Shown: positions 1 to 54,356 of the stretch, one piece after another
How positions within the stretch are numbered: position 1 is the first letter of the stretch
Layout of the letters: the number at the start of each line of letters is the position of its first letter
Source of the DNA: a virus
Lineage: Duplodnaviria; Caudoviricetes
DNA length: 54,356 bases
IMG/VR virus record: IMGVR_UViG_3300031949_000049
Coordinates: 1 to 54,356 of that record
Reading direction: 5' to 3' (one strand)
Notes under the pieces: model-generated
The model's database searches: none
What the model saw: the letters and a program-made list of their open reading frames with translations, nothing else
Told to the model about the DNA's origin: nothing
Translations under genes and position numbers: made by a program

Positions 1-184
1 GGGCTTCCGGCTCGATCGGTGCTTCAGGATCAACCGAGGGATTGGCCTCAGGAGTCGGCGTCATCGTTTCCGAAGGAACTGTGATTTCCATCGTCTTGAG
101 ATCGAGGGGCGTACCTAGGAAACCCATCTGGTTCATGGCAAAAGCTGCTCCTGCCAAGATGAGTGCTATTAGAAAGTATTTCAT
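1..184 (-). CDS. N-terminal fragment of secreted/membrane protein (runs off window)
   Basis: ATG at 184 after AAGGAG; MKYFLIALILAGAAFA signal-like segment then Pro/Thr/Glu-rich linker. Confidence 0.7.
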   Translation of the reverse strand, partial: MKYFLIALILAGAAFAMNQMGFLGTPLDLKTMEITVPSETMTPTPEANPSVDPEAPIEPEA

Positions 185-194
185 GGTGTTCTCC

Positions 195-416
195 TTAGAA
201 TTTAAGTTTAGGTGAGGGCCTGACCAACTTGAGGGTCTCAGCCTCTCCTTGGACCTTGGCCTTGAGCACTAGGTTTTGCTTTATGAGGGAGGCGATCGTC
301 TCTATCTCGACGTTCGCCTCGTCTCGGTACAGCAGCACGGCTTCCATGTAGTCGCACCCGAGATCCAGCACCATCGTCTCAATGATGATGTGAAATGATT
401 TCGGGTCGATTATCAG
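195..416 (-). CDS. 33: T4 gp33-like late transcription coactivator
   Basis: F..IE..V....DYMEAVL.Y.....EIETIASLI...LK.K...EAE.LK...KL pattern of gp33 homologues; start uncertain (CTG at 416 after AAGGAG). Confidence 0.8.
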   Translation of the reverse strand: MIIDPKSFHIIIETMVLDLGCDYMEAVLLYRDEANVEIETIASLIKQNLVLKAKVQGEAETLKLVRPSPKLKF

Positions 417-427
417 GGTGTCGCTCC

Positions 428-568
428 TTATTTCGTGGGTGTCGTAGGTGGTGTCGGGGCCTTGTCGTTCATCAGCGGGTACGCGAACCAACCGATGGCG
501 AGACCCACGACGAAGGCGAGTGTTGCGATCATGATGTGTAAGTTCCTCTGTTGCGATGGCGGTGCCAT
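428..568 (-). CDS. small membrane protein (46 aa, below ORF-track cutoff)
   Basis: MAPPSQQRNLHIMIATLAFVVGLAIGWFAYPLMNDK...; GGAG upstream; follows promoter at 581-608. Confidence 0.65.
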   Translation of the reverse strand: MAPPSQQRNLHIMIATLAFVVGLAIGWFAYPLMNDKAPTPPTTPTK

Positions 569-580
569 CTCCAGAGACGA

Positions 581-610
581 CTTATATATCTAAAGTGGGC
601 GCGTGTAAAC
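581..610 (-). promoter_or_regulatory. early sigma70-type promoter
   Basis: GTTTACA-17nt-TATAAG, resembling the T4-type GTTTAC -35. Confidence 0.55.
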
Positions 611-618
611 AGTACGGG

Positions 619-849
619 CTAGTATTCTTTCAGATAGGGTAGGACGGACCGAAGGATCTCGTCTTGCCCTTCCGGAAGAATAAGCCAGGAAGCGCAGTAA
701 GAGTCGCTGTGCTCCTTCCACGCCTCGTACGCGTCTTGTGGTGAAACCTGATAGCCCTTGGTCTCAAGAGCTCTGGTTATGGCCACCGCGTCGACGGCAT
801 ACTCACTGGGTATGGTACAGTCCGGCCTCTTGAGGTAGATCATATCCAT
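619..849 (-). CDS. hypothetical protein
   Basis: ORF overlapping the upstream gene's stop. Confidence 0.7.
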   Translation of the reverse strand: MDMIYLKRPDCTIPSEYAVDAVAITRALETKGYQVSPQDAYEAWKEHSDSYCASWLILPEGQDEILRSVLPYLKEY

Positions 850-1463
850 ATGCTATGCCTTATGTCGATGAGCTTGTGCAGCATCCGCTGGTCCTCTTCG
901 TCTATTGCCTCTTCTTCCTTGTAGTACGCGTTCCGGCGCTCTGCCAGGTTCTCCACTCGGTGGGCCTTCGGCGTGTGTCCGAAGAGCCACATCATCTCCT
1001 TACTGTGGGCGGCGTGCCTCGCCGGGCGATCTATCTTCCACCAGCGATACAGTTCGATGGCTGTCATCTGATTGTCGCCCTGGCTCTTGTGTACCCCCTC
1101 TGGGGCGTTGCCGTCCGGCTTGACGATGAGTTCCTTCGACCACTCCTCGAATTTGTCGAGCTCGCCGTGGAAACTGATGTATCTCTCAAGGATGATGAAG
1201 CAGGAATGAAGGATCATCTGGTCTTCGTCCCACCATGCCGCGTAGGGCATTTTCACGGTCCAGGCTGATCTCTGGGTCGTGTGGAGCCTGACGTTGCTCA
1301 TGAACTCGGCGATGAAGGTAGGGCCGCGGTTGACCCACATGAGAAACTTCCCAAGATTCTTATTGCGGTGGCCGTACACCGGCATCCCAAAGATGAGGGC
1401 TCCCGAGCTTCTCGGGGATTCATAGGGCTTGAGGTATTTGAGAAATTCGAACATGATCACCAT
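840..1463 (-). CDS. hypothetical protein
   Basis: 207-aa ORF, phage-like codon use. Confidence 0.75.
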   Translation of the reverse strand: MVIMFEFLKYLKPYESPRSSGALIFGMPVYGHRNKNLGKFLMWVNRGPTFIAEFMSNVRLHTTQRSAWTVKMPYAAWWDEDQMILHSCFIILERYISFHGELDKFEEWSKELIVKPDGNAPEGVHKSQGDNQMTAIELYRWWKIDRPARHAAHSKEMMWLFGHTPKAHRVENLAERRNAYYKEEEAIDEEDQRMLHKLIDIRHSIWI

Positions 1464-1472
1464 AAATACTTA

Positions 1473-2003
1473 GTGCATTACACTGGTTATGTTTATATTT
1501 GGTATGATACGAAAGCTAAATTCTTCTATGTCGGGGGACATAAAGGAAGAACTGGAGATTCGTACATTTGTTCTAGTAAGATATTGAAACACGCTTATAA
1601 ATTGAGACCTCATACTTTTAGATTCAAAGTCTTAGAATATGTTGTTGGCGATATTAGACATCTGAGAGAAGCCGAACAGCGTTGGCTTGATAAAATCAAC
1701 GATAATGAACTCTTCACCTCAGAAAATGTTAAGAACAAAACAACCAGATACTACAACGTAAAGAAACTTTCCACTGGAGGCAATGGTTCGGCCAATAAAG
1801 GAAATTCTAACATAGGTGGTCGAAATAAGGATCATCCAATGTCAGAAGAACAAAAGAAGAAGATTGCTCTCGCCTTGAGAGGAAGAAAACAGTCTCCTGA
1901 ACACATAAAGAATAGACTTTTAAGTCGCCTCAAAGTAGGCCCGTTCTGTTTCGAGGTGGAGCCCATACCCAATAAGACTAAGCGGCTAGCGCCATTGCCC
2001 TAA
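1473..2003 (+). CDS. Seg-like GIY-YIG homing endonuclease with NUMOD3-like tail
   Basis: GYVYIWYD...FYVGGHKG...YICSS, E..WL, YYN; HPMSEEQKKKI..ALRGRKQSPEHI; AT-rich; GTG start just after CATAAATA late-promoter-like box (1461-1468). Confidence 0.85.
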   Translation: MHYTGYVYIWYDTKAKFFYVGGHKGRTGDSYICSSKILKHAYKLRPHTFRFKVLEYVVGDIRHLREAEQRWLDKINDNELFTSENVKNKTTRYYNVKKLSTGGNGSANKGNSNIGGRNKDHPMSEEQKKKIALALRGRKQSPEHIKNRLLSRLKVGPFCFEVEPIPNKTKRLAPLP

Positions 2004-2252
2004 ACGGAGCGTTATCATTCGCTGCGTTTGTAATTGTGACCTGTGACGGAGTCATCCGATAGACCTCCACCCTCTCTTCACACCGAGTCGAATCCTGTTT
2101 CGCCCCCATCAAGAACACACCGAGTTCATCCTTTTTATCATCGCAGTTGCAACTGCGTGGACACAACGAGTGGTCACGGTGTATTCATGGTGGAGGCGTC
2201 GGGTACTGCCCCCGAGTCCTACGGCGATCGCTGAGGGCTTCAACGACCTACA
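1935..2252 (-). ncRNA. ssrA: circularly permuted (two-piece) tmRNA gene, alphaproteobacterial type
   Basis: Acceptor piece ...GACUCGGGGGCAGUACCCGACGCCUCCACCA (ends 2188) precedes coding piece GGGGGCGAAACAGGAUUCGAC (starts 2107); G3-U70 Ala identity; tag (A)ANDNAPFRAMALAA-stop ends 1978; outer ends approximate. Confidence 0.93.
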
Positions 2253-2254
2253 TA

Positions 2255-2287
2255 CTATCTATATACAAAATAAAAGTTCGCGTCAAC
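2255..2287 (-). promoter_or_regulatory. promoter for tmRNA
   Basis: TTGACG-17nt-TATAGA(TA), also resembles the T4 late box. Confidence 0.55.
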
Positions 2288-2318
2288 TACACCCGGGGAG
2301 GCATCCGTATATATACCA

Positions 2319-2816
2319 ATGGGAACAGTTATCCCACGACAGCAGGAGAGACTGTCAATGAAAAGCAATCATCATTGCCATATCGAACACGATACGTGCA
2401 GTGCTTGTCGTCATCGCGAGATCATGGAAATGCTCGACTTCATAGTCGAATCACAATCAATAGCAGAAGAAAGGTTTGAAGAAATGACAGCAGAACTTGA
2501 CGCCCTTAAGATGGTCGTCGCCAGGGTTGAGTCCATCGAGGAGAGCGCAATCGTTCTCATCCAGGGAATCGCAGCCCAGCTCGAGGCCATCAAGGATGAC
2601 CCGGCGGCGATCGCGGCCCTTGCCGCGGACCTGACCGCATCGGCCGACGCCCTTGCGATCGCGGTCGACACCTTCGACGGCGACCCAGTCGTAGAGGCTC
2701 CTCCGGTGGTTGAAGAGCCTCCGGTCGTCGAGGCTCCCGTAGAGGAAGCCCCAGTCGTTGAGGCCCCTGTAGAGGAAGCCCCAGCCGAGGCACCGGCTGA
2801 AACCCCAGTCGCCTAG
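2319..2816 (+). CDS. hypothetical helical Ala-rich protein with acidic VVEAP/VEEAP repeat tail
   Basis: ORF followed by terminator; start may be 2358 or 2484. Confidence 0.75.
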   Translation: MGTVIPRQQERLSMKSNHHCHIEHDTCSACRHREIMEMLDFIVESQSIAEERFEEMTAELDALKMVVARVESIEESAIVLIQGIAAQLEAIKDDPAAIAALAADLTASADALAIAVDTFDGDPVVEAPPVVEEPPVVEAPVEEAPVVEAPVEEAPAEAPAETPVA

Positions 2817-2834
2817 ACAACACAAAGCAAGGCA

Positions 2835-2857
2835 AAGGCCCCCGATTAGGGGGCCTT
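2835..2857. terminator. hairpin between convergent genes
   Basis: AAGGCCCCC-GATTA-GGGGGCCTT. Confidence 0.7.
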
Positions 2858-2865
2858 CGTCATCT

Positions 2866-3168
2866 CTAGTGTGGCTGGGGCTGTTCTATCTGAAAGGTAT
2901 CTACGTCGTAGCACAGGGCGCTCATCAATTTCATTCCGCCGGGGTCGACGACCTGGTGATGGGCGTGGTGTTTCTTGACTTGCATGGCGGCTTCTTCACA
3001 CCCGGCGATTGTGTGGTGTGAGTAGTTGTATCGACTCTCGTGCTCATCGTTCGAGAGGATGACCACCAGGATCTGGGGATCGTAGTTAGAGCACTTCCAG
3101 TAGGTATCGTATGGGGCGACCTCGGCGTCGCACATCAACATCCCGGCGAGTATGATTCCCTTGATCAT
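2866..3168 (-). CDS. hypothetical protein
   Basis: ATGA overlap with upstream ORF. Confidence 0.65.
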   Translation of the reverse strand: MIKGIILAGMLMCDAEVAPYDTYWKCSNYDPQILVVILSNDEHESRYNYSHHTIAGCEEAAMQVKKHHAHHQVVDPGGMKLMSALCYDVDTFQIEQPQPH

Positions 3169-3383
3169 AGCGGAAACTCTTCACACGGTAAAGCAGCTTG
3201 CACCAAGATTTTGTCTTCATGGCGAAAAAGAGAATATACGCAGTCAACCTTGAATATGAGAAAGTGTTCATCGCTCCTAGAGTAATAGGCCAGGAATGCT
3301 TGAGGACTCACCAACTGGCCTAGGTCAACGCTGTGGCAGTGCCAGTTTTCTCTTACCAGATTCATCCCTTCATCTCCAGCCAC
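3165..3383 (-). CDS. hypothetical protein
   Basis: in a run of overlapping small ORFs; start may be 3365. Confidence 0.55.
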   Translation of the reverse strand: MAGDEGMNLVRENWHCHSVDLGQLVSPQAFLAYYSRSDEHFLIFKVDCVYSLFRHEDKILVQAALPCEEFPL

Positions 3384-3550
3384 GTAGGAAAGTTGGAGTG
3401 ATCCATCAGGAACTCGAAGGCGAGCCGCATCGCGTAGGGTTGGATGCTGCCAAACTCACCCTTATGGGCCTTGTCGATGAGCTGCATTGCCTCGAGCATG
3501 GCCTTCTCTACCTCTTCCTTGGTCACCGGATACTCAGCCGTGTTCCTCAT
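3362..3550 (-). CDS. hypothetical protein
   Basis: ATGA overlaps on both sides. Confidence 0.65.
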   Translation of the reverse strand: MRNTAEYPVTKEEVEKAMLEAMQLIDKAHKGEFGSIQPYAMRLAFEFLMDHSNFPTWLEMKG

Positions 3551-3762
3551 CTCTTCGACACCCCGTTCAACCAGTTACACTTGTTGTTGGCGTCCTCCCT
3601 GGACGCCACGGAGTTGATCGCCCTGCCATCTCGGCAGAGGATGTAGAGAGATTTGTCGACGGGTTTCATGTCGGGGAAGTAGTTCCCGATTAACCTACCG
3701 TCGATGACCATGTATGTCCACATCAGCTGCCTCCGAACACGCCGTCTTGGCACTTCTGACAC
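3547..3762 (-). CDS. hypothetical protein
   Basis: operon context; start uncertain. Confidence 0.5.
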   Translation of the reverse strand: MSEVPRRRVRRQLMWTYMVIDGRLIGNYFPDMKPVDKSLYILCRDGRAINSVASREDANNKCNWLNGVSKR

Positions 3763-3929
3763 ATGCCGCTGATTTCATATTCCTTGCGAGAGAGCGAATC
3801 ACGGAACTCACCGACTGGGTTTCGACACATCGGACACTTGTGTTCCTCGATAGCCTTCATGGTCCCAGGGAAGACTGCCTCTATGGCATCCCTCATTTCC
3901 GGTGTCTTATCTGACATTGGCTTCTTCAT
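3723..3929 (-). CDS. small zinc-finger protein
   Basis: CPMC...EYEISGMCQKCQD. Confidence 0.7.
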   Translation of the reverse strand: MKKPMSDKTPEMRDAIEAVFPGTMKAIEEHKCPMCRNPVGEFRDSLSRKEYEISGMCQKCQDGVFGGS

Positions 3930-3991
3930 CTACATCTTGTCCACGTAATAGAAGAAAATGAAAGCACACACCGTAAATCCGATGATGCCCG

Positions 3992-4276
3992 TTATGGCGA
4001 CCGCGGCCTGGGGCCAATTATTTCTATATCGAATTCTGAGACGCTCTCGGCGAAGAACGACCGCCAGGCCTTCTTCTCGACGTCCCAGGCGCTGATGATG
4101 TTCGGATCCTTGGCTCGTCCGTCGTCCGCCTTAACCTTGGTGGATCTCGGCGGGAGGTAGTCCTGAGAGAGGGTGCACCGCATGACGCGCTCTGTCCCGT
4201 CGACCTTGGTGAACTTCACCTTGCGGACGCCCATCTTGAGGCTTCCGACCATGTATTCCTTGTCAAACTTTGGCAT
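3992..4276 (-). CDS. WYL_2/DUF2693-like Sm/SH3 beta-barrel protein
   Basis: VKFTKVDGTERVMRCTL...WDVEKKAWRSF signature. Confidence 0.8.
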   Translation of the reverse strand: MPKFDKEYMVGSLKMGVRKVKFTKVDGTERVMRCTLSQDYLPPRSTKVKADDGRAKDPNIISAWDVEKKAWRSFFAESVSEFDIEIIGPRPRSP

Positions 4277-4618
4277 CTATTTCGGTGTCCTCTTCATGAA
4301 TACCATCTCGGCCAGCGCCTTCCCAGCGGGAGAGGTCCGACCAGTCCTGGTGTTGCGAATGCGATAGGGCTTCTTGGTGCCCGGCTTGTAGTCGGCGAGC
4401 TCGTGTCCGTGCACCACCCGGTCGACGTCGAGGTTCTTCTCGATGGCAACTTGTTCGAGCGCGGGCTTGCGGAACTGCATCTTGAGGGTGAACTCTGCAA
4501 AATCGTCCGTGAAGTAGATGCTGTCGACCTTGAAGTGCAGGGCCGGGTGCTTCTCCTCCAGGGCCTTGGTGGCCGTGTTCCTAAGTGAACCCATCATGGA
4601 CGAGTTAAACTTCGGCAT
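4277..4618 (-). CDS. hypothetical protein
   Basis: ORF abutting neighbours. Confidence 0.7.
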   Translation of the reverse strand: MPKFNSSMMGSLRNTATKALEEKHPALHFKVDSIYFTDDFAEFTLKMQFRKPALEQVAIEKNLDVDRVVHGHELADYKPGTKKPYRIRNTRTGRTSPAGKALAEMVFMKRTPK

Positions 4619-4799
4619 TGTGCTTTCCTTCCACCCACCGGCCGGCCCCGTTCTTGTAGCCGACTTGCACGCCGCGCCGGAACACCGCGTACTGGGCGAT
4701 ACCGACGGCGTCGCCGGCCTGCCTGGCCGCGGTCTCGGACTCGTAGGAGTTCGGTAGGGCGCAGCCAGAGCTGTAGAGGTACACGGTGTAGTCCTTCAT
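4605..4799 (-). CDS. hypothetical protein
   Basis: operon context. Confidence 0.6.
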   Translation of the reverse strand: MKDYTVYLYSSGCALPNSYESETAARQAGDAVGIAQYAVFRRGVQVGYKNGAGRWVEGKHNAEV

Positions 4800-4978
4800 G
4801 TTACCAACCCCACGATTAACACGATCACGGTGATTGCCACGATGGCACTGGCCAAGAGGGCCAGGCCGCCGGCGTTGGGGAAATACTTCATTTTATCCTC
4901 CTGCTATCATAATCAGTTGTCCGAGAAAGAACAGGGCCGTTAGCGTCGCGAGGACCCCGATGACTTCGAAGTTCCTCA

Positions 4979-5281
4979 TCATTCTCTCCTAACTTCGAAG
5001 GTCTGTGGATCGATGCCGGGTTTCAATGCGGTCTCTTGCCTTTTCAGAAGGATGTCGTGAACCTCGGCTTCAACTTCGTCCTGCAACTTCTTGTGCTCGA
5101 TTTGGAGCTGGTGCCAGAGGTAAGTGTAGACGTCCTTCTCAGCTTGTGTCTTCTGTTTTCCATAGGACGACGTGAGGTACGCGAAGTCATCTCGATTCCG
5201 ACGAATTTCGCGTAGATACGTGAGTGCGAGTGATCTGTTCATGTCAATAATCCGGGCTCTCGCCCAGGTCGTCGCGGTCAT
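4979..5281 (-). CDS. hypothetical protein
   Basis: ORF; start may be 5242. Confidence 0.55.
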   Translation of the reverse strand: MTATTWARARIIDMNRSLALTYLREIRRNRDDFAYLTSSYGKQKTQAEKDVYTYLWHQLQIEHKKLQDEVEAEVHDILLKRQETALKPGIDPQTFEVRRE

Positions 5282-5474
5282 AGCCGTCGATCCGGTTGGC
5301 GGTCCGCTCCTCCGTGGTTAGTGACTCAACCGCGTTCTCGTAAGAAACCCGCGCCTCGTCAGGGTCGTTCTGGAGATACCTGACGTAAGGCCCGCGGCGC
5401 CTGCTCGGCCGTTGGCGGATTTGGTGTTCACGCCTTCTCTTGTGCCAGTTCATGTAGGCTTTGTCGATATTCAT
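5244..5474 (-). CDS. hypothetical protein
   Basis: AGGAGG RBS; first gene after promoter cluster. Confidence 0.7.
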   Translation of the reverse strand: MNIDKAYMNWHKRRREHQIRQRPSRRRGPYVRYLQNDPDEARVSYENAVESLTTEERTANRIDGYDRDDLGESPDY

Positions 5475-5519
5475 GGAATCCTCCTATGAGTGCAACACAG
5501 GCATTTCTGCCATTTTGTC

Positions 5520-5850
5520 ATTCTACCCTAGTCTGACTCAAATGTCAACTGGCCATACGTGAAGGGCCCGCAGGAAAATAAACCCCAAAAACCTGCGGGC
5601 CCCGTTGGTGATCGGGGGATAGGAGAATCGACCCGACCAGAAGTTTTCATCCTAACACACGGTGTCGGAGGAGTCAAATTAAAAAAAGGCCGGCGCCTGA
5701 TTGCGTAGGGGCCGGCCAAGTCTAGGGAGGGACTCTCAGGGAGAGTCACTGTGTAGTCATATATACTTGTCGGGAGAGATTGTCAAACGACACGGTTTCG
5801 TTTGCATGACAAAGAGGGCCGGTGTACTTTCCCGTTGGGTGTGATATAAT
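5520..5850. promoter_or_regulatory. divergent early promoter cluster
   Basis: minus: TTGACA-17-TAGAAT (~5520-5548), TTGACT-17-TAGGAT (~5649-5677), TTGACA-17-TATATG (~5758-5786); plus: TGTACT...TGaTATAAT (5823-5850). Confidence 0.7.
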
Positions 5851-5882
5851 GGTGGTGTTAAGTTGACATCAGGAGAATCATC

Positions 5883-7004
5883 ATGTTGCGGATGCACTTG
5901 AAGAAGAAGAAACCCAAGAAGACTCGTTCCGAGGTCTATATCATGAACCTCACCCACCTCGGAGAGGAGTACACCTACGAACCCGGTGAGAAACTCACGA
6001 ACATCAAGCTGGCCAAGGCCTTTAACTGGTACGCCTACATGGCGGACGTCGAGGAGGCCAAGGAGTACCTGGGCGCATATCTCGCCCGCAAGAACATGAC
6101 GGAGCTCGAGACCAGATTGGCCGAGGTTCCCAACACCTCGTTTCCACTCACCGCGGCCTGGCTCGCCAGGATCGAGGAGCTCGGTGCGGACGTGGCCGGC
6201 CACGACGACTTTATCATGAACAGCGTCAACAACGCGGTCAATCGCTACGCCCGGAAGGTCGGTGATGAAGAGAGCACAGACGAACAGTCAGTACCCAAGG
6301 TGAAGAGGCCTCCGTCGGCCTTCACGTTCATCGGCAACCTGGAGAACGTCATCGACCGGAAGGAGTGGACCTACAACGTCTACGAATCCCTCAAGGCCGC
6401 GGAATTTCCCACCGGGTCGGTGAACATCATCATCGACTACTATGAGCCACTCCTCTCTGAGATCAAGGTGGCCTTGGCCAATACCGACACCCAGGTGTTC
6501 GAGGGCTACAAGGGAATAAAGAAGACGGACCTGAAGGACGAGCAGACGTGGCTCGAGAAGCTCCTGGCCGACTGTTCTGGTTACGGTAGCAACGAGCGGA
6601 AAATGAGAAAGATCGTCCGGAAGAAGAAGGAGAAGGCGCCGGAGAAGAAACTCAAGCACTTCGCCTACCGCAAGGAGGACATCGAGTACAAGGCGGCGAG
6701 CGTCGACCCAGTCATGATCATCGGGGCGACCGAGGTCTATCTCTTCAACGTAAAGTATCGCTCCATCACGGTCCTCCGCGGCGAGTCACTCGACGTCAAG
6801 GGAAAGTCGGTGGTGAAGCACGACGAGAAGAACTCCTTCTCCAAGACGTGTGGTCGGAAGTCTGCGGAGATTGTCTCCACCATCTCGGCCGGAGGGAAGG
6901 TGTCCATCTCACGGGCCCTGGAACTGGCAAACGGCAAGCTCTGGAACAAGGCGAAGAATCTGGTCGATGAGAACACGCTCATCCTCAGGGTGACCCGTGC
7001 TTGA
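5883..7004 (+). CDS. conserved T4-like phage hypothetical protein
   Basis: 373 aa, AGGAG RBS, own promoter; C-terminal S..P..IIGA.E...FN.K.R pattern recalled from T4-like phages. Confidence 0.85.
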   Translation: MLRMHLKKKKPKKTRSEVYIMNLTHLGEEYTYEPGEKLTNIKLAKAFNWYAYMADVEEAKEYLGAYLARKNMTELETRLAEVPNTSFPLTAAWLARIEELGADVAGHDDFIMNSVNNAVNRYARKVGDEESTDEQSVPKVKRPPSAFTFIGNLENVIDRKEWTYNVYESLKAAEFPTGSVNIIIDYYEPLLSEIKVALANTDTQVFEGYKGIKKTDLKDEQTWLEKLLADCSGYGSNERKMRKIVRKKKEKAPEKKLKHFAYRKEDIEYKAASVDPVMIIGATEVYLFNVKYRSITVLRGESLDVKGKSVVKHDEKNSFSKTCGRKSAEIVSTISAGGKVSISRALELANGKLWNKAKNLVDENTLILRVTRA

Positions 7005-7020
7005 GAGCCGACAGGCTCGT

Positions 7021-7170
7021 CTAAGGATTTTGTTCTTCCTCGATGTATGGCGAGCTTGGATCAGTGGCTCGGTCGACAGCTTGCTGAATTCCTCCGGCGT
7101 CCATCCACCCGAACATCCATCCGAGCCCAAAACTGACAACCACTGCTATGATAACGAGTGCGTACTTCAT
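7021..7170 (-). CDS. small membrane protein (49 aa)
   Basis: AAGGAG RBS; MKYALVIIAVVVSFGLGWMFGW... Confidence 0.65.
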   Translation of the reverse strand: MKYALVIIAVVVSFGLGWMFGWMDAGGIQQAVDRATDPSSPYIEEEQNP

Positions 7171-7179
7171 TCTTTCTCC

Positions 7180-7992
7180 TTAGTGTACCCTGACGTCGCC
7201 AGGTTTCATCATGTTGTCCATGAACTCAGTGAATCCGAGGAATTCCTTCCAGGCGAAGTCTTCCTTCTCCCGCCCGCAGACCCAGTCGACGTGGAGCTTC
7301 TGTCTCCTCCACAGCTGGTCGTAGACCTCGCTCGTTGCGAGATCAATAACCTCCATGAGCACCGAGGCAAACGCGGTCCCGTAGGCAGACGTGTCCAGCG
7401 AGTGCGGGGTGAGGAACCCAGACGCCCCACACATCTCTGGGAACCCCGAGTGCTTCGGGGCGACGACCACGCAGCCCGCACTCATGGCGGTCACGAGTTC
7501 TGGGTTGTATGACTCCCAAGACATGCTCGGGTGGGCGAAGATCCTCGACTGGGTGAACATCTCCACGACCTGCTCTCGGTCTGGCTTGATCAGCAGGGTG
7601 CACGTCTCCTTGTCGAGCATCTGCATCGCCACGGCATTGGGTTCCTTGGACGCCGCGGCGAAGAGCTTGAATTTTTTTCCGCTGTTCTTGATGAGGGCGT
7701 TGGTGATCCCAAGCAGCATGGACAGGGTACCGTCGGTCGGATCCCCAGCCCAGCACACCCTCACCTCGTCGGCCTTCCCGGTGACCTTGACTGGATCTAC
7801 GCCTGGCGCTATGACGTGGCGGTGCTTGGCTGGGATGAACATCGTCTTGAGTTGCTGCCACGACGACGTCGCGACCAGGGAGTGGACCGACGGATACTCG
7901 GTGACGGAGTTCCATCGCGGGTCCACGGCCCACACTATCCCAGTGTCTCTCGACTCGAAGTCTACTGAGACTTCACTTCCTTGTATCTTCAT
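7180..7992 (-). CDS. GT-B (GT4-like) glycosyltransferase, divergent
   Basis: FAHPSMSWESYNPELVTAMSAGCVVVAPKHSGFPE resembles the GT4 donor-binding motif. Confidence 0.75.
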   Translation of the reverse strand: MKIQGSEVSVDFESRDTGIVWAVDPRWNSVTEYPSVHSLVATSSWQQLKTMFIPAKHRHVIAPGVDPVKVTGKADEVRVCWAGDPTDGTLSMLLGITNALIKNSGKKFKLFAAASKEPNAVAMQMLDKETCTLLIKPDREQVVEMFTQSRIFAHPSMSWESYNPELVTAMSAGCVVVAPKHSGFPEMCGASGFLTPHSLDTSAYGTAFASVLMEVIDLATSEVYDQLWRRQKLHVDWVCGREKEDFAWKEFLGFTEFMDNMMKPGDVRVH

Positions 7993-8006
7993 GATGAACT
8001 CCGATC

Positions 8007-8336
8007 TTATTGCGTGAAGGAGGCGTGGCGATCTTCCGGGGGAGGATAGAAGATCACGTTCTTGAGTTGCACGATGCACGTCTGTGGGAAATTGGCGATC
8101 CTGTACATGAGTACGTATGACTCATTTGGAAGTAGCCATATCATATTTATGCCGCTGCCGTCAATGGTCGTGGCCTGGAATACCGGGGACCAGCCCCGGG
8201 CCCTGAGTTGCTCGGCGGTCTCGTTGCGGCACTGTGTCTTCATGGTTATCGGGACGATGATGGTCTCTGTCGGATCCGCGGCTGTTGCCGCGGGTGCGAG
8301 CATCAAGAACATGCCTAGTGCTAAGATGTATTTCAT
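8007..8336 (-). CDS. secreted hypothetical protein
   Basis: signal peptide MKYILALGMFLMLAPAATA; GAGG RBS. Confidence 0.7.
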   Translation of the reverse strand: MKYILALGMFLMLAPAATAADPTETIIVPITMKTQCRNETAEQLRARGWSPVFQATTIDGSGINMIWLLPNESYVLMYRIANFPQTCIVQLKNVIFYPPPEDRHASFTQ

Positions 8337-9073
8337 TGTTCACCTCTGGAGGCGGCGTACAGGTCTCTGGCGTCGCATAGTCTATCTATTAATTCTTGGC
8401 TGCGACGGCGAACGTGGACCGTAGCTATCGGGTCGTCCACGTTGGCCATCACGACCACCAGTTGCTCGTGTCGTTCCCCAGTTAGCTCCTCTACCATGAC
8501 GGAATACGCCGTCTCCTGGATGAAGTAATCTTCTATCTCGTGAATCCCTTTTGGGCTCGAACTCGTCTTGTAGTCGATAATCGCAGGCTCTCGATCCCAG
8601 CAACCGACGAGGTCGCACGTTCCGGCGAGGAGGAGTGCCTTGGAGTAGAGTATGACCTCGACCGCGTTGACCTTGGTGAGGTGCCTGTCGACCTCCCGCC
8701 TCGCGGCGAGGAACGCGACCTGCTCCCTCTTGGACGCCACGGAGTCCGGTGCCTCGCCTCTGACGTAGGCCTCCATCAGCCCGTGGAGTCTGTTACCTCG
8801 CGCCATTCCCTTCCTGGACGCCTCGTCTGCTGAGTCGTCCCCCACGGCTGCCCGCCAGGTGATCAACCCGGGCCTCCAGAGTGCACCTAGGACGGTAGTG
8901 ACGGAAGGATATATGGCACCGCCTGGCGTCACGTACACGCGACCGCGCGGGCCGTCTTTTCGTATCGCGGGCGGTCCGAAGTCGTAGGGCTCGTGCCGAA
9001 AGCTACGTGGTTCCCTGCTTGTCTTTAGCGAGTATGTAGTCCCGAACAAGTGCGGACCGAACGATGTCATCAC
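8333..9073 (-). CDS. PD-(D/E)XK exonuclease (ExoA/Cas4-like, phoH-linked)
   Basis: YPSVTTVL, RGNRLH, E..L, AGTCDL, IIDYKTS, Q..AY; start ambiguous. Confidence 0.85.
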   Translation of the reverse strand: MMTSFGPHLFGTTYSLKTSREPRSFRHEPYDFGPPAIRKDGPRGRVYVTPGGAIYPSVTTVLGALWRPGLITWRAAVGDDSADEASRKGMARGNRLHGLMEAYVRGEAPDSVASKREQVAFLAARREVDRHLTKVNAVEVILYSKALLLAGTCDLVGCWDREPAIIDYKTSSSPKGIHEIEDYFIQETAYSVMVEELTGERHEQLVVVMANVDDPIATVHVRRRSQELIDRLCDARDLYAASRGEQ

Positions 9074-9689
9074 TCTTCATCTCTACCATAGCAAAGCTGG
9101 AAATGTCACTGATGACGCGCATAAATTTTTCGAGGCCTTCCCGCTCGTGGTCTGACTTCAGGTCTGACTGCCGGAAGTCGCCGCAAAATATGAATCGGGT
9201 GTCCTCTCCGGCCCTGGTGATCATGGAGTCCAGCTCGTGCCAGCTCCAGTTCTGCATCTCATCCACGATGACGACGCTGTCCCTCAGTGTCAGGCCTCTC
9301 AGGTAGGACGATGTGGAGAACTCTACGGTGAACCTGGCCTTGAGGATCTCGTAGGCGTCGGCTCTCTCGAAGAGCTCGGCGAAGACGTACTTGTAGGGGA
9401 CCTCGTAAGGGGCAGACTTCTCCGCCGCCGACCCCGGCATGAAGCCCATGTCCCTCGTTGGGACCGCGGACCGGTAGATGATGATGCGCTCCTGTTCCTT
9501 GGCCAGGAGGCTCGTCATCCCTAGATAACACGCCAGGAATGTCTTTCCCGTCCCGGCCAGGCCGTGTATCACTAGGTGCTTGCCCTTGGCGTAGTTCACC
9601 AAGACTCGTTTCTGATTCTCCGTCTTTGGAAATACCTTGACCATCACGAGCCCCGCCTTTGTCGCTGCGGGAGGCTTGCTCTTCTTCAA
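9003..9689 (-). CDS. phoH: PhoH-like ATPase
   Basis: GLAGTGKT, GFMPG, YLRGLT, IVDEMQN, GDFRQSD, IVRS. Confidence 0.95.
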   Translation of the reverse strand: MKKSKPPAATKAGLVMVKVFPKTENQKRVLVNYAKGKHLVIHGLAGTGKTFLACYLGMTSLLAKEQERIIIYRSAVPTRDMGFMPGSAAEKSAPYEVPYKYVFAELFERADAYEILKARFTVEFSTSSYLRGLTLRDSVVIVDEMQNWSWHELDSMITRAGEDTRFIFCGDFRQSDLKSDHEREGLEKFMRVISDISSFAMVEMKSDDIVRSALVRDYILAKDKQGTT

Positions 9690-9709
9690 CTACTTCTCCG
9701 TGGTTGCTT

Positions 9710-9871
9710 CTAGGGTGTCATGAAGAACGAGTACCAGAGGAAGAAGAAGGCGCCGGCCCCGAGGATGACGACGATACAGAGGATGGCCAACACACTCGCC
9801 AAGGTGTCGCGCCAGGTCGAAGGCCTCTCAGGCTCATCTGGGGAAGGTATCTTTGTCCAGTTGCCGACCAT
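9710..9871 (-). CDS. small membrane protein (53 aa)
   Basis: TAATG overlap; hydrophobic LASVLAILCIVVILGAGAFFLW. Confidence 0.6.
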   Translation of the reverse strand: MVGNWTKIPSPDEPERPSTWRDTLASVLAILCIVVILGAGAFFFLWYSFFMTP

Positions 9872-10092
9872 TAGATGGTGTTGTTCTTGTAGAAGCGCTT
9901 CATCTTACCCAGTACCTCGCTGAATCCGGAATCGACCTTTTTCCTTCCCATCCTCCACGGATCGAGAATCGGGACGTCGCCGAACACCTGTTCATGTTCT
10001 GGGTGAGCGGCGACGTAGGAATCGTGCTCCGACAGGGTGAGGAACTCAGTGAACACCTCGCCCCTCTCGTTCTTGAAGGTGTAGTTCGGCAT
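9871..10092 (-). CDS. FmdB-like small regulator (Cys-less)
   Basis: MPNYTFKN..GE.F...D.GF.EVL.K pattern typical upstream of phoH in T4-like phages. Confidence 0.7.
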   Translation of the reverse strand: MPNYTFKNERGEVFTEFLTLSEHDSYVAAHPEHEQVFGDVPILDPWRMGRKKVDSGFSEVLGKMKRFYKNNTI

Positions 10093-10502
10093 CAGAACAG
10101 GCCAGGGTAGGCCTTGCGGACCACCTGCCGATTCAGTCCCTTGTACGGGGAACGCTTTTCCTTCATCGCGATGACGAGCTCGGCGTCCGACTTGGGAATG
10201 GCTTCCAGGAGCTCCTGGAACAATTTCTCGCGCTTGCCCTGGCCGAGCGTCGGGTGCCCACCCTCTACGTAGAGGTAGAACCGGCGGATCTCAGAAAAAA
10301 GCGCCACCGCTTCTTCATCTTTTGACTCGTAGGGCGGCGCCCCTTCCGGCAGCGCAAACTTGATGTCTGGGTCGAACATGTGCTTGAGGATGGTTCGGGT
10401 CGCGGGTTGGTATCTCTGGGGGAGTGACTGGAGGAATCGTATGCGATCTTTCTCAGATTCGAATTGCTCGATCCCGATAAGAACATCAGATATTGACTGC
10501 AT
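10092..10502 (-). CDS. conserved T4-like hypothetical protein
   Basis: FD..I.F.LPEG.PPY...KRE..F..LLE; usual neighbour of rnh. Confidence 0.85.
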   Translation of the reverse strand: MQSISDVLIGIEQFESEKDRIRFLQSLPQRYQPATRTILKHMFDPDIKFALPEGAPPYESKDEEAVALFSEIRRFYLYVEGGHPTLGQGKREKLFQELLEAIPKSDAELVIAMKEKRSPYKGLNRQVVRKAYPGLF

Positions 10503-10504
10503 GT

Positions 10505-11371
10505 TTAAAAGTCCTGTACGTCCTGCATCATTTTTCTCAGGCCAAACTTGACGAAGTATGCCATGACATCCTCGCGCGTCTTGGTCGGCTTGATATTGTA
10601 TTTATCCAATATCTCACCGGCGATGTCGGCCGGCGTCTTCGACAGGTCCACCATCGTCTCGTTTCTCTTCCAGTTCGCCTTCTTCTCCGGCGTATCGCAG
10701 AACTCACTCGGGTCCTGGGTCAGCCACACCTCCTCCTTCACTGTCATGATCGCTTTCTGGCGTATCTTGGACACGAAGGAATCGTCCTGGGAGAGGAAAT
10801 TCGGGACGCCGTCGCCGACGTCTCCGCGAATGATCTTCTTCTTGAGAAGGACTATCGGATCTCCCTTGAGCCAGCGCTTCCTAGAGTTATCCCACTGGGA
10901 CACGCCCGGATACTTATGAAGCTGGATGAAGTCGAAGTCACCGGACACGATGAGCATCTTGGCGCCACGACCGAACCCATCCACCGGGTTGTTTGCGATT
11001 ATGACGCCTATAACGTCGTCGGCCTCGGCCGTGTCAACGTCCACCACACGATACGGCATGAACTCCTTTAGTTCCTCCTTGATCTTAGTGAGGGTGGCGA
11101 ATATCAGGCCCCAGTCGAGCGGGCTCTTGTCCCTGGCGATCTTCCTGGATGCCTTGTAGTAGGGAAACACCTCCCGACGCCAGACCTTTCTGCCGTCGCA
11201 GCAGATGACCGTGGCGCCGTACTCGTTCTTGAACTTGACGTTGATAGCCCTCAGCGTGTTCAGGACCATGTGTCTGAGGAGGGGTTCGCTGAGCTCTATA
11301 CCCTGGCTACCTCCCTTGGTTCCGGCCATGAGGTTGGCTATCATTACCTGGTTGAGGTCGATGAGGATCAC
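10505..11371 (-). CDS. rnh: T4 RNase H (5'-3' exonuclease)
   Basis: ILID.NQ, WRR..FPYYKA.R, EADD, SGD.DF.QL, GD.GDGVPN. Confidence 0.95.
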   Translation of the reverse strand: MILIDLNQVMIANLMAGTKGGSQGIELSEPLLRHMVLNTLRAINVKFKNEYGATVICCDGRKVWRREVFPYYKASRKIARDKSPLDWGLIFATLTKIKEELKEFMPYRVVDVDTAEADDVIGVIIANNPVDGFGRGAKMLIVSGDFDFIQLHKYPGVSQWDNSRKRWLKGDPIVLLKKKIIRGDVGDGVPNFLSQDDSFVSKIRQKAIMTVKEEVWLTQDPSEFCDTPEKKANWKRNETMVDLSKTPADIAGEILDKYNIKPTKTREDVMAYFVKFGLRKMMQDVQDF

Positions 11372-11724
11372 TCGCCGTCACCGCCGCCGACGTGTCTGTG
11401 CTTTGGTGGTTCGATGCGCCTGACCCTATCATCTATGCTCCTGATCATCGTCATCATCTCGTCGAGGATGTGGGCGGAAATTCTGCTACCCATGACCATC
11501 GGCTCAGTTGGTTCGGGCTCTGGTATCTTATGCTGAAGGTGCTTGTTGTTATAGATGTGGAGGACACCCCTGTCGTCCTCGACGACGTATCTAACTTGTC
11601 CTGAGCGCTTGGTGAACTTGCTGACGACGTATCCAACGAAGTCATAGTCTCCTCCGATCTTTTCTACTAGATCTCCTTCTAGGAACTCATCGTTCCGTTC
11701 GAGTTCTTCATCCTTGTCTGCCAT
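11368..11724 (-). CDS. hypothetical protein with DfrB/R67-like SH3 barrel
   Basis: GDLVEKIGG...GYVV...RYVVE...GVLHIY. Confidence 0.6.
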   Translation of the reverse strand: MADKDEELERNDEFLEGDLVEKIGGDYDFVGYVVSKFTKRSGQVRYVVEDDRGVLHIYNNKHLQHKIPEPEPTEPMVMGSRISAHILDEMMTMIRSIDDRVRRIEPPKHRHVGGGDGE

Positions 11725-11725
11725 G

Positions 11726-12259
11726 TTACTTCATCGCGTCCACTACTGCGTGCATGCAGGCGTGGTGTACGTCCTCTACTATTCCGTAGTCGTTGGAGTT
11801 GACCCAGACCTGGTGGGCCGGGGAGACCACCTCCCCGATCGTTCTTATCTTGTTCATAGGCTGGAACCCCGACAGCGTCAGGAGACTCATCTTGAAGTCC
11901 TGGGCATAGAGCGCGGCCCTGGCCACGTTTGGGGAGTTACCCGATGAAGAAATGAGAATGAGGGCGTCCATCGGGCTAGCGAAGTGATAGCTGAGCTGGC
12001 GGGAGAACACCTCGTCGTAGCCGACGTCGTTGCCGATGGCGGTGAGCACCGGCACGTTGTCGACTAGGCTGATGGCGGATATGGGCTTGTTTATTGTCTT
12101 GAGGAGGTCGACGACGAAGTGACTGGCGATCGCTGCCGACCCTCCGTTTCCAGCGACGAACACCCTGGTCGACATGAGCAGTACGTCGGGCCACTTACTC
12201 AATCCTGACACATCGGTTTCGTCTAGTGTTAGTGCGAGTCTCTTCATATATTCTTTCAT
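11726..12259 (-). CDS. gmhA: SIS-domain phosphoheptose isomerase
   Basis: AGNGGSAAIASHF, TAIGND.GY..VF..Q, ISSSGNSPN, EDVH. Confidence 0.88.
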   Translation of the reverse strand: MKEYMKRLALTLDETDVSGLSKWPDVLLMSTRVFVAGNGGSAAIASHFVVDLLKTINKPISAISLVDNVPVLTAIGNDVGYDEVFSRQLSYHFASPMDALILISSSGNSPNVARAALYAQDFKMSLLTLSGFQPMNKIRTIGEVVSPAHQVWVNSNDYGIVEDVHHACMHAVVDAMK

Positions 12260-13257
12260 GAGCCTACTCCGCTTATCCATTCATCAGCCTTGGCGGGTCT
12301 CTCCATGCCCGCTATGAGCTCCCTTAACCCCAACTTCTCCATCTCGCTCCTGAGTCTCGGACTATACCCTGGTTCTGTGATGAACATCATGTATCCAGAC
12401 CCACCGGCACCGAGTATCTTTCCACCAATCACACCACCGGCGGCGATCCCAGCCTTGTACACCGTGTCGATCTCGTCGTTGGTCACGCCGGTGGCGAACT
12501 CGCGCTTTATCTCCCACGCCTCTGTCATGGCCGCCTTGAGGATGATCATGCCGTTGGATTCGCTACTGCACGCCGCGGTGTACCCCATATAGGCCAGGAG
12601 GCTCATCCTCTTGATGGCGTTGAACTGGGATGAGATGTTCTTGGCCTGCTCGCTCAATATGTTGTTGCTGTCTCTCTTTCCACCGAGATAGAATACGTTG
12701 AGATTCTTCAATATCCAGTGATTGTCGAGGTCGCCAGGCACCGATTGGCGATTGTGGCGCGGGGATTTTTCTTCGTCTTTTATCCTGAATTCGTGCAGCG
12801 CGAAACCAGGGTTAGCCGCGGCGGCGTGATCCTGATAGCCGCACGACGAACCGGTCGACCTCTCTACGTCGAAAAGATCCGTAACCGTGGCGTGCTTCTT
12901 GAGGGCGGTGCACATCGCCCGAAGCCACGCCGCCGACGAGCCGAGTCCGGTGCCCATCGTTGGGACGTCCTCAAAGAACGTAATCTTATTAAACCCCTCC
13001 GTGTCTTGCAGGGCCCTGGGCATCCCGTCCTTTTCATAGAAGAACTTCTCGAGGAGTGCCATCGTGAGTGGGGTCTGGATGGTCGGGTCGAGCGTGAGCC
13101 CCTCGGTGAACTCAGTCTTTGCCGCGTAGCAGTGGACGTAGTAGGGGATCGACACCGAGAGGCACGCCCCTGCCCCACCCATCTGGATGAACTCAGGAAG
13201 ATCCGACCCGCCGCCGAGTATACTGACCCTCAGAGGAACCCGTGCGTGGTAGATCAT
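12256..13257 (-). CDS. GHMP sugar kinase, HddA (heptose-7-phosphate kinase)-like
   Basis: PLRVSILGGGSD, GTGLGSS, GYQD, GGKILGAGGSGY. Confidence 0.88.
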   Translation of the reverse strand: MIYHARVPLRVSILGGGSDLPEFIQMGGAGACLSVSIPYYVHCYAAKTEFTEGLTLDPTIQTPLTMALLEKFFYEKDGMPRALQDTEGFNKITFFEDVPTMGTGLGSSAAWLRAMCTALKKHATVTDLFDVERSTGSSCGYQDHAAAANPGFALHEFRIKDEEKSPRHNRQSVPGDLDNHWILKNLNVFYLGGKRDSNNILSEQAKNISSQFNAIKRMSLLAYMGYTAACSSESNGMIILKAAMTEAWEIKREFATGVTNDEIDTVYKAGIAAGGVIGGKILGAGGSGYMMFITEPGYSPRLRSEMEKLGLRELIAGMERPAKADEWISGVGS

Positions 13258-14186
13258 AGCAGCGACCTCAAGAAGTTGGTCCACTGGTGGCCCCGGCCGA
13301 CCCATGAGTATAACGAATCTGCCCTGGCCGCGGTCACCCCGCGGATGTCGTTATATACCTTGGAACGGGCCCTGCTGTCAACCACCATGTCGCGCATGAC
13401 AGAGAACGTCTTCGAGGCAAGCCTGTTAGGATCTTCCTCGTACTGGTAGGTGTAGTTCATCCCGGCCGCCGTCTCGTACAGGCACCCGAAGTTGGTATGG
13501 GCGCAGACGACTCCCGCACACATGGCCTCGATGAGGGATCGGCACCCCGTCTCCGGCCACGTGCACGGGTAGGCGAAGAAGTGGGTATCCCTCAAGGCAC
13601 TCCTCACCTGTGCATTATCGACCGCGCCGTGGTGTCTCATCTTCGGATGGCCGCGGATGGCCTTGAACACGCTCTCGAAATGCTTATCCCTGTCCTCCCA
13701 CCCGTAGATGCTGAAGCTCGAGTAAACGTCGAGGAACACGTCCTCCTTCTTGGCGAGCTCGTTGAAGGCGGCCACCAGGACGTTGAGCCCACGGTGCGGG
13801 GTGGTGTGATAGATGAACCTGAGGGTTCCCTTCCAGTCGAGTGGACGAGGCTTGTCGAAGGGCTCGACCGCGTTGGGGAGGACGATACACCTCTCCCACG
13901 GGATCTTGAACTTGTCGATGAATCTCTGCATCTGCCAGTTGGAGACGAACACGAGCATCCGGAACTTGTTCCAGCCCCCGTCGGCCAGGTGCTGCATCTC
14001 AGGGTCAGTCTCGGTGTCGTGCACCCAGAATATCGGGATGAGGCCGGGTTCTAGGCTCCTGAAGCGGGAGGGGATGATCTGAAACTTATCAAGCACGTCG
14101 GATGGAACCCGCTTCTCCAGCTCTACGATCGAGAGCTCGGTCCCTCCCTTCGACCGCTCGTTGTACTCGTTCCTGATTATAGGCAT
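13254..14186 (-). CDS. GT-B (GT4-like) glycosyltransferase
   Basis: GGTE, WVHD, FVSNWQ, TPHRGL, YPCTWPETGCRSLIEAMCAG. Confidence 0.9.
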   Translation of the reverse strand: MPIIRNEYNERSKGGTELSIVELEKRVPSDVLDKFQIIPSRFRSLEPGLIPIFWVHDTETDPEMQHLADGGWNKFRMLVFVSNWQMQRFIDKFKIPWERCIVLPNAVEPFDKPRPLDWKGTLRFIYHTTPHRGLNVLVAAFNELAKKEDVFLDVYSSFSIYGWEDRDKHFESVFKAIRGHPKMRHHGAVDNAQVRSALRDTHFFAYPCTWPETGCRSLIEAMCAGVVCAHTNFGCLYETAAGMNYTYQYEEDPNRLASKTFSVMRDMVVDSRARSKVYNDIRGVTAARADSLYSWVGRGHQWTNFLRSLL

Positions 14187-14986
14187 CAGCCGAGTTCCAC
14201 CCTCAGTTGTCCCCAGCCTATCTGCTCCAGCATGTCCATCACGGTGTCTCGATCGACGGCCACGTAGTTCTTTCCGAGTGCCTTGAATACCGGCTCGTCC
14301 CCGCCGAGTGGGCCGTGGCCGTCACCGACGAAGAACGTATTGTTGTAGCTCTCTGGGCTGAGACAGGCGTATATCGCACTCTCCTTGTCGCAGCGGTGGT
14401 TGACTATGTCGATGCCGGTCTGACCGCCGAGGAACACCTCGTAGCGGTCCTTCCATTTCTCGCGCATCAACCTGACGAGTTTTATTCTCTCGAAGTTATC
14501 GTGGTCCCAGGCAATGTACTCCTGCCTCTGCTCTGGGGTAAGGCCCTTGCCGGCGATACTGAACGAGGCGTACGAGTCGCCAGTGTGTAGGCGCATGTGC
14601 TCGCCAGTCTTCACGGGTGAACCAGATGAGTCGATCAACTCCCTCATCCAGAGCCCGTCGTCCAACGTGAAATTAAGGGCGGGTGCCATCCCGTGGTGCG
14701 TCGGTTCGCCATCCTCAAACGTGGTGAAGCTCGAGCCCAATCCACTGATGATGCCGTCGACCAACCAGTCGTCCTCCTTGAACAGTACAGCGGCCCGCTC
14801 GCGGACATCGTCGTATGAGGAGCCGGTGCATATGAAGAGCTCGGCGAGAAATTTGTTCTGGAGGTTGGAGAGTGCGTCGAACACCTCCTCGCTGACGTTC
14901 CCACCGTGGTCGCACAGGGTCCCGTCTAGGTCGAAGACGAACGCCGGATAGTGACCGGTCGTGTATTCCACATCGTCATACCACAT
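14186..14986 (-). CDS. HAD-IIB hydrolase, phosphomannomutase-like
   Basis: FDLDGTL, CTGS, GGQTGIDI, FVGD...GGD; GGAGGAG RBS. Confidence 0.85.
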   Translation of the reverse strand: MWYDDVEYTTGHYPAFVFDLDGTLCDHGGNVSEEVFDALSNLQNKFLAELFICTGSSYDDVRERAAVLFKEDDWLVDGIISGLGSSFTTFEDGEPTHHGMAPALNFTLDDGLWMRELIDSSGSPVKTGEHMRLHTGDSYASFSIAGKGLTPEQRQEYIAWDHDNFERIKLVRLMREKWKDRYEVFLGGQTGIDIVNHRCDKESAIYACLSPESYNNTFFVGDGHGPLGGDEPVFKALGKNYVAVDRDTVMDMLEQIGWGQLRVELG

Positions 14987-15224
14987 CTGTCTTCTCCTCC
15001 TCATTAAAATATCTGATGGACGCCTCGTATCCGCCTATGCGGACGTCGTCGACGAACATCTGAGGCACGGTCTTGGCCTCGGGAAACAGCATCCTGAGTT
15101 CCTCGAGGTTCTCGATCGCGGCGTCGATCTTTATCTCGGTGTACGCCACGCCCTTCTTGTTCATGAACGTCCTGAGTGCGTCGCACCAGGAACAGTTCGA
15201 CTTGCTGTAGACCTTGATCTCCAC
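14976..15224 (-). CDS. nrdC: glutaredoxin
   Basis: YSK.NCSWC, TVPQ.F, IGGY; GTG start after GAGGGG. Confidence 0.9.
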   Translation of the reverse strand: MEIKVYSKSNCSWCDALRTFMNKKGVAYTEIKIDAAIENLEELRMLFPEAKTVPQMFVDDVRIGGYEASIRYFNEEEKTDVV

Positions 15225-15327
15225 GTCCCCTCCTCTAAAAAATACGACCCCTCCCAACGCCCATCGTTACCTGCAAGGCCATCCCTCGCTCCGAGGGATC
15301 CACTAACCAAGGAGGGGTCGCCGTTGC

Positions 15328-15513
15328 CTACATGGAATAGGCGCCGCCTTCAAACTTGATCTTCTTCATACCGTGCCTGTGGCGAAGGTTGAAGATCGTA
15401 GAACTTGGATTAGGCACGCCGATTTTCCGTGACCTGATCTGCGCGGTGGTGAGGCGCTTCCCCTCCTTGAGGGCATTCACCAGCCGTGTCGTGTTAGGCT
15501 TGAGATTGTTCAT
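15328..15513 (-). CDS. small HTH DNA-binding protein
   Basis: L..G..LT.AQI.....V.NP.STI..LR; AGGAG RBS; GTTTACA promoter at ~15556-15584. Confidence 0.7.
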   Translation of the reverse strand: MNNLKPNTTRLVNALKEGKRLTTAQIRSRKIGVPNPSSTIFNLRHRHGMKKIKFEGGAYSM

Positions 15514-15593
15514 TATGAACTCCTAGTTGTGTCGGCCACGTGGCCTTGTCACACAGGCTATACCACCTAATACAAGGTGTAAACGGCGCGGCG

Positions 15594-16442
15594 CTAGTTT
15601 TTTTCGGTACTAGCCCAACGACGTTTTGCGGCGTCACTCATCTTTTTTTTGGTGGAATCACTTTTTCTTCTGCCTAATGAAGAAGAACTAAGCTTTTTCT
15701 TTGTTTCATCGGACAATTTTTTGCCTCTTCGATGAGTATTGCCTTTGAGTCGTTCTGACATCTTTTTTCGTTGTTCGAGTGTTTGTGATATTCCACTCCT
15801 GTTAAGCGACATTTTCTGTTTTGAAGCATCTGTGTGTCGATGCCCAAACATCGGGTTCTTATCACCCTTCGTTACTTCAGAGATTTTTGCCTTAAATTCG
15901 GCTGTCTTTGGTTTTTTGTTGGCTATCTTAACAGCAGCTAAGCAAGCATCTGATGGTTTTTTGCCCTTTAAGGCTTCAGATATTTTTCTTCTAGTAGCTT
16001 CTGTTCGCTTACTTCCAGTTTGAGATTCAGCTGAGCGCTTAGACGATTCTATCGTGGCAGCGAAATAGCGCGATAATATGTTTCCATTGTAATAGCGACG
16101 TTCACCAGATTCGGTCTTTTCTTCTAAAACATTTTTAGCAAATAACTCTTTAGTTTCTGCATAATTAGTTAAACCTTTGGTCAGATGAAGGGACAGAATC
16201 CTTCTCTTAAAGATAGCCGCCCCATGTATCTTCACGTCGGCGGCAACTTCTTTGGAAGAACCATAATAGGTTTTCCAGTCAGATTCGACTAACTTACTTC
16301 CTTTTTTTGAAAAAAAGTACTTCCTACCGACATACATTTTGCCGGTAAGTTCGTTCGTGAGTATATACACGAAACCATAGTAACCATTTATTTTGTCTGT
16401 AGTGAATGGTTCAAATTGATAGAACCACGGATTATCATACAT
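15594..16442 (-). CDS. Seg-like GIY-YIG endonuclease with NUMOD3 repeats
   Basis: GFVYILTN..TGKMYVGRK, YYGSS, YYN.NI; repeated (H/L)S.ETK.KMS; AT-rich; TATAAATA at 16447-16454 just upstream. Confidence 0.88.
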   Translation of the reverse strand: MYDNPWFYQFEPFTTDKINGYYGFVYILTNELTGKMYVGRKYFFSKKGSKLVESDWKTYYGSSKEVAADVKIHGAAIFKRRILSLHLTKGLTNYAETKELFAKNVLEEKTESGERRYYNGNILSRYFAATIESSKRSAESQTGSKRTEATRRKISEALKGKKPSDACLAAVKIANKKPKTAEFKAKISEVTKGDKNPMFGHRHTDASKQKMSLNRSGISQTLEQRKKMSERLKGNTHRRGKKLSDETKKKLSSSSLGRRKSDSTKKKMSDAAKRRWASTEKN

Positions 16443-16449
16443 ATATTAT

Positions 16450-16698
16450 TTATAGAACCAGCAAGATGAACACGAGCCACCAGATGGCGAACCGGGAGAA
16501 CTTGCTCCACCACTCGCCGTCTGCCCGGAACCACTCCGCCCAGAATCCCTTGGCCTTGTGATAGAAGGAGCCTTCACTTATCTCGTCGAAATCCTTCTCC
16601 GTGGGATAGTGGGGGAAGTGTTCCCCGCCGATGATCATCAGCGGAAAATCGACCGGGCTGGTTACTAGGAGGATGAGTATCCCGAGGAGGACGCGCAT
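16450..16698 (-). CDS. membrane protein
   Basis: two hydrophobic segments; TGATG overlap. Confidence 0.7.
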   Translation of the reverse strand: MRVLLGILILLVTSPVDFPLMIIGGEHFPHYPTEKDFDEISEGSFYHKAKGFWAEWFRADGEWWSKFSRFAIWWLVFILLVL

Positions 16699-18590
16699 CA
16701 GAGTATCTCACACCCGCTGGCGGCGCAGGCGAGTTCTTGGGAACCGATCGTGGTGTCTATCTTCTCGAGGTCGAACAGGCGCTCCCACTCGACCGCCTTC
16801 GGGGTGTCGGCGAGGAGTTTCTTATACGACACGGCGTCGATCTCCTCGTAGGGCGCCTGCTTGTAGACGTGGTCGGTGTGGGGAAGGAAGCTAACCCCCG
16901 TCATCGTGTCGAAGTGTCCGTAGACCCATGCTCCTACCTCCATCCACTCGTGTTCTCGCACCGTGACGGTGATGGACGGATTGTGGTCGCACCAGAAGTC
17001 GCGATAGATCTTCCAGAGTTCGAGTTGGTCGATGGCGGACATGGCGTCCCGGAACACCGCGCCCTTCGGCGACTCGATGGGAAACTGGACCACGTAGGTG
17101 TGGTCGGGAGCCATGACGTCCGGCTCTACGTGGAAGCCGGCTTCGATCATCAGCTTGGCGAGAGGATCCTTGGAGTCCATGCGGGCCCTGCGGATGTAGA
17201 AGCGCGCATGCCTGGCGTGGATCCCCGAGCCTGAGTTGACGAGCTGGGACACAGTCCCCGACGGCTTGACGCAGGTGATCGCGGCGGATGGCTCGACGCC
17301 GAGCTTCTTGGCCCAGATCTCGTTAACCTCCCTCGCCTTCACCCTGAGCGCGGTGAGAAGGGCGCGGATGTCTCCCTTCTTCCCGTTCGTCAGCTCGTTG
17401 TCCATGATGCCAGTAAGCGACACGCCCAGGAGTCTCTCCTGGGTGCAATTGTCGATCCACTTCTTGGAAATGTACTTGAAATCCACGAGTGTGCTCTGCC
17501 ACGTCCCGATGATCGTGGCGAGCTCGACCTTCCTGAGAAGATCCTCCATCGTGTCCTCGGGTCGGATGACCACCTCAGACAGGTTGCAGAACTCCCTGTC
17601 GCGAAGGATGATTTCCCCACACGGGTTCGTCCCGAACTCATGGTTGGTGTCCCTGCCGATCTCGGCACACTTCTGACGGGCAGCCTCGCGGTTGAAGATC
17701 CCGCGCTCCCCAGATTTAGACTCGTAGAGTGCCTTCCACTCGTCCATGAAGACCCCAACCTCGGGTTTCTCAGTGTACGCGGCGCTGTTATTTGCCAGCC
17801 TTCGGTGCGGGTGGAGATCCCACCACTGACCGGACTTGGCGGTCCTCATGCGATCATCTGATAGGTTAGAGAGGGATATTAGTGCCGCCCTCCTGACCCC
17901 ACCGACTACGACGATGTCGGCGATCTTGCAGACGAGATCGTGTGCCTCAAGTGACGACATCTTTCGGCCAGCCGCCTTCTTGAAGAGATTGATGGTGAAG
18001 TGAAACAATTCGGTGAGGGGCTCTGGCCCCGACGCCCTCCCGCCGAACGTCACCAAGGGGGTGCCCGCGGGCCTCACCTTCGTCACGTCCCACGACGGGA
18101 TCTGGCCCTGGTAGAGGAGTGATATGAGTTCCTTGAGCGCCTTGGCCCAACCGAGCTTGGAATCCTGTACGTGTATGACGATGTCAGACTTGTGGAACTC
18201 TTCTGCGATCGTAGGAAGCTGGGACGTATGTTGGCGCTCTACGGAGAACCCCACCCCGGTCCCGCACATCAGGATGTATAGAAGCTCGTCGAACGCGGCG
18301 ACTCGATTGATGGCGAGGAACGAGCAGTTGTACGCCGCTATGTGGTCACGAGAGAGCGCGGGCCCGGCGGTCATCATGGTTCGCATCGACGGCATGATTT
18401 CCAGGTTGAGGATGCCCTCTCGGATCCTCGGTAGGACAGAGTTGGCAGGGGCGCCGATGTGGCCTGAGAAGAACTCCAGCCAGCGGTCGACGGTCTCCTC
18501 CCACGTCTCGCGCCGCCCCTTCTCCCAATTGAATCTAGAGTATCTGCTGAGGTGGACGTATGATTGGAATACGGTGGGAAGTGCGACCAT
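16698..18590 (-). CDS. nrdJ: class II (B12-dependent) ribonucleotide reductase
   Basis: MPSMR, YNC, GTGVGFS, VGGVRR.A, TNPCGEI, CNL.E, TCVKPSGT, C-terminal C...CEI. Confidence 0.95.
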   Translation of the reverse strand: MVALPTVFQSYVHLSRYSRFNWEKGRRETWEETVDRWLEFFSGHIGAPANSVLPRIREGILNLEIMPSMRTMMTAGPALSRDHIAAYNCSFLAINRVAAFDELLYILMCGTGVGFSVERQHTSQLPTIAEEFHKSDIVIHVQDSKLGWAKALKELISLLYQGQIPSWDVTKVRPAGTPLVTFGGRASGPEPLTELFHFTINLFKKAAGRKMSSLEAHDLVCKIADIVVVGGVRRAALISLSNLSDDRMRTAKSGQWWDLHPHRRLANNSAAYTEKPEVGVFMDEWKALYESKSGERGIFNREAARQKCAEIGRDTNHEFGTNPCGEIILRDREFCNLSEVVIRPEDTMEDLLRKVELATIIGTWQSTLVDFKYISKKWIDNCTQERLLGVSLTGIMDNELTNGKKGDIRALLTALRVKAREVNEIWAKKLGVEPSAAITCVKPSGTVSQLVNSGSGIHARHARFYIRRARMDSKDPLAKLMIEAGFHVEPDVMAPDHTYVVQFPIESPKGAVFRDAMSAIDQLELWKIYRDFWCDHNPSITVTVREHEWMEVGAWVYGHFDTMTGVSFLPHTDHVYKQAPYEEIDAVSYKKLLADTPKAVEWERLFDLEKIDTTIGSQELACAASGCEIL

Positions 18591-18616
18591 CCGGAACGCT
18601 CCTTATGTGTTGGTGA

Positions 18617-18886
18617 TTATAGTTGTTCTTTTTGATTGGCTTTGATGAGGATATTCGCAAGCCTGTCATAGCGAGCACGGCCCTCCTCGGTGGGCCTAAA
18701 ATGGTGTGTTAGCGAAGTACCGAGGCTGCCGATAAATGGGGCCGAATCCAGTTTGTACAAGAAACCGTCTTGGAGGAGGCGCACTATCATCGGATAAAAC
18801 TTCGACCTGTTGGGTGGAAAGGAGATCCCATACTGCAGGACGACGTGCTCATTTCCTAGTCGCTGAAACAGGGTGCTGGATTTCAT
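18617..18886 (-). CDS. small wHTH-like paralogue family member
   Basis: LLQDGF...P...FRPTEEG. Confidence 0.7.
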   Translation of the reverse strand: MKSSTLFQRLGNEHVVLQYGISFPPNRSKFYPMIVRLLQDGFLYKLDSAPFIGSLGTSLTHHFRPTEEGRARYDRLANILIKANQKEQL

Positions 18887-19173
18887 GAGATGATTGGCGC
18901 CCCTTGGAGTTTGAGTTCATAGCGCCTGAACTCTTGGATGATCATCTTCTGGCCGCCGTACATCAACCACGTCCAGGCATCGGCACCTTCCTTGGTGGCG
19001 GACAGACGTATCTTAACAAAGGGTCCGGGCACTGGGCTGTGATCGTTCAAGCGGAGCAATCCCAGGGATAAAAGCCTAGCGGCCTTGGCGCTGGAACCAA
19101 AATTATCCACGTATCCGTATCGAATGATCTCGAGATCATCTATGTCTAAGAACTCGGTCAACACCTTTTCCAC
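18883..19173 (-). CDS. small wHTH-like paralogue family member
   Basis: LLSLGL...SP...LSATKEG. Confidence 0.7.
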   Translation of the reverse strand: MEKVLTEFLDIDDLEIIRYGYVDNFGSSAKAARLLSLGLLRLNDHSPVPGPFVKIRLSATKEGADAWTWLMYGGQKMIIQEFRRYELKLQGAPIIS

Positions 19174-20183
19174 GCCGCGAACTCCATCCTTGCCTGCAGA
19201 CCCCGGAAGGTCCGCCTCTTTATTATCTCCAGTGGTCGCCTCCCGGCGAGTACCATCTCGTTGACGTCCTTCTCTGGGATGTCAGGCCAGATCACGATCT
19301 TTTCCCCCGCGGCGATGGACTTGGACATGATACCGACCAGCTGAGGACTCCTCGGCTCGTTGTCGTAGATCATGACCCTCTTGGGGATGCCGTCGAGTCG
19401 CCGGTTGGATGTTCCCATGGCAACGGCGTTCGGTAAGAATAAGGAGTCGATCGGGCCCTCTAGTACTAAGACGTCGTGGGTCGTGTCGATCCTGTCCATC
19501 CCGAACGCCGCCATGGGAACACCCTCGCCAGCGATCTTGATCGCTACATATTTAGGCTCCTCGCCGCGAATAGATCTGCCGGTGTAGCCACTTATATTTT
19601 TTTGTGCATCGCGAAGAGGAAATACTATGCGGCCGGCGTCGTGCCTGACCGCTCCGACGGAGAACTTCTCAGGGATGACGTTGGCGTTCACCCAGGCGAA
19701 GTACGAGTCAGTCCACCAGGCGTCGCCCATCCTCTGGGCGGGTATGCTCCTCCCGCCCCAGTAGACCACGGCGTCGTGTTCCTTGGGCAGGTCGCTGAGG
19801 CGCACGAGACCGACGGGCTCTCGCTGCCTTGGTGCGTCGTTGGGCACGGCCTCTCTGCTTCTGTCGGCGGACTCGGTGAAGGAGCGCTTCGCCGGATCCT
19901 GACGGAAGTATTCCGAGGAGTATTCCTCGAAGAGGCGGGTGTTGACGATCTTGAGGAGCTTCCTGAGGGTCGTCCCCTCGGAGCAGTTGTGGCACTTGAA
20001 GAGGACGGAGCCGTCGGGAACTCGGTAAACGTATCCCCTCGCCTTGGTCTTGCTCTTCTTGGAGTCGCCGCAGATGGGGCACCGAAAGTTGACCTGGAGC
20101 GGGCTGTGGCTGATGACCTTGAATCGGTCGACGTGGCCGGACAGCAGCATGACGTACTTGTCGTCGATCCACGGGAGATTCAT
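19158..20183 (-). CDS. 61: T4 gp61-like DNA primase
   Basis: NFRCPICGDS.K.K.KARG, FKCHNC, EGPIDSLF, DNEPR, KD.NEM. Confidence 0.95.
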   Translation of the reverse strand: MNLPWIDDKYVMLLSGHVDRFKVISHSPLQVNFRCPICGDSKKSKTKARGYVYRVPDGSVLFKCHNCSEGTTLRKLLKIVNTRLFEEYSSEYFRQDPAKRSFTESADRSREAVPNDAPRQREPVGLVRLSDLPKEHDAVVYWGGRSIPAQRMGDAWWTDSYFAWVNANVIPEKFSVGAVRHDAGRIVFPLRDAQKNISGYTGRSIRGEEPKYVAIKIAGEGVPMAAFGMDRIDTTHDVLVLEGPIDSLFLPNAVAMGTSNRRLDGIPKRVMIYDNEPRSPQLVGIMSKSIAAGEKIVIWPDIPEKDVNEMVLAGRRPLEIIKRRTFRGLQARMEFAAWKRC

Positions 20184-20416
20184 TTATTGAGGAATCCTCG
20201 GGCGAGACGCCTTGCCTCGGCACGACCCTCCTCCGTCCTGATAAAGTGTTGGTTCGCGTTACCCAGTGGATAGCGATCGATTTGTACATACCATCCGTTG
20301 GCTACGTAGTCTGCGAATTTAGGATCGTATTTCCTGAAGTTCCAGTAGATAGAACTCAAGACCACGAAAGGGCTATGGTTTTGAAAATGACTGGTGTTGC
20401 TATGTCCAAAATTCAT
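20180..20416 (-). CDS. small wHTH-like paralogue family member
   Basis: YVANGWY...P...FIRTEEG. Confidence 0.75.
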   Translation of the reverse strand: MNFGHSNTSHFQNHSPFVVLSSIYWNFRKYDPKFADYVANGWYVQIDRYPLGNANQHFIRTEEGRAEARRLARGFLNK

Positions 20417-20658
20417 AGGAGGACGCCTCTGTCCTTCTTCTTAGTTTTTTTCCAGAGTTCCTGATGGCCCTCCTTGGTGCGATAAAAGTCCTGGTAGGGA
20501 TGGCCAGGTTTCCGCTCCCACCTAACGAACCACCCATTCTCGAGATACCTGTCGAATCGTGGGTCGTGATCATAGAAAAACAGCCAGGTCCTCCTAAGGA
20601 TATCCCTATGCTTAGTGGAAATCACCGTGTTGCCGTTATACCACTTATTGCCGATCAT
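20413..20658 (-). CDS. small wHTH-like paralogue family member
   Basis: YLENGWF...P...FYRTKEG. Confidence 0.75.
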   Translation of the reverse strand: MIGNKWYNGNTVISTKHRDILRRTWLFFYDHDPRFDRYLENGWFVRWERKPGHPYQDFYRTKEGHQELWKKTKKKDRGVLL

Positions 20659-20867
20659 CTGCTGCTCAGTCTGTGATATTCATCGGTGCCCTCTCGTGTC
20701 CTCCCGCAGCACCGTGATGGGTGCATGTAAAGACCCACGGGAGAAGCCGTGCACATGACGAACCATCCGTTGGTGATGAATCTCTCCATGACGTCTTTGG
20801 TATAGTGGTGCGTGTCGATATTCACGTGGATCTGCTCGAGGATCTCAAGATCGGTGGGTCTCATCAT
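20655..20867 (-). CDS. small wHTH-like paralogue family member
   Basis: FITNGWF...SP...GRTREG; AAGGAG RBS. Confidence 0.75.
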   Translation of the reverse strand: MMRPTDLEILEQIHVNIDTHHYTKDVMERFITNGWFVMCTASPVGLYMHPSRCCGRTREGTDEYHRLSSR

Positions 20868-20877
20868 TTAGAACTCC

Positions 20878-21171
20878 TTATGGCAAGTCCCATGTGTCCC
20901 TCCCCAAGATACCTATGGCCCCAGAGTGAGCATAGCCTATATGGGTCTGGCCCTGTTTCTCAATGAGCCGATCAAGTTCCTTAAATCCTTCATCCGTGCG
21001 GATGAAGTAGTGAGTACTAAACATAGGCATTATATCTAACATCATGAACCATCCGTTGGACAGGAATCTTTCAAAGCCAGGATGATATGACTCGGCCATT
21101 ATGCACTGGGTCTTCAGGACCGTGATGTCGTCCGGCAAGTCTTTTGGTGGGGAGGATCTCTTGTTGGCCAT
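20878..21171 (-). CDS. small wHTH-like paralogue family member
   Basis: FLSNGWF...P...FIRTDEG; start uncertain. Confidence 0.7.
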   Translation of the reverse strand: MANKRSSPPKDLPDDITVLKTQCIMAESYHPGFERFLSNGWFMMLDIMPMFSTHYFIRTDEGFKELDRLIEKQGQTHIGYAHSGAIGILGRDTWDLP

Positions 21172-21251
21172 TATGATGGTACCCAAAGATGTATGGCAGG
21201 AGATCTTATATAAGCCCAAGCTGGGGCAGCTGTCAAGGCCACCAGAAGATT

Positions 21252-21518
21252 TTAATGGCTGTTGCCACCCTCGCCAGGGTGCCTGTTGAACTTGGTCGGC
21301 CTCTTTTCTCCCCTTCGATAGAATTCTCTATCGATAGCCTCCTCCTCGGGTGACTTGCGCTTGAGGATCTTTGGCAGCAGGTACTTATAGAAGGACTGCA
21401 TGATCACCGCGATGAATCCGGCGACGAAGGCCGGGCTTCGAAAATTCTTCCACATGGCCAGGCCAACGACGGCCAGCAGGAACAGACCCGCCACCCAGAG
21501 AAACCACGTCATGTCCAT
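21252..21518 (-). CDS. small membrane protein
   Basis: two TM segments and basic C-tail (holin-like architecture, unproven). Confidence 0.7.
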   Translation of the reverse strand: MDMTWFLWVAGLFLLAVVGLAMWKNFRSPAFVAGFIAVIMQSFYKYLLPKILKRKSPEEEAIDREFYRRGEKRPTKFNRHPGEGGNSH

Positions 21519-21973
21519 ATCCCCTTCTTTTTCCTGCGATAGAGTATCTTTCGTCTCTTAGCCGGCGGGTCTGAACCAGGAGGAATGCCCATCCCGGCAA
21601 CCTGCCCGCTACCCGCGCTGTTGGTCGGTGCGTCGTCGACGAGGAGCTGCGTCTCGAGGATGACTGCCACCACCTCGCTTATCTCCTCCATGTTGACCGG
21701 CTTCCCATTCTCCTCCTTGACGAGGTAGAGGGCCGCGGCCATGCTGGCGATCGTTGTGTTGCCGCCGGGAAGCTTTCCGATGAGCTTCTTGATGTTGGCG
21801 ACCATGAGATCAAAGATGCCAAAGACGGCTTTTTGTTCCGGCGTGAGTTCAGAGCGCTTCTTGAGCAACTTGCCGTCGGCGTCGATGACGCCCATGCGAA
21901 ATGCCGGCCACAGCTTGAACGGGAGGGCGAGCCTCTTGAGGAACTGGTAGGTGAGTATGGCGTCTAGGATCAT
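21509..21973 (-). CDS. T4 gp61.1-like conserved hypothetical protein
   Basis: YQF.K.L..PF..WPA...G.ID..G; located upstream of primase. Confidence 0.75.
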   Translation of the reverse strand: MILDAILTYQFLKRLALPFKLWPAFRMGVIDADGKLLKKRSELTPEQKAVFGIFDLMVANIKKLIGKLPGGNTTIASMAAALYLVKEENGKPVNMEEISEVVAVILETQLLVDDAPTNSAGSGQVAGMGIPPGSDPPAKRRKILYRRKKKGIWT

Positions 21974-22218
21974 GGTATCTTCTCAGCTGTCTTGTGTGTT
22001 TGAACTAACCATTCTGCTGCAGCCTTCTTAGATGGGTGTTCCCTCTTCATGCTCCAGTGTTTAGAATACGCCACGTAAGATTTCTTAGTTAGTGGTGTCT
22101 TGTTCTTTTTTTCCATAAAGTTGCCGATGTGTTTTCCATCGTAGTGCACCCCGATGACTGATCCGTCAGGAACTATCTTATAGTCTTTTGCTTCGCTGAA
22201 TTCCCTGAATCTTTTCAT
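21970..22218 (-). CDS. probable internal head protein
   Basis: N-terminus MKRFREFSEA resembles the T4 capsid-targeting sequence. Confidence 0.6.
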   Translation of the reverse strand: MKRFREFSEAKDYKIVPDGSVIGVHYDGKHIGNFMEKKNKTPLTKKSYVAYSKHWSMKREHPSKKAAAEWLVQTHKTAEKIP

Positions 22219-22595
22219 ATTTGCCTCAGCGCGTCTACGATGGTGTCGTCCATCACTATGTCGCTGTCCTTCACCGTCTTGCCCAGGACCTCTATCGACT
22301 CGGGCATCTGACCGATGAGGATGAGGAAAGGCTTCACGTACGGTTCCAGCCCCCGCATCTTGAGGAACAGCATCTTGGTCGCCGCCTCGGACCCGAAGAG
22401 GTTGTAGATGATGGTGATGTGATTGAGGATCAAGCGCTCCTTCAACTCACCGGTATCTACATATCGATTTATAAGGCGCTTGAGGTACTTGAAGTGCTTC
22501 ATGTCCTCCTGGAACTCCTCTACGCTTTCACAATTACGGTTATCGTAATGTTTCATCGCGTAATGGATGAAGTTCTCGTCCCGGAGGATCCCCAT
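22215..22595 (-). CDS. conserved T4-like hypothetical protein
   Basis: NF..YA.KHYDN..C...EEF.ED....KY.KRL..RY...GEL.ERLILNH. Confidence 0.88.
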   Translation of the reverse strand: MGILRDENFIHYAMKHYDNRNCESVEEFQEDMKHFKYLKRLINRYVDTGELKERLILNHITIIYNLFGSEAATKMLFLKMRGLEPYVKPFLILIGQMPESIEVLGKTVKDSDIVMDDTIVDALRQI

Positions 22596-22608
22596 GATTA
22601 TACTAGAC

Positions 22609-23001
22609 TTAGAACGTTGCGATAGCTACGCGCTTATAATGCGTCGCGTTGGCCTGCGCGTAGAGGAACGATCCGTCGGACCAGAACTTCCCGATGTCTG
22701 CCGCGGTGACGGAGTCTGTCGAGGAGGACGGGGTCGTGGTCTTCTTGACGAGAAAATTGTTGGCCACCACGTACTTGATGGTGTCAGCTGAGACGTTGCC
22801 CGCGAAGGTCGCCGCGTTTGCCGTCAGCTCACCGATGATCGCTACGTTGGCGGCGAAGGAGGTGTTAGACGGGATGGAGTTGACGAGGTTGGCCACGGTG
22901 ATCTTGTACGTGGTCGGTCCGGCCATGTCGACGACGATGATGAGGTCGTCCGCAGTAACGCCCGTCTGGGCACTCAGGTCTGTGATCTTCTTAGATGCCA
23001 C
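22609..23001 (-). CDS. virion structural/fibre-associated protein
   Basis: KKITDL.......DDL...VD....TYKI; C-terminal DGSFLY......KRVAI; GTG start after GGAG. Confidence 0.7.
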   Translation of the reverse strand: MASKKITDLSAQTGVTADDLIIVVDMAGPTTYKITVANLVNSIPSNTSFAANVAIIGELTANAATFAGNVSADTIKYVVANNFLVKKTTTPSSSTDSVTAADIGKFWSDGSFLYAQANATHYKRVAIATF

Positions 23002-23227
23002 TTAGGTTCTCCATTAACAGTGATCGAAACAAAATCCCCCGGCGACCGTGAGGAATAGGAATATCACGATTGCCGCCGCGGCGATGATTGCTATTTGTTT
23101 CCAAGTTACCACGTCGTCACCACGTCAGTCGCGTGCGTGGGTATCGGACTGGCTTCCGTCCTGGATGCCATTTCTCCCGGCCCGCAGGCGAAGAGGACGA
23201 AGATTCCATATGCTATGAGCTTGCTCA

Positions 23228-23935
23228 TCATGTATCCGGGAAGATCGTGTCTTCGGCGTCGCCTGCCATGTTGCCCTTGAACACGACCAGGTTGTCGTGA
23301 TAGAAGCGCCCGGCGAGTCCAGCCAGCACCTTGGTGAAGGTGAGGTTCTGACCAGCCGAGGTGGTGACGGTGGTGTTGGAGGTGATGGTGAAGCCCGATC
23401 CGCCCCCGTTGTTCGGGTTGATCGAGAGGACTATGCCTGCCACGCCGTAGGCCGCGGCCGCGTTTGAGGTGGACCAAGTCGAGGTAATGTTGAGGAAGGA
23501 CGAATTGACCACCTTGTTGATGGTGCGGGTGTTGGCGAAGGACGAGTTCGTGTAGACGAAGATATTGTCTCCGTTGGCGAAGGTGGTGAGTAGCGAGGCA
23601 CCACCGGTAGCGGTGGCGTTCGCCGCGGCAGATACTACCGCGAGTGTTGAACCAGTGACGTTGGCCCCGAATCCGACGACCACGTTGGCCGTCGCGTTGA
23701 CGACTCCTACGGTGCCGTTACCGTCGATCGTAATGACGTCTGCATTGGTGTAGCCAGAGCCACCGTTGACCAGGGTCAGGTCGACCGACCCGGTACCGAT
23801 AGTAACGTTGACCCATCCCGGGGAGACGGACCTACCTGAGACCTGGGCCTCGGCCCGATCAACGCCGTAGACCACGGCCGAGTTGGCATACTTCGGGCGA
23901 CCCGTCGGGTCGTCGTTCGCTGTCCAGAGTGGCAT
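23228..23935 (-). CDS. virion structural protein
   Basis: MPLW...GWV..., GGSGYT, N/T/G/A-rich, ends GDAED..FPD; GATAAATA late-like box upstream. Confidence 0.75.
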   Translation of the reverse strand: MPLWTANDDPTGRPKYANSAVVYGVDRAEAQVSGRSVSPGWVNVTIGTGSVDLTLVNGGSGYTNADVITIDGNGTVGVVNATANVVVGFGANVTGSTLAVVSAAANATATGGASLLTTFANGDNIFVYTNSSFANTRTINKVVNSSFLNITSTWSTSNAAAAYGVAGIVLSINPNNGGGSGFTITSNTTVTTSAGQNLTFTKVLAGLAGRFYHDNLVVFKGNMAGDAEDTIFPDT

Positions 23936-23967
23936 CTATCTTTCTCCCGTATTCTTTTTGTTATTTA

Positions 23968-24750
23968 TCAATAGTTATCGTCATCGCGATCAAGCGGTGG
24001 ATTCTTAGTAATCTTCTTCATGGCCAGGGCGAGACCCTTCTTGCGCTTCTTCAGGGTCTTCAATGCCGTCTTATCGTTCTTATTGCGCATCGCCCTAGAT
24101 ATGCCGTTGTCCTGGGCCGCGCCGGTAAAACTGGCGGCGGCCTTCGGAATGTAGTCTCGCAACGTCAGCTTAGAGATCTCGTTGAACGCTCCGAATGACT
24201 CAACCTTGGGCTTGGTGTCGATGACCGACGCCCGGAGACCAGTGTCGGTCTCCCCATCGGGTTTCTCGTCATCGTCTCCCCCGCCTGACTTGGAGGCTAT
24301 GAGTGCCTTTAGGTCACCGATCGTGATGGCGCGCGAGTCATCAGAATCACTCCCAGAGGACCTGTCGCCGTCGTCGCCTTTGTCATCCCTATCCCGCCCA
24401 GAATCGTCATCCCGCGAGCCGCTCCCGCCGTCTTCTTTATCATCTTTATCATTGGAAGAGGAGGAGCGGTCATCCTGGCCGGATCTCGAGGAGTCGTCAC
24501 CGTCAGACTTTTTCTTGAAGTTGTCACTTCCTGAATCGTTCTCACCGGAATCATTGCCGTCACCGTCGCGCTTGAACGAAGAAGCCTTCTTATCGAGCTT
24601 CTTATCGCCGCTGGAATCGTCCTGGTCGTCACGCTTGAAGGAGGCGTCGTTATCGTCTCCCTCGCCGTCGCGGTTGGATGAGGGCTTCTTGTCATCCTCG
24701 TCGTCATCCCGATTCTTAAAATTTGATGGTTTCTTGTCGAGTTTTCCCAT
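23968..24750 (-). CDS. acidic low-complexity late protein (possible head internal/core protein)
   Basis: D/S/G/R-rich repeats; EISK.TL..Y..KA; TATAAATA at 24759-24766. Confidence 0.7.
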   Translation of the reverse strand: MGKLDKKPSNFKNRDDDEDDKKPSSNRDGEGDDNDASFKRDDQDDSSGDKKLDKKASSFKRDGDGNDSGENDSGSDNFKKKSDGDDSSRSGQDDRSSSSNDKDDKEDGGSGSRDDDSGRDRDDKGDDGDRSSGSDSDDSRAITIGDLKALIASKSGGGDDDEKPDGETDTGLRASVIDTKPKVESFGAFNEISKLTLRDYIPKAAASFTGAAQDNGISRAMRNKNDKTALKTLKKRKKGLALAMKKITKNPPLDRDDDNY

Positions 24751-24761
24751 GGTAAAGCTAT

Positions 24762-25481
24762 TTATATACGAACCTTGAACGCAACGCGGGTAGCACCGGC
24801 GGAGGCACCCCCGTAGGTGTCCAATGCCGCCTGGCGGAGGTTGGGAAACCTCGGCTGGAGGAGGACGTTGGTCCCGAACCCGGTGTAGTAGAAGTTGACC
24901 GAGTCGCGGCTCTTGTCGTGGATCGCGAAGTAACTGTCGCGGCTCACCTTGAGATTCCCGAGGATGATCGCCCTGGCCGCCTTGAGGACGTATGGGTCGG
25001 TGGTGAGGAATTCCTTCGGGAGCTTACCTGACGAGCTGCTGTTCGAGTCCTCGGCCAGGCCGACCGTCCCGTCTACGTGATCTCGGAAGAAGTCTAGCAG
25101 ACCCAAGAAGTCGGATGGGTATCCTTCTATCGACATGAGCCTCCTCACCGAGGCGCCTCCCAGCGACAGGGTGGAGATGTATGCCTCGGTTATGTTCTCG
25201 ATATCCTTGGGGACGCTGTGGCGCCTGACTGACTTGTCGAAGATGGGGATGAGTTTGGCGTGGTCCTTGATGCCCTTCACCTCGATGCCGAACTCGGTGC
25301 CGTTGACCCTCACGACGACGTCGCTGTCCTTCTGACCGTAGGAGGCGGTAGACACCACCTTGAGGTCTAGGCCTACGTCCTCGGCGATCGAGATCGCGTA
25401 CATCGCCACCACGTCCTGGGAGGCGAGTCCCGTCTTGGCACGGCGGAGTTTCTTGCGGAAGTAGCGAGGTTCTATGGCCAC
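24762..25481 (-). CDS. putative PD-(D/E)XK restriction-like nuclease
   Basis: SDVVV......IEVK. Confidence 0.6.
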   Translation of the reverse strand: MAIEPRYFRKKLRRAKTGLASQDVVAMYAISIAEDVGLDLKVVSTASYGQKDSDVVVRVNGTEFGIEVKGIKDHAKLIPIFDKSVRRHSVPKDIENITEAYISTLSLGGASVRRLMSIEGYPSDFLGLLDFFRDHVDGTVGLAEDSNSSSSGKLPKEFLTTDPYVLKAARAIILGNLKVSRDSYFAIHDKSRDSVNFYYTGFGTNVLLQPRFPNLRQAALDTYGGASAGATRVAFKVRI

Positions 25482-25484
25482 TCA

Positions 25485-25682
25485 TTATTTAGGATCATTG
25501 AGAGTGATACGTTCAACCCCTTCCGAAGACGTTACCACGTATGAGTGATAGATGCAGGGGTTTGAATCGAATCTCCAGACCCAACCGTTCTCAAGGCACA
25601 CCTGAACGACTTTGGGGTGGTGGTAAGAGACGTCGGCGACTCCCTGCTTAAGCAACTTGTTTATTCTTCTATTTGTTGTCAT
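25485..25682 (-). CDS. small wHTH-like paralogue family member
   Basis: CLENGWV...NP...VTSSEG. Confidence 0.7.
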   Translation of the reverse strand: MTTNRRINKLLKQGVADVSYHHPKVVQVCLENGWVWRFDSNPCIYHSYVVTSSEGVERITLNDPK

Positions 25683-26337
25683 GGCTCTTCTGTGGAAGGA
25701 ACAAGGCATCATTCATATATCGCATCGGAGGACCGTATCCCGCCTTGGTGAGTCCAGCTATGAGTTGCTCATCTGGTGCCTCTACGATTATGACGGGCTT
25801 GAACTTCTTAATGGTCCTGGTCGCGCCGTTGAGGACACGGTTCTCGTATCCTTCGACGTCAAGAAAGATCAGATCAACCCCGTTCTCCCAGCTGAACGAG
25901 TCGATCGTCAGGGTCGGAATGTATCCCTGCGGCCCGCCGTCCGCGCTGATCTTTGTCTCGCCGACGTTGAGAGGCGAGGCCCGATCGACGGTGATCATCT
26001 TAGGCTTCTCACCCAGCGCTGCCTGGAAACAGAGCACGTTCTCGGCCGGGTTGTTGAGCGACAAGACGTAGAAATTCGTGGGGTCCGGCTCGAAGGTGTA
26101 GACCGTCTGAAACATGCGCGACAACAACCGGGGATACATCCCCAGGTTGCCTCCGGCCTGGATGCACGTCCTCCGCATCTTCACGTGGCTGTTGATGGCC
26201 TGCTTGTGCTCAGGCCAGTCCCTCTCAGTATACTTCCATGAACCGACGTCGGTCTCTATCCAGAACCACTCGTGAACGCCGTCAACTGACCTTTTTGGAT
26301 AGAACTTTATCTCGGCGGTACCTACTTTTATTCGCAT
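25669..26337 (-). CDS. FkbM-family methyltransferase
   Basis: IQAGGNLG.Y, FEPD, AALG, LDVEGYE..VL.GA..TI....PVI. Confidence 0.9.
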   Translation of the reverse strand: MRIKVGTAEIKFYPKRSVDGVHEWFWIETDVGSWKYTERDWPEHKQAINSHVKMRRTCIQAGGNLGMYPRLLSRMFQTVYTFEPDPTNFYVLSLNNPAENVLCFQAALGEKPKMITVDRASPLNVGETKISADGGPQGYIPTLTIDSFSWENGVDLIFLDVEGYENRVLNGATRTIKKFKPVIIVEAPDEQLIAGLTKAGYGPPMRYMNDALFLPQKSHDNK

Positions 26338-26591
26338 CTTATGTGCCGTCCCTGTTTACACAGGACTGAGGCGCGTTTTATTCCTTCCTCTGTTGCCACT
26401 ATTAACGAAGCATTTCTGTATCTACTGGGATTTTTATCCTGTAGCCGGACCCAACCGTCCTCAAGGCATTTTTGAACGATGTGTGATTCATAGTCGGCGG
26501 GAAGGACGATACCAGTCTTAAGAAGATGAATTATGGCGTTGTTATCGTGAACGAATCTTAAGGGAAAACGAGGTGAAAAATCATAGCTCAT
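26328..26591 (-). CDS. small wHTH-like paralogue family member
   Basis: CLEDGWV...NP...VATEEG. Confidence 0.7.
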   Translation of the reverse strand: MSYDFSPRFPLRFVHDNNAIIHLLKTGIVLPADYESHIVQKCLEDGWVRLQDKNPSRYRNASLIVATEEGIKRASVLCKQGRHIRCE

Positions 26592-26595
26592 GTTG

Positions 26596-27087
26596 TCATA
26601 ATTCCTGCATCTTCGCGTATTTATGCATGAGGTACTCGTCCCTCTTCTTCTTGAGCTCGGGGTCGAACGTCGAAAAGTAGACGTAGATGAACGTCGGCAG
26701 GCTGCCGTAGATACCGATGATGCTGAGTACCCAGTACGTCTCGTCACTGATGGCCAGGGCTATGCCGGTGAAGAAGAAATACGCGGTGAAGTACTTAAAG
26801 CCAGTCATGAACGGGGCCTTCCTGCTCATCATAAGCCAGGCGTTGTCCGGTCTCTTGGTGGTGATGAATATGGCAGTGAGCGCGCAGTCGATCATTACCC
26901 AGATCGGAGAGAGCCCCGGCTTGCCCTCGGCATAGGCGTTGAGTAGGTTCCCCGGCTCGTCACACCAGATGCAGGCAATCAGGACATGTGTTATCGTGAT
27001 TCCGTACCTGACGTAGATCTCGTCAAGCCACGACTGGTGCCAGGCCTGATACTTGTCGTCGAGCTGATCTATCAAGGAGAATATCAT
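26596..27087 (-). CDS. multi-pass membrane protein
   Basis: about 4 hydrophobic segments; AAGGAG RBS, ATGA overlap. Confidence 0.7.
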   Translation of the reverse strand: MIFSLIDQLDDKYQAWHQSWLDEIYVRYGITITHVLIACIWCDEPGNLLNAYAEGKPGLSPIWVMIDCALTAIFITTKRPDNAWLMMSRKAPFMTGFKYFTAYFFFTGIALAISDETYWVLSIIGIYGSLPTFIYVYFSTFDPELKKKRDEYLMHKYAKMQEL

Positions 27088-27392
27088 GGCTGGCGCTCCT
27101 TCCATCCGGTTTCTGGGACCATCGACCCGACGTAGACCTCGTGGGGAGGCGCCACGGCGTAGATCATGACGTGCTTCCGAGTCTTTGTCAATTCTATCAT
27201 GCGGTTGGCGTGTCCTTTGGCCTCGTCGAGAGTCGTGGCCTCGTTCCGCCAGTAGACGGCCGGGGCCGTGCACAGGACGGCGGTGAACATGGTAGCCTTC
27301 TCTATGATATTTTTCTCGTACGTCTGCCGATCGGAGAACTCTTGTCTCCGCGGGACGGCAGGCAACTTAAATCCTTCTGAGTACCGCACCAT
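27084..27392 (-). CDS. hypothetical protein
   Basis: GAGGTG RBS. Confidence 0.7.
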   Translation of the reverse strand: MVRYSEGFKLPAVPRRQEFSDRQTYEKNIIEKATMFTAVLCTAPAVYWRNEATTLDEAKGHANRMIELTKTRKHVMIYAVAPPHEVYVGSMVPETGWKERQP

Positions 27393-27396
27393 GATA

Positions 27397-27567
27397 TCAC
27401 CTCACGTAACCCTTTGGTGTACAGAAAGCCATGACGTTGTTGTTCTCAGGAACACGGGTCTGTATCGTGATGGCGGCCTTCTCGCAGGCGTCTATCGTAT
27501 TGAATTCGATGCCCGTGGAGGCCTTACCGAACTGCCCCATGATCAAGATGATTAGGATATATTTCAT
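27397..27567 (-). CDS. small secreted Cys protein
   Basis: GAGGAGG RBS; promoter TTGACG...TATACT upstream. Confidence 0.65.
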   Translation of the reverse strand: MKYILIILIMGQFGKASTGIEFNTIDACEKAAITIQTRVPENNNVMAFCTPKGYVR

Positions 27568-27608
27568 AACGATCCTCCTCTCCAGTATAACACAAAAGCG
27601 GCCCGGCG

Positions 27609-27896
27609 TCAATATACCTCGACCACCTTGCCGAACACCTCTATCGTCCACCCATTTATCCGGCCCTTGTTGTTGCCGATGAGGACTCCTCTGGTTGGTT
27701 TTATATCTTTCACTAGGTGGGTGTAGTAGTACTTGCCTACCTTACAGTATACGATGTCGTTGACTTCTACGTCGGTCCACTTCGTCGGACTCAGGCGGTG
27801 TTTCTGGCCCGACTTGATGAGGGGCTCCATGGAGTGACCCCTCTCGGAGGTGATGACATCCTGGCCGGCCTCCAGCTGTTCTCGCTTATTATTCAT
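27609..27896 (-). CDS. S24/S26 peptidase-like domain protein
   Basis: GHSMEPLI.SG, DIV.C, THLV, IGNNKG. Confidence 0.7.
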   Translation of the reverse strand: MNNKREQLEAGQDVITSERGHSMEPLIKSGQKHRLSPTKWTDVEVNDIVYCKVGKYYYTHLVKDIKPTRGVLIGNNKGRINGWTIEVFGKVVEVY

Positions 27897-29121
27897 CGAT
27901 GTCAGACTTCTCCATTATTTTCCCGTGCTCAACGGCCATCACGTCGGAGAAATGGTCAGAGCACTCGACGTAGTCGTTCATATATTCCATCAGACCGGCG
28001 ACGTCGTTGGTGAACAACGTGTCCTCGTCGTCGTCTCCCCTGATCACGAACTCGTCGACGTGGTCGAGACAGGTCAATGCAATGTTCTTCTTGACAGTGA
28101 TTCCAGACGCGGGCCCGTAGTCACTTGCCATGCGCTTTAGGACGTCCTCCTGAAAGAACGCTGTCCTAAATTCGCCCTGCCACTCGTTGTGAACGTTGGT
28201 CTCGTCGCTGAAGTGCGGGATGAATACCTCCCGGTCTTCTATATCTTGTTCATTCTCAAGAGGGCCAGGGCCGTGCCTAGTGACGTATGGGCGGGTGACG
28301 TAGTGCGCCTCGATGTTGTCGACGCCGTAGACCTGCGCCAGCATCGTCGGGTTCCATACACCGGTTTTCGATCTGGTGACGTACGGAAAGTTCTTACTGT
28401 TGTTCTCATCGAGGCCAAGCCCTTGACCACCTTCGAATACAGCCCTGTTGTTGGGGTTCGGCAGGACTGAGAAACTGATCGATGGGTGTTCTATGAGTAC
28501 CTTAGTCTTTTCGCATTCTGGTTCTACCAAGGCTTCTGCCATCTTGACGAAAGCCTTCACCGTTTCCGGGTCGATCTTGTAGCTCAGGAGGCGAGGAACA
28601 TAATAGGTGGTGATCATCCTGGTCATGAAGTCTCTGACTGAACTTATGCTTCCCTCGCAGAGGAAGTCATACATCGTCAGCTCAAAGCCGGCGAGGTTGC
28701 GGGTTACTGTCTCGTTGATGCCGTGCCCACAGGAACCATGGCGCTTGCCACCGCGGTTGGTCTCGAGTACCTGGTTCACCAGCATATCGATGCCGGTCAC
28801 AACCTGACAGTGGGGGGAGATGACGACCATCGGCATCAGCGTAAAGATCTCGTAGAAGGACTTCATCTCCTCGAGTAGGAGTGGTGGATTCACGAGATAC
28901 GTCTGGGCCAGATAGGTGAGTGCACCCCTGGCCGTGCCTGAGCCGAGTTGGCTATGGACGAACCTCTGGCCGTCGTGACCGATGGTGTGCCCGGCCTGGG
29001 CGCCGCCGTTGTGCTTTATCACCGTGCAGTCGGGATCGGCCAGGGCGTATGTGACGCTACCCTTCCCCTCGTCGCCGTAGCTGGCGCCTATGACCGCGTG
29101 TGCCTCCTCGAATAGTCTCAT
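27889..29121 (-). CDS. purA: adenylosuccinate synthetase-like protein (divergent PurA)
   Basis: GASYGDEGKG, NGGAQAGHT, HGSCG.GI, FEGGQG..LD, PYVTRS, TRHG.GP, TCLD. Confidence 0.85.
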   Translation of the reverse strand: MRLFEEAHAVIGASYGDEGKGSVTYALADPDCTVIKHNGGAQAGHTIGHDGQRFVHSQLGSGTARGALTYLAQTYLVNPPLLLEEMKSFYEIFTLMPMVVISPHCQVVTGIDMLVNQVLETNRGGKRHGSCGHGINETVTRNLAGFELTMYDFLCEGSISSVRDFMTRMITTYYVPRLLSYKIDPETVKAFVKMAEALVEPECEKTKVLIEHPSISFSVLPNPNNRAVFEGGQGLGLDENNSKNFPYVTRSKTGVWNPTMLAQVYGVDNIEAHYVTRPYVTRHGPGPLENEQDIEDREVFIPHFSDETNVHNEWQGEFRTAFFQEDVLKRMASDYGPASGITVKKNIALTCLDHVDEFVIRGDDDEDTLFTNDVAGLMEYMNDYVECSDHFSDVMAVEHGKIMEKSDIDE

Positions 29122-29139
29122 GTTCTCCTCCTCAGGATG

Positions 29140-29808
29140 TTACAGCAGTGCAAATATTTTCTCTGGCGGCTCGGCCGCCTTGCGGTAGACCGCCTTCCTC
29201 TGACCTCGCTTGTATACCTCAAAGCCGAGCTCGAGGATCCTTTTTTCGGCCCTAACGTGATCGTAGAGGTTCGTGTCGTCGCAGACGAGCATCGCCCCGA
29301 CGTGCATCCGGTCAGCGAAGAACTCCGCCTCCTCGATCACGACCGTTGAGTCGTGCGGCCCGTCGAGGTGGGCGATGCAGTAGTGTGTCTCCCTCACCTT
29401 GCCCTTGTTGAAATAGGTGGGGACGTAGTCATAGAAGCGGGTGAAGAACTCACTATCCTCCATGTTGAACACGATGGGATTGACGGGCTTCTTCCCGTCG
29501 TAGTAGGTGAAGAGTTCCTGCAGGCACTGGGCACGCATCTCGTTTGTGTAGTCGGTGTAGAGACGAGTCTGGTTCTTCTCCGTCGTCAGATACTCGATGT
29601 CGCCCCATGGGTCGACCATGACGTGGGTCTTGAACTCTCCCTTCTTGATGAAGGAGTCCATGATCATCCGAGACCCACCTCCGCGACGGAGCCCAATCTC
29701 ACACCCCATGCCGACGATACCGGCTGCCATCTCGGCCGCCTCTGTGAGAAGCTCGTATTCTGTGGAGTCAGTCGGCAACATGTTCTCAGAGTATATGGTG
29801 ATGGTCAT
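29140..29808 (-). CDS. class I SAM-dependent methyltransferase (Methyltransf_24-like)
   Basis: EIG.R.G.GS, VDPWG, HLDGPH, CDD. Confidence 0.8.
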   Translation of the reverse strand: MTITIYSENMLPTDSTEYELLTEAAEMAAGIVGMGCEIGLRRGGGSRMIMDSFIKKGEFKTHVMVDPWGDIEYLTTEKNQTRLYTDYTNEMRAQCLQELFTYYDGKKPVNPIVFNMEDSEFFTRFYDYVPTYFNKGKVRETHYCIAHLDGPHDSTVVIEEAEFFADRMHVGAMLVCDDTNLYDHVRAEKRILELGFEVYKRGQRKAVYRKAAEPPEKIFALL

Positions 29809-30428
29809 CAGGGGTTATTTACCTCGTTCCAAAAAATTTCTTGATCGCTTCTCTCGTGCTCGTACTGCCCGCCGAGTAGGCTATCAATTTCTTCTTGCTT
29901 CACGGGTTCGACCCCGCGGAAGTCACCGATCTTCTCGAGGCGCTTATCGTTCATGTTCTGGAGCAGCTCGAGTTCGCGATCCTGGCCCACGTCGGCGTAG
30001 GCGCCCTTGCTCTCCTGGATCTCCTTGAGTCTTTTATCCACCGCCAAGATGATCTGTATCGGGCTCGGCTGCGGCTCGTTGGTGAAGAAGCGATTCTTCG
30101 AGCTGATATTTCCCCCGGCCACGGCGTGGATCAACATGTCCCAGACCAAGACGGATTCATTCACCATCACCGACGACTTCTGGAAATCGAGCCTGAAGCC
30201 GGTGTTTGGGTTATTCCCGTCGTAGAACCTTATCCTTGGTCTAGACATGACGTAGGAGTGGGTGAACCTGGCCCTCCATCCGGCCTCCCCCAGTTTCCTG
30301 GTCGAGGTGTTGATGAAGGCGCCGATCCAGATATCTACGTCTGGCGCCTCAGTCAACCACTTGGAAGAGAAGAATAATTCTCCCTTCCTGTCCTGGCCGC
30401 TGAAGTGCTGGAAGTACATAGATTCCAT
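29808..30428 (-). CDS. hypothetical protein
   Basis: GGAGGAGG RBS. Confidence 0.7.
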   Translation of the reverse strand: MESMYFQHFSGQDRKGELFFSSKWLTEAPDVDIWIGAFINTSTRKLGEAGWRARFTHSYVMSRPRIRFYDGNNPNTGFRLDFQKSSVMVNESVLVWDMLIHAVAGGNISSKNRFFTNEPQPSPIQIILAVDKRLKEIQESKGAYADVGQDRELELLQNMNDKRLEKIGDFRGVEPVKQEEIDSLLGGQYEHERSDQEIFWNEVNNP

Positions 30429-30466
30429 TACCCCTCCTCCTTCATCCCAAGGCCCACGGTGCATAG

Positions 30467-30694
30467 TTACGTGAGTAGGCCGGCCTTGAAGTCAGAGAGC
30501 AACTTGTCGATCTCGAGGTCGATGAGTTTGATGCCCCTCTGGTGTTCGCCCTTCTTCTTGAGAAGGTCCTTGAGTGCATTCTGGGTGCCTTCCTTGGCGC
30601 CCTTGTTGAGGGCAGCTATCGCCGAGTCCAGCATTTGCTTCGCTGGATCCTGTCCGGGCTTCAGCGGTGTTTCGGCTTCATCATTGTCTGCCAT
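30467..30694 (-). CDS. small coiled-coil protein
   Basis: GAGGAG RBS. Confidence 0.75.
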   Translation of the reverse strand: MADNDEAETPLKPGQDPAKQMLDSAIAALNKGAKEGTQNALKDLLKKKGEHQRGIKLIDLEIDKLLSDFKAGLLT

Positions 30695-30933
30695 GGTGAT
30701 CTCCTCTTTTGTGTTGGCTATCCTTTATAACTCTTTTAGATATGGTTGTACACCGGCAAAGATCTTGGTGTGCAAGTTACGCCGGCTCACTAGCAAATTC
30801 CGACGCGCAACTTCCAGGCTGATCCCGAGGACGAAGTAGTTGTAGATGATCCTTGGTTCCTCGCCAAACTCACTCATGACGACGCGCCACTCCGGAGGAA
30901 GTTTGTCGTGAAATTCCATCCTGCGGACCGCGT

Positions 30934-31188
30934 CTAGATCCCGCGCTTCAACAGCTTCAGTTCGCGCTTCATCTCGAAGAACTCTCGGTGCGATGGCCAT
31001 GGCTTTACGTCTCCTGATCCCCAACACTCGTCGCATACGTCTATCTCGAACGATTGCCCTCCGCCGTCTCCTCTCCAAGTAGACGTATCGGGATAGGACT
31101 TAGCCCCGGTGCCGTTGCACCCGGTACAGGCCTTCTCGACGCCTCTTACCTTGAGGAAGTCTGCAAAGAACTTCTCGCGATAACTCAT
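30934..31188 (-). CDS. CxxCxGxG zinc-finger protein
   Basis: CTGCNGTG...CDECWGSG. Confidence 0.7.
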   Translation of the reverse strand: MSYREKFFADFLKVRGVEKACTGCNGTGAKSYPDTSTWRGDGGGQSFEIDVCDECWGSGDVKPWPSHREFFEMKRELKLLKRGI

Positions 31189-31200
31189 CGATATACCATA

Positions 31201-31548
31201 TCACCTTTTGTCTGACGTGTCAATAAACTTGCAATTCGGTGGCAACACCTCGGGGAACAGCGGCCTCACCTGGGTTTCCCAATCGTAGCCGGCCAGTCCG
31301 CATCCGATTCTCGTGATGCCGAAGCTCATCCCAGGATTCCTCTTGGCAAAGAGTATGAGGGCGTCGACGTAGAGTCGGATCCTCCAGATGGGAAGTGGCT
31401 TTAGGAACGAGTCCTTCGTCGGGATCGCGTAGCTGTCTCCCTGCAGCCCGACCGCCTGGCCCTTCACGGCACCGTGTTTCTTGGCCGCCTCCAGGGCGGA
31501 ACCCTTGCCGTGGCGGCCGGCAAGATTAGATCCGAATACGAACACCAT
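31201..31548 (-). CDS. conserved phage protein, VFVFGSN family (possibly Macro-like)
   Basis: VFVFGSNLAGRHG.G.A, YAIPTK, TRIGCGLAG. Confidence 0.8.
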   Translation of the reverse strand: MVFVFGSNLAGRHGKGSALEAAKKHGAVKGQAVGLQGDSYAIPTKDSFLKPLPIWRIRLYVDALILFAKRNPGMSFGITRIGCGLAGYDWETQVRPLFPEVLPPNCKFIDTSDKR

Positions 31549-31823
31549 TACCTCTTCTCAAATTTTATGTAACACCGGTGATGGCCGGGGGCGTCGGAAT
31601 TGATATATTCTCTGAGTACAGTGATCTCGAAGTCCGGGAACGTCGCGATCATGTGCTGGATCATCTCCTCCACCCAATCAGGTTCGACGAATCTGAAATC
31701 ATAGCCGCAGTACACGTAGCTTTTGCCACTGATGAACCGCTTCAGCATCTCTTTTCGACTCCACCAGCCGGTCTTAGCGCTTTGGATCGCCTCCCGATAC
31801 TTGAGTTCATCTTGGAAACTCAT
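31548..31823 (-). CDS. hypothetical protein (tandem paralogue of next ORF)
   Basis: YRE.I....S..EML...YD....EP.W..E.IQH....F shared with 31820-32188. Confidence 0.7.
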   Translation of the reverse strand: MSFQDELKYREAIQSAKTGWWSRKEMLKRFISGKSYVYCGYDFRFVEPDWVEEMIQHMIATFPDFEITVLREYINSDAPGHHRCYIKFEKR

Positions 31824-32188
31824 GGGGCCTCCTTCTTGAACGTAAAGAGAACGGAACACTCGTATATTGTCGCCCCTCTCGACGTTAGTCTCGGCGGAGG
31901 ATCCTTCACCCGGATGTCCTCGAACTCCCCCTCGAAACACCCCAGGACGTGTTGAATGATCTCATCTTTCCATTCTGGTTCCTTGGTGTAATGACAATCG
32001 TAGATGGTCAGCCACGAGTAGAACTGGCCTTTGTATGGCCCGGCCTCCCACAGCTGGCGCATCTCCCGGAGGTTGTAGAGCATCTCCGGCTTGGAGAAGA
32101 AGAAGTTCTTCAGGCGGGCTATCTGTTCACGATAGCCGACCGCCTCCTTCATAAAACTCAAAAGCGCCTCCTTACGAAGACATACCAC
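31820..32188 (-). CDS. hypothetical protein (tandem paralogue)
   Basis: see previous; start uncertain. Confidence 0.7.
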   Translation of the reverse strand: MVCLRKEALLSFMKEAVGYREQIARLKNFFFSKPEMLYNLREMRQLWEAGPYKGQFYSWLTIYDCHYTKEPEWKDEIIQHVLGCFEGEFEDIRVKDPPPRLTSRGATIYECSVLFTFKKEAP

Positions 32189-32200
32189 CGCAGTTCATCC

Positions 32201-32638
32201 TCAAAAGCCATGACTACCTCTCAGAACGTGCACCGTTTGGATGAACTCACCCTTCTGACCAAAGGTGTAGATGAGATCCATGATGCCGAAGTCGTCGATG
32301 ATCTTCTTGCACCCGTCACACGGCTGCGCCAGGCCCGCGACGTAGCGACCTCCGCGGCGGAGCTTCTTTGCCCTGGCGATGAACATGGAGGCTCCATTGA
32401 TGCGGACGTGCCTGGATAGCGCGTTGACGATGGCGGCCACCTCGGCGTGGGTTCCAACTACTTCATGGTGCTTGGCGTACGCCACCGAGAGGTCGCTATC
32501 GTCCTTGGAGTTGTGACCCCAGGCAAGGAGCTTCTTGTCGACGGGGTCCCAGATCTCTGCGTACAGCCGATGATCGCCGTGTCCGGGCTTAGCACCCGCG
32601 GCCTTCACCATTCTTCGCAACCTGCGCTGGGTGATCAT
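32201..32638 (-). CDS. zinc-dependent cytidine/deoxycytidylate deaminase-fold protein
   Basis: HAE...PCDGC. Confidence 0.85.
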   Translation of the reverse strand: MITQRRLRRMVKAAGAKPGHGDHRLYAEIWDPVDKKLLAWGHNSKDDSDLSVAYAKHHEVVGTHAEVAAIVNALSRHVRINGASMFIARAKKLRRGGRYVAGLAQPCDGCKKIIDDFGIMDLIYTFGQKGEFIQTVHVLRGSHGF

Positions 32639-32644
32639 GATAAA

Positions 32645-32722
32645 TGGTAGCCGGCGTCGGACTCGAACCGACACGCCCATAGGTTTGAGCTATGGAGGTA
32701 TACCTCTTCCCGTCAGCCGGCC
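32645..32722 (-). tRNA. tRNA-Leu(CAA), short variable loop
   Basis: GGCCGGC/GCCGGCU acceptor, CAUAG-CUCAAAC-CUAUG, GUUCGAGUC, ACCA. Confidence 0.8.
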
Positions 32723-32980
32723 TTCTCTCTCCTCATCCTACTTCTATCCGCTTCTCGGAGATGGGCTTCCTTCCGGCGGCCATCTCCCTGTATCTATTCC
32801 TCGTATCTTCCGAGAGCTCCATCCAACCGCACCCGTATTCCGCGTCCTGATTGAATAGCTCGATAGCCAAGAGTTCGATCGTAGGTTCCTTGATCTTGTA
32901 TTGTTTTATAACCTTCGACATTGATCACATCCTTATGCACGAAAAACCTCCTCGTAGTCACGATGTGTAGTAGGATGCAA

Positions 32981-33214
32981 TCACTCCTTGAGAGCACTGA
33001 GGTAGACGTCCATCAACTCCGCTTCCTCGTTGCGCTCGTCTTCCTTCTTTCTCCTCTCAGATATAACCTTTCGTAGGATCTTGACGTCGAATCCGTCGGC
33101 CTTGGCTTCCAGGTAGACTTCTTTAATGTCCCCCTGGGTGCCTCGCTTGGAGACCTCCAGTGCCTCGATTCTTTCGACGAAAGCCTTTAGTTGCCCTGCT
33201 GCTATGCCTGACAT
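32981..33214 (-). CDS. GapR/DUF2312 nucleoid-associated protein
   Basis: QLKAFVERIE.LE..K.....DIKEVY.EAK..GFD.K..R. Confidence 0.9.
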   Translation of the reverse strand: MSGIAAGQLKAFVERIEALEVSKRGTQGDIKEVYLEAKADGFDVKILRKVISERRKKEDERNEEAELMDVYLSALKE

Positions 33215-33331
33215 AATGAATCCTATTCTTGTATTTAACGCCGTCCTCGGTGATTCCTGGGACATACGGTAGGCTAGGCGTAGGCTTAGGTGGCTTTAAC
33301 TTCGTGCTAATAGCAAACACTCCTTCCATGA

Positions 33332-33408
33332 TGGTGATCCCGACAAGATTCGAACCTGTGACCCCCGGTTTAGGAAACCGGTGCTCTGTCCAGCTGAGCT
33401 ACGGGACC
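33332..33408 (-). tRNA. tRNA-Arg(CCU)
   Basis: canonical cloverleaf, CCA; TTGACA promoter at ~33425-33452. Confidence 0.95.
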
Positions 33409-33448
33409 AATTCATAATAGTCGTTTATATATGGTAACTTAGCCGGTG

Positions 33449-33745
33449 TCAACCGTGTAAGACGTTCTCGTTAGAAAGAAGCCGGTGTCTTTTAACCATG
33501 AGTTCATCGAGACGGCGCCGCCCCTCAGGGGTTATCGCGAGCTCTACTCGCCGATGATGCCTCACAACACTGATTGGGCTGCAGTGCACCAGGGCGGCGT
33601 AGCCATTCTTGAGTATATTTTCCACTTGCCTTATTGTCCTATTATCGATGACCTCGTCGGACCCATGGAGGTAAAGGACGCCGTTCCACCACTTCCCGAC
33701 GTCGGCGAGGAACAACATCTCTTCATTTTCATCTATCGTCATCAT
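33449..33745 (-). CDS. small wHTH-like paralogue family member
   Basis: ILKNGY...SP...AITPEG. Confidence 0.7.
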   Translation of the reverse strand: MMTIDENEEMLFLADVGKWWNGVLYLHGSDEVIDNRTIRQVENILKNGYAALVHCSPISVVRHHRRVELAITPEGRRRLDELMVKRHRLLSNENVLHG

Positions 33746-33965
33746 TTCGTATCTTGAAGTAGTCTATTCCTTCTTTGGTGGCGGTCACGGATATGGTGCT
33801 GCGGTTGTTGCTTTCTCCAGAGGGGTTTCTAGGAGGTGAGTGATCGGTTAAGACTAGGAATCCATGGGAGAGGAGCGACTCGATGGTGATGATATTCTCG
33901 ATCATGCCGAACTTGCCCGCCCCACCGACGCTGGCCGCGACGATGTCTCTAGCTTTCCATTTCAC
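33729..33965 (-). CDS. small wHTH-like paralogue family member
   Basis: LLSHGF..TDHSP...TATKEG; start uncertain. Confidence 0.65.
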   Translation of the reverse strand: MKWKARDIVAASVGGAGKFGMIENIITIESLLSHGFLVLTDHSPPRNPSGESNNRSTISVTATKEGIDYFKIRNDDDR

Positions 33966-33972
33966 GCGCGGG

Positions 33973-34221
33973 CTAGAGTTTCCCACGGACCAATATTCCT
34001 TCACTGGTCAACCTGACCGTAATCGGATGTTGCTTCCGTGTAAACTCGTTTCCAGCTATCCAATATTCCGGGGAATAATTCTCCAGAGTTACGTACCCTT
34101 CCTGCATGGCCTCAATAACGTACGGAATGTTTTCTGGGAGAGTGAAATGAATCGGGGTTTGAAAATTACCACCACCACGGTGTTCCATAAGCAAGTCGAT
34201 GATAGTCCTGACGGAGGCCAT
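33973..34221 (-). CDS. small wHTH-like paralogue family member
   Basis: AMQEGY...SP...RLTSEG. Confidence 0.7.
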   Translation of the reverse strand: MASVRTIIDLLMEHRGGGNFQTPIHFTLPENIPYVIEAMQEGYVTLENYSPEYWIAGNEFTRKQHPITVRLTSEGILVRGKL

Positions 34222-34505
34222 CCTAGATCCTCGGGCTGATCGCCGCGAATACCGTGAGGACTATGCAGCCGGCGGCGCAGGCCCCCCAGAAGATCGCCAT
34301 TCCCTTGCTCGGCCAGGTGTCCCTATACCATACCAGTCGTGCCTTGTACGAGCAGGCGATGAATACGATGAAGGCTATGAGGGGGACTAACATTTCTTTC
34401 ACCACATGAGATAAAATGGACCGACGTAAAAGCGATGAATTTTTATATCTTCGACGCGAAATGGTTGATAGCCGAATCGCCAAGGGCCCACTTGGTGGCA
34501 GAACT

Positions 34506-34838
34506 TCATTCTTTAAGTTCCCTCTTCAGGTTCTCAATCTTCGCCAGGGCTTCGACGCAGGGACTCTTCGGCTGCGCCTTGGCGATTTCCTCGACGTCTC
34601 GAATATTCTTGCACGTTGCGGGAAAGTGCTTGTCACAATACTTGCACGGGTAAGCGGTCGTCTCCGTCTCATACCAGGCAACTTTCCCGGCCGAGACAAC
34701 CCGCTGGGCTAGGTTCCAACCCATGTAGCCGAGCGTGGTGTAGTCGACTTCTATCCCGTCGTAGTGACGAAGCACGAGCTTCCATGCCCGTGCTTCGTCT
34801 CGTACTCCCGACGCCCTTACGTAAAGGCTGAGGACCAC
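34506..34838 (-). CDS. hypothetical protein
   Basis: ORF with CKYC; start uncertain. Confidence 0.55.
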   Translation of the reverse strand: MVLSLYVRASGVRDEARAWKLVLRHYDGIEVDYTTLGYMGWNLAQRVVSAGKVAWYETETTAYPCKYCDKHFPATCKNIRDVEEIAKAQPKSPCVEALAKIENLKRELKE

Positions 34839-34847
34839 ATCGGTTCC

Positions 34848-35207
34848 TTAGTCGGCAACCTTGCGGGCCAGCTCGGCGAAGTGGTCGAACTCGCGTCCCA
34901 GGTTGTACTGGTAGACACCCGCATCGTGCTTGATCGTCTCGTGGGTGTCGTGAGGGCGCTCGTGGGTAAGTTCCTTGTCGCCATCGAGGAGGGCGTAGAG
35001 GATCTTCATTCCGGCCGGTGGGTTCTTCGCCTCAAAGACCTTGACCTTCTCCATCGTCATGACGTGGTGATGGCCGGTCTCAGAGTGGCCGATGATGAAC
35101 TGCCCGTTGACCGGCTTGACCTCGATGAGGTCAGACATCGGAGGGAGCTTCGCGATCTTGCGGATCGAGATCTCACCCTGGGCAGCCGTGGTCTTAAATG
35201 TCTTCAT
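34848..35207 (-). CDS. conserved His-motif protein (QG...GHSETGHHH...H..H)
   Basis: AAGGAG RBS; own TTGACA-17-TATAGG promoter; family I recall co-occurring with DUF6745. Confidence 0.8.
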   Translation of the reverse strand: MKTFKTTAAQGEISIRKIAKLPPMSDLIEVKPVNGQFIIGHSETGHHHVMTMEKVKVFEAKNPPAGMKILYALLDGDKELTHERPHDTHETIKHDAGVYQYNLGREFDHFAELARKVAD

Positions 35208-35275
35208 TACAGTGGTCTCCTTGGGTTGTAGTCAGACACCTATACTATGGTTTCGGAGAGGTGTCAACCCCGTTT

Positions 35276-35953
35276 TTAGATTGGTTTACAAGTCGATTCG
35301 AGCAGGTCTGGATATATATCAAAACTCCGTACGAATAGTTTCATTCTAAACCCGTAAGACGTGATTGTACACTCCGAAGTACCGCCCGGTACTGCGCCAG
35401 ACACAAAATCTGGAAAGAATAGTTTCCCGTAATGAAGAAGGCTCCAGGCCTCATTGAAAAGCGTCGCCCTGACCCGGAAATAGGTGCTGTCGTTGTCACC
35501 GCATGGGATCACATAGCAACCCTTCACCGAATGGACGTTGTCGAGGGTGTCCAGTTCCTGCGAGTTGAAGAGGTAGACCCGCTCGTGCTTGACCGTGGCG
35601 GCGTAGAGGCCGGCGTCCCAGAAGAAACCGAGTATGGGGAGGGCGAGGAAATAGAGGAATAGACCAGAGCCAAAGAGAAAACTTCCTGCCAAGGTCTTGC
35701 TGAACTTCCCCGTGTCGTCGTATACCGTCTTGTCCCATAGCCAGAAATAACCCGTAATGAGCTTGCGGAAGGGCCAGGACACGACTTTATATATCGGACC
35801 GAGCTTGGTCGACAACCAGTCGACGGCCATGGTGAACTGCCCGGTGCGCCGGATGATCTTACCCGTCGTGGAGTTGGCGATAGCGGCCTCGACCGCGGCG
35901 TTCTTGTCCGCGGCGGTCTTCCGGAACTTCTTGATGTCGTCAGAGATTCTCAT
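35276..35953 (-). CDS. membrane protein
   Basis: TM segment then Cys-containing domain. Confidence 0.75.
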   Translation of the reverse strand: MRISDDIKKFRKTAADKNAAVEAAIANSTTGKIIRRTGQFTMAVDWLSTKLGPIYKVVSWPFRKLITGYFWLWDKTVYDDTGKFSKTLAGSFLFGSGLFLYFLALPILGFFWDAGLYAATVKHERVYLFNSQELDTLDNVHSVKGCYVIPCGDNDSTYFRVRATLFNEAWSLLHYGKLFFPDFVSGAVPGGTSECTITSYGFRMKLFVRSFDIYPDLLESTCKPI

Positions 35954-36146
35954 TGTATATTTCCAATGCCCTCTTGGCGATCTTGCTCCCGCTTCCATTG
36001 CCAGCGGCCATCTCCTTTACACTCTCAACGAAGTCAGTCGAGCCCTCTATATTGACAAGCGCCTTGAGGCTGAGCGCGGCCTGTTGGGCGGCGTGTTCCT
36101 CGAGGTCGGCGATGTCCTTGGCGGTTAGGGTGTAGGGAGTCATCAT
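35940..36146 (-). CDS. hypothetical protein
   Basis: ATGA overlap with ClpB-like gene. Confidence 0.65.
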   Translation of the reverse strand: MMTPYTLTAKDIADLEEHAAQQAALSLKALVNIEGSTDFVESVKEMAAGNGSGSKIAKRALEIYNENL

Positions 36147-38173
36147 CTCGTCACCACGAGGTTAGAAGTAACTGAGTCATAGGCGATGTTGAGCTTGAGC
36201 ACGTCCTCCTCCTTCTTGGCGAGGGCCAGGTCGGCGATCATCGGCTCGAGCGTCGAGCGAAGGTGCCCAGGCAACCCCCTGGCCCCGGTCCGCGGGTCGT
36301 AGTTCTTCTTGCAGAATTTTTGGACTTCTTCCGGTGGGACGTTCAACGAGATGTTCTCGAGAACATAGGCGTCATTGATGAGAGCGGTCTCTCGGAGGAC
36401 GATCTGCTTGATGATGTCGACTCCTAGGGCGAGGAACTGGATGATGTCCTTCCGGCCGCCGAAGCGGTTAAGGAACTCCGGCCGATACGTCTTGTCGAGA
36501 TCCTCGAGCGTCTTTTCCTGTGCCTGGGCCACGGTGAGTTTCTTGTTGAGGTAGTGCTCTTGACCAATGTTGGTCGTGCAGAGGATGTAGGTGTCCTGGA
36601 AAGACACGACCCTGCCGACGTTGTCGGTCAGGCGCCCGTCGCCGAGCACCTGGAGCAATATGTTGAATACGTCCGGATGGGCCTTCTCTATCTCGTCGAA
36701 GAGGACGATGCATACCGGCTGGCGACGGACGGTGTTGGTCAGGATGCCGCCAGCGTCGAATCCCTCGTAGCCTGGAGGGGCACCGATAAGCTTGGCCACG
36801 GCGTGCTTCTCCATGTACTCCGACATGTCGAGTCGGAACAGCGCCTTCTCATCATCGAAGAGATTGGCGGCAAGTGCCTTCGCCATCTCAGTCTTCCCTA
36901 CTCCGGACGGGCCCATGAACATGCAGGCACCCATCGGTCGCCCGTTGTTGCGGCGTCCTATCCTGGACGTCTTGACCATGTTGGCCACGTGCTTGACTGC
37001 CGCGTCCTGGCCGAAGATTCGCCTGCAGAGATTCGCCTCTAGGTTGCGAAGTTTCTCGCGCTCGTCCTCGTTGAGCTTCTCTGCGGGGATGCCGGAGATG
37101 CGGGAGAACTCATTGGTGACCTGGGTCTTGGCAAGCTTGATTCCGGCGTTCACCTTCTTGACTAGGGCGTCGTATCTCGCCTTTTTACCGTCGAGCTCGC
37201 GCTGGACGGCGTCGATCCGCTCTCTTATCGCCTTCTTCGTCGGGTTGTCAATCCCGTTGCCGACGAGCTTGCTGAAGGCGCTGATGCGCTTCTTCTGTCC
37301 GTCGGCCGATGCCTCCAGTCGGGCGTCCTCCGCGGCCATCTCCTCGTTGAGATCGATGAACACGTCTTCCGTCGCCCTGAGCTCAGATGAGATCAGGGCA
37401 AGGGTGTTCTTGTCTTCTTTATTGATGGTGGCGTGGGAGTCCATCCTCCACGTCGCGAAGGCGCGATCGAGCAGATTGACGCTCCTGGTGGGTTGGGCTC
37501 GATTCATGGCTGCCCGATACTTGTTGGTAAGTGATATGGCGGCGGTGATCGCCGACTCCTCGACGCCGAGATGGTGATACCTAGCGAGTGCATCAGCTGA
37601 GTCTGTGACGATCAGCTTGAGTACGTCGTCAGTGGGCTCCCTTATCTCCAGCACGGTGAAGAGCTCGATCATATCCGAGTGTGACTTAATGACGGAGTCG
37701 AACGACTCGTCTTTCACCTCTAGGATCACCTGGGACTCATCGAGCTTTACCATGTTCATGAGGGCGTTGATGAAGTGATCGTACCCGCCGGCCTTGGCGG
37801 CGTTGATGAAGTCAGCCACGTCCTCTATGATGAGGATGGATTCGCTGGTGCTGGCCAGGGCAGACGTTATCTTCTGGAACTCGGAGTTTATGATCTTCGA
37901 GTCGCCGGACGAGAACAGGCCATCCGTGTCGAGCCAGAAGATCCTCTTGCTAGCTATGTCGAATGGTGCTGGATCACTCCTGTTGGCCTTCCAGGCCTGG
38001 AGACCCAGGCAGATGGTGGTGCACCCCACCCCGCCGGGACCGGTCAATATGATGCTGTTCGAGTGCTTCCTCGTGAGGATCGAGGCCATCTCCTTGAGCT
38101 CGGCGGATCGGCCGACACACCGGAAACCGGGCGACTTCTCGAGCCTATCTTCTCCAGAAACGAGATAGTTCAT
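36143..38173 (-). CDS. ClpB/ClpC-like AAA+ ATPase lacking N-domain, degenerate AAA1
   Basis: AAA2: GPSGVGKTE, DMSEY.EKH.V.KLIGAPPGY.G, LFDEIEKAH, GARG; AAA1: GPGGVGCTT, IIED. Confidence 0.9.
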   Translation of the reverse strand: MNYLVSGEDRLEKSPGFRCVGRSAELKEMASILTRKHSNSIILTGPGGVGCTTICLGLQAWKANRSDPAPFDIASKRIFWLDTDGLFSSGDSKIINSEFQKITSALASTSESILIIEDVADFINAAKAGGYDHFINALMNMVKLDESQVILEVKDESFDSVIKSHSDMIELFTVLEIREPTDDVLKLIVTDSADALARYHHLGVEESAITAAISLTNKYRAAMNRAQPTRSVNLLDRAFATWRMDSHATINKEDKNTLALISSELRATEDVFIDLNEEMAAEDARLEASADGQKKRISAFSKLVGNGIDNPTKKAIRERIDAVQRELDGKKARYDALVKKVNAGIKLAKTQVTNEFSRISGIPAEKLNEDEREKLRNLEANLCRRIFGQDAAVKHVANMVKTSRIGRRNNGRPMGACMFMGPSGVGKTEMAKALAANLFDDEKALFRLDMSEYMEKHAVAKLIGAPPGYEGFDAGGILTNTVRRQPVCIVLFDEIEKAHPDVFNILLQVLGDGRLTDNVGRVVSFQDTYILCTTNIGQEHYLNKKLTVAQAQEKTLEDLDKTYRPEFLNRFGGRKDIIQFLALGVDIIKQIVLRETALINDAYVLENISLNVPPEEVQKFCKKNYDPRTGARGLPGHLRSTLEPMIADLALAKKEEDVLKLNIAYDSVTSNLVVTR

Positions 38174-38198
38174 GACCCCTCCAAACTTTCATTGTATA

Positions 38199-38471
38199 TC
38201 ACTTCTCCGTGCGAGTCAATCGATGTTGCATGGCGCCTTCACTCGTCCTGACGAAGTGCCAGACCCCAATAAGTCTTCCATTAGAATCGAATGGGCAAAC
38301 TTCTTCCTTATAGAACCAGCCATCCAATAGGAACTCGGCAAACTTCTCGGAATACTCGTTACCGTATAACATTTCACAACTCATGGTATAACCCTTAGAG
38401 ACGACGCCGGGTAGAATCTCATTAAGACGAAGCGTCCTCATGGCAAGTCGAGTTCCATATCTCAATTCCAC
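38199..38471 (-). CDS. small wHTH-like paralogue family member
   Basis: FLLDGWF...CP...FVRTSEG. Confidence 0.7.
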   Translation of the reverse strand: MELRYGTRLAMRTLRLNEILPGVVSKGYTMSCEMLYGNEYSEKFAEFLLDGWFYKEEVCPFDSNGRLIGVWHFVRTSEGAMQHRLTRTEK

Positions 38472-38556
38472 ATAGGCAGGTGGACCACCATGTCACCCGT
38501 GCAGTAAGTGAGCGCGAGACCAACAACTATGACGGTGAACCAATTCAACTTGCTCA

Positions 38557-38841
38557 TTATTTCAATTCCTGTGCGCGGGGCCCAGCTAACCGATAGTATT
38601 CAGTCGCGCCTTCTTCAGTCCTCTCAAACAACCATTGGAACGCGTCGAGCGGTGATGTCTCAATCTTGAAGAACCAACCGTTCTTCAAGACCTCGTCAAA
38701 CTCACCGGATAGATAACAGCGGTGATCTGTATAGACAATTCTACACTGCAACAAGGCGATCATATTGGTGATAGCTGGGACGATTGGTTTCTTCATACCG
38801 AGAAAGAAATGGCGCAGTTTCCCGCGCCATCGCCTTATCAT
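38557..38841 (-). CDS. small wHTH-like paralogue family member
   Basis: VLKNGWF...SP...FERTEEG. Confidence 0.7.
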   Translation of the reverse strand: MIRRWRGKLRHFFLGMKKPIVPAITNMIALLQCRIVYTDHRCYLSGEFDEVLKNGWFFKIETSPLDAFQWLFERTEEGATEYYRLAGPRAQELK

Positions 38842-38843
38842 CT

Positions 38844-39167
38844 TTAGCCTCGGGCGCCGCGGGTGCGCGGCGGGCAAGGTACTTCAACTTCGCGCGTAAA
38901 CGTTGTCGTTACCGTGCGTACCGTCGCGTTGGCACCGGACCCTTGGATAAAGCAGGTCAGGTGGTTCATCGCCAGGTTGTAGTTCGTCTTCGGCACCGTG
39001 CATCCACGGGGGCCGTCGGGCTTGAGGTCACCACCGTTCACCATGCTGACCGAGATACTGGACGACACTTCCTTGGTGCAACTCTGACAACCCTTCTCCC
39101 CCGCCAGTGACGGCGCAGCCATTACCAACATCACCGGCAGTGCCAGTGCGATTAAGTACTTCTTCAT
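38844..39167 (-). CDS. secreted Cys-rich protein
   Basis: signal peptide; GAGGAG RBS. Confidence 0.7.
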   Translation of the reverse strand: MKKYLIALALPVMLVMAAPSLAGEKGCQSCTKEVSSSISVSMVNGGDLKPDGPRGCTVPKTNYNLAMNHLTCFIQGSGANATVRTVTTTFTREVEVPCPPRTRGARG

Positions 39168-39208
39168 GTAGTTTCTCCTCTTCATTGCACGGGGACGCCG
39201 TGCGCGTT

Positions 39209-39526
39209 TCACTGGTTCGCCACCTCGGCGTTCGAAGGGGTCTCCTCCTCCGGGGTGACGACGTCGTGATTCTTGATGCTATCCCACTTTATGACGCCAC
39301 CATCGCAGGCAAAGATGACGTCGCTCATGGTGTCTATGCCGATCTTGCTGGGGTTGGACAACACCCTCTCGAGTTTCCTTCTCTTCCAACCGAGTCTCTT
39401 GGCAATGACCTTCATGCTCATCGTCTTGTCCTTCAGCAGGCACGAGACGACGTGGTGGTTGAGGAATTCCATGTGTTTCCCGGTCATGGCCCGGCGGTTG
39501 GCGAGAAGGATGTCCTTGTTGATCAC
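39209..39526 (-). CDS. HTH DNA-binding protein (XRE-like)
   Basis: SMKVIAKRLGW....LERVL; GTGA overlap. Confidence 0.6.
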   Translation of the reverse strand: MINKDILLANRRAMTGKHMEFLNHHVVSCLLKDKTMSMKVIAKRLGWKRRKLERVLSNPSKIGIDTMSDVIFACDGGVIKWDSIKNHDVVTPEEETPSNAEVANQ

Positions 39527-40731
39527 GTCCGCACCTCCGGCCGAGTGAAGTCCTTCATCTCGACTCCCTGCATCCAGGCCTGCGCCTCGATGGCGGTTTT
39601 GACCTGACGGGGCACACCCACGGCAAACTCCCTGCCGGTGCCGCAGAGCACCTTGCAGAACCTCGACGGACCGATGCCGGGGAGTTCCACCTCGACGAGG
39701 GTGCCGATGAGCGGGTCCCCGTCCTCGTCGATCACCTTGGCGTCGAGATCCTTGAGGATCTTCGCCCAACTAACGATCTCGATAGCGGCCCGTCTCTGTT
39801 CGATGTTTGCCCAGGTCAGCGCGGTCTTGGCGCTGAGCGATTTCTTGTCGTAGATCCATTCACCCGGGATGATGAGACCATTGTAGGCGTAGCAACCCCA
39901 GCCGTCGCGGAACTCAATGGTCGCTTTCTCGAGACTATGGAGGCGCCCGAGTTCGTCGTGCCTCATGGCTGACGGGCGATCGCTGAAGAGGCAGATGTTC
40001 TCCCACGGCGACATCCACCCGACGGTCCGGCTGACGTCGGCCATGGCGTCAAGCTTGACGATGTCATCAGTAGGGAATTCCGCGCCGATCTCCTTGCCGA
40101 ACATATAGAACATGTACCAGGCTGTTAGGCTCTGCGTCGTCACCGCGTTATTGGTAAACGGCCGGGTCGCCTTCTGGTTGCCGATGGTGTTGCGTATCAT
40201 CGTGGTGATTGGATTAAACAAGTTCCAGATATCGTTCACCGACTTGAAGAGGTCGGATGAACTGGAATCACTGTACTTCTCCTTGAACTTATTCGATAGC
40301 TGGTCTTCCAGCTGCCATCTCGTCAGGCCGCCGATCTGCTTGCCGAACTCAAAGGGTTTCTTACTTGCCGTGACCGCCTTGAGGAGGCGCTCAACCTGGA
40401 TCTCGGCCTGTGCAGATGATGCCAGGGCCGAGCACACCCGCTCGTCGCCAGTGTATTTCTCGGTCTCGAGCAGGGACTTCCGGCTCGAGGTGATCATCTT
40501 CGCGGTCTCCGCCTTCTTTGGCAAGGTGCCGGCGAGGAACTCGCACGCACCGGGAGACGACATGTTGAGGATGATCGGTTCCGGTCGCCCCAGGGTTCTA
40601 TAGAACTTCTTGATGAAGTGCTCACCCTTCTCGACGTCCGCCATGTCGGTGTTGTTGCCGACGGCTATCCACTCAACTTTCTTTTCCTCGAGTGATTCGA
40701 CCTGAGCCTTCGTGAGCTTTAGTTCAGCCAT
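39523..40731 (-). CDS. DUF6745-like protein
   Basis: W.P....C...DRP......GRLH.....I.F.DGW..YA..G; N.EQRR; C.TGREF. Confidence 0.8.
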   Translation of the reverse strand: MAELKLTKAQVESLEEKKVEWIAVGNNTDMADVEKGEHFIKKFYRTLGRPEPIILNMSSPGACEFLAGTLPKKAETAKMITSSRKSLLETEKYTGDERVCSALASSAQAEIQVERLLKAVTASKKPFEFGKQIGGLTRWQLEDQLSNKFKEKYSDSSSSDLFKSVNDIWNLFNPITTMIRNTIGNQKATRPFTNNAVTTQSLTAWYMFYMFGKEIGAEFPTDDIVKLDAMADVSRTVGWMSPWENICLFSDRPSAMRHDELGRLHSLEKATIEFRDGWGCYAYNGLIIPGEWIYDKKSLSAKTALTWANIEQRRAAIEIVSWAKILKDLDAKVIDEDGDPLIGTLVEVELPGIGPSRFCKVLCGTGREFAVGVPRQVKTAIEAQAWMQGVEMKDFTRPEVRT

Positions 40732-40733
40732 GA

Positions 40734-42401
40734 TTATATACCTCTTCCAAGATTGCCAAATGGTTTCTTTTCATCCAGGGCGGACGCCTTGATCTTTGGC
40801 TCCTTATCTGGCCTGATCGTATCTGAGTTCACCGCGTACGCCTTCTGGGTCGATTCCCTGACGCTCGTCGCGAGTTCCTCGAGTTCCTGCATCCTCGTCC
40901 GCATCTCTGCCAGACCCTCCTTGGTGATGTCCGTCGCGGTGTTGATCACCTCTCCGTAGCCGGCGAGGTCGTCGATCACCTTGGACAGGGCGTCGCTCTG
41001 TTCTGTCACACCCATTGCCGTGCGGATGGCTTCCTTCTGGGTGACGGCGTTGGTCGAGTCGCGCATCTTTTGGAGCGTCTGTCCGGCCATCGCCGATGAC
41101 TCACCGAGTGCCGCCATGGACACCGCCTGAAGCACCGTGCTCAATCGGTCGGCTACCCCGGCAACGCCTTGGCTGTGAAGTATCCTGGCCGTATTCATGT
41201 TGTCAGCGTTGTTGTCGCGCATTCCCTTGACCCGGATCGCCTGGGACGTCAGGTCGGCCAGGGTGGTCATGGTGTCGACCATGGTGGTCTCCACCGTTTT
41301 GATGTGCTGGTCGATCGCGAGCTTCTTGGACTCCCGCGCTATCTTGGTGACCGCGTCCTCGTCGGGTGCCGGGGTCGACACCTTAGCGAGCTGTTCCCTG
41401 TTGTGGGTGTCGGCGATCTTTCCACCTTCCTGCATGACGGCATAGACCCCGCTCATGTTGTCGTTGGCATCGGCCAGGCCTTCTATCTGTCCGTTCATCT
41501 GACCGAGGTGATCCTTGATCGACCCGGTCTCCTTCTTCGAAGTCTTGACGAAATCGACGGCGGCGGTGACCAGCGCCACCTGGCGCGCCTTGTGTTCCTC
41601 TGACGAGATGTCGAGTAGCTCCCTGAGCTGCTCTTTTTGCTTGGTGAACTCCTCACCCCTCTCGTCAGGAGGAGGCGCCTCTGCTTCGAGCTGGGTCACC
41701 TTGTTCTGGATGTCGGAGAGCTCGGTGTCGAGTTGCTTACGGTCTACCTCGCGCGTCGCAATCGCCTCCTTGGCGTCCTGTGATATCCCGCCGAGCCCCC
41801 AGAGTTTCTTCTTCGTCCTGAGTACGGCGATAGCCTGGTCAGCATCGGTGATCTGCTTCTTGAGCAAGTTGGAATTGTTCTCGAGGTTGCCGAGTTCCAG
41901 CGTCCTGGCCTCCTCCCTCTTCTTGTCCTCGATGATGGTGCGGAAGGCGTCGAGCGTCATGCCGCTGGTGCGGAGCTTATAGACGGCGTCGATGATGTCG
42001 GTCAGCGGGCCCATCTGGTTCTCGAAGTCGATGAGGCCCTGGTTGAGGTGGTTGTAGGTATCCTTGAGTTGGGCGAAGGCGTCGGTGTTCGTCAGCGCGA
42101 TGATCTCGAGTGCCATCTCCTCCCTGACGTGCTGGAGATATTCCTTGAAGTGTTCCTGCTCGGCGACTCGCTGGCGACTCGCTTCCTTGGTGCCCTGGAA
42201 CTCCATCAGCTTGGCGAATTCCTCGGCTCGCTGCTTCGGTGCCAATTTCTCGTTGAACATGACCTGGTAAAATGGGTTGGCGGCCATGTCCGCGAACTTA
42301 GGGTCCGCCTCGACGGCAGAAGTCCTAGTTGATCCTCTCGCCCTGGCGACGTCTGCCAGAATATCCTGTACCGTGCTGAGTTTTCGCTTTGCTGTAGCCA
42401 T
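40734..42401 (-). CDS. long coiled-coil protein
   Basis: 555 aa, helical; GGAGGAG RBS; TTGACA-17-TATAGT promoter at 42426-42454. Confidence 0.85.
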   Translation of the reverse strand: MATAKRKLSTVQDILADVARARGSTRTSAVEADPKFADMAANPFYQVMFNEKLAPKQRAEEFAKLMEFQGTKEASRQRVAEQEHFKEYLQHVREEMALEIIALTNTDAFAQLKDTYNHLNQGLIDFENQMGPLTDIIDAVYKLRTSGMTLDAFRTIIEDKKREEARTLELGNLENNSNLLKKQITDADQAIAVLRTKKKLWGLGGISQDAKEAIATREVDRKQLDTELSDIQNKVTQLEAEAPPPDERGEEFTKQKEQLRELLDISSEEHKARQVALVTAAVDFVKTSKKETGSIKDHLGQMNGQIEGLADANDNMSGVYAVMQEGGKIADTHNREQLAKVSTPAPDEDAVTKIARESKKLAIDQHIKTVETTMVDTMTTLADLTSQAIRVKGMRDNNADNMNTARILHSQGVAGVADRLSTVLQAVSMAALGESSAMAGQTLQKMRDSTNAVTQKEAIRTAMGVTEQSDALSKVIDDLAGYGEVINTATDITKEGLAEMRTRMQELEELATSVRESTQKAYAVNSDTIRPDKEPKIKASALDEKKPFGNLGRGI

Positions 42402-42461
42402 TGTGTATCACTCCTCCATATGCCGACTATAACACCAGTCAGCCCAGATGTCAAGTAGTTT

Positions 42462-42656
42462 TTAGCCCATCGTGGCGGCCCAGATAAACATCACGAGGAA
42501 GATTCCTGATAGGATCCAGAACACCGTTATGTCCAACCACTGGGGCATGTTGTAGATATATCGATTGATCTTCTTCACGAGCAAAAACGAGATGAGACCC
42601 GATATAATGACTAATATGACGATGAACCATCCCAGCGTATTGATGTCCATATACAT
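42462..42656 (-). CDS. small two-TM membrane protein
   Basis: two hydrophobic helices. Confidence 0.65.
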   Translation of the reverse strand: MYMDINTLGWFIVILVIISGLISFLLVKKINRYIYNMPQWLDITVFWILSGIFLVMFIWAATMG

Positions 42657-42769
42657 GACGCGCGTCCCTTCCTAAGTAGGTAGGGCCGGACCGAGGAGGA
42701 GAATGGCCCGGCCCCCGACTGGGCATCGCGGTTGCACGCGTGTGTAGCCCAGCCGTTTTCAATCCTCGA

Positions 42770-43696
42770 TTAGTTTCCGTATTCTTTCTGGACGGCCGCC
42801 TTCACCCTGGCCACCGCCCTGATGAGTGCTGTCTTCGCCTTCGGATCGGCTATACGACTCGAGTTGACGTAGACCTTGGCCTGCCATGAGATGGTATCGG
42901 CGGCAGAAAACCAGCCCTGCAAATGGAGAGGATACGTCCCACTTGGGATCTCTCTCCACTCATAGAGCGCCTTGCCTTCGATGTCCACGGCGTCGTTGAA
43001 GTCCTTGTCGTTGGCGCCTGCTAGGACGACCTCATCACCGAAGAGCTCGTCTGCCTCGTTCATGTCGGCGTTCTTAAGGCCGGCCGCCACTAGTGCGCAG
43101 GTCGTCGTCCCAGACGCGACGTCTGAGATGGCGTCAATGCCAGAGAGCGTATTCGTCGGGACTGTGCCGTAGGAGTTATCTTCGTAGATGAAGTTCTCCC
43201 AGATTATCCAGGCACCCGAGCCGGGATTGCCGACCGCTATCGTGCCGCTCGTGCCGGGTAGGTCATTAAGATCATCGACATCGCTGGCCTTGTTACACAC
43301 AACGTGGAGATACTCGCGATGGAGTGCCCCTACGGTTGAGAGTTTCTTTGCCTCGCCGGGATTCTTTCTGGCAAGGAGTGCCGGCCCGTCGGGTTGTCCG
43401 ATGAAGGCGTGGCATGCGGCACCAGAATCGTAGTCTGCCTGAGTCGGTATCGCCGAATTCTCTATCTGAGTCGTGCGGACGATGTTGCCCCAGGTTCCCC
43501 CGGTGTCCTTGACTACGCGGATCTCGACGTTGCCGTCACCCGCGAGTTGCATGGCTATCATATCTCCGATCTGGGCGTAGGGAAGACCGGACTTTCCGGT
43601 GCATAGGTTTAGGGTAGTCCTAGCTTCCGCCCCAGCCGAGGCAAATGCTAGCAGGCCGACGACGAGAGCCGACGACATTAAAAGTGTTCTCTTCAT
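42770..43696 (-). CDS. TAXI-family TRAP solute-binding protein
   Basis: signal peptide; TG..G..Y, TGGT..N, L..EYLH.V, AVG..GSG; GAGGAG RBS. Confidence 0.8.
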   Translation of the reverse strand: MKRTLLMSSALVVGLLAFASAGAEARTTLNLCTGKSGLPYAQIGDMIAMQLAGDGNVEIRVVKDTGGTWGNIVRTTQIENSAIPTQADYDSGAACHAFIGQPDGPALLARKNPGEAKKLSTVGALHREYLHVVCNKASDVDDLNDLPGTSGTIAVGNPGSGAWIIWENFIYEDNSYGTVPTNTLSGIDAISDVASGTTTCALVAAGLKNADMNEADELFGDEVVLAGANDKDFNDAVDIEGKALYEWREIPSGTYPLHLQGWFSAADTISWQAKVYVNSSRIADPKAKTALIRAVARVKAAVQKEYGN

Positions 43697-43799
43697 GATG
43701 AAGCTCCTCACTCGATGGGTTGGTGCTTGTTCCGGTTCACCCTTGTCCGGCACCACTAGGCGGGCACTACTAAACCGTGCCCGCCTAAATGTCAATCGG

Positions 43800-44756
43800 C
43801 TAGAGTTTTGCTACCCCAGGTCCGTCGCCGCCCTTGCCCTTTGCCTTCTTGGCGAGGTGCTTGGTCGCCTTGGATACCGTCACCGCAGTGGTGCCGCTCC
43901 AGGAACTCGCCACCGTCTTGGCGTCCTCGCCGTTGACGATGCGGATGGTGCTCACGACGACCTCGGGAAGTGATTCCATGTCGTCGAGGATGATGAGGTT
44001 CTGGCCGATAGGCTTCCAGTGTTCCTTCATTCTCTTTTCACCTTCACCCGAGGCGAAGCTTCCGCCCATCGCCACGACGTGGAAGCAGTGATATTTCCGA
44101 CCTGCCGCCTCCCAGAGATCCATGTAGGATAGCGACTGGGGCGCGGACTCGTCTGGTCCGAACACCTGCTTGATCTGTTCTGGCGTCAGCGGGGGAGGCA
44201 TGGCCTCATCACCGACGGTGAACAGGAAGCCCTTGGTGTTCCTCTTCTCCATCGAGTCGATCTTCGTCTTGAAGGCCGCCATATAGAGAGGAAGGTGATA
44301 GGACTCAGAGTTGTTGCCGCCACCGTTGCCGACGATGTGCATCTTCTCAAACTGCTTGGTAGCTTCCAGGTCGGACTCGAACTGGGAGACCTGGAGTGCC
44401 CGTTCTCCGACGAAGTTGACGTCGTCGAAGAACATCGTCATGATTGCCGGATCCTCCACCGCCTTCTTGTCGACCAGCTCCTCGATGATGAGGTTGAACT
44501 TCTTGATGGCATTGAAGATGACCACGCTCATCGAGCCCGTGCAGTCGAGTGCCAGGACGATCGGCAGCGACAGTGGATTCAGCGCCGAGTCCCGCGCCTC
44601 GCGGACCTCGATGTTCTTTGCCTTGAGCGTATCGTCGATCTCTGTCGACGTCAGGATGTCGGCGGCCATCCTGGCCGTCTTCATCGACCCTCTGGTAGCC
44701 GTGGCGCCCGTCGTATAGGACGCCCAGGCATCTGCATCGTGTCTTCCAAAACCCAT
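43800..44756 (-). CDS. vWA (MIDAS) domain protein
   Basis: LDCTGSM, LQVSQFESD, GGGNNSESY, FLFTVGDE; AAGGAG RBS. Confidence 0.85.
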   Translation of the reverse strand: MGFGRHDADAWASYTTGATATRGSMKTARMAADILTSTEIDDTLKAKNIEVREARDSALNPLSLPIVLALDCTGSMSVVIFNAIKKFNLIIEELVDKKAVEDPAIMTMFFDDVNFVGERALQVSQFESDLEATKQFEKMHIVGNGGGNNSESYHLPLYMAAFKTKIDSMEKRNTKGFLFTVGDEAMPPPLTPEQIKQVFGPDESAPQSLSYMDLWEAAGRKYHCFHVVAMGGSFASGEGEKRMKEHWKPIGQNLIILDDMESLPEVVVSTIRIVNGEDAKTVASSWSGTTAVTVSKATKHLAKKAKGKGGDGPGVAKL

Positions 44757-44757
44757 G

Positions 44758-45774
44758 TTACTTCTCCTTGTAAGCGTCGCTGGCTACATTGCCAAAGTCG
44801 ACGAATTTACGCATACCGAAGGCGTCTGACCGAGCCTTCTCCCATCCCTGGTATTCCAGGACGGCGTCGTCACCAGACGCAGTGGACGTCCAGATGTCGA
44901 GACTCCGAGGCACCGATTTGACTCCCGCCAGGCAGTATCTCCCGAGTGCCTTCACGGCCTCCAGGTCTAATCTAATACTCGCCCTCTTATCTTTGTAGGC
45001 GCCAGGAAGCACGTTCTCATGGATCCAGTTCGGGATCACCTCGAGTCGCGCGTGCCTAGGGCGGAAGAACCACCAGCCACCGATCACCTGGATGGAATGG
45101 TTCTTGGTGTCGATGAAGACGTTCTGTGGGGTGAGGGCGCAGTGCACCATCTTCTGGTACTGCATGAAACAGCAGAAGTCGTAAAGCGAACTCAGTATCC
45201 AGGCGGTGTGCCTAGGATCCAGCGGGCCGAACGCCGACACGACGTCCTCGAGTGCCGCCGTCGCCGTGTCGCGGCCGATGGTGACGAGTTCCTTGTCATC
45301 CATGCCGAGCATCTTTTTCGACAGCATCGGCAAGTATTTGATGACATTCTTCTTGATCGAAGTGTCCTTGATGAGGTGGATGTTGTCGATGATCTTTATT
45401 CCGGCGGCGGCCATCTCTCTCGGGATGACGCACGTAAGTGATCTACTGGTGATGAACTCCTCGCCGAGATCCCCGGTCCGCCTCTTTAGATACCTAACAA
45501 CCATCGAGGCGTCGGAACCCCTGATGAGTGCGGAGTTCTTCCCGTGTCCGGCCCACACACCCGACTTCAGCTCGTCGATGGCGAGGTCGTACATCTTCAA
45601 CAAGTTGGAGAAGGCCGATGAGGCCTGGGGGTCCTTGGACTTATCGGGGTGGACCTCCTTGGCGAGATCCACGTAGCGCTTCTTTATCTCCTCGGCGGTC
45701 TCGCACCCGGAGAAGATGTCGGACATGATCGGGGAGAGTGCTATTTGAATAGCTTCTTGAATAGCTTCCTGCAT
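44758..45774 (-). CDS. J-domain fused to protein-kinase-like (pseudokinase) domain
   Basis: Y..LA...HPD; later VHCALTPQNVFI...VIGGWW. Confidence 0.8.
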   Translation of the reverse strand: MQEAIQEAIQIALSPIMSDIFSGCETAEEIKKRYVDLAKEVHPDKSKDPQASSAFSNLLKMYDLAIDELKSGVWAGHGKNSALIRGSDASMVVRYLKRRTGDLGEEFITSRSLTCVIPREMAAAGIKIIDNIHLIKDTSIKKNVIKYLPMLSKKMLGMDDKELVTIGRDTATAALEDVVSAFGPLDPRHTAWILSSLYDFCCFMQYQKMVHCALTPQNVFIDTKNHSIQVIGGWWFFRPRHARLEVIPNWIHENVLPGAYKDKRASIRLDLEAVKALGRYCLAGVKSVPRSLDIWTSTASGDDAVLEYQGWEKARSDAFGMRKFVDFGNVASDAYKEK

Positions 45775-45977
45775 TCGTCCTCTCCTTCTGAAGTTAGTCT
45801 ATAGATGTCAGCGGCGTCGTAGAAGCCCTCTTTCACCCGATACAGCCATCCTTGTTCGAGAAAATATATGAAGCTGTTCCGAAGGTGGACGGGATACCAT
45901 TCGCCGCCGTGTCTGACGCAGAACGGCGTTGATCCCCGCATAAATGACATATTGTAGATGTGTTGTTCACGCGTCAT
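45741..45977 (-). CDS. small wHTH-like paralogue family member
   Basis: FLEQGWL...YRLTSEG. Confidence 0.7.
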   Translation of the reverse strand: MTREQHIYNMSFMRGSTPFCVRHGGEWYPVHLRNSFIYFLEQGWLYRVKEGFYDAADIYRLTSEGEDECRKLFKKLFK

Positions 45978-46221
45978 CTTGCCACCCCAACACTTTCTTG
46001 CCTTCGTCGGTGAGCACATAGTGCTCGGTGGAAAAGGTCAGGGCCGGCCCTTGGTAGCGCATCCATTCGTTCTTGAGAAAATACTCGAAGGCTTTCCGTT
46101 TGAGTTCATCTTCCCAAGCACTACCAAGATGGTGCACTGTGAACATGCCGTCTCCACGGAAGTGCAAGTGATAGGCGGCCCTCATCCGCATGATGTAGGT
46201 ATTCTCTATCAGATCGGCCAT
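45967..46221 (-). CDS. small wHTH-like paralogue family member
   Basis: FLKNEWM...YVLTDEG. Confidence 0.7.
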   Translation of the reverse strand: MADLIENTYIMRMRAAYHLHFRGDGMFTVHHLGSAWEDELKRKAFEYFLKNEWMRYQGPALTFSTEHYVLTDEGKKVLGWQDDA

Positions 46222-46400
46222 ACGGAACTCCGACGAAGTCTGCGGAGTTCTCGGCGAAGGTGCCACCACTCACCGAGGTTGTGTCTCAGCCTCTTGAGAG
46301 CAGCTACGGTCAATGGAAAGTACTTGGACATCACGGCTCCCATCGGATGGTGATGGCTAGAATATACCATGGGAGGAGGAATGTAAATAGGAAAGTTGTT

Positions 46401-46476
46401 TGGCGCGGACGACGGGATTCGAACCCGTGTTTCAAGATTGAGAGTCTAGTTGCCTGTCCAATTAGCAGACGCCCGC
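46401..46476 (-). tRNA. tRNA-Glu(CUC)
   Basis: cloverleaf, loop CUCUCAA, GCCA end. Confidence 0.85.
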
Positions 46477-46490
46477 GTAACGTAGAAGAA

Positions 46491-46565
46491 TGGTACACCT
46501 CCAGGGTATCGAACCCTGTATCCCCACCATGTCGAGGTGATGCTTCGCCATTTAGCTCGAGGTGT
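46491..46565 (-). tRNA. tRNA-Val(GAC)
   Basis: cloverleaf, loop UCGACAU, ACCA. Confidence 0.85.
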
Positions 46566-46566
46566 A

Positions 46567-46641
46567 TGGCTTCAGGTCAAGGATTCGAACCTCGATCGCA
46601 TGGGTTCAGAGCCCAGCAGCTTGCCGTTAGAAGAACCTGAA
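46567..46641 (-). tRNA. tRNA-Gln(CUG)
   Basis: UUCAGGU/ACCUGAA acceptor, loop CUCUGAA, weak D-stem. Confidence 0.8.
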
Positions 46642-46699
46642 AAAGATCTTCACCTCGGAGCTTATCCCGAGATGGCCCTTGGTAGGGTCTTGAGTGGAT

Positions 46700-46707
46700 T
46701 ATTTATA
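46700..46707 (-). promoter_or_regulatory. T4-type late promoter
   Basis: TATAAATA upstream of the Gln/Val/Glu tRNAs. Confidence 0.7.
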
Positions 46708-46714
46708 GAAGTGG

Positions 46715-47650
46715 AAGCTTGGGACTGGCGGGCTTCCGTGTCGATCCTTCGGGCATTATAGCACCTCTTGCTTAGAGAGGTCTTTCTCCCGGCGTCTATC
46801 AATCCCGGCGACGGAGCGCACTGGTGGACAGTAGACCGACGATGTCGCAGTTTTTAGGGTCATGCGGTAGACCCGTCACGGCAGACTATTCCGTTCCTTC
46901 CTCACCGTTAGCCTTGCGAGCTATTCGCCCCCGCTAAGGGACTACGATTTCTCTAGAGCGAACCGACTCGGCCTTGCGAGCTCTGTCGGACTAGGTTACC
47001 CTTGCGGGCCCCAGTGTTAGACAACTTTCACCTACCGTCGAGGTAGACTTTGCGTTTTGTAATGCTCAGCTGGATTCGCACCAGCAAAAGCCTCTGTTCA
47101 AAGAGGTTGACAGCTATTGTCAATGTGCAACCCACCGAGATGTGCTACCTCGACTGCTCCGAATCTTGTTAGACCCAGAATACAGCACACCTTCATGCCT
47201 TTCGCTTGCGACTACTTAGCGATCCTTCGCGAACTCGTCCGGTTTAGCGCCCGACCTCATCCACTCGAACTGGGACCTAGCCCTAGGGTGCTTTACGCCC
47301 TCGGACATCATCCCCTACCCTTTCCCGTCTTGATTAGAGAGTCGGTTAGTTGGAGGACGGCACCACCCGTTTCACTTCCCCCACAAGAGTTCCCGGCAAG
47401 CCGGCTCCTGAGTAGGGTTACGTTTCCAACATCTCTCGTACTCCGTAGGCCCGGCGGTTTTATTGCCGAGCCGCCTGTCACCAGGCCGGGCGAGTTTGCA
47501 TAAGTGGACTATTGCTAGCACCGGTATCGTGGGATTCCCGGTATTGGCTCCATTGCTGGAGTTATCCTTGATGCACCCGAAGGCACACCCTATCCAACCC
47601 GAAGGCTGGAGACGACATCATACTGCCGCGAATTCATTTTAACTTAGTGT
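46715..47650 (-). ncRNA. large ornate ncRNA, GOLLD-like
   Basis: about 930 nt with no credible ORF, own TTGACA-17-TATATA promoter (47660-47687), many UUCG/GCAA hairpins, long-range helix GGUGUGCUG/UAGCACAUC, adjacent to tRNAs; GOLLD identity is from recalled motifs, ends approximate. Confidence 0.75.
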
Positions 47651-47655
47651 ATGGC

Positions 47656-47949
47656 TCATATATATACCTGTCGGTCGTCGGTGTCAACCGGCGACTTGAG
47701 TATTCTTCTGCCCTCTTCTGTCTTGTAAAATCTGATCTGCAAACTCATTGGGGCCACGTCCTCCCTGGTGTACCAGCCGTTCATTATGGCATCCCTCATC
47801 TCTTGGTTTTCTGGAGCGGCGAACGTACGGAAGCCACCGTAGAGGGTCTCGTATTTGAGTAGGTCTTTCATCACCTTCGTTAAGGTCATGCCCCCGTCGG
47901 TGTACGTTAAGCCTATGAAGTTATTAGTGGTTATCATCTGTCGGTGCAT
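47656..47949 (-). CDS. small wHTH-like paralogue family member
   Basis: AIMNGWY...AP...FYKTEEG. Confidence 0.7.
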   Translation of the reverse strand: MHRQMITTNNFIGLTYTDGGMTLTKVMKDLLKYETLYGGFRTFAAPENQEMRDAIMNGWYTREDVAPMSLQIRFYKTEEGRRILKSPVDTDDRQVYI

Positions 47950-48490
47950 CTTTTTTCCTATATCTGGCGGCGAACAGGGCCGCCTTCTTGAGTGACTCCA
48001 TGACGTAGCCGGCGTCTCGATATTTTCCACCACCGTTTTCTGGGAAACCTAGGGCGAACATCGCGGAATTAATATCGAACACCCTGCCCTGGGACCTCCT
48101 ACCTGGGATCTTATCTCCTGAGTGGCCGCAGTCGAAGCCGAACCACCAGATGTCTTCATTCGAGTCGGCGATGTAGTGACTCGGTCCGGACCAAGTCAAC
48201 CCTCCGTGGCACGGGATCAAAGATGCTATCTCTGCCTTTCCCTTCTTCCTACGGTTCCTCATCATGGCAAACGCGTTTAGGATGCCGATATCTTCTATGC
48301 AGGTATTCATGTCGACGTCCCCGTCGACCTCGGCGTTGTAGTCCTTCCCATACCAAGGGTGTTCCCTGGTAACGCCAAAGTAGCCGCACCAGGCGTCAAG
48401 TGGCCCTCTCACCATCACGCAGTCGAGACCGCCGGAGGCGAACTCGATGCGATCAGGCTCGAACAACCATGGGTCGATCCCTGCTACCAT
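47924..48490 (-). CDS. conserved phage hypothetical protein
   Basis: WCGY....HP...HGGLT...WWFGFDCGH.GD. Confidence 0.8.
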   Translation of the reverse strand: MVAGIDPWLFEPDRIEFASGGLDCVMVRGPLDAWCGYFGVTREHPWYGKDYNAEVDGDVDMNTCIEDIGILNAFAMMRNRRKKGKAEIASLIPCHGGLTWSGPSHYIADSNEDIWWFGFDCGHSGDKIPGRRSQGRVFDINSAMFALGFPENGGGKYRDAGYVMESLKKAALFAARYRKKDAPTDDNH

Positions 48491-48750
48491 TGTGGCTTAG
48501 GTGGTTTCTCTGTGAAGACGCACTCGACAGATACGTCTTCGATATGCAATTCCTTGTCTTTCCAAACCGTGAATCCATCTTCCTTCTTGACTACCGCGTC
48601 CTTCATCACCTTCTCAGTGAAGTCTGCCAACTCGGAGCACGCATTTGCGTCGACGACCTTTCCACTAGGCAAGATGAACTGATCGAGCGGCCCATAGACG
48701 ACGACTGGATCACCCATGAAGTACATTATAACGTAGAGGTGCTTGAGCAT
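48484..48750 (-). CDS. hypothetical protein
   Basis: TAATG overlap. Confidence 0.65.
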   Translation of the reverse strand: MLKHLYVIMYFMGDPVVVYGPLDQFILPSGKVVDANACSELADFTEKVMKDAVVKKEDGFTVWKDKELHIEDVSVECVFTEKPPKPQW

Positions 48751-48986
48751 TACTGTTCCTCGTATTCCATGTCTACCCCAGCCTCTACGAAGGATTGTTC
48801 TAGGGCGTCCTTGGCGTCGTAGAAAGCCAGGGCCCTTGTCTTGAGATCTGAGTCGGGGAGTTTCTCGAATGAACTCTTGTTGTGATATCCGTCTAGCCAG
48901 TAGGCCAGGCCCTCATAGGCAATCTTCGCGGCTACGTCCTCGACCGAGTCGTAACCGAGGTGTTCAAACCATTCTTTCGCCATCAC
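48750..48986 (-). CDS. hypothetical protein
   Basis: operon context. Confidence 0.65.
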   Translation of the reverse strand: MMAKEWFEHLGYDSVEDVAAKIAYEGLAYWLDGYHNKSSFEKLPDSDLKTRALAFYDAKDALEQSFVEAGVDMEYEEQ

Positions 48987-49189
48987 ACCAACTCACACCT
49001 TCTGCCAGTGGATACACACTCGGCCAGCCATATAGGATTTGGAACGTGCCATGGGAAGTTGAGGCCTATCCATGTGACGGCGAACATCATACACCACATG
49101 ATCACCGGTAAGAGGATCAGCATGATCAGGCAGCCGACTACCGAAATCCATACTGACTCGTCGGGTTTCTTTGCCTCGTCGTCAACCAT
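48983..49189 (-). CDS. small membrane protein
   Basis: GGAGG RBS, hydrophobic core. Confidence 0.65.
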   Translation of the reverse strand: MVDDEAKKPDESVWISVVGCLIMLILLPVIMWCMMFAVTWIGLNFPWHVPNPIWLAECVSTGRRCELV

Positions 49190-49203
49190 GTCGACCTCCG
49201 TGT

Positions 49204-49279
49204 TGGTAGTCCCCCGCGGTTTCGAACCGCGCTATTCGCCGTGTAAAAGCGACGTCTTCACCGAGCTGACCCGGGGACC
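49204..49279 (-). tRNA. tRNA-Val(UAC)
   Basis: cloverleaf, loop UUUACAC, ACCA. Confidence 0.88.
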
Positions 49280-49289
49280 TTCTATATAT

Positions 49290-49367
49290 TGGTGCACCGC
49301 CTAGGAATCGAACCTAATTCTCTCCCTCTTCAGGGGAGCGCTGAATAACCATACTAGCTCGCAGTGC
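49290..49367 (-). tRNA. tRNA-Phe(GAA)
   Basis: cloverleaf, loop CUGAAGA, ACCA. Confidence 0.88.
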
Positions 49368-49613
49368 TTAATTTTTTCTATTTCCGTCTTCATCATAGAG
49401 TGCCCGTAACATCGCCTCCGCCACCGCTATGACCCCGGCCACGTCCGGCCACCTAGATGGATCTCCGGCCACGTTGCTATTCCCTGGTCGATTCTTCGCC
49501 TCATCGAATATCTTGTGCAGATCCTGCATCGTCAATCCAGGAACGATGTATGCACATTCTAATTCTATGCCTTGGTGTTCTACACGATGCATTCCAAAAT
49601 CTGGGCGCTTCAT
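49368..49613 (-). CDS. hypothetical protein
   Basis: ATGA overlap. Confidence 0.6.
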   Translation of the reverse strand: MKRPDFGMHRVEHQGIELECAYIVPGLTMQDLHKIFDEAKNRPGNSNVAGDPSRWPDVAGVIAVAEAMLRALYDEDGNRKN

Positions 49614-49828
49614 CTTACCATTGCTCCAGCCTCGACGGCCAGCTTCCTCTTATCCTCATTAAGATCATAGTGAGGAACCCCTCGCCTCGACCTCTCGAAC
49701 CAACATTTCTTAACACCGATCCTCTCGGCAAACTCGTGAAGTTCACGTATCGTGGTCGCCGTCAGATGGCAATACTTCTTCCTCCCTTTCGAGCTCGTCC
49801 GGAACAAAGCTGAGTCCACGTACACCAT
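49610..49828 (-). CDS. DUF4031-like protein
   Basis: VYVD...CHL.A....ELH.FA..IG....WF......HYDL...R..A...GA. Confidence 0.8.
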   Translation of the reverse strand: MVYVDSALFRTSSKGRKKYCHLTATTIRELHEFAERIGVKKCWFERSRRGVPHYDLNEDKRKLAVEAGAMVR

Positions 49829-50204
49829 GATCATCACCATAATCCGTGTCGCGGTGCGTGTACAGGAAAACTTGGATGCCGGCCTCGGCGGCCACGTTGA
49901 TCATGTCCCTGGTTCCCTTCGACTTCTCGATATCATCATGGAACGCCACGACCACGTCGGGTTTCCCCTCCTTGAGCATCTGGCGGTTGCGGATCGGGCC
50001 CGCCGCCCTGTGGTATCTATCCCAGTCCGCCGGATAAGGTTCAGGCCTGATGCCTCTGGACTTCGCCCAGTTGGCAGCCATCTTGTCTGCTCCCCTGGCG
50101 TCACCGTGAATGATCACCGAGGCGTGGAGCCAAAACCTCGATAGGATGCGCTCCATGAACACAAAATCCTTCCACTCGCGGTCGCCGCAGACGAGCACCC
50201 TCAT
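49743..50204 (-). CDS. SLOG superfamily (DUF2493/YspA-like) protein
   Basis: VLVCG.R, IIHG.ARGAD, ADW....AAGPIRN..M, S.GT..M. Confidence 0.85.
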   Translation of the reverse strand: MRVLVCGDREWKDFVFMERILSRFWLHASVIIHGDARGADKMAANWAKSRGIRPEPYPADWDRYHRAAGPIRNRQMLKEGKPDVVVAFHDDIEKSKGTRDMINVAAEAGIQVFLYTHRDTDYGDDHGVRGLSFVPDELEREEEVLPSDGDHDT

Positions 50205-50297
50205 GGGACCAACCAGTCCACGCCGTAACCGACTGCCGCGCAGATGACGATTATCATCACGAGTTCTATGAATCGAAGCATGTCTACTCCTTCAAGT

Positions 50298-50373
50298 TGG
50301 TAGCCAGTGTGGGAATCGAACCCATCGTTTCACGCTTATCGGGCGTGCGCCCTAGCCATTGGACGAACCGGCT
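50298..50373 (-). tRNA. tRNA-Ile(GAU)
   Basis: cloverleaf, loop CCGAUAA, bulged T-stem, ACCA. Confidence 0.8.
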
Positions 50374-50639
50374 TTTATCTTCTTGCAGACCTTCACCCCC
50401 TCGGCGGTAAAGTGAAACTGATTAGATGCGCCAAAAGACCCATACCAACCCTCACGAGTCCTCTCGATGAGATTCATCCTTAGTAGGTATATAATTTCGT
50501 TTCGCACGGTGGCCGACCGCCATGGGGCCCCGTGTGTCGAGGTGAACCCGCAAAAAGTAATGCGCGGTTCACCTTCTGTAGGAATCTTGTTGAACACCGT
50601 GCACAGAAAACTCCTTACTATCTCAAGATTATACACCAA
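50352..50639 (-). CDS. small wHTH-like paralogue family member
   Basis: LLRMNLIER...FHFTAEG. Confidence 0.65.
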   Translation of the reverse strand: MVYNLEIVRSFLCTVFNKIPTEGEPRITFCGFTSTHGAPWRSATVRNEIIYLLRMNLIERTREGWYGSFGASNQFHFTAEGVKVCKKIKAGSSNG

Positions 50640-50898
50640 TTCTCAACCTATGGTACATTCTCATCCCCTCATCGGTAAATTCAAAGATGTCTCTGGAGCC
50701 TCCCGTGACCCAGCCGTCCTGGGTCCGCTCAACCAGCCCTTCTTTTATCAAGAGATTAAGATCATCCTTCACCTCCGGATATTTGTAGTTCGTAGAATCT
50801 AGGTGCAGATCCCTGCGGTGACTAAATGTCATACGGTGGCCTTCGTACGGCCGCCTTATGACACCCTTTGTGAATCTTAAGAACAACTCGTCGTTCAT
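50629..50898 (-). CDS. small wHTH-like paralogue family member
   Basis: LIKEGLVER...FEFTDEG. Confidence 0.7.
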   Translation of the reverse strand: MNDELFLRFTKGVIRRPYEGHRMTFSHRRDLHLDSTNYKYPEVKDDLNLLIKEGLVERTQDGWVTGGSRDIFEFTDEGMRMYHRLRIGV

Positions 50899-51233
50899 CA
50901 GTGCAGCGTCGCCGACGCCGGGCGCCGATTGCCATCGTCATCTTCCTCGAGGACGTAGTCCTTATTAAGGATCTTATCCCCCATGGCATATGGGCCGTCG
51001 CTGTCGAGTTCCTCCTCGAGTCGGCGGAGGCTCTCCTTGTCGGGGGGTTCCTTAAAACACGCCACCCTGTACACCTTCCTTACCTTCGCCTCGGTGCTGA
51101 CCGCGTAGACAAAGTACTTGAAGCCGAGCTTATTGAGGTGCTCCTTCGCTTCTGCTATGTCGCTCTCCGTGAGGTTGTCTGCCACGTGGGGCATTATGAT
51201 CGCGTGATAGTTCATCATCTCTAACATCATCAT
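50898..51233 (-). CDS. hypothetical protein
   Basis: GAGGAG RBS just after tRNA-Asp. Confidence 0.65.
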   Translation of the reverse strand: MMMLEMMNYHAIIMPHVADNLTESDIAEAKEHLNKLGFKYFVYAVSTEAKVRKVYRVACFKEPPDKESLRRLEEELDSDGPYAMGDKILNKDYVLEEDDDGNRRPASATLH

Positions 51234-51242
51234 CTCCTCGGC

Positions 51243-51317
51243 TGGCGCTCTCGACGGGACTCGAACCCGTTTGGTCTCATAGACAGTGAGACATCGTAAC
51301 CCATGGATCACGAGAGC
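51243..51317 (-). tRNA. tRNA-Asp(GUC)
   Basis: cloverleaf, loop CUGUCUA, GCCA. Confidence 0.85.
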
Positions 51318-51318
51318 C

Positions 51319-51774
51319 TTAGTGCTTAGTCATCATGGCGCTTCCGTCGATCATCATCTCCATGATGGAGGTGAGCCTATCCTTCTTCTCAGCGGTTATG
51401 TTTGGATCTTTGGCGTACCTGTCGGCCTGCTGCGCGAGAGTCTCACCAGGAAGTCTCTCAAACCCATCGGTTACCTCCATGGCCATCTTGGAGAGTCTGT
51501 CCTGAATCTCCACGTCGATCTCGGTGTTCCGGAGGACGGTCAATGCCTTGGTGGCGCAGTCGGCGATGGCCTCGAGCGCCTGCATGGCGGATTCCTTGCT
51601 TCCCTTGGCCGATACCCCAAGCTTCATGATCAGGAGGGCCAGGCCGCATCCCATCTCACCAGAGTCTTGTATCGGGGTGATGTCGTCGTCTCGATTGTTG
51701 GTGAGTGCCTTGAGCCCCCTAGCGAAATACTTATCCATCATGGGGCTGTAGTCTTTTTTCTTGTCGTCTGTCAT
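51319..51774 (-). CDS. hypothetical protein
   Basis: GGAGG RBS. Confidence 0.75.
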   Translation of the reverse strand: MTDDKKKDYSPMMDKYFARGLKALTNNRDDDITPIQDSGEMGCGLALLIMKLGVSAKGSKESAMQALEAIADCATKALTVLRNTEIDVEIQDRLSKMAMEVTDGFERLPGETLAQQADRYAKDPNITAEKKDRLTSIMEMMIDGSAMMTKH

Positions 51775-51794
51775 GAGGAAGCCTCCAAAAAAAC

Positions 51795-51868
51795 TGGCGC
51801 GGACTATGGGAATCGAACCCATGCACCCGGAGTGGCGCTCCGGAAGTCTACCACTGGCCTAAGCCCGC
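51795..51868 (-). tRNA. tRNA-Gly(GCC), atypical loop and discriminator
   Basis: cloverleaf, loop GCGCCAC, G73. Confidence 0.8.
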
Positions 51869-51902
51869 CTCAATGTATAACACGGTTTCCCGCGCTTGTA
51901 AA

Positions 51903-51976
51903 TGGTACCAGGGAAGAGAATCGAACTCTTGTAACTCGGCTCACAACCGAGCGTCCTACCATTGGACTACCCTGGC
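51903..51976 (-). tRNA. tRNA-His(GUG) without G-1, A73
   Basis: cloverleaf, loop UUGUGAG, ACCA, U at -1. Confidence 0.88.
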
Positions 51977-51987
51977 ACTATACTTTC

Positions 51988-52515
51988 CTATTCACGATGT
52001 GAAACAGCGGGATGACTTTGCAGCCATCGATTGATCCTGGCCACTTGTGTGTGGCTAAGTTTTAGTTCTGAAGAAAGTTTGGTCACCCAACCTCTCTTCT
52101 TTTCTATCAGGAACGAATTCCTGTATTCTTCATAAGTACGTCTGGGGTGTTCAGCCCTCTTGATGTTGGCACGAACTTGATGTTCCCTCATCATAACGTG
52201 CCATTTTTTCTTCCCATACTTAGCAACACCTTTTGCATAAATTGATGTTGCAGTTCCATTGTCGACTTGATCTTGATAGTTGTCCTTCGCAGTTCCCCAA
52301 TAGACATGCTTTACATTCGAACACTTTCCGTTATGGCACGCATGGCATATCAAAATCTTCTTACCATTTGGGATCGTGGTCTTAAGTTCAAAGGCCAATA
52401 ACCCTCTTGTATCGCTACTGCATCCCCCAATCTCAATGCAAGGTTCATCTAATCTTAGGTGTGTTCGTCGATCATTCCTACTCTTCTTAATGTATTCACA
52501 TATATCATCGTGCAT
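51988..52515 (-). CDS. HNH (His-Cys box-like) homing endonuclease within tRNA array
   Basis: ICHACHNGKCSNVKHVYWGT.KDN..D; AT-rich. Confidence 0.85.
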   Translation of the reverse strand: MHDDICEYIKKSRNDRRTHLRLDEPCIEIGGCSSDTRGLLAFELKTTIPNGKKILICHACHNGKCSNVKHVYWGTAKDNYQDQVDNGTATSIYAKGVAKYGKKKWHVMMREHQVRANIKRAEHPRRTYEEYRNSFLIEKKRGWVTKLSSELKLSHTQVARINRWLQSHPAVSHRE

Positions 52516-52559
52516 TGAACCTCGCTTTCTTATACTTATTTATAAGAAGTGAGGTTCAA
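52515..52559 (-). promoter_or_regulatory. late promoter inside RBS-sequestering hairpin
   Basis: TTGAACCTC-ACTTCTTATA-AATAAG-TATAAGAAAGC-GAGGTTCAA(TG); TATAAATA at 52537-52544. Confidence 0.8.
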
Positions 52560-52561
52560 AA

Positions 52562-52638
52562 TGGTCAGAGCGGTGGGATTCGAACCCACGTGCAAGGCTT
52601 CCGAGGCCAAGAGATGAACCAAGCTCTCCTACGCTCTG
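52562..52638 (-). tRNA. tRNA-Pro(CGG)
   Basis: C1-G72, loop CUCGGAA, ACCA. Confidence 0.85.
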
Positions 52639-52640
52639 TC

Positions 52641-52715
52641 TGGTGCCCGCCGCCGGAATCGAACCGACTTTTCTCCCTTACGAGGGGAGTACATCGCCAC
52701 TTATGTTTGGCGGGC
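52641..52715 (-). tRNA. tRNA-Thr(CGU)
   Basis: cloverleaf, loop CUCGUAA, ACCA. Confidence 0.88.
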
Positions 52716-52722
52716 TATGAAT

Positions 52723-52790
52723 TGGTAGCGAGAGAAGGACCTACCCCTTCTTTACTCGGGCTCATGAGACCCGAGTGCTAATGCCTCGCC
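52723..52790 (-). tRNA. D-armless tRNA-like RNA, anticodon CAU
   Basis: GGCGAGG/UCUCGCU-ACCA; 7-nt linker in place of D-arm; 8-bp anticodon stem with CUCAUGA loop; non-canonical T-loop. Confidence 0.65.
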
Positions 52791-52819
52791 TAGAGGAACA
52801 TGCCTGCCCCTCGTCGATT

Positions 52820-52895
52820 TGGAGTGCCCACCGGGATTCGAACCCGGATCTCAAGGATTAAGAGTCCAGCGCACTTGCCGTTGTGCTATGGGCGC
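52820..52895 (-). tRNA. tRNA-Lys(CUU)
   Basis: cloverleaf, loop CUCUUAA, C2.A71 mismatch, U73. Confidence 0.85.
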
Positions 52896-52898
52896 ATA

Positions 52899-52973
52899 TG
52901 GTGCCGTCAAGAGGTATCGAACCCCTGTCGCCTGCGTACCAAGCAGGTGCTCTACCGATTAAGCTATGACGAC
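52899..52973 (-). tRNA. tRNA-Thr(GGU)
   Basis: cloverleaf, loop UUGGUAC, ACCA. Confidence 0.9.
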
Positions 52974-52975
52974 GT

Positions 52976-53013
52976 AGAAACGAAAGAAGCCCGGATTTTA
53001 TCCCGGGCTTCCC
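52976..53013 (-). terminator. intrinsic terminator/attenuator ahead of tRNA array
   Basis: GAAGCCCGG-GATAAAAT-CCGGGCTTC then TTTCGTTTCT. Confidence 0.75.
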
Positions 53014-53032
53014 TTTATGAATGTGGCGTCTG

Positions 53033-53128
53033 TTAGAACACCGTGCCTCCATCGGAACCCAGGTACGAGCTATCGGTCGGTGGTGTATGACCGATCTTCA
53101 CTTGCGTTTTGGGTTCAAACTTCAACAT
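53033..53128 (-). CDS. putative leader peptide (31 aa)
   Basis: MLKFEPKTQVKIGHTPPTDSSYLGSDGGTVF; AGGA RBS; lies between TTGACA promoter (53183-53188) and terminator. Confidence 0.55.
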   Translation of the reverse strand: MLKFEPKTQVKIGHTPPTDSSYLGSDGGTVF

Positions 53129-53405
53129 CTTACTTCCTACCAGGGGTTGCGTATATTTCTCAATACTATATATACGCCGTGGTGTCAACAGCTCATTTCG
53201 GAATAATTTCGTCAGAGTCACACCACCAGGCGATCTGGTCCGTCATGTACATTACTCCTGCCTCACGGGTAGCGAAGAGGTCGATCCAGGCCTTGGTCTG
53301 TTCTGACAAAGGGGCAGTGAGGATCACTGAAGTCCTCGTTCGTGATGCAGCACGTCATGTTCTTAGGAGGTAGTTCCTCCGACGTCTTCTTCCAGTTCAC
53401 CATGA

Positions 53406-53777
53406 TCAAGCCGCCTTCTTCAAGGCTTCAGGATCCTTCCAGACCTCAACCGCCTTCTTGATGTTGGCGGCGTCCTTGTTGACCCCGTACTTCACGATGA
53501 GCTGGTTGATTCGAACCCAGTCTGGCTGGGGTCGCCTGCCCTTCTTTCCCGTGCCCGGAGGCTCGATCGAGGCATAGGACTTCCCCTTGAGGAAACCATA
53601 CGCTATGAGCGCGGATCTGGACTCGGATCGGACGTCTTGGGTTCGATGATTTCGAAGACCCCAGAAGATCTCTCGGCAGGTCTCACCCCGCCGTTTCTTG
53701 AACTTCTGCTCTTCTTTACGGATGATCTGAGCCTCTACCGCGAGGCTCTTGATCTTGATCTTGAGATATGCTAACAT
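53406..53777 (-). CDS. conserved basic hypothetical protein, C-terminal AA
   Basis: LK.KIKSLA.EA.IIR...HR...VR.E.R...IAYGFL.G..Y..IE; AAGGA RBS. Confidence 0.8.
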   Translation of the reverse strand: MLAYLKIKIKSLAVEAQIIRKEEQKFKKRRGETCREIFWGLRNHRTQDVRSESRSALIAYGFLKGKSYASIEPPGTGKKGRRPQPDWVRINQLIVKYGVNKDAANIKKAVEVWKDPEALKKAA

Positions 53778-53780
53778 GTT

Positions 53781-53890
53781 ACTGTTCCTTTGGTTGATTG
53801 ATTTGAGAAAAGAGATTCGTCAGATCAATCGACCGGGGGACCAGTCTTACAGTCTAGGTATTCAGGTGAACTTCATAGTCTCGGTCCTTC
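53781..53890 (-). promoter_or_regulatory. structured translational leader with mini-ORF ATG AAG TTC ACC TGA ATA CCT AGA CTG TAA
   Basis: GAAGGA RBS; long hairpin whose base ACUGGUCC/GGAACAGU covers the downstream RBS. Confidence 0.6.
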
Positions 53891-53916
53891 TAGTTACACC
53901 GTCTTGCTGACGGAAT

Positions 53917-53991
53917 TGGCGGCTACGGTGGGAATCGAACCCACGACCCAGAGATTGAAAGCTCCTGCTCTACCATTTGAGCTACGCGGCC
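53917..53991 (-). tRNA. aberrant tRNA (anticodon UUC, or UCA in an 8-nt loop)
   Basis: canonical D and T arms, GCCA end; anticodon arm GGAG-CUUUCAAU-CUCU; TTGACA-17-TATAGA promoter at ~54003-54031. Confidence 0.7.
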
Positions 53992-54177
53992 ATCTTATTA
54001 TATCTATACACCATCTCGCTGAACATGTCAAACTATCCCAAATGCGTTCATCACAAAGAAATATCATTAACAAATAAATTTTTTTTAATGGAACCATATC
54101 GCCAACTAGTGTATTATACCTCCGTAGGTGACACTCGTTTCCTACGCGTTAAGTATGTAAAATAGGAGTGTGTTACT

Positions 54178-54356
54178 ATGTTAAGATCTTCAGTCTCAGA
54201 CATCTTAAGTGGTGTGAAACCAGGGGAAAGAAAGCGGTGGAGATTCGAGGATGAGGTTCCAGTCGGATCCAAGAAACCTGTCTACGTTCCCTTCTCTAAG
54301 AACGCTCGGGTAAGAAAAGGTATCGCGGCCTACTTCAATCTAAAGAGCACCGGAGA
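54178..54356 (+). CDS. hypothetical protein, N-terminal fragment
   Basis: AGGAG RBS, frame open to window end. Confidence 0.6.
   Translation, partial: MLRSSVSDILSGVKPGERKRWRFEDEVPVGSKKPVYVPFSKNARVRKGIAAYFNLKSTG

Follow-up and report, generated by a model that had tools for sequence, protein, structure and literature searches.

MarR repressors such as Sco3205 (PDB 3zpl) and E. coli MarR (5h3r) are proteins of ~140-180 aa with terminal dimerisation helices and three helices before the wing. Their recognition helix ends in '..L..nGW', the first wing strand is followed by Pro, and the second strand ends in 'T-x-E-G', after which another helix begins. F93 of STIV (2co5), Sso10a (1r7j, 4hw0), AspA (5k5o) and PadR-like proteins, of viral, archaeal and plasmid kinds, are smaller DNA binders (~90-110 aa) with a full three-helix HTH, in which the winged helix is followed by one helix. 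In T4-type phages, variable ('hyperplastic') regions lie between the core genes. A small binding-type domain can be multiplied into many paralogues within a single phage lineage; Bacillus phage G has ~35 zinc-ribbon copies, besides Myb-type HTH proteins, as lineage-specific expansions, according to the available excerpt of PMC7824862.

Here we describe a protein family from a soil phage fragment of 54,356 nucleotides (the window, meaning the whole stretch of DNA analysed), which represents ~31% of a phage estimated at ~175 kb. The family shares the recognition-helix end, the Pro, the 'T-x-E-G' ending and the following helix with MarR repressors. It differs from them in length (65-100 aa), in the absence of terminal dimerisation helices, in a helix that is on average acidic and, in predicted models, in having two helices before the wing rather than three. 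Its length and its single helix after the wing are as in the F93/Sso10a/AspA/PadR-like group, although no significant sequence match to that group was found and structural Z scores were low. Compared with phage G as covered by the same excerpt, the domain is a different one, predicted to be a reduced winged helix; the phage is the smaller of the two, and the family has no homologue outside its contig.

Membership and mutual homology

The original prediction listed 18 small ORFs as dispersed, highly divergent paralogues. All 18 were found at their low coordinates, by which members are named here; all lie on the minus strand and all reading frames are intact (Table 1). The set searched comprised 770 stop-to-stop ORFs of at least 40 aa in six frames of the window. 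The strict pattern [NDEQ]G[WFY].{8,32}T.EG matched 14 of these, every one on the predicted list, compared with a mean of 0.25 and a maximum of 3 in 200 residue shuffles. The 4,858 ORFs of the two closest relatives yielded a single match, and the 15,512 ORFs of 82 related loci yielded two.

Fourteen firm members are joined by pairwise phmmer links at E 1e-3 to 1e-9. A jackhmmer search seeded with 20180 gathered 12 members and one seeded with 45741 gathered four (45741, 45967, 50352, 50629); combined, the two runs recovered all 14. The two subgroups are bridged by 45967 (phmmer E 1.5e-4 to 20878 and 4e-5 to 45741). An HMM of the 14 returned every firm member at E 5e-13 to 1e-23, and the next-best three of the 770 ORFs were 18883, 33449 and 33729. 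When single sequences were compared with the 14 by hhalign, the non-core members reached probabilities of up to 82%, compared with at most 2.6% for 62 other small window ORFs. Weak phmmer links connected 33729 to 18883 (E 0.0046) and to 33973 (E 0.0065). An 18-member HMM run against stop-masked translations revealed no extra or broken copies. These findings indicate one expanded, strongly diverged paralogue family of 14 to 18 copies, as had been proposed: 14 are beyond doubt, 18883 probably belongs, 33449 and 33729 may belong, and 33973 is doubtful by sequence, its inclusion depending on the motif and the predicted fold.

Table 1. Family members and other features of the window (HMM of the 14 firm members against 770 ORFs; hhalign of single sequences against the 14)
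Coordinates	Strand	Assignment	HMM E value	hhalign probability	Public-library protein	Remarks
15594..16442		SegE-type GIY-YIG homing endonuclease gene
18617..18886	-	firm member, 89 aa	2.3e-19		P0008	4-nt overlap with 18883
18883..19173	-	probable member, 96 aa, GTG start	0.002	82% over 65 columns		top non-member in HMM search
20180..20416	-	firm member, 78 aa	6.4e-23		P0001	modelled
20413..20658	-	firm member, 81 aa	1.7e-23		P0002	phmmer to 20180 E 4e-9
20655..20867	-	firm member, 70 aa	2.2e-19		P0010	AAGGAG upstream of ATG
20878..21171	-	firm member, 97 aa from gene-caller's ATG	3.2e-23		P0003
25485..25682	-	firm member, 65 aa	3.8e-20		P0009	nearest is 26328, E 2e-9
26328..26591	-	firm member, ~87 aa from internal ATG, start uncertain	5.3e-19			ORF open to 26747; missing among the 13 own-window proteins returned by public protein search
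33449..33745	-	possible member, 98 aa	0.064	49%		strict pattern match
33729..34004	-	possible member, 91 aa, GTG start	0.082	26%
33973..34221	-	doubtful by sequence, fold-supported, 82 aa	7	6%		pattern match; modelled
38199..38441	-	firm member, 80 aa	1.6e-21		P0004	nearest is its neighbour 38557
38557..38796	-	firm member, 79 aa	1.2e-23		P0005
45741..45977	-	firm member, 78 aa	9.6e-17		P0006	subgroup with 45967, 50352, 50629
45967..46221	-	firm member, 84 aa	1.5e-21		P0011
47656..47949	-	firm member, 97 aa	4.4e-22		P0007
50298..50373		tRNA-Ile
50352..50636	-	firm member, 94 aa, GTG start	4.8e-13		P0013	3' end overlaps tRNA-Ile by 22 nt
50629..50898	-	firm member, 89 aa	1.3e-15		P0012
51988..52515		weak His-Me finger match

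Composition, divergence and gene arrangement

The GC content of the family was 0.488 (n = 18), compared with 0.566 in 25 minus-strand genes of at least 600 nt (Mann-Whitney p 4e-7) and 0.529 in 37 other small minus-strand ORFs (p 6e-4), which confirmed the impression that family genes are AT-richer than their neighbours. GC3 was 0.59 in the family, 0.75 in the large genes and 0.64 in the other small ORFs. Single family genes ranged from 0.46 to 0.54 GC, versus 0.39-0.42 in the true endonuclease genes of the window.

Identity within the conserved module averaged 23% (range 9-41%), and hairpin length varied from 17 to 28 residues, in keeping with the variable wing that had been predicted. The N-termini, described originally as unrelated, indeed failed to align, but most share a helix-then-strand pattern. 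The 11 residues ahead of the G-W anchor had a mean net charge of -0.39 and were net negative in 9 of 18 members, and the last helix had a mean charge of +1.8. The pI of the whole proteins extended from 5.8 to 10.3, with half of the members (9/18) at 9.3-10.3. The invariant Gly, Thr and Glu are encoded by all their synonymous codons, and DNA similarity among copies was limited to motif codons (repeat families D5 and D11), the other similarity found being that of tRNA T-loops. Conservation of the family is at the protein level.

The genes form eight clusters of 1 to 4 genes apiece. Overlapping start and stop codons, said to be usual, were seen at 15 of 27 junctions, often as 4-nt ATGA-type overlaps, so this description was roughly right. 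Sixteen members had a non-self phmmer match at E<1, and in 10 of them the best match lay within the same local cluster. No flanking or terminal DNA repeats were found in the repeat search. We infer that, in this phage lineage, tandem duplication was the main source of new copies, which then diverged strongly.

Predicted fold

When the family profile was compared with 177,635 PDB sequences, the best match was the MarR repressor 3zpl_A (E 0.0048, residues 80-131), and the alignment spanned the recognition-helix end, the wing and the next helix. The AF2 model of 20180 (model 1; pLDDT 74.7) showed strand 21-26, helix 32-39, hairpin 43-45/55-60 and helix 62-76. The model of 33973 (model 2; pLDDT 77.7; H4-13, E24-26, H29-40, E44-48, E67-71, H73-81) was built from an 18-row alignment that included the family and is biased towards the family fold.

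In VIA structural comparisons, the top rows for both models were nearly all winged helices. The best matches were 3f3x_A for model 1 (Z 4.4, rmsd 3.5, 59 aligned) and 2jtv for model 2 (Z 6.9, rmsd 2.4, 63 aligned); model 2 also matched MarR proteins at Z ~6 (5h3r_A: Z 6.1, rmsd 3.2, 64 aligned) and 61 chains in all at Z of at least 5, the F93/Sso10a/AspA/PadR-like group appeared at Z 3.6-4.2 for model 1 and up to 5.7 for model 2, and 2jtv was among the rows for model 1 at Z 3.6, all of these values being below 8, where a match may reflect merely a common arrangement. The 2jtv entry is RPA3401 of Rhodopseudomonas palustris, a protein of 65 residues, of which 63 aligned with the 33973 model at a sequence identity of 8%; no paper was found under the RPA3401 name. 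Foldseek against PDB and BFVD gave nothing at E 0.001 or better.

The predicted models have one (20180) or two (33973) helices before the hairpin, not a three-helix core. The fold is thus predicted to be a reduced winged helix with the order helix, strand, helix, hairpin wing, helix, in which the second HTH helix would be missing; two moderate-confidence models and the linker lengths point to this absence. The proposed likeness to MarR/PadR proteins therefore held for the recognition-helix end, wing and 'T-x-x-G' cap, but the models argue against a regular MarR/PadR domain. We infer descent from a MarR-like domain.

Distribution and genomic setting

Pfam and PHROGs gave no match for the family, and no nuclease, integrase, recombinase or transposase domain was found with them in any member. 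HTH-clan Pfam models, including those for MarR/PadR (PF01047, PF12802, PF03551), were reached at gathering score by 0 of 18 members. The best HTH-clan row was PadR, for 50629 only (E 0.013, scoring 16 bits where 27 are required); this protein also had a MotA_activ row (E 0.0041), and both were below cut-offs. A search of 1.84 billion representatives and 5.8 billion clusters returned only the window's own proteins. The family was absent from 11 related phage records (Atu_ph07 and 10 related IMG/VR records) and from 1.31 Mb of related loci; as positive control, the window's own record gave 14/14. The family is therefore an orphan, with no homologue outside one contig among the databases and related records searched.

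Agrobacterium phage Atu_ph07 is a distant relative of the window's phage, and a complete relative of 175,763 bp is colinear with the window. Core proteins shared with the relative G001, in which no family member was found, are 26-78% identical (RNR 78%, Lon-like 66%, primase 59%); set beside these values, the module identities within the family indicate fast divergence. The family had been placed between core genes; consistent with this, family genes occupy only gaps between the genes common to the window and the colinear G001. These variable slots are bordered by shared replication, nucleotide-metabolism and tRNA genes. Family genes are missing at the syntenic sites of relatives, and because only a single contig family and one sequencing run have yielded this phage, loss in the relatives is not separable from gain here. 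Present in many paralogues here and absent from related genomes, this small domain has undergone lineage-specific expansion in a large phage. As in T4-type variable regions, the core is colinear and its gaps are taken up by small accessory genes that vary from one relative to the next; unlike in those regions, the repeat search showed no shared cassettes of promoters or stem-loops next to family genes. Two relatives have expanded small-protein families of their own, each different from this one, that of G001 being scattered and that of G002 arranged in tandem.

Discussion

We propose that the family is a lineage-specific, tandemly expanded panel of small putative binders on a reduced, MarR-derived winged-helix scaffold, and we give this reading about an even chance. 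The scaffold would run from helix 1 and strand 1 through a 'recognition-type' helix ending in N-G-W, a hairpin wing with Pro after its first strand and the T-x-E-G cap to a final helix. Only residues that determine the fold are conserved, and the N-terminus, exposed helix face and wing loop differ from copy to copy; the helix equivalent to the DNA-reading one is short and slightly acidic on average. Because a fixed core is combined with variable surfaces and this short acidic helix, the copies would most likely be a panel of binders, each with its own target. Host or phage proteins, bound in takeover or counter-defence accessory functions, would be favoured as targets over classical operator DNA.

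Since half of the proteins and the last helix are basic, nucleic-acid binding stays quite possible. The copies could be a lineage-specific set of specific transcription factors or architectural nucleoid-type proteins whose helix and wing contact DNA or RNA and whose last helix assists or dimerises; we consider such a set a serious candidate, if on the unlikely side. The nearest relatives in sequence and fold are DNA-binding winged helices (MarR, PadR, Sso10a, F93 and AspA types). The excerpt of PMC7824862 reports that large phages encode between 1 and 15 transcription factors of their own, most of HTH or wHTH type, and there the zinc-ribbon expansion of phage G is proposed to consist of transcription factors or structural DNA binders. 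This must be set against the missing HTH helix 2 in both models, the short and often net negative equivalent of the recognition helix, and wing tips that do not have the Arg-rich pattern of the aligned MarR stretch. Moreover, with more than half of the junctions overlapping, most copies have no intergenic room for an operator of their own, and no member reached a Pfam HTH model. Relaxed constraint on genes that the phage can spare would likewise be compatible with the low GC3 and the extreme divergence: the copies might be the drifting remains of a single acquired gene, now lacking any separate function and not under diversifying selection, and no relative of the family is found outside this contig. 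All 18 frames are intact, however, with no pseudogene remnant, scaffold residues are fixed while codons vary, and the genes lie closely packed against their neighbours, which makes this improbable.

The original prediction also raised a self-spreading mini-cassette. Selfish mobile cassettes, or remnant DNA-binding modules of homing endonucleases, might have spread between core genes, and the dispersal, AT-richness and absence from relatives' syntenic sites are as expected from this. The window contains true homing endonuclease genes (one a weak match; Table 1), and the GIY-YIG protein P0015, encoded elsewhere, has repeats with a similar motif, '..YL.nGW'. This similarity spans 15 columns only, however, and the endonuclease genes are lower in GC than the family. 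No domain of a nuclease, integrase or transposase occurs in the family proteins, the copies are neither flanked by direct repeats nor decayed, and DNA similarity among them is limited to motif codons. At the module identities observed, no copy is a recent transposition. We regard mobile cassettes as very improbable and did not retain that part of the prediction.

Beyond the panel of small binders that we prefer, a speculative and rather unlikely reading is that the phage has made its own 'binder library'. A minimal scaffold without helix 2 would have been diversified copy by copy in an arms race, at the wing loop, the N-terminal tail and the exposed side of the helix, and every paralogue would inactivate a host defence or regulatory protein of its own, for example by mimicry or capping of host winged-helix regulators. 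If this is true, related phages would answer the same problem by expanding other, unrelated families in these slots of the genome.

Homology of the small ORFs

All 18 small ORFs of the original prediction were found in the window, every one on the minus strand; they are named here by their low coordinates. The pattern common to their C-terminal 45-50 residues starts with hydrophobic-x-x-h-L-x-N-G-W, continues with a strand, Pro, variable loop, and second strand, and closes with T-x-E-G and a helix that frequently has R-L. Of the window's 770 six-frame ORFs, 14 matched a strict regular expression, [NDEQ]G[WFY].{8,32}T.EG, and every one of these is on the predicted list; 200 shuffles of ORF residues gave a mean of 0.25 matches (maximum 3). 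Matches numbered 1 among 4,858 ORFs of the nearest two relatives, and 2 among 15,512 ORFs of 82 related loci. The shared pattern of the original prediction is far above chance.

The mutual homology claimed for the 18 ORFs held for most of them. Scored against the 770 ORFs, phmmer connected the members as a network, with E values of 1e-3 to 1e-9. jackhmmer started with 20180 retrieved 12 members; started with 45741, it retrieved a subgroup (45741, 45967, 50352, 50629). An HMM built from the 14 firm members detected each of these at E 5e-13 to 1e-23. The next-ranked ORFs of the 770 were 18883 (E 0.002), 33449 (0.064), and 33729 (0.082); the unlisted ORF 22609-23001 scored E 0.35, and 33973 scored E 7. 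hhalign probability against the 14 was 82% for 18883, 49% for 33449, 26% for 33729, and 6% for 33973, and reached at most 2.6% in a control set of 62 other small window ORFs. 33973 fits the regular expression and has a weak phmmer link to 33729. The family comprises 14 firm members, one probable (18883), two possible (33449 and 33729), and one doubtful (33973).

Genomic setting

The window, 54,356 bases long, is an entire virus record with an estimated completeness of 31%. It codes for ribonucleotide reductase, primase, an adenylosuccinate-synthetase/PurZ-like enzyme, a Lon-like protease, exonucleases, PhoH, methyltransferases, a dCMP-deaminase-like protein, a DnaJ-domain protein, and 16 tRNAs. 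Across this phage group the Lon-like protease is conserved, with relatives sharing 46-66% identity; by this measure, Agrobacterium jumbo phage Atu_ph07 is the closest named phage (46%), and the closest uncultivated relatives are phages G001 (66%) and G002 (64%). G001 has 175,763 bases with terminal repeats. The window is colinear with its positions 14.6-75.9 kb, with core proteins 26-78% identical. Family genes form eight clusters of one to four, located only in gaps between genes shared with G001, which confirms their predicted placement between core genes. The AT-richness originally judged by eye was also evident in GC per gene: family genes have 0.488, large genes 0.566, and other small ORFs 0.529 (GC3 0.59, 0.75, and 0.64, respectively).

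Features of the window and expanded families of its two nearest relatives
Feature	Sequence	Positions	Strand	Remarks
Inserted gene without Pfam match	window	1281-2003	+	matches same G001 ORF as 15594-16442
tmRNA gene, alphaproteobacterial-type (permuted, two-piece)	window	1934-2290	-	Rfam alpha_tmRNA, 85.7 bits, E 7e-22
SegE-type GIY-YIG homing endonuclease with NUMOD3 motifs	window	15594-16442	-	Pfam E 4e-38
Adenylosuccinate-synthetase-like gene	window	27889-29121	-	PHROGs groups with PurZ-type enzymes, E 1.3e-54; Pfam Adenylsucc_synt 6e-36
Lon-like ATP-dependent protease	window	36143-38173	-	directly downstream of family gene 38199
DnaJ-domain protein	window	44758-45774	-	directly downstream of family gene 45741
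Weak His-Me finger endonuclease match	window	51988-52515	-	E 0.003
Expanded family, six dispersed copies, about 125-150 aa	G001	19184-19564, 19580-19963, 38261-38641, 54745-55164, 61078-61542, 142328-142765		
Expanded family, seven tandem copies, about 100-128 aa	G002	20046-22612		

The Lon-like protease and DnaJ-domain protein are phage-encoded proteostasis genes. A stretch of ~1 kb (46642-47655), which separates the tRNA-Gln/Val/Glu cluster from family gene 47656, has no minus-strand ORF of at least 45 aa and only plus-strand ORFs (e.g., 47117-47503); no Rfam family matched in it. The three inserted genes (see Table) are low in GC (0.39-0.42). ARAGORN also predicted a permuted tmRNA, with tag AANDNAPFRAMALAA. 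An alphaproteobacterial-type phage tmRNA points to an alphaproteobacterial host, in agreement with the kinship to Atu_ph07. The PurZ-like gene adjoins methyltransferase genes, and the minus-strand intervals 29140-29808 and 25669-26337 are given with it. The phage may modify its own DNA bases, possibly with 2-aminoadenine.

Predicted fold

AlphaFold2 models were obtained for 20180 (model 1; 14-row alignment; pLDDT 74.7) and 33973 (model 2; 18-row alignment; pLDDT 77.7). In model 1, a disordered N-terminus leads into a strand (21-26), a helix (32-39), a hairpin (43-45/55-60), and a final helix (62-76). In model 2, helices at 4-13 and 29-40 flank a strand at 24-26, and a long hairpin leads to the last helix (73-81). 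Doubtful member 33973 was thus predicted with the element order of the family, from an alignment that contains the family. Among sequences of solved structures, the family profile matched that of MarR repressor 3zpl_A best (E 0.0048); the alignment runs from the end of the recognition helix through the wing to the helix after it. VIA-align comparison with 48,161 chains listed almost exclusively winged-helix proteins, with scores that the tool rates weak to middling: for model 1, Z was 4.4 at most; for model 2, it was 6.9 with 2jtv and about 6 with MarR proteins, and 61 chains had a Z of at least 5. Foldseek gave no match at E 0.001 or better in PDB or BFVD. ESM Atlas leads were dropped, as neither the top feature score, 0.77 (DUF3873), nor the structural TM, at most 0.44, reached the tool's lead level.

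The proposed likeness of the conserved module to the recognition-helix end, wing, and following motif of MarR/PadR winged helices was supported by the 3zpl_A match and, at weak to middling Z, by the VIA-align listings. In the predicted models, the wing comes after two helices only. Because of this, and because the end of helix 1 lies only about 20-22 residues from the G-W anchor in core members, we read the domain, on these predictions, as a winged helix without the second helix of the helix-turn-helix.

Distribution and comparison with other phages

Neither Pfam nor PHROGs had a significant family for any of the 18 members. The 14-member profile gave 15 matches at E 0.001 or better among 1.84 billion representative proteins, and 13 of these were the window's own. 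The two foreign matches, library proteins P0014 and P0015 (E about 6e-4), were rejected as homologues, having a short motif in common with the family: P0014 is a repetitive 176-aa protein, and hhalign aligned only 15 columns of the P0015 repeats, in the family's helix. P0015 (385 aa) is a GIY-YIG-like endonuclease with six repeats, whose unit of ~38 residues ends in '..YL.nGW.G' and has no Pfam coverage; it possibly represents a type of DNA-binding repeat in homing endonucleases that has not been described so far.

A word-indexed search with the 14- and 18-row profiles, covering 5.8 billion clusters, yielded the window's own proteins only, each on one contig. A contig of 103,598 bases that carries some of them has been recorded. 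No related loci were found among viral contigs (queries P0001 [20180] and P0006 [45741]) or metagenome contigs (P0001), scans that possibly did not include the window's own records. The search of relatives for further copies that the original prediction proposed yielded none in Atu_ph07, in ten related IMG/VR records (positive control on the window's own record, 14/14), in all ORFs of G001 and G002 (unfiltered hmmsearch, best E 0.23), or in 1.31 Mb of related loci (unfiltered hmmsearch, best E 0.24). Among public sequencing runs, one DNA run (soil metagenome, possibly the contig's source) and no RNA run contained the stretch.

Lineage-specific expansions of small DNA-binding-type domains in large phages are already published: according to PMC7824862, large phages have their own transcription factors (1-15 per phage), and phage G has a zinc ribbon in roughly 35 copies. 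In comparison with the expansions described there, the present family has a different domain (a predicted reduced winged helix), is a complete orphan, and has relatives with other, unrelated expanded families. We found no literature on paralogous winged helix proteins in jumbo phage. At least three of the six G001 copies adjoin shared core genes. The G001 and G002 families had no Pfam match and were rejected as kin of the window's family (hhalign probability 0.3% or less). These findings show the same variable slots being filled, in closely colinear phages, by different small-protein families that expanded independently, which may be a general pattern.

Origin and possible function

The family copies are genes, not DNA repeats. 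All synonymous codons are in use for the invariant Gly, Thr, and Glu, and the gene caller of the public protein library predicted these same ORFs (P0001-P0013, P0016, P0017). The genes overlap adjoining features at 15 of 27 junctions, several of the 4-nt ATGA type, in agreement with the predicted start/stop overlap. A diversity-generating retroelement or template/variable repeat pair was rejected, since the window has no long direct repeats. A self-spreading mini-cassette, one of the roles originally suggested, had no support: DNA similarity between copies is confined to motif codons (repeat families D5 and D11), and a search of stop-masked translations with an HMM of all 18 members revealed no extra or decayed copies in the window.

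The best non-self phmmer match lay within the same cluster for 10 of the 16 members having one, consistent with tandem duplication; a history of such duplication followed by divergence fits the family. Conserved residues are the fold-holding ones, whereas the N-terminus, exposed helix positions, and hairpin (17-28 residues) are variable. Mean net charge is -0.39 for the recognition-helix equivalent and +1.8 for the last helix, and whole-protein pI ranges from 5.8 to 10.3. Our leading but tentative reading of these sequences, given slightly under even probability, is that the copies would be a panel of protein binders serving host takeover or counter-defence. Nucleic acid binding is a less probable role, to which we give about a third of the weight. 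Drift or other roles account for the remainder.

The present weight of the finding is modest, because this is an orphan family of putative function from one soil metagenome contig. If the copies are a diversified binder panel, the locus would supply, in compact form, 14-18 natural variants of a single very small scaffold, with which the evolution of new host-interaction specificities in phages could be studied, and the winged-helix fold would gain a new, minimal version.

What the first reader, a model, noticed from the sequence alone, without database searches (positions are those of the whole stretch)
46715..47650. ~930-nt ornate ncRNA (GOLLD-like) with its own promoter among tRNA genes
Seen: the largest ORF-free stretch in a gene-dense genome, with a sigma70 promoter just upstream. 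Minus-strand hairpins include UCCAGCC-UUCG-GGUUGGA, GUGCC-UUCG-GGUGC, CUCCA-GCAA-UGGAG, CCC-GCAA-GGG and UAGCUC-GCAA-GGCUA. Nested helices such as GGUGUGCUG...UAGCACAUC use G-U pairs that favour the minus strand. Established: GOLLD RNAs are roughly 800-nt phage-associated RNAs near tRNAs with unknown function. The 3' half matches GOLLD motifs as I recall them. The 5' ~400 nt may be a novel domain set, and an alphaproteobacterial T4-like phage is a tractable context for study.
Basis: partly seen in the sequence, partly recalled or inferred. Interest (0 to 1): 0.8.

Follow-up and report, generated by a model that had tools for sequence, protein, structure and literature searches.

The report
Divergent GOLLD RNA in a phage
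This ORF-free stretch encodes a GOLLD RNA, a known family of very large structured phage RNAs that build RNA-only cages, here in a diverged copy that standard annotation thresholds would miss.

Summary
Window ~46716-47652, minus strand, is an ORF-poor stretch with all the quoted hairpins. It has a TTGACA-N17-TATATA promoter and is followed by three tRNA genes.

The 3' half (46716-47193) matches Rfam GOLLD (RF02032) over the whole model at 131.1 bits, E 4e-36. That is below the curated cut-off of 150, so a default scan is silent. Of 50 related viral records searched, 50 have GOLLD and 47 pass the cut-off.

The 5' half is not a new domain set. It aligns with the 5' domains of 46 other viral GOLLDs, whose fold shows strong covariation. 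Two covariance models built without the window find it at E 2e-11 and 3e-9. Its central part belongs to a minority sub-variant. It also carries two private UUCG hairpins, a linker without a callable tRNA, and an unusual 3'-terminal loop.

RNA-library contigs of 914 and 915 nt from two studies cover just this element at 90-95% identity, with pair-preserving double changes.

Verdict: a new, diverged member of a known family. By homology it probably forms an RNA cage. Its function is unknown, as for the whole family.

The parts
47682..47687 (-). -35 hexamer TTGACA of the putative promoter
   Evidence: Read from the sequence. It overlaps the 3' end of the upstream ORF, whose stop is at 47658-47656. 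In 16 of 47 aligned sequences (46 homologues plus the window, which itself does not match), TTGACA-N16-18-TAnnnT lies within 130 nt upstream of the 5' domain.
47659..47664 (-). -10 hexamer TATATA, 17 nt after the -35; predicted start near 47652
   Evidence: It matches TATAAT at 4 of 6 positions. The tool's scan requires a final T and did not list it. The start site is inferred, not shown.
47194..47634 (-). GOLLD 5' domain (the cap domain in the published structure), a diverged form
   Evidence: nhmmer hits lie directly upstream of the core in 25 loci. The alignment A2 holds 47 distinct sequences and gives 85 pairs, 78 of them with compensatory changes. 93.3% of cells are paired against 34.5-37.2% when partners are slid, and 0 of 500 shuffles reach the observed value. 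Models built without the window hit 47495-47588 (60.6 bits, E 2.3e-11) and 47196-47316 (51.6 bits, E 2.9e-9). The window fits only 52 of the 85 majority pairs. It fits 83 of 106 pairs in the sub-variant alignment, 46 of 55 in the central part.
47573..47610 (-). Two UUCG-capped hairpins private to this copy
   Evidence: These columns are gaps in all 46 other sequences of A2. They account for most of the extra length: 451 nt here against 379-411 nt in 45 of the 46 others (L028 has 459).
46716..47193 (-). GOLLD conserved 3' domain (Rfam RF02032 core)
   Evidence: cmscan gives 131.1 bits, E 4.3e-36, model 1-416 of 416, against a gathering score of 150. The genome search gives the same place at E 4.8e-38.
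47054..47137 (-). Variable linker inside the core; holds a T-arm-like hairpin GCUGG-UGCGAAU-CCAGC (47085-47069) but no callable tRNA
   Evidence: The position follows from the Rfam alignment. ARAGORN calls a tRNA or tRNA-like fold at this place in 45 of 61 distinct homologous elements, but not in the window. The Rfam tRNA model gives no match here at E<=10. The linker aligns with the tRNA-like linkers of L118, L004 and L120. The local fold is not significant (z -1.25).
46642..46674 (-). Terminator-like hairpin (46674-46651) with a U-rich tail, between the RNA and tRNA-Gln
   Evidence: Listed by the scan. Whether it terminates is not shown. The RNA-library contigs end earlier, at 46716-46724.
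46401..46641 (-). tRNA-Gln(ctg), tRNA-Val(gac) and tRNA-Glu(ctc) directly downstream
   Evidence: ARAGORN and the Rfam tRNA model.

Best explanation
This is the gene for a GOLLD RNA of an uncultured phage. The phage is probably T4-like and probably infects an alphaproteobacterium.

The RNA is read from the minus strand. It probably starts from the TTGACA-N17-TATATA promoter near 47652. Its mature 3' end lies near 46716, giving about 0.94 kb.

It has the family's two-domain build:
- a less conserved 5' domain (47634-47194);
- the conserved 3' domain (47193-46716), interrupted by a variable linker.

By homology with the GOLLD RNA solved by cryo-EM, the most likely mode of action is self-assembly of many copies into a closed RNA-only cage. 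In that cage the 5' domains form the caps, the 3' domains form the rings, and the linkers point inward. The RNA would be made during phage infection as part of the phage's tRNA/tmRNA island.

What is shown and what is inferred:
- Shown here: family membership, the conserved folds of both domains, and the presence of near-identical RNA-sized contigs in RNA libraries.
- Inferred: the start site, cage formation (my odds about 0.6 for this copy) and any role in translation or tRNA handling.
- The biological function is unknown for the whole family.
For: FAMILY MATCH
- The hit to RF02032 is full length, with E 4.3e-36 and 4.8e-38. No other large-RNA family matches at E<=10.
- I searched 50 viral records. 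I chose them because their loci matched the window's core by nhmmer. All 50 have a full-length GOLLD and 47 of 50 exceed the cut-off. These include the nearest relatives L004 (197.2 bits) and L016 (202.6 bits).
- The cultured Ruegeria phages DSS3P8 and V10 score 150.7 and 151.4 bits.

5' DOMAIN
- The fold of the 5' domain shows strong covariation across 47 distinct sequences.
- The window is found by two models built without it.
- Its central part fits a sub-variant fold that has 54 compensatory pairs of 106 among 7 sequences.

CONTEXT TYPICAL OF THE FAMILY
- The record holds 16 tRNA genes and a tmRNA, and three tRNAs follow the RNA directly.
- The papers describe GOLLD as phage or prophage RNAs near tRNA islands, sometimes with a tRNA or pseudo-tRNA in the linker (passages only).

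EXPRESSION HINT
- In four RNA-labelled runs from four studies, contigs at 90-95% identity cover only the element.
- X3 gives a 914-nt contig on 46716-47621. X5 gives a 915-nt contig on 46748-47617.
- Depth is zero over the tRNAs (46300-46698) and over the upstream ORF (47668-48000).
- The differences include pair-preserving double changes at 47241/47252, 46809/46818, 46810/46817 and 47038/47153.

CAGE
- Cage formation, the two separate domains and the inward linker are reported for GOLLD env-38.
Against: - The score is below Rfam's curated cut-off (131.1 against 150), so the default scan reports nothing.
- The window fits only 52 of 85 pairs of the majority 5' fold. That is the second-lowest of 47 sequences.
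- The 3'-terminal loop reads CCAGUCCCA. In 48 of 51 homologues with enough 3' sequence it reads U(A/U)(A/U)UCUCA. The paper gives the last loop, L27, many tertiary contacts. My mapping of this loop to L27 is an inference.
- The linker has lost a recognisable tRNA.
- These deviations could change or abolish assembly.
- The whole-molecule fold energy is not significant (z -1.57).
- The RNA evidence consists of assembled contigs from relatives, not from this phage. Contigs cannot give strand, ends or level, and RNA libraries can hold DNA (the tool's own caveats).
- The -10 hexamer lacks the usual final T.
- Two cultured phages that share proteins with this one, Atu_ph07 and RHph_I1_18, have no GOLLD match.
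Confidence: 0.9

Rival explanations
1. A decaying, no longer functional GOLLD relic. On this reading the gene is eroding: low model score, lost linker tRNA and an altered terminal loop.
For: The score is 131.1 bits, below the 163-213.7 bits of the 49 viral records that pass the cut-off of 52 searched. No tRNA is callable in the linker, against 45 of 61 homologues. The terminal loop deviates in the window and in only 2 of the 50 homologues examined.
Against: Relatives at 90-95% identity in RNA libraries differ by pair-preserving double changes, which points to selection on the fold. All helices of the Rfam model are matched end to end. Both ends of the 5' domain score well with independent models. 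The promoter-like site is intact. 16 of 61 homologues also lack a callable linker tRNA.
Confidence: 0.05
2. Chiefly a cis-acting 5' leader of the downstream tRNA operon rather than a free-standing RNA. On this reading one transcript runs through Gln-Val-Glu, and the structured part governs tRNA processing or storage.
For: tRNA-Gln starts 75 nt after the core. 24 of 61 homologous elements have a tRNA within +400 to +760 of the core start. The terminator-like site is weak, with the U-run 5 nt after the stem. A review raises an 'inhibited storage' idea for embedded tRNAs (passage).
Against: The RNA-library contigs stop at 46716-46724 in three runs and do not reach the tRNAs. 37 of 61 elements have no tRNA called downstream, although some were cut short by contig ends. 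Co-transcription followed by processing would also be compatible with the main explanation.
Confidence: 0.1
3. A new large-RNA class unrelated to GOLLD.
For: The default Rfam scan at gathering thresholds reports no GOLLD.
Against: The permissive scan gives E 4.3e-36 over model positions 1-416 of 416. A continuous series of homologues connects the window to copies above the cut-off.
Confidence: 0.01
4. A protein-coding region: the 128-aa TTG ORF on the plus strand at 47117-47503, or small minus-strand ORFs.
For: The ORFs exist mechanically.
Against: None of the four ORFs tested has a Pfam hit. The conservation pattern across homologues is one of paired, compensatory changes, not of codons.
Confidence: 0.01

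Closest known systems
GOLLD RNA (Rfam RF02032; first described by the Breaker laboratory; env-38 solved by cryo-EM, Kretsch et al. 2025, PMC12286853, passages read)
   Same: Size of about 0.9 kb. A two-domain build, with a less conserved 5' domain and a conserved 3' domain. A variable linker inside the 3' domain. A phage location next to tRNA genes. A full-length match of the 3' domain.
   Different: The score is below the curated cut-off. There are insertions in the linker and in a 3' hairpin (alignment). The 3'-terminal loop is CCAGUCCCA instead of UAAUCUCA. The 5' domain carries two extra UUCG hairpins.
Unannotated GOLLD of Roseobacter phage DSS3P8 (KT870145) and Ruegeria phage vB_RpoS-V10 (MH015255)
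   Same: These are the only records of the phage collection that match the window's element by blastn. Both phages infect an alphaproteobacterium. In both, the GOLLD is followed by a tRNA and lies near an alpha-type tmRNA. Blocks of the 5' domain are shared.
   Different: They score 150.7 and 151.4 bits, just above the cut-off. Their tmRNA follows directly, whereas in the window it lies about 44 kb away. Overall similarity is low: blastn aligned only 9% of the query at 78% identity. They lack the window's two UUCG hairpins.
Sub-variant GOLLDs on uncultured contigs L004, L076/L120, L114, L115, L116 and L118
   Same: They share the central 5'-domain motifs TGGTGCYGNCCTC ... GGGAAAGGGTAG and the fold of that section. 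L118 has the same UGCGAAU T-loop in its linker.
   Different: L004, L114 and L115 score 197-214 bits. The linkers of L004, L120, L116 and L118 look tRNA-like by eye, but ARAGORN called none in L004 or L076 and was not run on the rest. They keep the TAATCTCA or TATTCTCA terminal loop.
Mycobacterial GOLLD with an embedded pseudo-tRNA (PMC6582537; PMC12990946; passages read)
   Same: A GOLLD inside a tRNA cluster, with a degenerate tRNA in the linker (J13/15).
   Different: The host is an actinobacterium and the setting is a chromosomal tRNA cluster that the authors attribute to horizontal transfer, probably of phage origin. I made no sequence comparison.
ROOL RNA
   Same: A large phage-associated RNA near tRNA genes that also forms a cage.
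   Different: No sequence or structure match: no ROOL hit at E<=10.

Membership tests
GOLLD (RF02032) | Significant, end-to-end match to the covariance model of the conserved 3' domain | tested here: met
   131.1 bits, E 4.3e-36, model 1-416 of 416, window 46716-47193, minus strand. Confirmed at E 4.8e-38.
GOLLD (RF02032) | Score at or above Rfam's curated gathering cut-off of 150 bits. This is an operational annotation threshold, not a structural feature. | tested here: not met
   131.1 bits against 150. 47 of the 50 related records searched pass, and so do the nearest relatives. I therefore file it as a member by homology and note that default pipelines will miss it.
GOLLD (RF02032) | A 5' domain of about 400 nt, homologous to the 5' domains of other GOLLDs, directly upstream of the core | tested here: met
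   Models R1 and R2, built from 45 other viral GOLLDs, hit 47495-47588 (E 2.3e-11) and 47196-47316 (E 2.9e-9). The fold covaries. The central part fits the sub-variant fold at 46 of 55 pairs. It was not compared with the published env-38 5' domain.
GOLLD (RF02032) | A variable linker within the 3' domain, in some members a tRNA or pseudo-tRNA | tested here: met
   A linker of about 84 nt lies at 47137-47054 (alignment). A tRNA is not callable there. A T-arm-like hairpin remains.
GOLLD (RF02032) | Phage or prophage location near tRNA genes | tested here: met
   The window is a virus record. It holds 16 tRNA genes, three of them directly downstream.
GOLLD (RF02032) | Expressed as a discrete large RNA, rising during phage lysis | tested here: inconclusive
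   RNA-library contigs of 914 and 915 nt from relatives are co-extensive with the element. Contigs give no strand, level or timing, and none comes from this phage itself.
GOLLD (RF02032) | Homo-oligomeric RNA-only cage | not testable with these tools
   Known for env-38 (a 14-mer) and for a Streptococcus 3' domain (8-, 10- and 12-mers). I could not check the contact residues because I lacked the reference sequence and its numbering.
ROOL | Match to the ROOL covariance model | tested here: not met
   No ROOL hit at E<=10 in 46600-47750.
tRNA (for the linker) | Cloverleaf recognised by ARAGORN or by Rfam RF00005 | tested here: not met
   Nothing is called in 47054-47137.

The most novel reading that the evidence does not exclude
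The window may represent a distinct soil and sediment lineage of GOLLD RNAs in phages of alphaproteobacteria. In this lineage the linker tRNA has decayed to a T-arm stub, the cap domain carries two extra UUCG hairpins, and the most conserved terminal loop has changed together with its partner. Such a copy might assemble into a cage of different stoichiometry or cargo than the solved 14-mer. It would then be a natural test of which contacts set cage size and of whether the enclosed tRNA matters.
Probability: 0.2. Interest if true: 0.5.

Novelty: new member of a known kind. Interest (0 to 1): 0.35.

Why it matters
GOLLD is one of the largest bacterial or phage RNAs of unknown function, and it was recently shown to build RNA-only cages.

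This copy adds three modest points:
- The curated Rfam threshold misses diverged members. The window scores 131 bits, and 3 of the 50 relatives searched also fall below the cut-off (one of these three matches is cut by the end of its record). Surveys that use default settings therefore undercount the family.
- The 5' domain, which Rfam does not model, is conserved and covaries across dozens of viral contigs. It can be modelled. The two small models built here already find a diverged member.
- Two cultured Ruegeria phages with a genetically workable host carry an unannotated GOLLD next to a tmRNA. They offer a practical system for the open question of what GOLLD does.

None of this changes what is known about the family.

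Tried and rejected
SEARCHES THAT FOUND NOTHING
- Two specific DNA patterns from the core found nothing in viral contigs.
- A generic core pattern then gave 110 stretches.

REJECTED READINGS
- ROOL or any other Rfam family: no match.
- A functional tRNA in the window's linker: not called, and the local fold has z -1.25.
- Protein-coding: four overlapping ORFs have no Pfam hit.

UNINFORMATIVE
- Whole-molecule MFE z-scores. MFE pairings are unreliable for some of the differences. For two pairs (46764/46780 and 46766/46778) I paired the local hairpin ACCUCUC/GAGGU by hand.

RELATED CULTURED PHAGES
- Atu_ph07 and RHph_I1_18 share proteins with the window but have no GOLLD match.

SEQUENCING RUNS
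- RNA runs X2, X4, X7 and X9-X15 hold small shares of the sampled words. I did not lay them, so I draw nothing from them.
- Depth figures are per contig and say nothing about expression level.
- One 257-nt X3 contig shares only 34 nt with the element and is probably unrelated.

SIDE LEAD
- The PurZ idea for 27889-29121: the adjacent ORFs gave only methyltransferase hits, with no HD or MazG domains.

ROWS DROPPED
- One search took 50 of the 58 handles I had listed. I left out L101, L010, L046, L076, L084, L088, L073 and L106, which had the lowest nhmmer scores or were cut by contig ends.
- A2 used 47 distinct sequences of the 56 that had a full 520-nt upstream flank.
- R1 and R2 left out the window by design, and L028 as the most gappy row.

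NOT SEEN
- Supplements are closed. Kretsch et al.'s Supplementary Files 1-3 and Table 3 (GOLLD alignments) may already list this 5' sub-variant or the terminal-loop contacts. I could not see them.

RECALLED, NOT FROM ANY CALL
- The Sinorhizobium sigma-70 consensus CTTGAC-N17-CTATAT, which the window's promoter would fit better than it fits the E. coli one.
- The attribution of the first GOLLD description to Weinberg et al. 2009.

Full report
WHAT IS THERE

Window 46270-47655 is the longest stretch of the minus strand, on which the genes mostly lie, without an ORF of at least 60 or 80 aa. The stretch holds three tRNA genes: Gln 46567-46641, Val 46491-46565 and Glu 46401-46476. It also holds about 1 kb that carries no gene call.

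Upstream, TTGACA (47687-47682) is followed after 17 nt by TATATA (47664-47659). This site overlaps the end of the preceding ORF, whose stop is at 47658-47656. The tool's promoter scan did not list the site because it requires a T at the last -10 position. A terminator-like hairpin with a U-rich tail lies at 46674-46642. The ORFs that overlap the stretch have no Pfam hits.

IDENTITY OF THE 3' HALF

At Rfam's gathering thresholds the whole window yields only a tmRNA and tRNAs. With E-value reporting on 46600-47750, the GOLLD model RF02032 matches 46716-47193 on the minus strand. The match covers model positions 1-416 of 416 at 131.1 bits, E 4.3e-36, against a cut-off of 150. Nothing else of note matches, and there is no ROOL hit. 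The genome search gives the same place. The alignment shows why the score is low. There are insertions in the linker and in a 3' hairpin, a longer variable hairpin (33 nt against 17), and a changed terminal loop.

RELATIVES

The window is a viral contig of 54,356 b, estimated 31% complete.

In the phage collection only Roseobacter phage DSS3P8 and Ruegeria phage vB_RpoS-V10 match the element by blastn. In both, a 2.1-kb unannotated gap among tRNA genes holds a GOLLD (150.7 and 151.4 bits), then a tRNA, then an alpha-type tmRNA.

A generic core pattern found 110 stretches in viral contigs. The window's core hits 70 of them by nhmmer. I searched the full records behind 50 of these loci with RF02032. 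All 50 have a full-length match and 47 of 50 exceed the cut-off, including the nearest relatives L004 and L016.

THE 5' HALF

[quoted passage not shown] Rfam models only the 3' region.

- The window's 5' half (47194-47655) hits 25 loci by nhmmer, always directly upstream of their core and on the same strand.
- An alignment of 47 distinct 5' domains gives an RNAalifold consensus of 85 pairs, 78 of them with compensatory changes.
- On that alignment 93.3% of cells are paired, against 34.5-37.2% when partners are slid by 1-3 columns. None of 500 shuffles reaches the observed covariation.
- The window itself fits only 52 of the 85 pairs. The misfits lie mainly in the central section.
- That section shares motifs with a minority of contigs. 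In an alignment of seven such sequences the consensus has 106 pairs, 54 of them compensatory. There 93.0% of cells are paired against 36-42% slid. The window fits 83 of 106 pairs, and 46 of 55 in the central part.
- The helix topology of this section looks the same as in the majority form (my reading).
- As a test free of circularity, I built two covariance models from 45 other sequences without the window. They find the window at 47495-47588 (60.6 bits, E 2.3e-11) and at 47196-47316 (51.6 bits, E 2.9e-9). The next best hit has E 0.47.

So the 5' half is the family's 5' domain in diverged form. The private features are two UUCG hairpins (47610-47573), which are absent from all 46 other sequences.

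THE LINKER

ARAGORN calls a tRNA or tRNA-like fold inside the linker in 45 of 61 distinct homologous elements, at +63 to +145 from the core start. Seven of these have abnormal anticodon loops. Embedded tRNAs and pseudo-tRNAs are already described for GOLLD.

The window has none callable. It keeps a T-arm-like hairpin with loop UGCGAAU (47085-47069). That hairpin aligns with the tRNA-like linker of L118.

THE TERMINAL LOOP

Of 51 elements with enough 3' sequence (the window and 50 homologues), 48 have U(A/U)(A/U)UCUCA in the terminal loop. The window has CAGUCCCA and is one of three exceptions. The paper gives the last loop many tertiary contacts. My mapping of the window's loop to that loop is an inference, and the consequence is unknown.

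EXPRESSION

One DNA run labelled as a soil metagenome holds the whole stretch and may be its source. Ten RNA-labelled runs hold 6-13% of the sampled words.

I laid four of them, from four studies, at 90% likeness on 46300-48000:
- X3 (freshwater sediment) has a 914-nt contig, of which 912 letters lie on 46716-47621.
- X5 (soil) has a 915-nt contig on 46748-47617. It continues into an Illumina adapter at one end and into 24 diverged letters at the other.
- X6 and X8 have shorter pieces inside the element.
- No run has depth over the tRNAs (46300-46698) or over the upstream ORF (47668-48000).

The contigs differ from the window at about 6-7% of positions. Several differences are double changes that keep a pair. 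This fits a discrete RNA of about 0.9 kb made by close relatives of this phage and kept under selection for its fold. It is not proof. Contigs give no strand or level, and RNA libraries can hold DNA.

CONTEXT

The record encodes an alpha-type two-piece tmRNA and 16 tRNAs. Its proteins include the following:
- a ribonucleotide reductase and a ClpB/Lon-like ATPase; the ATPase is closest, at 46% identity, to that of Agrobacterium phage Atu_ph07;
- a T4 gp61-type primase, 37% identical to those of T4-like cyanophages;
- a protein closest to those of Agrobacterium, Sinorhizobium and Rhizobium phages.

A T4-like phage of an alphaproteobacterium is therefore a fair description. No structural gene lies in the window to confirm it. 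Atu_ph07 and Rhizobium phage RHph_I1_18 have no GOLLD match.

HOW IT MOST LIKELY WORKS

The RNA is probably transcribed from its own promoter, and its 3' end lies near 46716. By homology with the solved GOLLD, many copies would assemble into a closed cage. The 5' domains form the caps, the 3' domains form the rings, and the linker faces inward.

What the cage does is unknown. The papers suggest encapsulation of tRNAs or other molecules, ribosome binding, or storage of an embedded tRNA. I put about 0.95 on family membership, about 0.6 on cage formation by this diverged copy, and I make no firm claim about the cellular role.

NOVELTY

This is a new, diverged member of a known family. In the library searched, no paper holds DSS3P8 or vB_RpoS-V10 together with 'GOLLD RNA' (listing only). 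The GOLLD of those cultured phages therefore appears unreported there. Subscription journals and supplements were not covered.

WHAT I SAW OF EACH PAPER
- PMC12286853: passages from a term search.
- PMC12990946: passages.
- PMC6582537: passages.
- All other papers: search listings only.

Noticed in passing
window 1887-2290 (-): The phage encodes a two-piece alpha-type tmRNA. Rfam alpha_tmRNA gives 85.7 bits, and ARAGORN reads the tag peptide AANDNAPFRAMALAA. This points to an alphaproteobacterial host.
   Followed up: no
L002 3041-4031 and L003 3041-4036 (KT870145, MH015255): The cultured Ruegeria phages DSS3P8 and vB_RpoS-V10 have a GOLLD (150.7 and 151.4 bits), a tRNA and an alpha-type tmRNA in a 2.1-kb stretch. 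That stretch carries no annotation in the records.
   Followed up: partly
linkers of loci L006-L112, +63 to +145 from each core start: 45 of 61 distinct viral GOLLD elements have an ARAGORN-called tRNA or tRNA-like fold in the linker. The anticodons recur: Lys ctt 12, Leu tag 8, Arg tct 7, Ser tga 6, Lys ttt 2, and one each of Gly, His and 'SeC'. Seven have abnormal anticodon loops.
   Followed up: partly
window 46716-46745 (-): The 3'-terminal loop reads CCAGUCCCA, where 48 of the 51 elements examined have U(A/U)(A/U)UCUCA. By eye, the UCUC-to-UCCC change is matched by GAGG-to-CGGG in the helix strand near 46797-46790 (alignment). This could be a linked change, but I did not test it.
   Followed up: partly
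alignment A2 columns 12-17 with 170-175; window about 47623-47618 with about 47503-47498: The loop of the first 5' hairpin (GCAUAG) covaries with a downstream CUAUGC (helix 1). The local hairpin stem also appears to covary (by eye) and is the fold that RNAalifold chose. This suggests a hairpin-loop pseudoknot in the 5' domain.
   Followed up: partly
window 27889-29121 (-): An adenylosuccinate-synthetase-like gene (Pfam PF00709, E 6e-36). Its best PHROG is labelled '2-aminooxy adenylosuccinate synthetase', which suggests PurZ. The neighbouring ORFs gave only methyltransferase domains, with no HD or MazG.
   Followed up: partly
window 36143-38173 (-): A 676-aa ClpB/Lon-like ATPase, 46% identical to that of the Agrobacterium jumbo phage Atu_ph07.
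   Followed up: no
window 15594-16442 (-): One ORF hits both an 'NAD synthetase' PHROG (residues 2-133) and homing-endonuclease PHROGs. It may be a fusion or an endonuclease insertion.
   Followed up: no
window 46845-46878: A 257-nt contig of RNA run X3, with the highest depth laid (71.7), shares only these 34 nt with the element and runs on into unlike sequence on both sides. Its origin is unknown.
   Followed up: no

What the first reader, a model, noticed from the sequence alone, without database searches (positions are those of the whole stretch)
52976..53190. Candidate tRNA-pool-sensing attenuator controlling the phage tRNA array
Seen: the order is promoter, 31-codon ORF, intrinsic terminator, then the first tRNA only about 12 nt later, so the array seems to need read-through. 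The leader has mutually exclusive pairings: seg1 GAACCCA (53110-53116) with seg2 UGGGUUC; seg2 CCUGGGUUCC (53054-53063) with the terminator 5' arm GGAAGCCCGGG; and the terminator itself. It also has an internal ATCGGTC/GACCGAT hairpin. Classical leaders repeat one amino acid, but here codons 1-18 are nearly all different. They include a codon for every tRNA in the downstream array: ACC (Thr-GGU), AAG (Lys-CUU), ATG (CAU), ACG (Thr-CGU), CCG (Pro-CGG), CAT (His), GGT (Gly-GCC), GAT at codon 19 (Asp), ATC (Ile), TTT (Phe), GTG (Val-UAC). Inference: a ribosome stalling on any depleted or cleaved host tRNA would mask seg1, allow the antiterminator and switch on replacement tRNAs. That would be an inducible counter to anticodon-nuclease defences. 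I know of no description of this.
Basis: partly seen in the sequence, partly recalled or inferred. Interest (0 to 1): 0.88.

Follow-up and report, generated by a model that had tools for sequence, protein, structure and literature searches.

The report
Leader-peptide attenuator before phage tRNA array
Between a promoter and a phage's main cluster of tRNA genes lies a short translated leader and a transcription stop signal; two other phages have the same layout, and it looks like a switch that turns the tRNA genes on when translation of matching codons falters.

Summary
Everything lies on the minus strand of a fragment of an uncultured phage (about 31% complete). The anatomy is real: a promoter-like site, a ribosome-binding site, a 31-codon ORF, competing RNA pairings, and a -20.8 kcal/mol hairpin with a U-tract that ends 2 nt before tRNA-Thr(GGU).

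The new evidence is comparative. The same module precedes the main tRNA array in a complete 176-kb relative (G001) and in the cultured Agrobacterium phage Atu_ph07 (annotated gp469).
- The peptides are poorly conserved (8 of 29 residues, window vs G001). The RNA motifs are kept, and one of them sits in a different reading frame.
- In all three phages, an ORF segment 5-7 codons before the stop is complementary to the terminator's 5' arm (shuffle P 0.055, 0.01, 0.0015).
- Each ORF holds a cognate codon for every tRNA of its own proximal cluster: 10 of 10, 8 of 8 and 9 of 9 (P 0.005, 0.01, 0.03).
- That match fades when the more distal tRNAs are counted (P about 0.2, 0.18, 0.05).

Not confirmed: the claimed CAU tRNA; coverage of the whole array; any expression data.

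Best reading: a ribosome-mediated attenuator gating the tRNA array (about 0.5). Specific sensing of the tRNA pool is plausible (about 0.3). No description was found in 8 literature searches.

The parts
53160..53188 (-). Promoter-like site: TTGACA (53188-53183), 17-nt spacer, TATTGA (53165-53160)
   Evidence: Sequence read. The pattern TTGACA-N17-TAnnnA gives 4 hits in the window against 0.2 expected. The other 3 hits lie upstream of tRNA-Arg, the GOLLD-like RNA region and tRNA-Glu. The same class lies before the G001 leader. The simple scan does not call it.
53133..53138 (-). Shine-Dalgarno-like AGGAAG, 4 nt before the ATG
   Evidence: Equivalent AAGGA motifs lie 8-9 nt before the ATG in G001 and Atu_ph07.
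53033..53128 (-). Leader ORF: 31 codons plus TAA
   Evidence: ORFs of 29 and 42 codons sit at the same place in G001 and Atu_ph07 (gp469).
53110..53116 (-). seg1 (GAACCCA), the anti-antiterminator arm, at codons 5-7
   Evidence: Pairs with seg2 at -9.6 kcal/mol. G001 has AAACCCA paired with UGGGUUU, a G-C to A-U change on both sides.
53072..53095 (-). P2 hairpin inside the ORF: 7-bp stem with a 10-nt loop that starts AUACA
   Evidence: G001 has a 5-bp hairpin at the aligned place. RNAalifold reports 2 of 4 pairs changed on both sides.
53054..53063 (-). seg2 (CCUGGGUUCC), the switch segment. It can pair with seg1 or with the terminator's 5' arm.
   Evidence: seg2:seg3 is -14.3 kcal/mol. CCTGGGTT is conserved in G001 in a different reading frame. 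GGTTCCGA is shared with Atu_ph07.
53025..53042 (-). P3 hairpin with the stop codon in its loop, lying between seg2 and seg3
   Evidence: G001 and Atu_ph07 have hairpins over their stop codons at the same place.
52976..53013 (-). Intrinsic terminator: 5' arm 53013-53002 (this is seg3), loop, 3' arm 52995-52986, U-tract 52985-52976
   Evidence: Duplex -20.8 kcal/mol; fold. The simple scan does not call it. Rfam's only matches here are weak terminator-like sRNA hits at E>=0.5.
49204..52973 (-). Proximal tRNA cluster, inferred to be the regulated genes: Thr-GGU, Lys-CUU, Thr-CGU, Pro-CGG, His-GUG, Gly-GCC, Asp-GUC, Ile-GAU, Phe-GAA, Val-UAC. An HNH endonuclease ORF and other ORFs are interspersed.
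   Evidence: ARAGORN. Rfam confirms 8 of these 10 at its gathering score. Co-transcription with the leader is inferred, not shown.

Best explanation
This is a ribosome-mediated (leader-peptide) transcription attenuator placed between a stable-RNA-type promoter and the phage's main tRNA cluster.

Proposed mechanism, all steps inferred:
1. Transcription starts about 30 nt before the ATG.
2. If a ribosome translates the 31-codon leader without delay, it sits on or just past seg2 and on the stop-codon hairpin while RNA polymerase makes the terminator. seg2 then cannot pair with the terminator's 5' arm, the terminator forms, and transcription stops 2 nt before tRNA-Thr.
3. If the ribosome stalls at a codon upstream of seg2 (codons 2 to about 19), seg1 is masked. 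seg2 pairs with the terminator's 5' arm (-14 kcal/mol, enclosing the stop-codon hairpin). Polymerase then reads through into the tRNA genes.
4. With no ribosome at all, seg1:seg2 sequesters seg2 and termination follows.

The leader holds one or more codons for every tRNA of the proximal cluster, and all of them lie upstream of seg2. So the most specific version is a feedback loop: a shortage of any tRNA that the cluster supplies raises transcription of the cluster.

Shown: the sequence anatomy, its conservation, and the statistics. Inferred: translation of the ORF, stalling, read-through, and which tRNAs are co-transcribed.
For: 1. Anatomy at the stated coordinates.

2. Promoter class. TTGACA-N17-TAnnnA gives 4 hits against 0.2 expected in the window, and 6 against 0.09 in G001 locus L014, all on the coding strand.
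- At tRNA-Arg and tRNA-Glu the -10 element ends 15 and 11 nt before the tRNA. Here 186 nt of leader are inserted.
- In Atu_ph07 the three other cluster heads with a visible promoter (of 4 printed) have it directly before the tRNA, with no leader.

3. Conservation.
- G001 is a complete 175,763-bp phage. It is syntenic with the window, with 45-66% amino-acid identity in neighbouring genes.
- After its homologue of the 123-aa gene, G001 has TTGACA-N17-TAAATA, a ribosome-binding site, a 29-codon ORF, a stop-codon hairpin, a terminator, then tRNA-Thr(GGU) and the same tRNA set.
- In Atu_ph07 a core protein is 38% identical. This phage has an AT-rich promoter region, the 42-codon ORF gp469, a terminator that the scan tool calls, then the main array.

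4. Conservation at the RNA level.
- The window and G001 peptides share 8 of 29 residues.
- CCTGGGTT is kept in a different reading frame.
- seg1:seg2 shows one change on both sides.
- P2 and the terminator show 3 pairs changed on both sides, out of 16 predicted pairs.

5. Mutually exclusive pairing. The best ORF partner of the terminator's 5' arm has these energies and dinucleotide-shuffle P values:
- window -16.4 kcal/mol, P 0.055
- G001 -18.5 kcal/mol, P 0.01
- Atu_ph07 -18.8 kcal/mol, P 0.0015
It ends 5-7 codons before the stop in all three. Fisher combination gives 9e-5, though the three are not independent.

6. Folding with a masked ribosome footprint. In the window, stalls at A-site codons 3, 6, 9, 15 and 18 give the seg2:seg3 helix, but codon 12 does not. 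In G001, codons 3-18 give it. Stalls at codons 21-27 do not give it in either. With no ribosome, the window forms seg1:seg2.

7. Codon cover of each phage's own proximal cluster, using one rule for all three (tRNAs until the first gap over 1000 nt):
- window 10 of 10, P 0.005
- G001 8 of 8, P 0.01
- Atu_ph07 9 of 9, P 0.03
Fisher combination gives 1.5e-4. All first cognate codons lie upstream of seg2.

8. A natural swap.
- Gly-GCC is in the proximal cluster in the window, and the ORF has GGT or GGC three times.
- Gly-GCC is distal in G001, and that ORF has only GGG.
- The Atu_ph07 leader has a run of Ala, Ala, Met, Phe, Trp, Tyr, Pro, Ile. Its cluster supplies Ala, Arg, Phe, Pro, Ile, Tyr, Trp, Met and Glu.

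9. The energies resemble those I recall for the E. coli trp leader (about -11, -12 and -20 kcal/mol). This is recalled, not checked.
Against: - No expression data. The one sequencing run that holds this DNA is a DNA run.
- The codon-cover result depends on a cluster boundary chosen after seeing the data. Against all downstream tRNAs the cover is 10 of 13 (P 0.21), 10 of 13 (P 0.18) and 12 of 14 (P 0.05), with Fisher 0.05.
- Cover is not very specific. The Atu_ph07 ORF covers 9 of 10 of the window's set and 7 of 8 of G001's.
- By my count from the codon list, 5 of the 18 codons in the window's sensing region have no phage tRNA in the window. The Atu_ph07 leader has Thr and Asn codons although that phage is reported to lack those tRNAs (passage read).
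- Classical leaders use runs of one codon. Single codons should give weak stalling (established knowledge).
- In the window alone the complementarity is not significant (P 0.055-0.07). The full-length minimum-energy fold pairs seg2 with the 5' UTR.
- Atu_ph07 has no convincing seg1: the best upstream partner of seg2 is -7.8 kcal/mol. In G001 the antiterminator is already favoured without a ribosome. So the logic differs between the three phages.
- The simple scan calls neither the promoter nor the terminator in the window or G001.
- A weak promoter-like TTCATA-N15-TAAAAT overlaps the window terminator (read). The 110-120 nt spacers in G001 and Atu_ph07 could hide promoters.
- Rhizobium phage RHph_I1_18 has a tmRNA and a terminator-like hairpin, but no leader ORF, directly before its array. 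A terminator before a tRNA array therefore does not by itself imply attenuation.
- There are only three genomes. Two are close kin. Homology of the Atu_ph07 leader is uncertain.
Confidence: 0.5

Rival explanations
1. This is an ordinary small transcription unit: promoter, small gene or small RNA, terminator. It only happens to lie next to the tRNA cluster. The tRNAs would be made by leaky read-through and RNase P processing, or from an unrecognised promoter. The codon match and the alternative pairings would be coincidence.
For: - Phage genomes are dense with short ORFs and terminators.
- RHph_I1_18 has a terminator-like hairpin right before its array with no leader ORF.
- The window's hairpin at 46674-46651 also precedes a tRNA cluster.
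- Cover of all downstream tRNAs is not significant (P about 0.2).
- Complementarity in the window alone has P 0.055.
- In the first 20 codons, third positions are the least conserved: 14, 12 and 8 of 20 identical by codon position. That fits a coding gene.
- A possible weak promoter, TTCATA-N15-TAAAAT, overlaps the terminator.
Against: - The peptide is far less conserved (8 of 29) than neighbouring proteins (45-66%), yet the RNA motifs are kept, one of them out of frame.
- The same geometry of ORF segment against terminator 5' arm recurs in three phages.
- The promoter belongs to the class that elsewhere sits 11-15 nt before tRNAs.
- No protein family matches were found, and no short homologue was found.
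Confidence: 0.25
2. This is a translation-coupled attenuator that senses general translation capacity rather than particular tRNAs. Examples of what it might sense are ribosome availability, host shut-off, or transcription-translation coupling. The codon content would then be incidental.
For: - The same structural evidence as for the main explanation.
- There are no codon runs.
- The leaders hold codons without phage tRNAs.
- Cover is only moderately specific.
- Atu_ph07 lacks seg1, so 'no ribosome' would there give read-through.
Against: - Cover of each phage's own proximal set is 100% in 3 of 3 phages, with Fisher P 1.5e-4.
- The Gly-GCC swap between the window and G001.
- The Trp, Tyr and Met codons in the Atu_ph07 leader match its cluster.
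Confidence: 0.15
3. The hairpin is mainly a 3'-end protection or processing element. After RNase P cuts at the tRNA's 5' end, the stem-loop would shield the upstream small mRNA from 3' exonucleases. It would not regulate read-through.
For: The hairpin ends 12 nt before the tRNA in the window. Another hairpin directly precedes tRNA-Ala in Atu_ph07.
Against: - The hairpin is followed by a U-tract in all three phages.
- In G001 and Atu_ph07 it lies 110-120 nt before the tRNA, so it is not placed for RNase P products.
- This reading does not explain the conserved complementarity of seg2 to its 5' arm.
Confidence: 0.05

Closest known systems
Leader-peptide transcription attenuators of amino-acid operons (trp, his, leu, thr, ilvGMEDA, pheA of enterobacteria)
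   Same: A promoter-proximal short ORF with a ribosome-binding site. Segments 1:2, 2:3 and 3:4 with mutually exclusive pairings. An intrinsic terminator before the regulated genes. Energies of the same order. The stop codon is placed so that a terminating ribosome blocks the antiterminator. The thr and ilv leaders also sense more than one amino acid (from established knowledge; recalled).
   Different: The regulated genes are tRNAs, not enzymes. There are no runs of a regulatory codon. Instead the leader has about one codon for each of 8-10 different tRNAs. The element is phage-encoded. seg1 is absent in one of the three phages.
pheST (pheM leader) and other translation-apparatus genes under attenuation; T-box riboswitches
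   Same: The supply of charged tRNA feeds back on genes of the decoding apparatus.
   Different: pheM controls a synthetase and has Phe codon runs (recalled). T-box elements bind uncharged tRNA directly, without an ORF. No T-box or other Rfam family matches the leader.
Short ORFs in the tRNA gene region of phage T5
   Same: In the record NC_005859, promoters are followed by short ORFs of 27-66 aa and then by tRNAs (annotation table). I recall that 1980s papers from the Ksenzenko and Bayev groups described such ORFs. I could not find or read those papers.
   Different: No terminator is annotated between those ORFs and the tRNAs. The gaps are only about 5-25 nt, and at least one ORF is annotated as a membrane peptide. 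I read only the annotation table and did not analyse the T5 sequence.
Phage tRNAs as a counter to tRNA-targeting defences (PARIS, retron effectors, anticodon nucleases)
   Same: These give a rationale for needing phage tRNAs when host tRNAs are cut. Sources: passages of PMC11464382 read; listing and abstract of PMC11555353 seen.
   Different: Those studies concern the tRNAs themselves. In the passages and listings I saw, no inducible control of their transcription was described.

Membership tests
Ribosome-mediated (leader-peptide) transcription attenuator | Promoter-proximal short ORF with a ribosome-binding site and start codon | tested here: met
   Window: AGGAAG, 4 nt, then ATG, 31 codons. 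G001: 29 codons. Atu_ph07 gp469: 42 codons. Translation itself is not shown.
Ribosome-mediated (leader-peptide) transcription attenuator | Intrinsic terminator between the leader ORF and the regulated genes | tested here: met
   Hairpins of -20.8 (window), -21.1 (G001) and -17.5 (Atu_ph07) kcal/mol, each followed by a U-tract. The simple scan calls only the Atu_ph07 terminator, not those of the window or G001.
Ribosome-mediated (leader-peptide) transcription attenuator | Antiterminator pairing (2:3) that overlaps the terminator's 5' arm and lies in or near the ORF | tested here: met
   -14.3 (window), -12.7 (G001) and -18.8 (Atu_ph07) kcal/mol. Shuffle P 0.055, 0.01 and 0.0015. The window alone is borderline.
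Ribosome-mediated (leader-peptide) transcription attenuator | Anti-antiterminator pairing (1:2) whose 5' arm a stalled ribosome masks | tested here: inconclusive
   Present in the window (-9.6) and G001 (-7.6) with one change on both sides. In the window's full-length fold, a 5'-UTR pairing competes with it. Absent in Atu_ph07.
Ribosome-mediated (leader-peptide) transcription attenuator | Regulatory codons in the leader that match the regulated pathway, classically as tandem runs | tested here: not met
   There are no runs of one codon. The variant form is met: at least one codon for each tRNA of the proximal cluster, 10 of 10, 8 of 8 and 9 of 9 (P 0.005, 0.01, 0.03). This is why I file it as a variant and not as a classical member.
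Ribosome-mediated (leader-peptide) transcription attenuator | ORF and structure conserved in relatives while the peptide sequence drifts | tested here: met
   Two relatives out of four other phages examined (G001, Atu_ph07 yes; RHph_I1_18, T5 no). Peptide identity 8 of 29. One motif is kept out of frame.
Ribosome-mediated (leader-peptide) transcription attenuator | Read-through responds to ribosome stalling; no independent promoter after the terminator | not testable with these tools
   No RNA run holds the sequence. A weak TTCATA-N15-TAAAAT overlaps the terminator. The spacers in the relatives were not resolved.
T-box riboswitch | Stem I with specifier loop, and the T-box sequence with its antiterminator bulge | tested here: not met
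   No T-box or any cis-regulatory Rfam family matches 52976-53190, either at gathering score or at E<=5.

The most novel reading that the evidence does not exclude
Some large phages keep their main tRNA cluster under a homeostatic, inducible switch. The switch is a leader ORF whose codon set co-evolves with the tRNAs of the cluster behind it. Evidence for co-evolution: Gly-GCC moves out of the proximal cluster and its codons leave the leader; Trp, Tyr and Met tRNAs come with Trp, Tyr and Met codons. A shortage of any one of these decoders would stall the ribosome and open the terminator. Such a shortage could come from host shut-off, codon demand late in infection, or a host anticodon nuclease. 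This would be the first attenuator that controls tRNA genes, and a multi-input 'OR gate' built from single codons.
Probability: 0.3. Interest if true: 0.9.

Novelty: new variant of a known kind. Interest (0 to 1): 0.75.

Why it matters
Phage tRNAs are now seen both as codon-usage helpers and as counter-measures to tRNA-cutting defences. How their expression is controlled is almost unknown.

A leader-peptide attenuator in front of a tRNA array would be a new use of a textbook mechanism. The product sensed, decoding capacity, would be the product made. Its multi-codon design differs from the single-amino-acid runs of the classical leaders.

It is directly testable. One of the three instances lies in a cultured phage, Atu_ph07 (gp469), which has a laboratory host.

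It also gives annotators a reason to look for short ORF plus terminator modules before tRNA arrays, rather than calling them hypothetical proteins.

Tried and rejected
Searches for more relatives.
- Single-protein queries found nothing.
- The exact terminator string found nothing.
- A three-block leader pattern, a tRNA-Lys pattern, the 555-aa alignment and a back-translated invariant peptide each found only G001.
- The genome-contig scans found nothing.
- The alignment of the six closest 123-aa family members found 11 loci, which are 8 distinct places. Only G001 has the array and leader downstream.
- P0002 is 77% identical to the 123-aa protein and sits on a 180,534-bp contig from a source I could not fetch.
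- blastn of the window leader and of the Atu_ph07 leader against cultured phages gave only tRNA matches.
- A search for short proteins like the leader peptide found none.

Sequencing runs. One DNA run, possibly the source, holds the stretch, and no RNA holder is listed. Laying its contigs showed only the source contig and short tRNA-like pieces of other contigs, with no variants.

Other checks that led nowhere or were negative.
- Rfam has no family for the leader.
- I looked for a second leader before the Gln/Val/Glu cluster. There is none. That region matches GOLLD RNA instead.
- The other Atu_ph07 clusters have no leader.
- RHph_I1_18 has no leader ORF.
- For T5 I read the annotation only.
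- For CcrSC I saw only a two-tRNA island and did not evaluate it.
- MAFFT misaligned seg2 (alignments; for Atu_ph07). So no covariance model was built, and seg1:seg2 covariation rests on direct reading of the sequences.

Literature. Eight searches ran. I read passages of PMC4810235, PMC6102473 and PMC11464382.
- None listed or described an attenuator before phage tRNA genes.
- The library lacks most subscription journals and the 1980s T5 papers.
- Supplements are closed. The tRNA table of the Atu_ph07 paper (its Supplementary Table S4) could not be seen, so I used ARAGORN instead.
Full report
WHAT THE WINDOW IS.
- The window is a whole IMG/VR virus record of 54,356 bases, estimated 31% complete.
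- Its genes run almost entirely on the minus strand.
- ARAGORN finds 16 tRNAs and a two-piece alphaproteobacterial-type tmRNA. Rfam confirms 13 of the 16 tRNAs at gathering score.
- Distant protein matches point to phages of Rhizobiales.

THE OBSERVATION. On the minus strand, reading 5' to 3', I find:
- TTGACA at 53188-53183, a 17-nt spacer, and TATTGA at 53165-53160.
- AGGAAG at 53138-53133.
- ATG at 53128, 31 sense codons, and TAA at 53035-53033.
- A hairpin with its 5' arm at 53013-53002 and 3' arm at 52995-52986, followed by UUUCGUUUCU at 52985-52976.
- tRNA-Thr(GGU), starting at 52973.

- Pairing energies are seg1:seg2 -9.6, seg2:seg3 -14.3 and terminator -20.8 kcal/mol.
- The leader folds better than its shuffles, with z -3.06.
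- The simple consensus scan calls neither the promoter nor the terminator. The -10 hexamer ends in A. My reading is that the stem can be extended into the U-tract.
- The array goes on to Gln-CUG, Val-GAC and Glu-CUC, for which the ORF has no codon.
- tRNA-Glu(UUC) lies upstream of the leader.

THE PROMOTER IS OF A CLASS USED FOR STABLE RNAs.
- The pattern TTGACA-N17-TAnnnA occurs 4 times in the window against 0.2 expected. All 4 are on the minus strand.
- The first two lie 15 nt before tRNA-Arg and 11 nt before tRNA-Glu.
- The third lies upstream of a roughly 1-kb non-coding region that matches GOLLD RNA.
- The fourth is the leader promoter.
- In G001 locus L014 there are 6 hits against 0.09 expected, among them the leader promoter and one before tRNA-Met.
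- So in this one place a tRNA-type promoter is separated from its tRNAs by 186 nt that hold an ORF and a terminator.

RELATIVES.
- The 123-aa gene just upstream of the leader has 16 database relatives.
- An alignment of the six closest fished 11 loci, which are 8 distinct places.
- One of them is G001, a complete 175,763-bp phage with terminal repeats. It is syntenic with the window, with 45-66% protein identity.
- In G001 the homologous gene is followed by: TTGACA-N17-TAAATA; AAGGA; a 29-codon ORF (MINFKPISKTPKDHTDPTASPGFLLVKVR); a hairpin over the stop codon; a terminator of -21.1 kcal/mol with a U-tract; about 110 nt of spacer; then tRNA-Thr(GGU) and a tight cluster of 8 tRNAs.
- A core 555-aa protein led to Agrobacterium phage Atu_ph07, at 38% identity.
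- Before that phage's main array lie: an AT-rich promoter region; AAGGA; the annotated 42-codon gp469 (MTNPMQPTTEIIAIERNVFVRAEAAMFWYPISGSDSHTGDKR); a terminator that the scan tool calls; about 120 nt of spacer; then tRNA-Ala.
- Three of the four other Atu_ph07 cluster heads that I printed have a visible promoter directly before the tRNA and no leader.
- Rhizobium phage RHph_I1_18 has a tmRNA and a terminator-like hairpin, but no leader ORF, before its array.
- T5 has promoter, short ORF, tRNA units with no annotated terminator between them (annotation only).
- So, of four other phages examined, two show the module.

CONSERVATION IS AT THE RNA LEVEL.
- The window and G001 peptides share 8 of 29 residues, far less than their neighbouring proteins.
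- seg1 and its flank are kept as TTT-RAACCCA.
- CCTGGGTT (seg2) is kept, but it starts at codon position 3 in the window and at position 1 in G001.
- seg1:seg2 changes G-C to A-U.
- RNAalifold finds the terminator and the internal hairpin, with 3 of 16 pairs changed on both sides.
- All three phages have a hairpin over the stop codon, between seg2 and the terminator.
- Atu_ph07 shares GGTTCCGA with the window's seg2. In Atu_ph07, CCGGUUCCG in the ORF is perfectly complementary to CGGAACCGG, which overlaps the terminator's 5' arm (-18.8 kcal/mol).
- Whether the Atu_ph07 leader is homologous or convergent is open.

IS THE ALTERNATIVE PAIRING MORE THAN CHANCE?
- I compared the best duplex between the ORF and the terminator's 5' arm with 2000 dinucleotide shuffles of the ORF. 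P is 0.055 (window), 0.01 (G001) and 0.0015 (Atu_ph07).
- In each phage the pairing ends 5-7 codons before the stop.
- The window alone is not convincing. The recurrence is.

FOLDING WITH A RIBOSOME FOOTPRINT MASKED.
- In the window, with the transcript cut before the terminator's 3' arm and no ribosome, seg1:seg2 forms.
- With the A site at codons 3, 6, 9, 15 or 18, seg2 pairs with the terminator arm and encloses the stop-codon hairpin. At codon 12 it pairs with the 5' UTR instead.
- From codon 21 on, seg2 is masked.
- At the stop codon the ribosome lies between seg2 and seg3.
- G001 behaves alike, except that the antiterminator is already favoured without a ribosome.
- Atu_ph07 has no convincing seg1.
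- These are equilibrium folds, not kinetics.

CODON COVER.
- Wobble rules assumed: G34 reads C and U; C34 reads G; U34 reads A and G; A34 is treated as inosine.
- The rule for 'proximal cluster' was the same for all three phages: tRNAs until the first gap over 1000 nt.
- The window ORF covers 10 of 10 (P 0.005 with random codons from the phage's own usage; 0.0015 against real 30-codon segments).
- G001 covers 8 of 8 (P 0.01).
- Atu_ph07 covers 9 of 9 (P 0.03), or 11 of 11 if the next cluster is added (P 0.005).
- Fisher's combination gives 1.5e-4. The rule was chosen after seeing the data, and the ORFs of the window and G001 are homologous.
- Against all downstream tRNAs the cover is 10 of 13, 10 of 13 and 12 of 14 (P 0.21, 0.18, 0.05; Fisher 0.05).
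- The cross-matrix shows own-set cover complete in 3 of 3.
- G001 misses only Gly-GCC of the window's set. That is the one tRNA that is proximal in the window and distal in G001.
- The window and G001 cover only 5 of 9 and 4 of 9 of the Atu_ph07 set.
- The Atu_ph07 ORF covers 9 of 10 and 7 of 8 of the other two sets, so cover is only moderately specific.
- All first cognate codons lie upstream of seg2: codons 3-19, 2-18 and 5-30 respectively.

MECHANISM.
- The layout is that of a classical class-I attenuator, with segments 1:2, 2:3 and 3:4.
- The stop codon lies 17-23 nt after seg2 and 19-27 nt before the terminator stem. A terminating ribosome would therefore separate seg2 from seg3 without touching the terminator.
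- I commit to a ribosome-mediated attenuator that gates read-through into the tRNA cluster (confidence about 0.5).
- The narrower reading is a feedback on the supply of the very tRNAs the cluster encodes (about 0.3).
- The link to anticodon-nuclease defences is speculation.

COMPARISON WITH WHAT IS KNOWN, AND NOVELTY.
- It works like the trp, his, thr and ilv leaders, but it fails one defining feature: runs of a regulatory codon. It also controls tRNA genes.
- It is not a T-box.
- Eight literature searches and three papers read in passages gave no description of such an element. The held library misses most subscription journals and the old T5 literature, which I only recall.
- I rate it a new variant of a known kind, with interest 0.75.
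- The evidence is comparative and statistical only, from three genomes. But one of the three is a cultured phage in which the idea can be tested directly.

Noticed in passing
window 46716-47193 (-), within the non-coding stretch of about 46650-47650: Matches GOLLD RNA (RF02032) over the full model: 131 bits, E 4e-36, below the gathering score of 150. A promoter-class motif lies upstream at 47687-47659. A hairpin and then tRNA-Gln, tRNA-Val and tRNA-Glu lie directly downstream.
   Followed up: partly
window 52716-52819 (-): A 104-nt gap between tRNA-Lys and tRNA-Thr(CGU) folds (-42 kcal/mol) into a tRNA-like shape. It has an anticodon-like loop holding CAU and a 3' CCA, but no D arm. ARAGORN and Rfam do not call it.
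   Followed up: partly
window 53406-53777 (-); loci L005, L007, L010, L011, L012: The 123-aa protein family has no Pfam or PHROG match. In unrelated viral contigs it lies next to tRNA or tmRNA genes again and again: suppressor-type tRNAs (anticodons CTA or TCA) just upstream, or a tmRNA just downstream.
   Followed up: partly
window 33424-33452, 47659-47687, 53160-53188, 54003-54031 (-): A promoter class TTGACA(CC)-N17-TAnnnA is found only upstream of stable-RNA genes in this window: 4 hits against 0.2 expected. The same class occurs in G001.
   Followed up: yes
window 53193-53409 (-): Two short ORFs of 48 and 44 aa overlap in different frames between the 123-aa gene and the leader promoter. 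This could be a frameshifted gene, a sequencing error, or two real small genes.
   Followed up: no
window 51988-52515 (-): An HNH endonuclease ORF (PHROG matches, E 5e-9) sits inside the tRNA cluster, as in T5 and Atu_ph07. It may explain why the tRNA order differs between the window and G001.
   Followed up: no
L014 15479-15552 (-) and L014 12661-12856 (-) in G001: ARAGORN reports a tRNA with a four-base anticodon (ttca). A 196-nt spacer between tRNA-Asp and tRNA-Ile holds two T-arm-like hairpins, so it may be a split or interrupted tRNA.
   Followed up: no
L023 11630-11953 (-), Rhizobium phage RHph_I1_18: A two-piece tmRNA and a terminator-like hairpin lie directly before this phage's main tRNA array. 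The record's table has no tmRNA feature at this place (its only tmRNA wording is a note on the adjacent tRNA-Ile feature).
   Followed up: partly
window 1887-2290 (-): An alphaproteobacterial-type permuted tmRNA with tag peptide AANDNAPFRAMALAA.
   Followed up: no

Follow-up and report, generated by a model that had tools for sequence, protein, structure and literature searches.

A candidate suppressor tRNA gene, a short leader reading frame ending in the stop codon cognate to that tRNA, and the gene of a 123-aa protein whose Shine-Dalgarno (SD) sequence is hidden in a predicted RNA hairpin stand side by side in the window (the whole stretch of phage DNA analyzed, 54,356 nucleotides). Comparison with related loci suggests that this three-part cassette is likely a suppression-gated translational switch, the 123-aa protein probably being made only while the phage's own suppressor tRNA works. 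The parts of the cassette, all on the minus strand of the window, are as follows.

53917–53991, minus strand: putative suppressor-type tRNA gene with encoded CCA (ARAGORN, Rfam tRNA model)
53899–53913, minus strand: small hairpin CCGUC-AGCAA-GACGG, immediately 3' of the tRNA end (minimum-energy fold of 53916–53760)
53885–53890, minus strand: SD sequence GAAGGA of the mini-ORF (sequence; AGGA before ATG in the automatic mini-ORF listing)
53862–53876, minus strand: leader mini-ORF ATG AAG TTC ACC TGA (MKFT-stop), 4 codons (sequence, automatic listing)
53847–53861, minus strand: putative read-through extension ATA CCT AGA CTG and second frame-0 stop TAA (53849–53847)
53781–53845, minus strand: predicted RBS-sequestering hairpin, its 5' strand ACUGGUCC (53845–53838) being the anti-SD side (folding)
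53785–53790, minus strand: SD sequence AAGGAA of the 123-aa gene, whose GGA pairs with UCC of the 5' strand
53406–53777, minus strand: gene of the 123-aa protein, with ATG at 53777, 7 nt after AAGGAA (ORF listing)
53409–53420, minus strand: codons of the C-terminal KKAA, whose -AA is ssrA-like; the gene itself terminates with TGA

The mini-ORF with its UGA and downstream TAA (53876–53847) had been described in an initial annotation of this DNA and is present as described. Its ATG is spaced 8 nt from GAAGGA, the tRNA gene lies 40 nt upstream of it, and its UGA (53864–53862) is preceded by the codon ACC and stands in the context UGA-A-U. The small hairpin behind the tRNA may be a processing element or a 5'-end element of the downstream mRNA; no strict sigma-70 promoter match was found upstream of the tRNA. 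The cassette sits within a tRNA array of the window (ARAGORN), and short ORFs are common in the ORF listing.

The adjacent tRNA was not recognized as a suppressor type in the initial annotation. The Rfam tRNA model (RF00005) scores 53.9 bits at 53920–53991, compared with a threshold of 29, and ARAGORN names the gene tRNA-Glu(ttc). The anticodon stem has 4 bp and encloses a loop of 8 nt, CUUUCAAU, because position 31 is deleted and U39 is unpaired in the Rfam tRNA alignment; this loop contains UCA (also UUCA), and UCA complements UGA. The canonical register given by both ARAGORN and Infernal is UUC, with UCA one base further along. If the gene is taken at its name, as an ordinary tRNA-Glu, the leader would sense host RF2 or near-cognate read-through of UGA, which is close to the earlier proposal that RF2 activity or UGA decoding is the input. 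That account draws on the canonical UUC register, on the fact that UGA is the leakiest stop codon, and on a suitable window geometry, in which the mini-ORF TGA lies 20 nt and the TAA 4 nt ahead of the hairpin.

Comparison of the related loci shows that the leader stop follows the anticodon of the neighboring tRNA. The 85 loci, from diverse phages, fall into a discovery set of 35 rows (the window itself, 28 loci from IMG/VR and 6 phage records) and a hold-out set of 50 loci retrieved once the hypothesis was in place. At 58 of the 85 the flank contains a suppressor-type tRNA and the stop of the leader is readable; these are 26 CUA–TAG pairs, 31 UCA–TGA pairs and one UUA?–TAG pair, with none discordant. 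For 7 discovery and 8 hold-out loci of the set the leader stop was assigned manually with the hypothesis already in mind, and several partners were located solely by a motif rule (anticodon-loop word plus T-loop), failing both ARAGORN and the Rfam threshold. Many of the partner RNAs are irregular, and those of L003, L004, L009, L013, L021 and L023 fall below the Rfam tRNA threshold. The discovery rows contribute 15 CUA–TAG, 13 UCA–TGA (two with a 6-nt 'tc' loop) and the single UUA?–TAG pair, again with no discordance; four more have a leader and no flanking tRNA, and two are without leader data. In the hold-out set the pairs are 11 CUA–TAG and 18 UCA–TGA, with 0 discordant, and 16 loci have no tRNA within 1.5 kb (11 with a readable leader, 5 without). 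By Fisher test, p is 8e-17 over all rows and 2.9e-8 in the hold-out set alone, values computed on rows that are non-independent, as near-duplicate loci are present. Leaders with TAG and with TGA are intermingled in the protein tree (9 changes on the best tree vs ~10 for shuffled labels), and phylogenetically independent pairs agree in 8 of 8 cases, one of the eight lying on well-supported branches. Several loci count against the proposal: at L097 the automatic rule chose a TTG/GTG...TAG ORF of 1–2 codons beside a UCA-type tRNA, L074 has a TGA-then-TAG leader whose sole motif match is of CUA type and 1 kb off, and in L011 and L055 the TGAAT past the tRNA end lacks an SD–ATG. The own stop codon of the 123-aa gene family showed no association with leader type.

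The same cassette occurs in isolated phages. In OLIVR1 the tRNA is annotated as Val and ARAGORN reads it as 'ccta'; in DLP_5 and DLP_3 a CUA tRNA lies just downstream and the leader is ATG AAG TAG; in DSS3_MAL1 and BUCT-ZZ01 a CUA tRNA lies just upstream. The 8-nt loop motif recurs in 26 loci, where 25 of the 26 anticodon stems close with G-C, all 26 form the second pair and 23 the third, and covariation is seen. The window version of this motif with the G-C closing pair is always found beside a TGA leader; TGA leaders also accompany the plain 7-nt CUUCAAA loop or ARAGORN 'tca' call of L015, L017, L039, L040, L063 and L099, and the natural amber-type loops CUUCUAAU and CUUCUAAC carry the G-C closing pair as well. 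Standard tRNA finders miss or misname such unusual tRNAs, with their 8-nt loops and reduced D arms. From the covariation of anticodon and stop, the window gene appears to be a suppressor-type tRNA that would be charged and would suppress UGA.

These results fit the earlier suggestion that the mini-ORF UGA is the sensed element; RF2 activity or general UGA decoding as the input is probably wrong or incomplete, as TAG or TGA follows CUA or UCA in 57 of 57 pairs. RF2 does not act on TAG, so a leader stop that switches between TAG and TGA forms a pattern that RF2 sensing cannot explain. Leaders with tandem or in-frame TAG adjoin CUA tRNAs, and the recurrence of the 8-nt loop with its conserved G-C pair in 26 loci likewise speaks against an ordinary tRNA-Glu; RF2 sensing is accordingly considered improbable.

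The leader architecture is shared by the relatives, in which an SD-preceded mini-ORF of 1–14 codons, ending 59–164 nt ahead of the main ATG, recurs; the window arrangement is therefore more than chance. In opal-type leaders TGA is followed by A in 38 of 38 and T stands at +5 in 35 of 38; a second stop within 5 codons is found in frame 0 in 23 of these 38, in frame +1 in 2 and in frame +2 in 4. In the amber leaders of L007, L008, L009, L019 and L016, frame 0 reaches an ATGA or TGATG overlap at the main start. Seven hold-out loci carry a TAG in frame at codon 3–5 of the main ORF itself (e.g., M-T-stop-I-P-H-L-K-I-K), and six of the seven have a CUA tRNA in the flank.

A conserved triplet that matches a tRNA anticodon could also be recognized in untranslated form, as in a T-box-like riboswitch in which leader UGA-A or UAG-A pairs with the tRNA anticodon loop and remodels the anti-SD hairpin. 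T-boxes resemble the cassette in that a leader element matches a specific tRNA anticodon and controls a gene, sometimes by SD sequestration. The specifier codon of T-boxes is followed by a conserved purine, as the leader triplet is by A; translational T-boxes that hide an SD are known; and two loci (L011, L055) have TGAAT 13 nt past the tRNA end with no SD–ATG. However, nearly all leaders have an SD and a start codon in frame before the stop, and the seven loci with TAG inside the conserved ORF imply that this ORF must be translated through TAG. Unlike a T-box, the cassette has its triplet in a translated mini-ORF or gene and is without Stem I, T-box sequence or Rfam match: nothing like Stem I precedes the codon, no Rfam family besides tRNA and tmRNA reaches threshold in the window, and the T-box model (RF00230) gave no match at the gathering score in the window, nor at E<=1 in 53700–54100. 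Untranslated recognition of this kind is hardly to be expected here.

Folding supports the earlier description of a hairpin hiding the RBS of the 123-aa gene. A single imperfect hairpin (paired 53845–53781) is predicted for the 73 nt between 53850 and 53778, at -23.8 kcal/mol, compared with a mean of -11.8 for shuffled sequences (z -4.52; 0 of 200 shuffles as stable), and its outer strands, ACUGGUCC and GGAACAGU (53788–53781), pair the GGA of AAGGAA. The SD pairing probability of the window is not above that of shuffled leaders (0.66 vs 0.69), which weakens the case for the window itself. In most related leaders the SD of the main gene is predicted to pair with a CUCC-type box, and across 55 leaders its pairing probability averages 0.85 vs 0.67 when shuffled, with 44 of 55 exceeding their own shuffled mean. 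A stable helix pairing the SD of the regulated gene is thus present in the window, as judged by the hairpin z, and in the family, as judged by the mean. The alternative GGACC:GGUCC pairing proposed in the initial annotation does not stand out: it forms at -10.1 kcal/mol, yet its z is +0.49 and 135 of 200 shuffles are equally good. A coincidence, in which the hairpin serves the processing or stability of a tRNA operon and the mini-ORF arose by chance, would agree with the location in a tRNA array, the frequency of short ORFs and the unexceptional SD pairing probability of the window; it is very improbable given that SD, mini-ORF, matched stop, anti-SD box and second SD recur together across the family, and given the near-invariant stop context.

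Suppressor tRNAs occur in many phages of standard genetic code, and their purpose is an acknowledged puzzle. Under code 11, 89 ORFs cover 83% of the window and TGA, the commonest stop, terminates 45 of the 89; a scan of the window for ORFs split by a single TGA returned a noisy list with no clear recoded gene. As the phage is not recoded, its tRNA must have another role. TGA ends half of the phage ORFs, so an efficient opal suppressor would extend phage proteins too, which counts against the switch. These data bear directly on a further alternative, that the tRNA serves genome-wide stop-codon recoding of the crAss-like or Lak type and the 123-aa gene is one recoded gene among others. Suppressor tRNAs are indeed described in reports on recoded phages (10.1101/2021.08.26.457843, PMC10607447), and seven relatives carry the in-frame TAG; against this stand the intact code 11 tiling with its many TGA ends, the split-ORF scan, and phage Summit, whose authors state in their genome paper that they found no amber-interrupted genes (PMC9022506). 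Genome-wide recoding is therefore highly unlikely. The same paper reports an amber suppressor for which no target was found, its purpose being given as unknown (PMC9022506), and Summit encodes a homologue of the 123-aa protein.

In the proposed switch, the SD of the protein gene would be paired in the leader RNA with a C-rich anti-SD strand shortly past the leader stop. Termination at that stop (UGA in the window) would leave the helix intact and the gene silent, because ribosomes ending there stay too far upstream to disturb it. The phage tRNA, once made, processed and charged, would decode the leader stop. In the window, read-through would extend for 5 codons to the UAA just ahead of the hairpin; alternatively, a quadruplet step on UGAA would be followed by 11 codons into the 5' arm of the hairpin, where the next +1-frame stop is found (TGA, 53827–53825). 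To judge from the geometry, ribosome passage would unwind the anti-SD strand and free the RBS. The opening of the hairpin by a ribosome passing UGA, as earlier suggested, fits the comparative data. In many amber-type relatives the read-through frame would reach the main ATG, the ATGA or TGATG overlap providing classical translational coupling, and in others the stop sits within the gene itself. Synthesis of the protein would thereby be tied to suppressor-tRNA activity.

A more far-reaching version is put forward tentatively, as possible and less probable than the switch: the tRNAs with 8-nt loops may be quadruplet decoders, the leader a frameshift sensor, and the whole a mobile module with a protein that feeds back on termination, suppression or rescue. 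The loops CU-UUCA-AU (window) and CU-UCUA-AU/C (relatives) would decode UGAA and UAGA. Leaky triplet read-through of UGA would be caught by the frame-0 stop just before the hairpin, and only a four-base step by the phage tRNA would bring the ribosome past the anti-SD strand in the +1 frame. Together with the leader and a short-lived -AA protein, the tRNA would then make up a self-contained mobile module; if the protein feeds back on termination, suppression or ribosome rescue, the phage tmRNA genes occasionally linked to it would be accounted for. The tRNAs combine an 8-nt loop having a stable closing pair with fourth-base complementarity to the codon. Every one of the 29 leaders that accompany 8-nt loops has A at +4 (22 of 22 UCA, 7 of 7 CUA); with 7-nt loops A stands there in 7 of 19 CUA loci, but also in 6 of 6 UCA loci. 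Ahead of the anti-SD box, frame 0 meets a stop in 14 of the 22 UCA loci whose loops have 8 or 6 nt vs 3 of 17 loci with 7-nt loops; in the same 22 loci frame +1 is open in 19, and frame +2 also in 18. No comparable closure of frame 0 is seen in amber loci with 8-nt loops.

Laboratory-evolved UAGN-decoding tRNAs, as described by Wang et al. (Sci Rep 2016, PMC4764823), carry one additional U in front of CUA within an 8-nt loop (apparent UCUA), together with A37, either U or C at position 38, and a loop closed by G31-C39. Among natural loops, CUUCUAAU and CUUCUAAC with their G-C closing pair are identical to those of the evolved tRNAs, and the window loop CUUUCAAU is the opal analogue, which makes natural decoding of UGAA and UAGA possible; the evolved tRNAs were engineered from tRNA-Pyl (PMC4764823), whereas the natural ones are known here from sequence.

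The 123-aa protein belongs to a large uncharacterized phage family (3828 clusters at E<=1e-3). Its predicted fold is a long helical hairpin followed by a small helical C-terminal domain (pLDDT 93.6). The window protein and 39 family members had no match in Pfam, PHROGs, NCBIfam or PDB sequence profiles; for the predicted structure, Foldseek gave no match in the PDB at E<=1e-3, a wide structure search with VIA-align returned generic helical hairpins only (best Z 7.3), and the ESM Atlas yielded no usable match. The initial annotation had suggested a translation-related factor, which nothing in these searches bears out; the protein has no known domain. Its attention to the KKAA end as a degron-like feature was well placed: 54 of 161 family C-termini are AA and 78 of 161 are A, and ~1% would be expected to end in AA given an Ala content of 10.7%. 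A free C-terminal Ala-Ala is the ClpX C-motif 1 (the ssrA-like degron). As read from its terminal residues, the -AA end may thus act as a degron, and if it keeps the protein short-lived, the protein level would track suppressor-tRNA activity. A label of 'putative structural protein' carried by the OLIVR homologue was set aside, as the main text of the corresponding paper gives no support for it, with neither mass spectrometry nor mention of gp84. Among the 86 ORFs scanned of the 122 found in 20 loci there were no conserved protein-coding neighbors; only the tRNA travels with the gene, sometimes also a tmRNA. An IMG/VR search with the window protein alone found no close relatives of the window locus, and a metagenome scan found only 3 loci, two of them apparently repeats of contigs already in the set.

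No publication on a suppressor tRNA with a matched leader came up in searches of the literature. The cassette offers a concrete candidate target for phage suppressor tRNAs, namely the leader of the neighboring gene, and, if the proposal is true, would be the first natural gene switched on by a dedicated nonsense suppressor, a principle built by synthetic biologists. In addition, the cassette delineates a large protein family, of thousands of clusters, that the searched domain libraries lack, and natural quadruplet decoding becomes directly testable in culturable phages (OLIVR1, DLP5, DLP3, Summit, DSS3_MAL1).

Among known systems, autoregulation of prfB (RF2) is alike in that an early stop senses how termination is balanced against decoding, and synthesis of the downstream protein is decided accordingly. 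However, in prfB the ribosome slips by +1 on CUU-U, aided by an internal SD 3 nt upstream, within the RF2 gene itself, and RF2 is what is sensed, whereas the stop of the cassette is mostly in a separate mini-ORF, is TAG or TGA, matches the neighboring tRNA, and would act via an SD-sequestering hairpin; a prfB-type CUU-UGA slip site is absent from the window mini-ORF. The ermC and cat leaders and translationally coupled genes share with the cassette a short upstream ORF and an SD-hiding hairpin opened by ribosome passage, and the ATGA or TGATG overlaps of amber-type relatives recall those of coupled genes with ATGA overlaps; the signal in ermC and cat is a stalled ribosome or drug, whereas in the cassette it would be a stop read by the adjacent suppressor tRNA. 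Recoded phages (crAss-like, Lak) likewise encode tRNAs with CUA or UCA anticodons, but have many in-frame stops in late genes, whereas in the window phage a single small gene's leader is the only matched target identified. In synthetic amber-suppression gates an early stop makes the target depend on a suppressor tRNA (PMC6412442); those gates are man-made, and the cassette would be their natural, widespread counterpart.

As judged by sequence comparison, mini-ORF stop codon and anticodon of the associated tRNA correspond wherever both could be assigned among the loci with relatives of the 123-aa gene. The discovery set consisted of 28 IMG/VR loci and six phage records (OLIVR1, DLP_5, DLP_3, NCTB, BUCT-ZZ01 and DSS3_MAL1), giving 35 rows with the window, and a leader was sought in the 170 nt ahead of each homologue. 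The common pattern comprises a tRNA or tRNA-like gene, mostly directly upstream but at some loci immediately after the gene or as far as 1.6 kb away; a mini-ORF of 1–13 codons with a Shine-Dalgarno sequence (SD) ahead; a C-rich box past the mini-ORF stop, e.g. GGACCUCC or GGUCCGCC; and, 40–70 nt beyond this box, a GGAG-type SD with the ATG of the main gene. The mini-ORF stop is TAG or TGA according to locus and not always the UGA on which the initial annotation had built its proposal. Each of the 35 rows was classified with the same rule set, by the ARAGORN anticodon or by an anticodon-loop word followed by a T-loop. Because the idea had been formed on these rows, a hold-out set was fetched with a second peptide pattern, which returned 71 loci, 50 of them not seen before.

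Leader stop and tRNA type in the discovery and hold-out sets (number of loci)
Discovery (n = 35): CUA tRNA and TAG leader, 15
Discovery: UCA tRNA and TGA leader, 11
Discovery: 6-nt loop CUUCAA ('Glu|SeC') and TGA leader, 2
Discovery: 'Stop|Ile' loop GUUAUA and TAG leader, 1
Discovery: leader, no tRNA in flank, 4
Discovery: no leader data, 2
Discovery: discordant, 0
Hold-out (n = 50): CUA tRNA and TAG leader, 11
Hold-out: UCA tRNA and TGA leader, one with a 6-nt loop, 18
Hold-out: tRNA present, leader not assigned by the rules (L055, L074, L085, L092, L108), 5
Hold-out: leader, no tRNA within 1.5 kb, 11
Hold-out: neither leader nor tRNA, 5
Hold-out: discordant, 0

Fisher's exact test of the association between anticodon and stop gives p = 2.9e-8 for the hold-out set and 8e-17 for all rows, which are not independent; near-duplicates are L020/22, L024/25, L061/62, L094/95, L102/104 and L107/108. 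At 7 discovery and 8 hold-out loci the leader stop was a manual assignment. At L097 the automatic rule took a tiny TTG/GTG...TAG ORF, contrary to the UCA tRNA, and an ATG-started ORF ending in TGAAT sits nearer the box. L074, where the leader has TGA and then TAG and the sole tRNA-like motif, 1 kb off, is of CUA type, may be discordant; L033 has an adjacent CUA tRNA and a second, UCA-type motif match 1.5 kb downstream. On the protein tree, which is poorly resolved, TAG and TGA types are interspersed (9 changes on the best tree vs ~10 for shuffled labels), and all eight independent contrasts agree in direction, only one of them on well-supported branches.

The window record, an uncultivated virus fragment of 54,356 bp with a completeness estimate of 31%, has nearly all of its genes on the minus strand, together with 16 tRNA genes and an alpha-type tmRNA. 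At its right end the following elements are found in order, all on the minus strand:

53991-53917, minus: tRNA gene
53913-53899, minus: small hairpin
53890-53885, minus: GAAGGA (SD-type)
53876-53862, minus: mini-ORF, ATG AAG TTC ACC TGA
53849-53847, minus: TAA, reached after 4 more codons
53845-53781, minus: long imperfect hairpin
53777-53406, minus: 123-aa ORF

The hairpin has a folding energy of -23.8 kcal/mol, compared with -11.8 for shuffles (z -4.52; 0/200 shuffles as stable), and the pairing of its outer strands, ACUGGUCC and GGAACAGU, covers the GGA of the AAGGAA SD. Given this element order, stability and pairing, the initial annotation was correct in describing a mini-ORF followed by an SD-covering hairpin, whereas the alternative GGACC:GGUCC pairing that it also proposed can form but only at chance level (z +0.49). 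The tRNA, leader and 123-aa gene may share one transcript. By eye, TTGACA, 17 nt and TATAGA are seen shortly before the tRNA 5' end (54031-54003, minus strand), a candidate not listed by a strict promoter scan, and a comparable TTGACA...TATAT element lies near 53190. Within the tRNA array, an ORF at 51988-52515 (minus strand) with PHROG HNH endonuclease matches at 5e-9 (HNH or His-Me type) is likely a homing endonuclease.

ARAGORN names the window tRNA tRNA-Glu(ttc). In the Infernal alignment it has a 4-bp anticodon stem (GGAG/CUCU) with position 31 deleted and U39 unpaired, and hence an 8-nt loop, CUUUCAAU, which includes UCA, the complement of UGA, and also UUCA, the complement of UGAA; the window leader reads UGA-A. 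Many tRNAs of the relatives are returned by ARAGORN as 'Pyl(cta)', 'SeC(tca)' or '???' with the four-base anticodons ttca, ccta or tcta. Other partners are tRNA-like RNAs with a 7-bp acceptor stem, encoded CCA, GGTTCRA T-loop, long anticodon arm and reduced D arm, which are missed by ARAGORN and fall below the Rfam threshold. At L003, L004, L009, L011, L012, L013, L021 and L023 such RNAs, of 70–73 nt and ~100–190 nt upstream of the homologue, combine an ordinary T arm with a D arm that is reduced or missing and with an anticodon arm that is long, bulged and capped by an 8-nt loop; that of L021 gives a weak mascRNA match and that of L012 scores 24 bits for tRNA, both under the Rfam tRNA threshold. 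Judging from their stems, the 8-nt anticodon loops are real: among the 26 loci with the 8-nt loop word a G-C closing pair is present in 25, and the second and third pairs covary. Database names include tRNA-Val in OLIVR1 (2324-2400), with an ARAGORN four-base 'ccta' anticodon, and tRNA-Glu in DLP_3 (2798-2871), whose loop CUCUAAA has a CUA anticodon; the number of such suppressor tRNAs in phage records is probably an underestimate. Xanthomonas phage XacN1 (1113-1271) has two tandem CUA suppressor tRNAs with 79% identity to the window tRNA over 71 nt, followed by a gene (ORF088) unlike the 123-aa family, and the scaffold of the window tRNA is 85% identical to tRNA-Lys(UUU) of phage Xoo-sp13.

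Across 55 non-duplicate leaders with a recognisable SD (six further leaders without one being excluded), the mean SD pairing probability is 0.85 vs 0.67 with the upstream part shuffled; 44 leaders score above the mean of their own shuffles, and for 21 the observed value is equalled or exceeded in no more than 3 of 60 shuffles. At 0.66 the window itself does not exceed its shuffles, even though the complete hairpin has a high stability. In amber leaders with 7-nt-loop tRNAs, frame 0 is usually open throughout and closes at or beside the main ATG, with overlaps of ATGA (L007, L008, L009, L019) or TGATG (L016), an arrangement that reads as translational coupling. Opal leaders have a second frame-0 stop within 5 codons in 23/38 cases, compared with 2/38 in frame +1 and 4/38 in frame +2 over the same interval. 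This second stop sits just ahead of the strand predicted to pair with the SD (anti-SD box) and in the window is the TAA that precedes the hairpin by 4 nt. A ribosome at a stop codon covers ~12 nt downstream, and the window helix starts 20 nt past the U of UGA, so that a ribosome at the UGA would not reach the SD-hiding helix; one at the UAA would sit over ACUGGUCC. This geometry, as put forward initially, is plausible.

The sensed stop is nearly always followed by an NUN codon (+5 is U in 35/38 TGA and 27/35 TAG leaders) and often preceded by ACN (Thr), surroundings that may favour suppression. The 8-nt loops bear on whether three or four bases are decoded. According to Wang et al. (2016), laboratory-selected UAGN decoders required an 8-nt loop, with an extra U at position 33.5 and an apparent UCUA anticodon in all top hits, U or C at position 38, and a G31-C39 pair in all (PMC4764823). 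The natural loops CUUCUAAU and CUUCUAAC fit that description, and the window loop is the opal counterpart. An A follows the stop in 22/22 UCA and 7/7 CUA loci with 8-nt loops and in only 7/19 with 7-nt CUA loops; frame 0 reaches the anti-SD box at 14/17 loci with 7-nt loops vs 8/22 opal loci with 8- or 6-nt loops, where frame +1 does so in 19. However, frame +2 is equally open at these opal loci (18/22), TGA-A-T is present in all six 7-nt UCA loci too, +5 is U in every class with +6 varying as a third codon position would in frame 0, and amber 8-nt-loop loci lack frame-0 closure. Quadruplet decoding by 8-nt-loop tRNAs is for these reasons a possibility, less likely than not, and not a conclusion.

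Seven hold-out loci (L044, L066, L071, L088, L090, L102, L104) have no separate mini-ORF, and their conserved ORF begins ATG-(1–3 codons)-TAG, in frame into the family LKIKIK motif; six have an ARAGORN CUA tRNA in the flank. As read from these ORFs, the protein cannot be made there without amber suppression, which independently supports the view that the leader type too ties synthesis to suppression. The leader of L015 is in frame with the main gene across two TGA codons. At L076 (~1410-1420), an upstream gene's TAG immediately precedes, in frame, the ATG of an N-terminally extended homologue, and amber read-through would fuse the two.

Genome-wide recoding of the window phage is ruled out, 89 ORFs covering 83% of the strand under code 11. 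TGA ends 45 of these, so that a strong general opal suppressor would extend phage proteins too, which argues for weak or context-limited action of the tRNA. For phage Summit, the genome announcement describes an amber suppressor tRNA for which no target could be identified, and its authors leave the purpose of that tRNA as unknown (PMC9022506). A homologue of the 123-aa protein is present in Summit and its relatives DLP_5 and DLP_3, the latter two with a leader ATG AAG TAG and a CUA tRNA after the main gene.

The 123-aa protein itself has no match in Pfam, PHROG, NCBIfam or PDB sequences; its relatives comprise 16 proteins by word-indexed search, 11 phage records, and 3828 clusters at E<=1e-3 by exhaustive profile search. 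In a confident AlphaFold2 model (pLDDT 93.6; 39-sequence alignment), residues 2-27 and 32-63 form a long antiparallel helical hairpin, followed by a small helical C-terminal part; structure searches returned generic helical hairpins only. The OLIVR label 'putative structural protein' for a homologue is unsupported in the main text of the OLIVR paper. Family C-termini are Ala-Ala in 54/161 and Ala in 78/161 (overall Ala 10.7%), even on long, variable tails; the ssrA-type ClpXP tag is a free C-terminal end signal, and the Ala-Ala ends would fit a signal of that kind. A small ORF (53263-53403, minus strand) has its ATG 2 nt past the TGA of the 123-aa gene (TGA TC ATG), and predicted read-through of this TGA would give KKAA-X-S-W before a second TGA, masking the -AA end. 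The window tmRNA (1887-2290, minus strand; permuted, two-piece, tag AANDNAPFRAMALAA) is 51 kb away, and a tmRNA gene directly follows the homologue in L018 and L026 and lies ~0.5 kb after it in L019. Protein-coding neighbours are not conserved among the loci compared; at L002, the gene directly downstream (3433-4971, plus strand) encodes a TROVE (Ro60-like) plus VWA protein, of a kind associated with RNA quality control. Since the protein is tied to the suppressor tRNA, we infer that its favoured role would be in termination, suppression or ribosome rescue, e.g. as a feedback regulator.

The whole case for suppressor gating is comparative. In the literature searched no description was found of a suppressor tRNA with a matched leader or of the 123-aa protein family, and to our knowledge no one has described an input in which the leader of a neighbouring gene reads out a dedicated phage tRNA. 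The switch logic, in turn, joins known elements, namely leader ORFs, SD sequestration, translational coupling and nonsense suppression.
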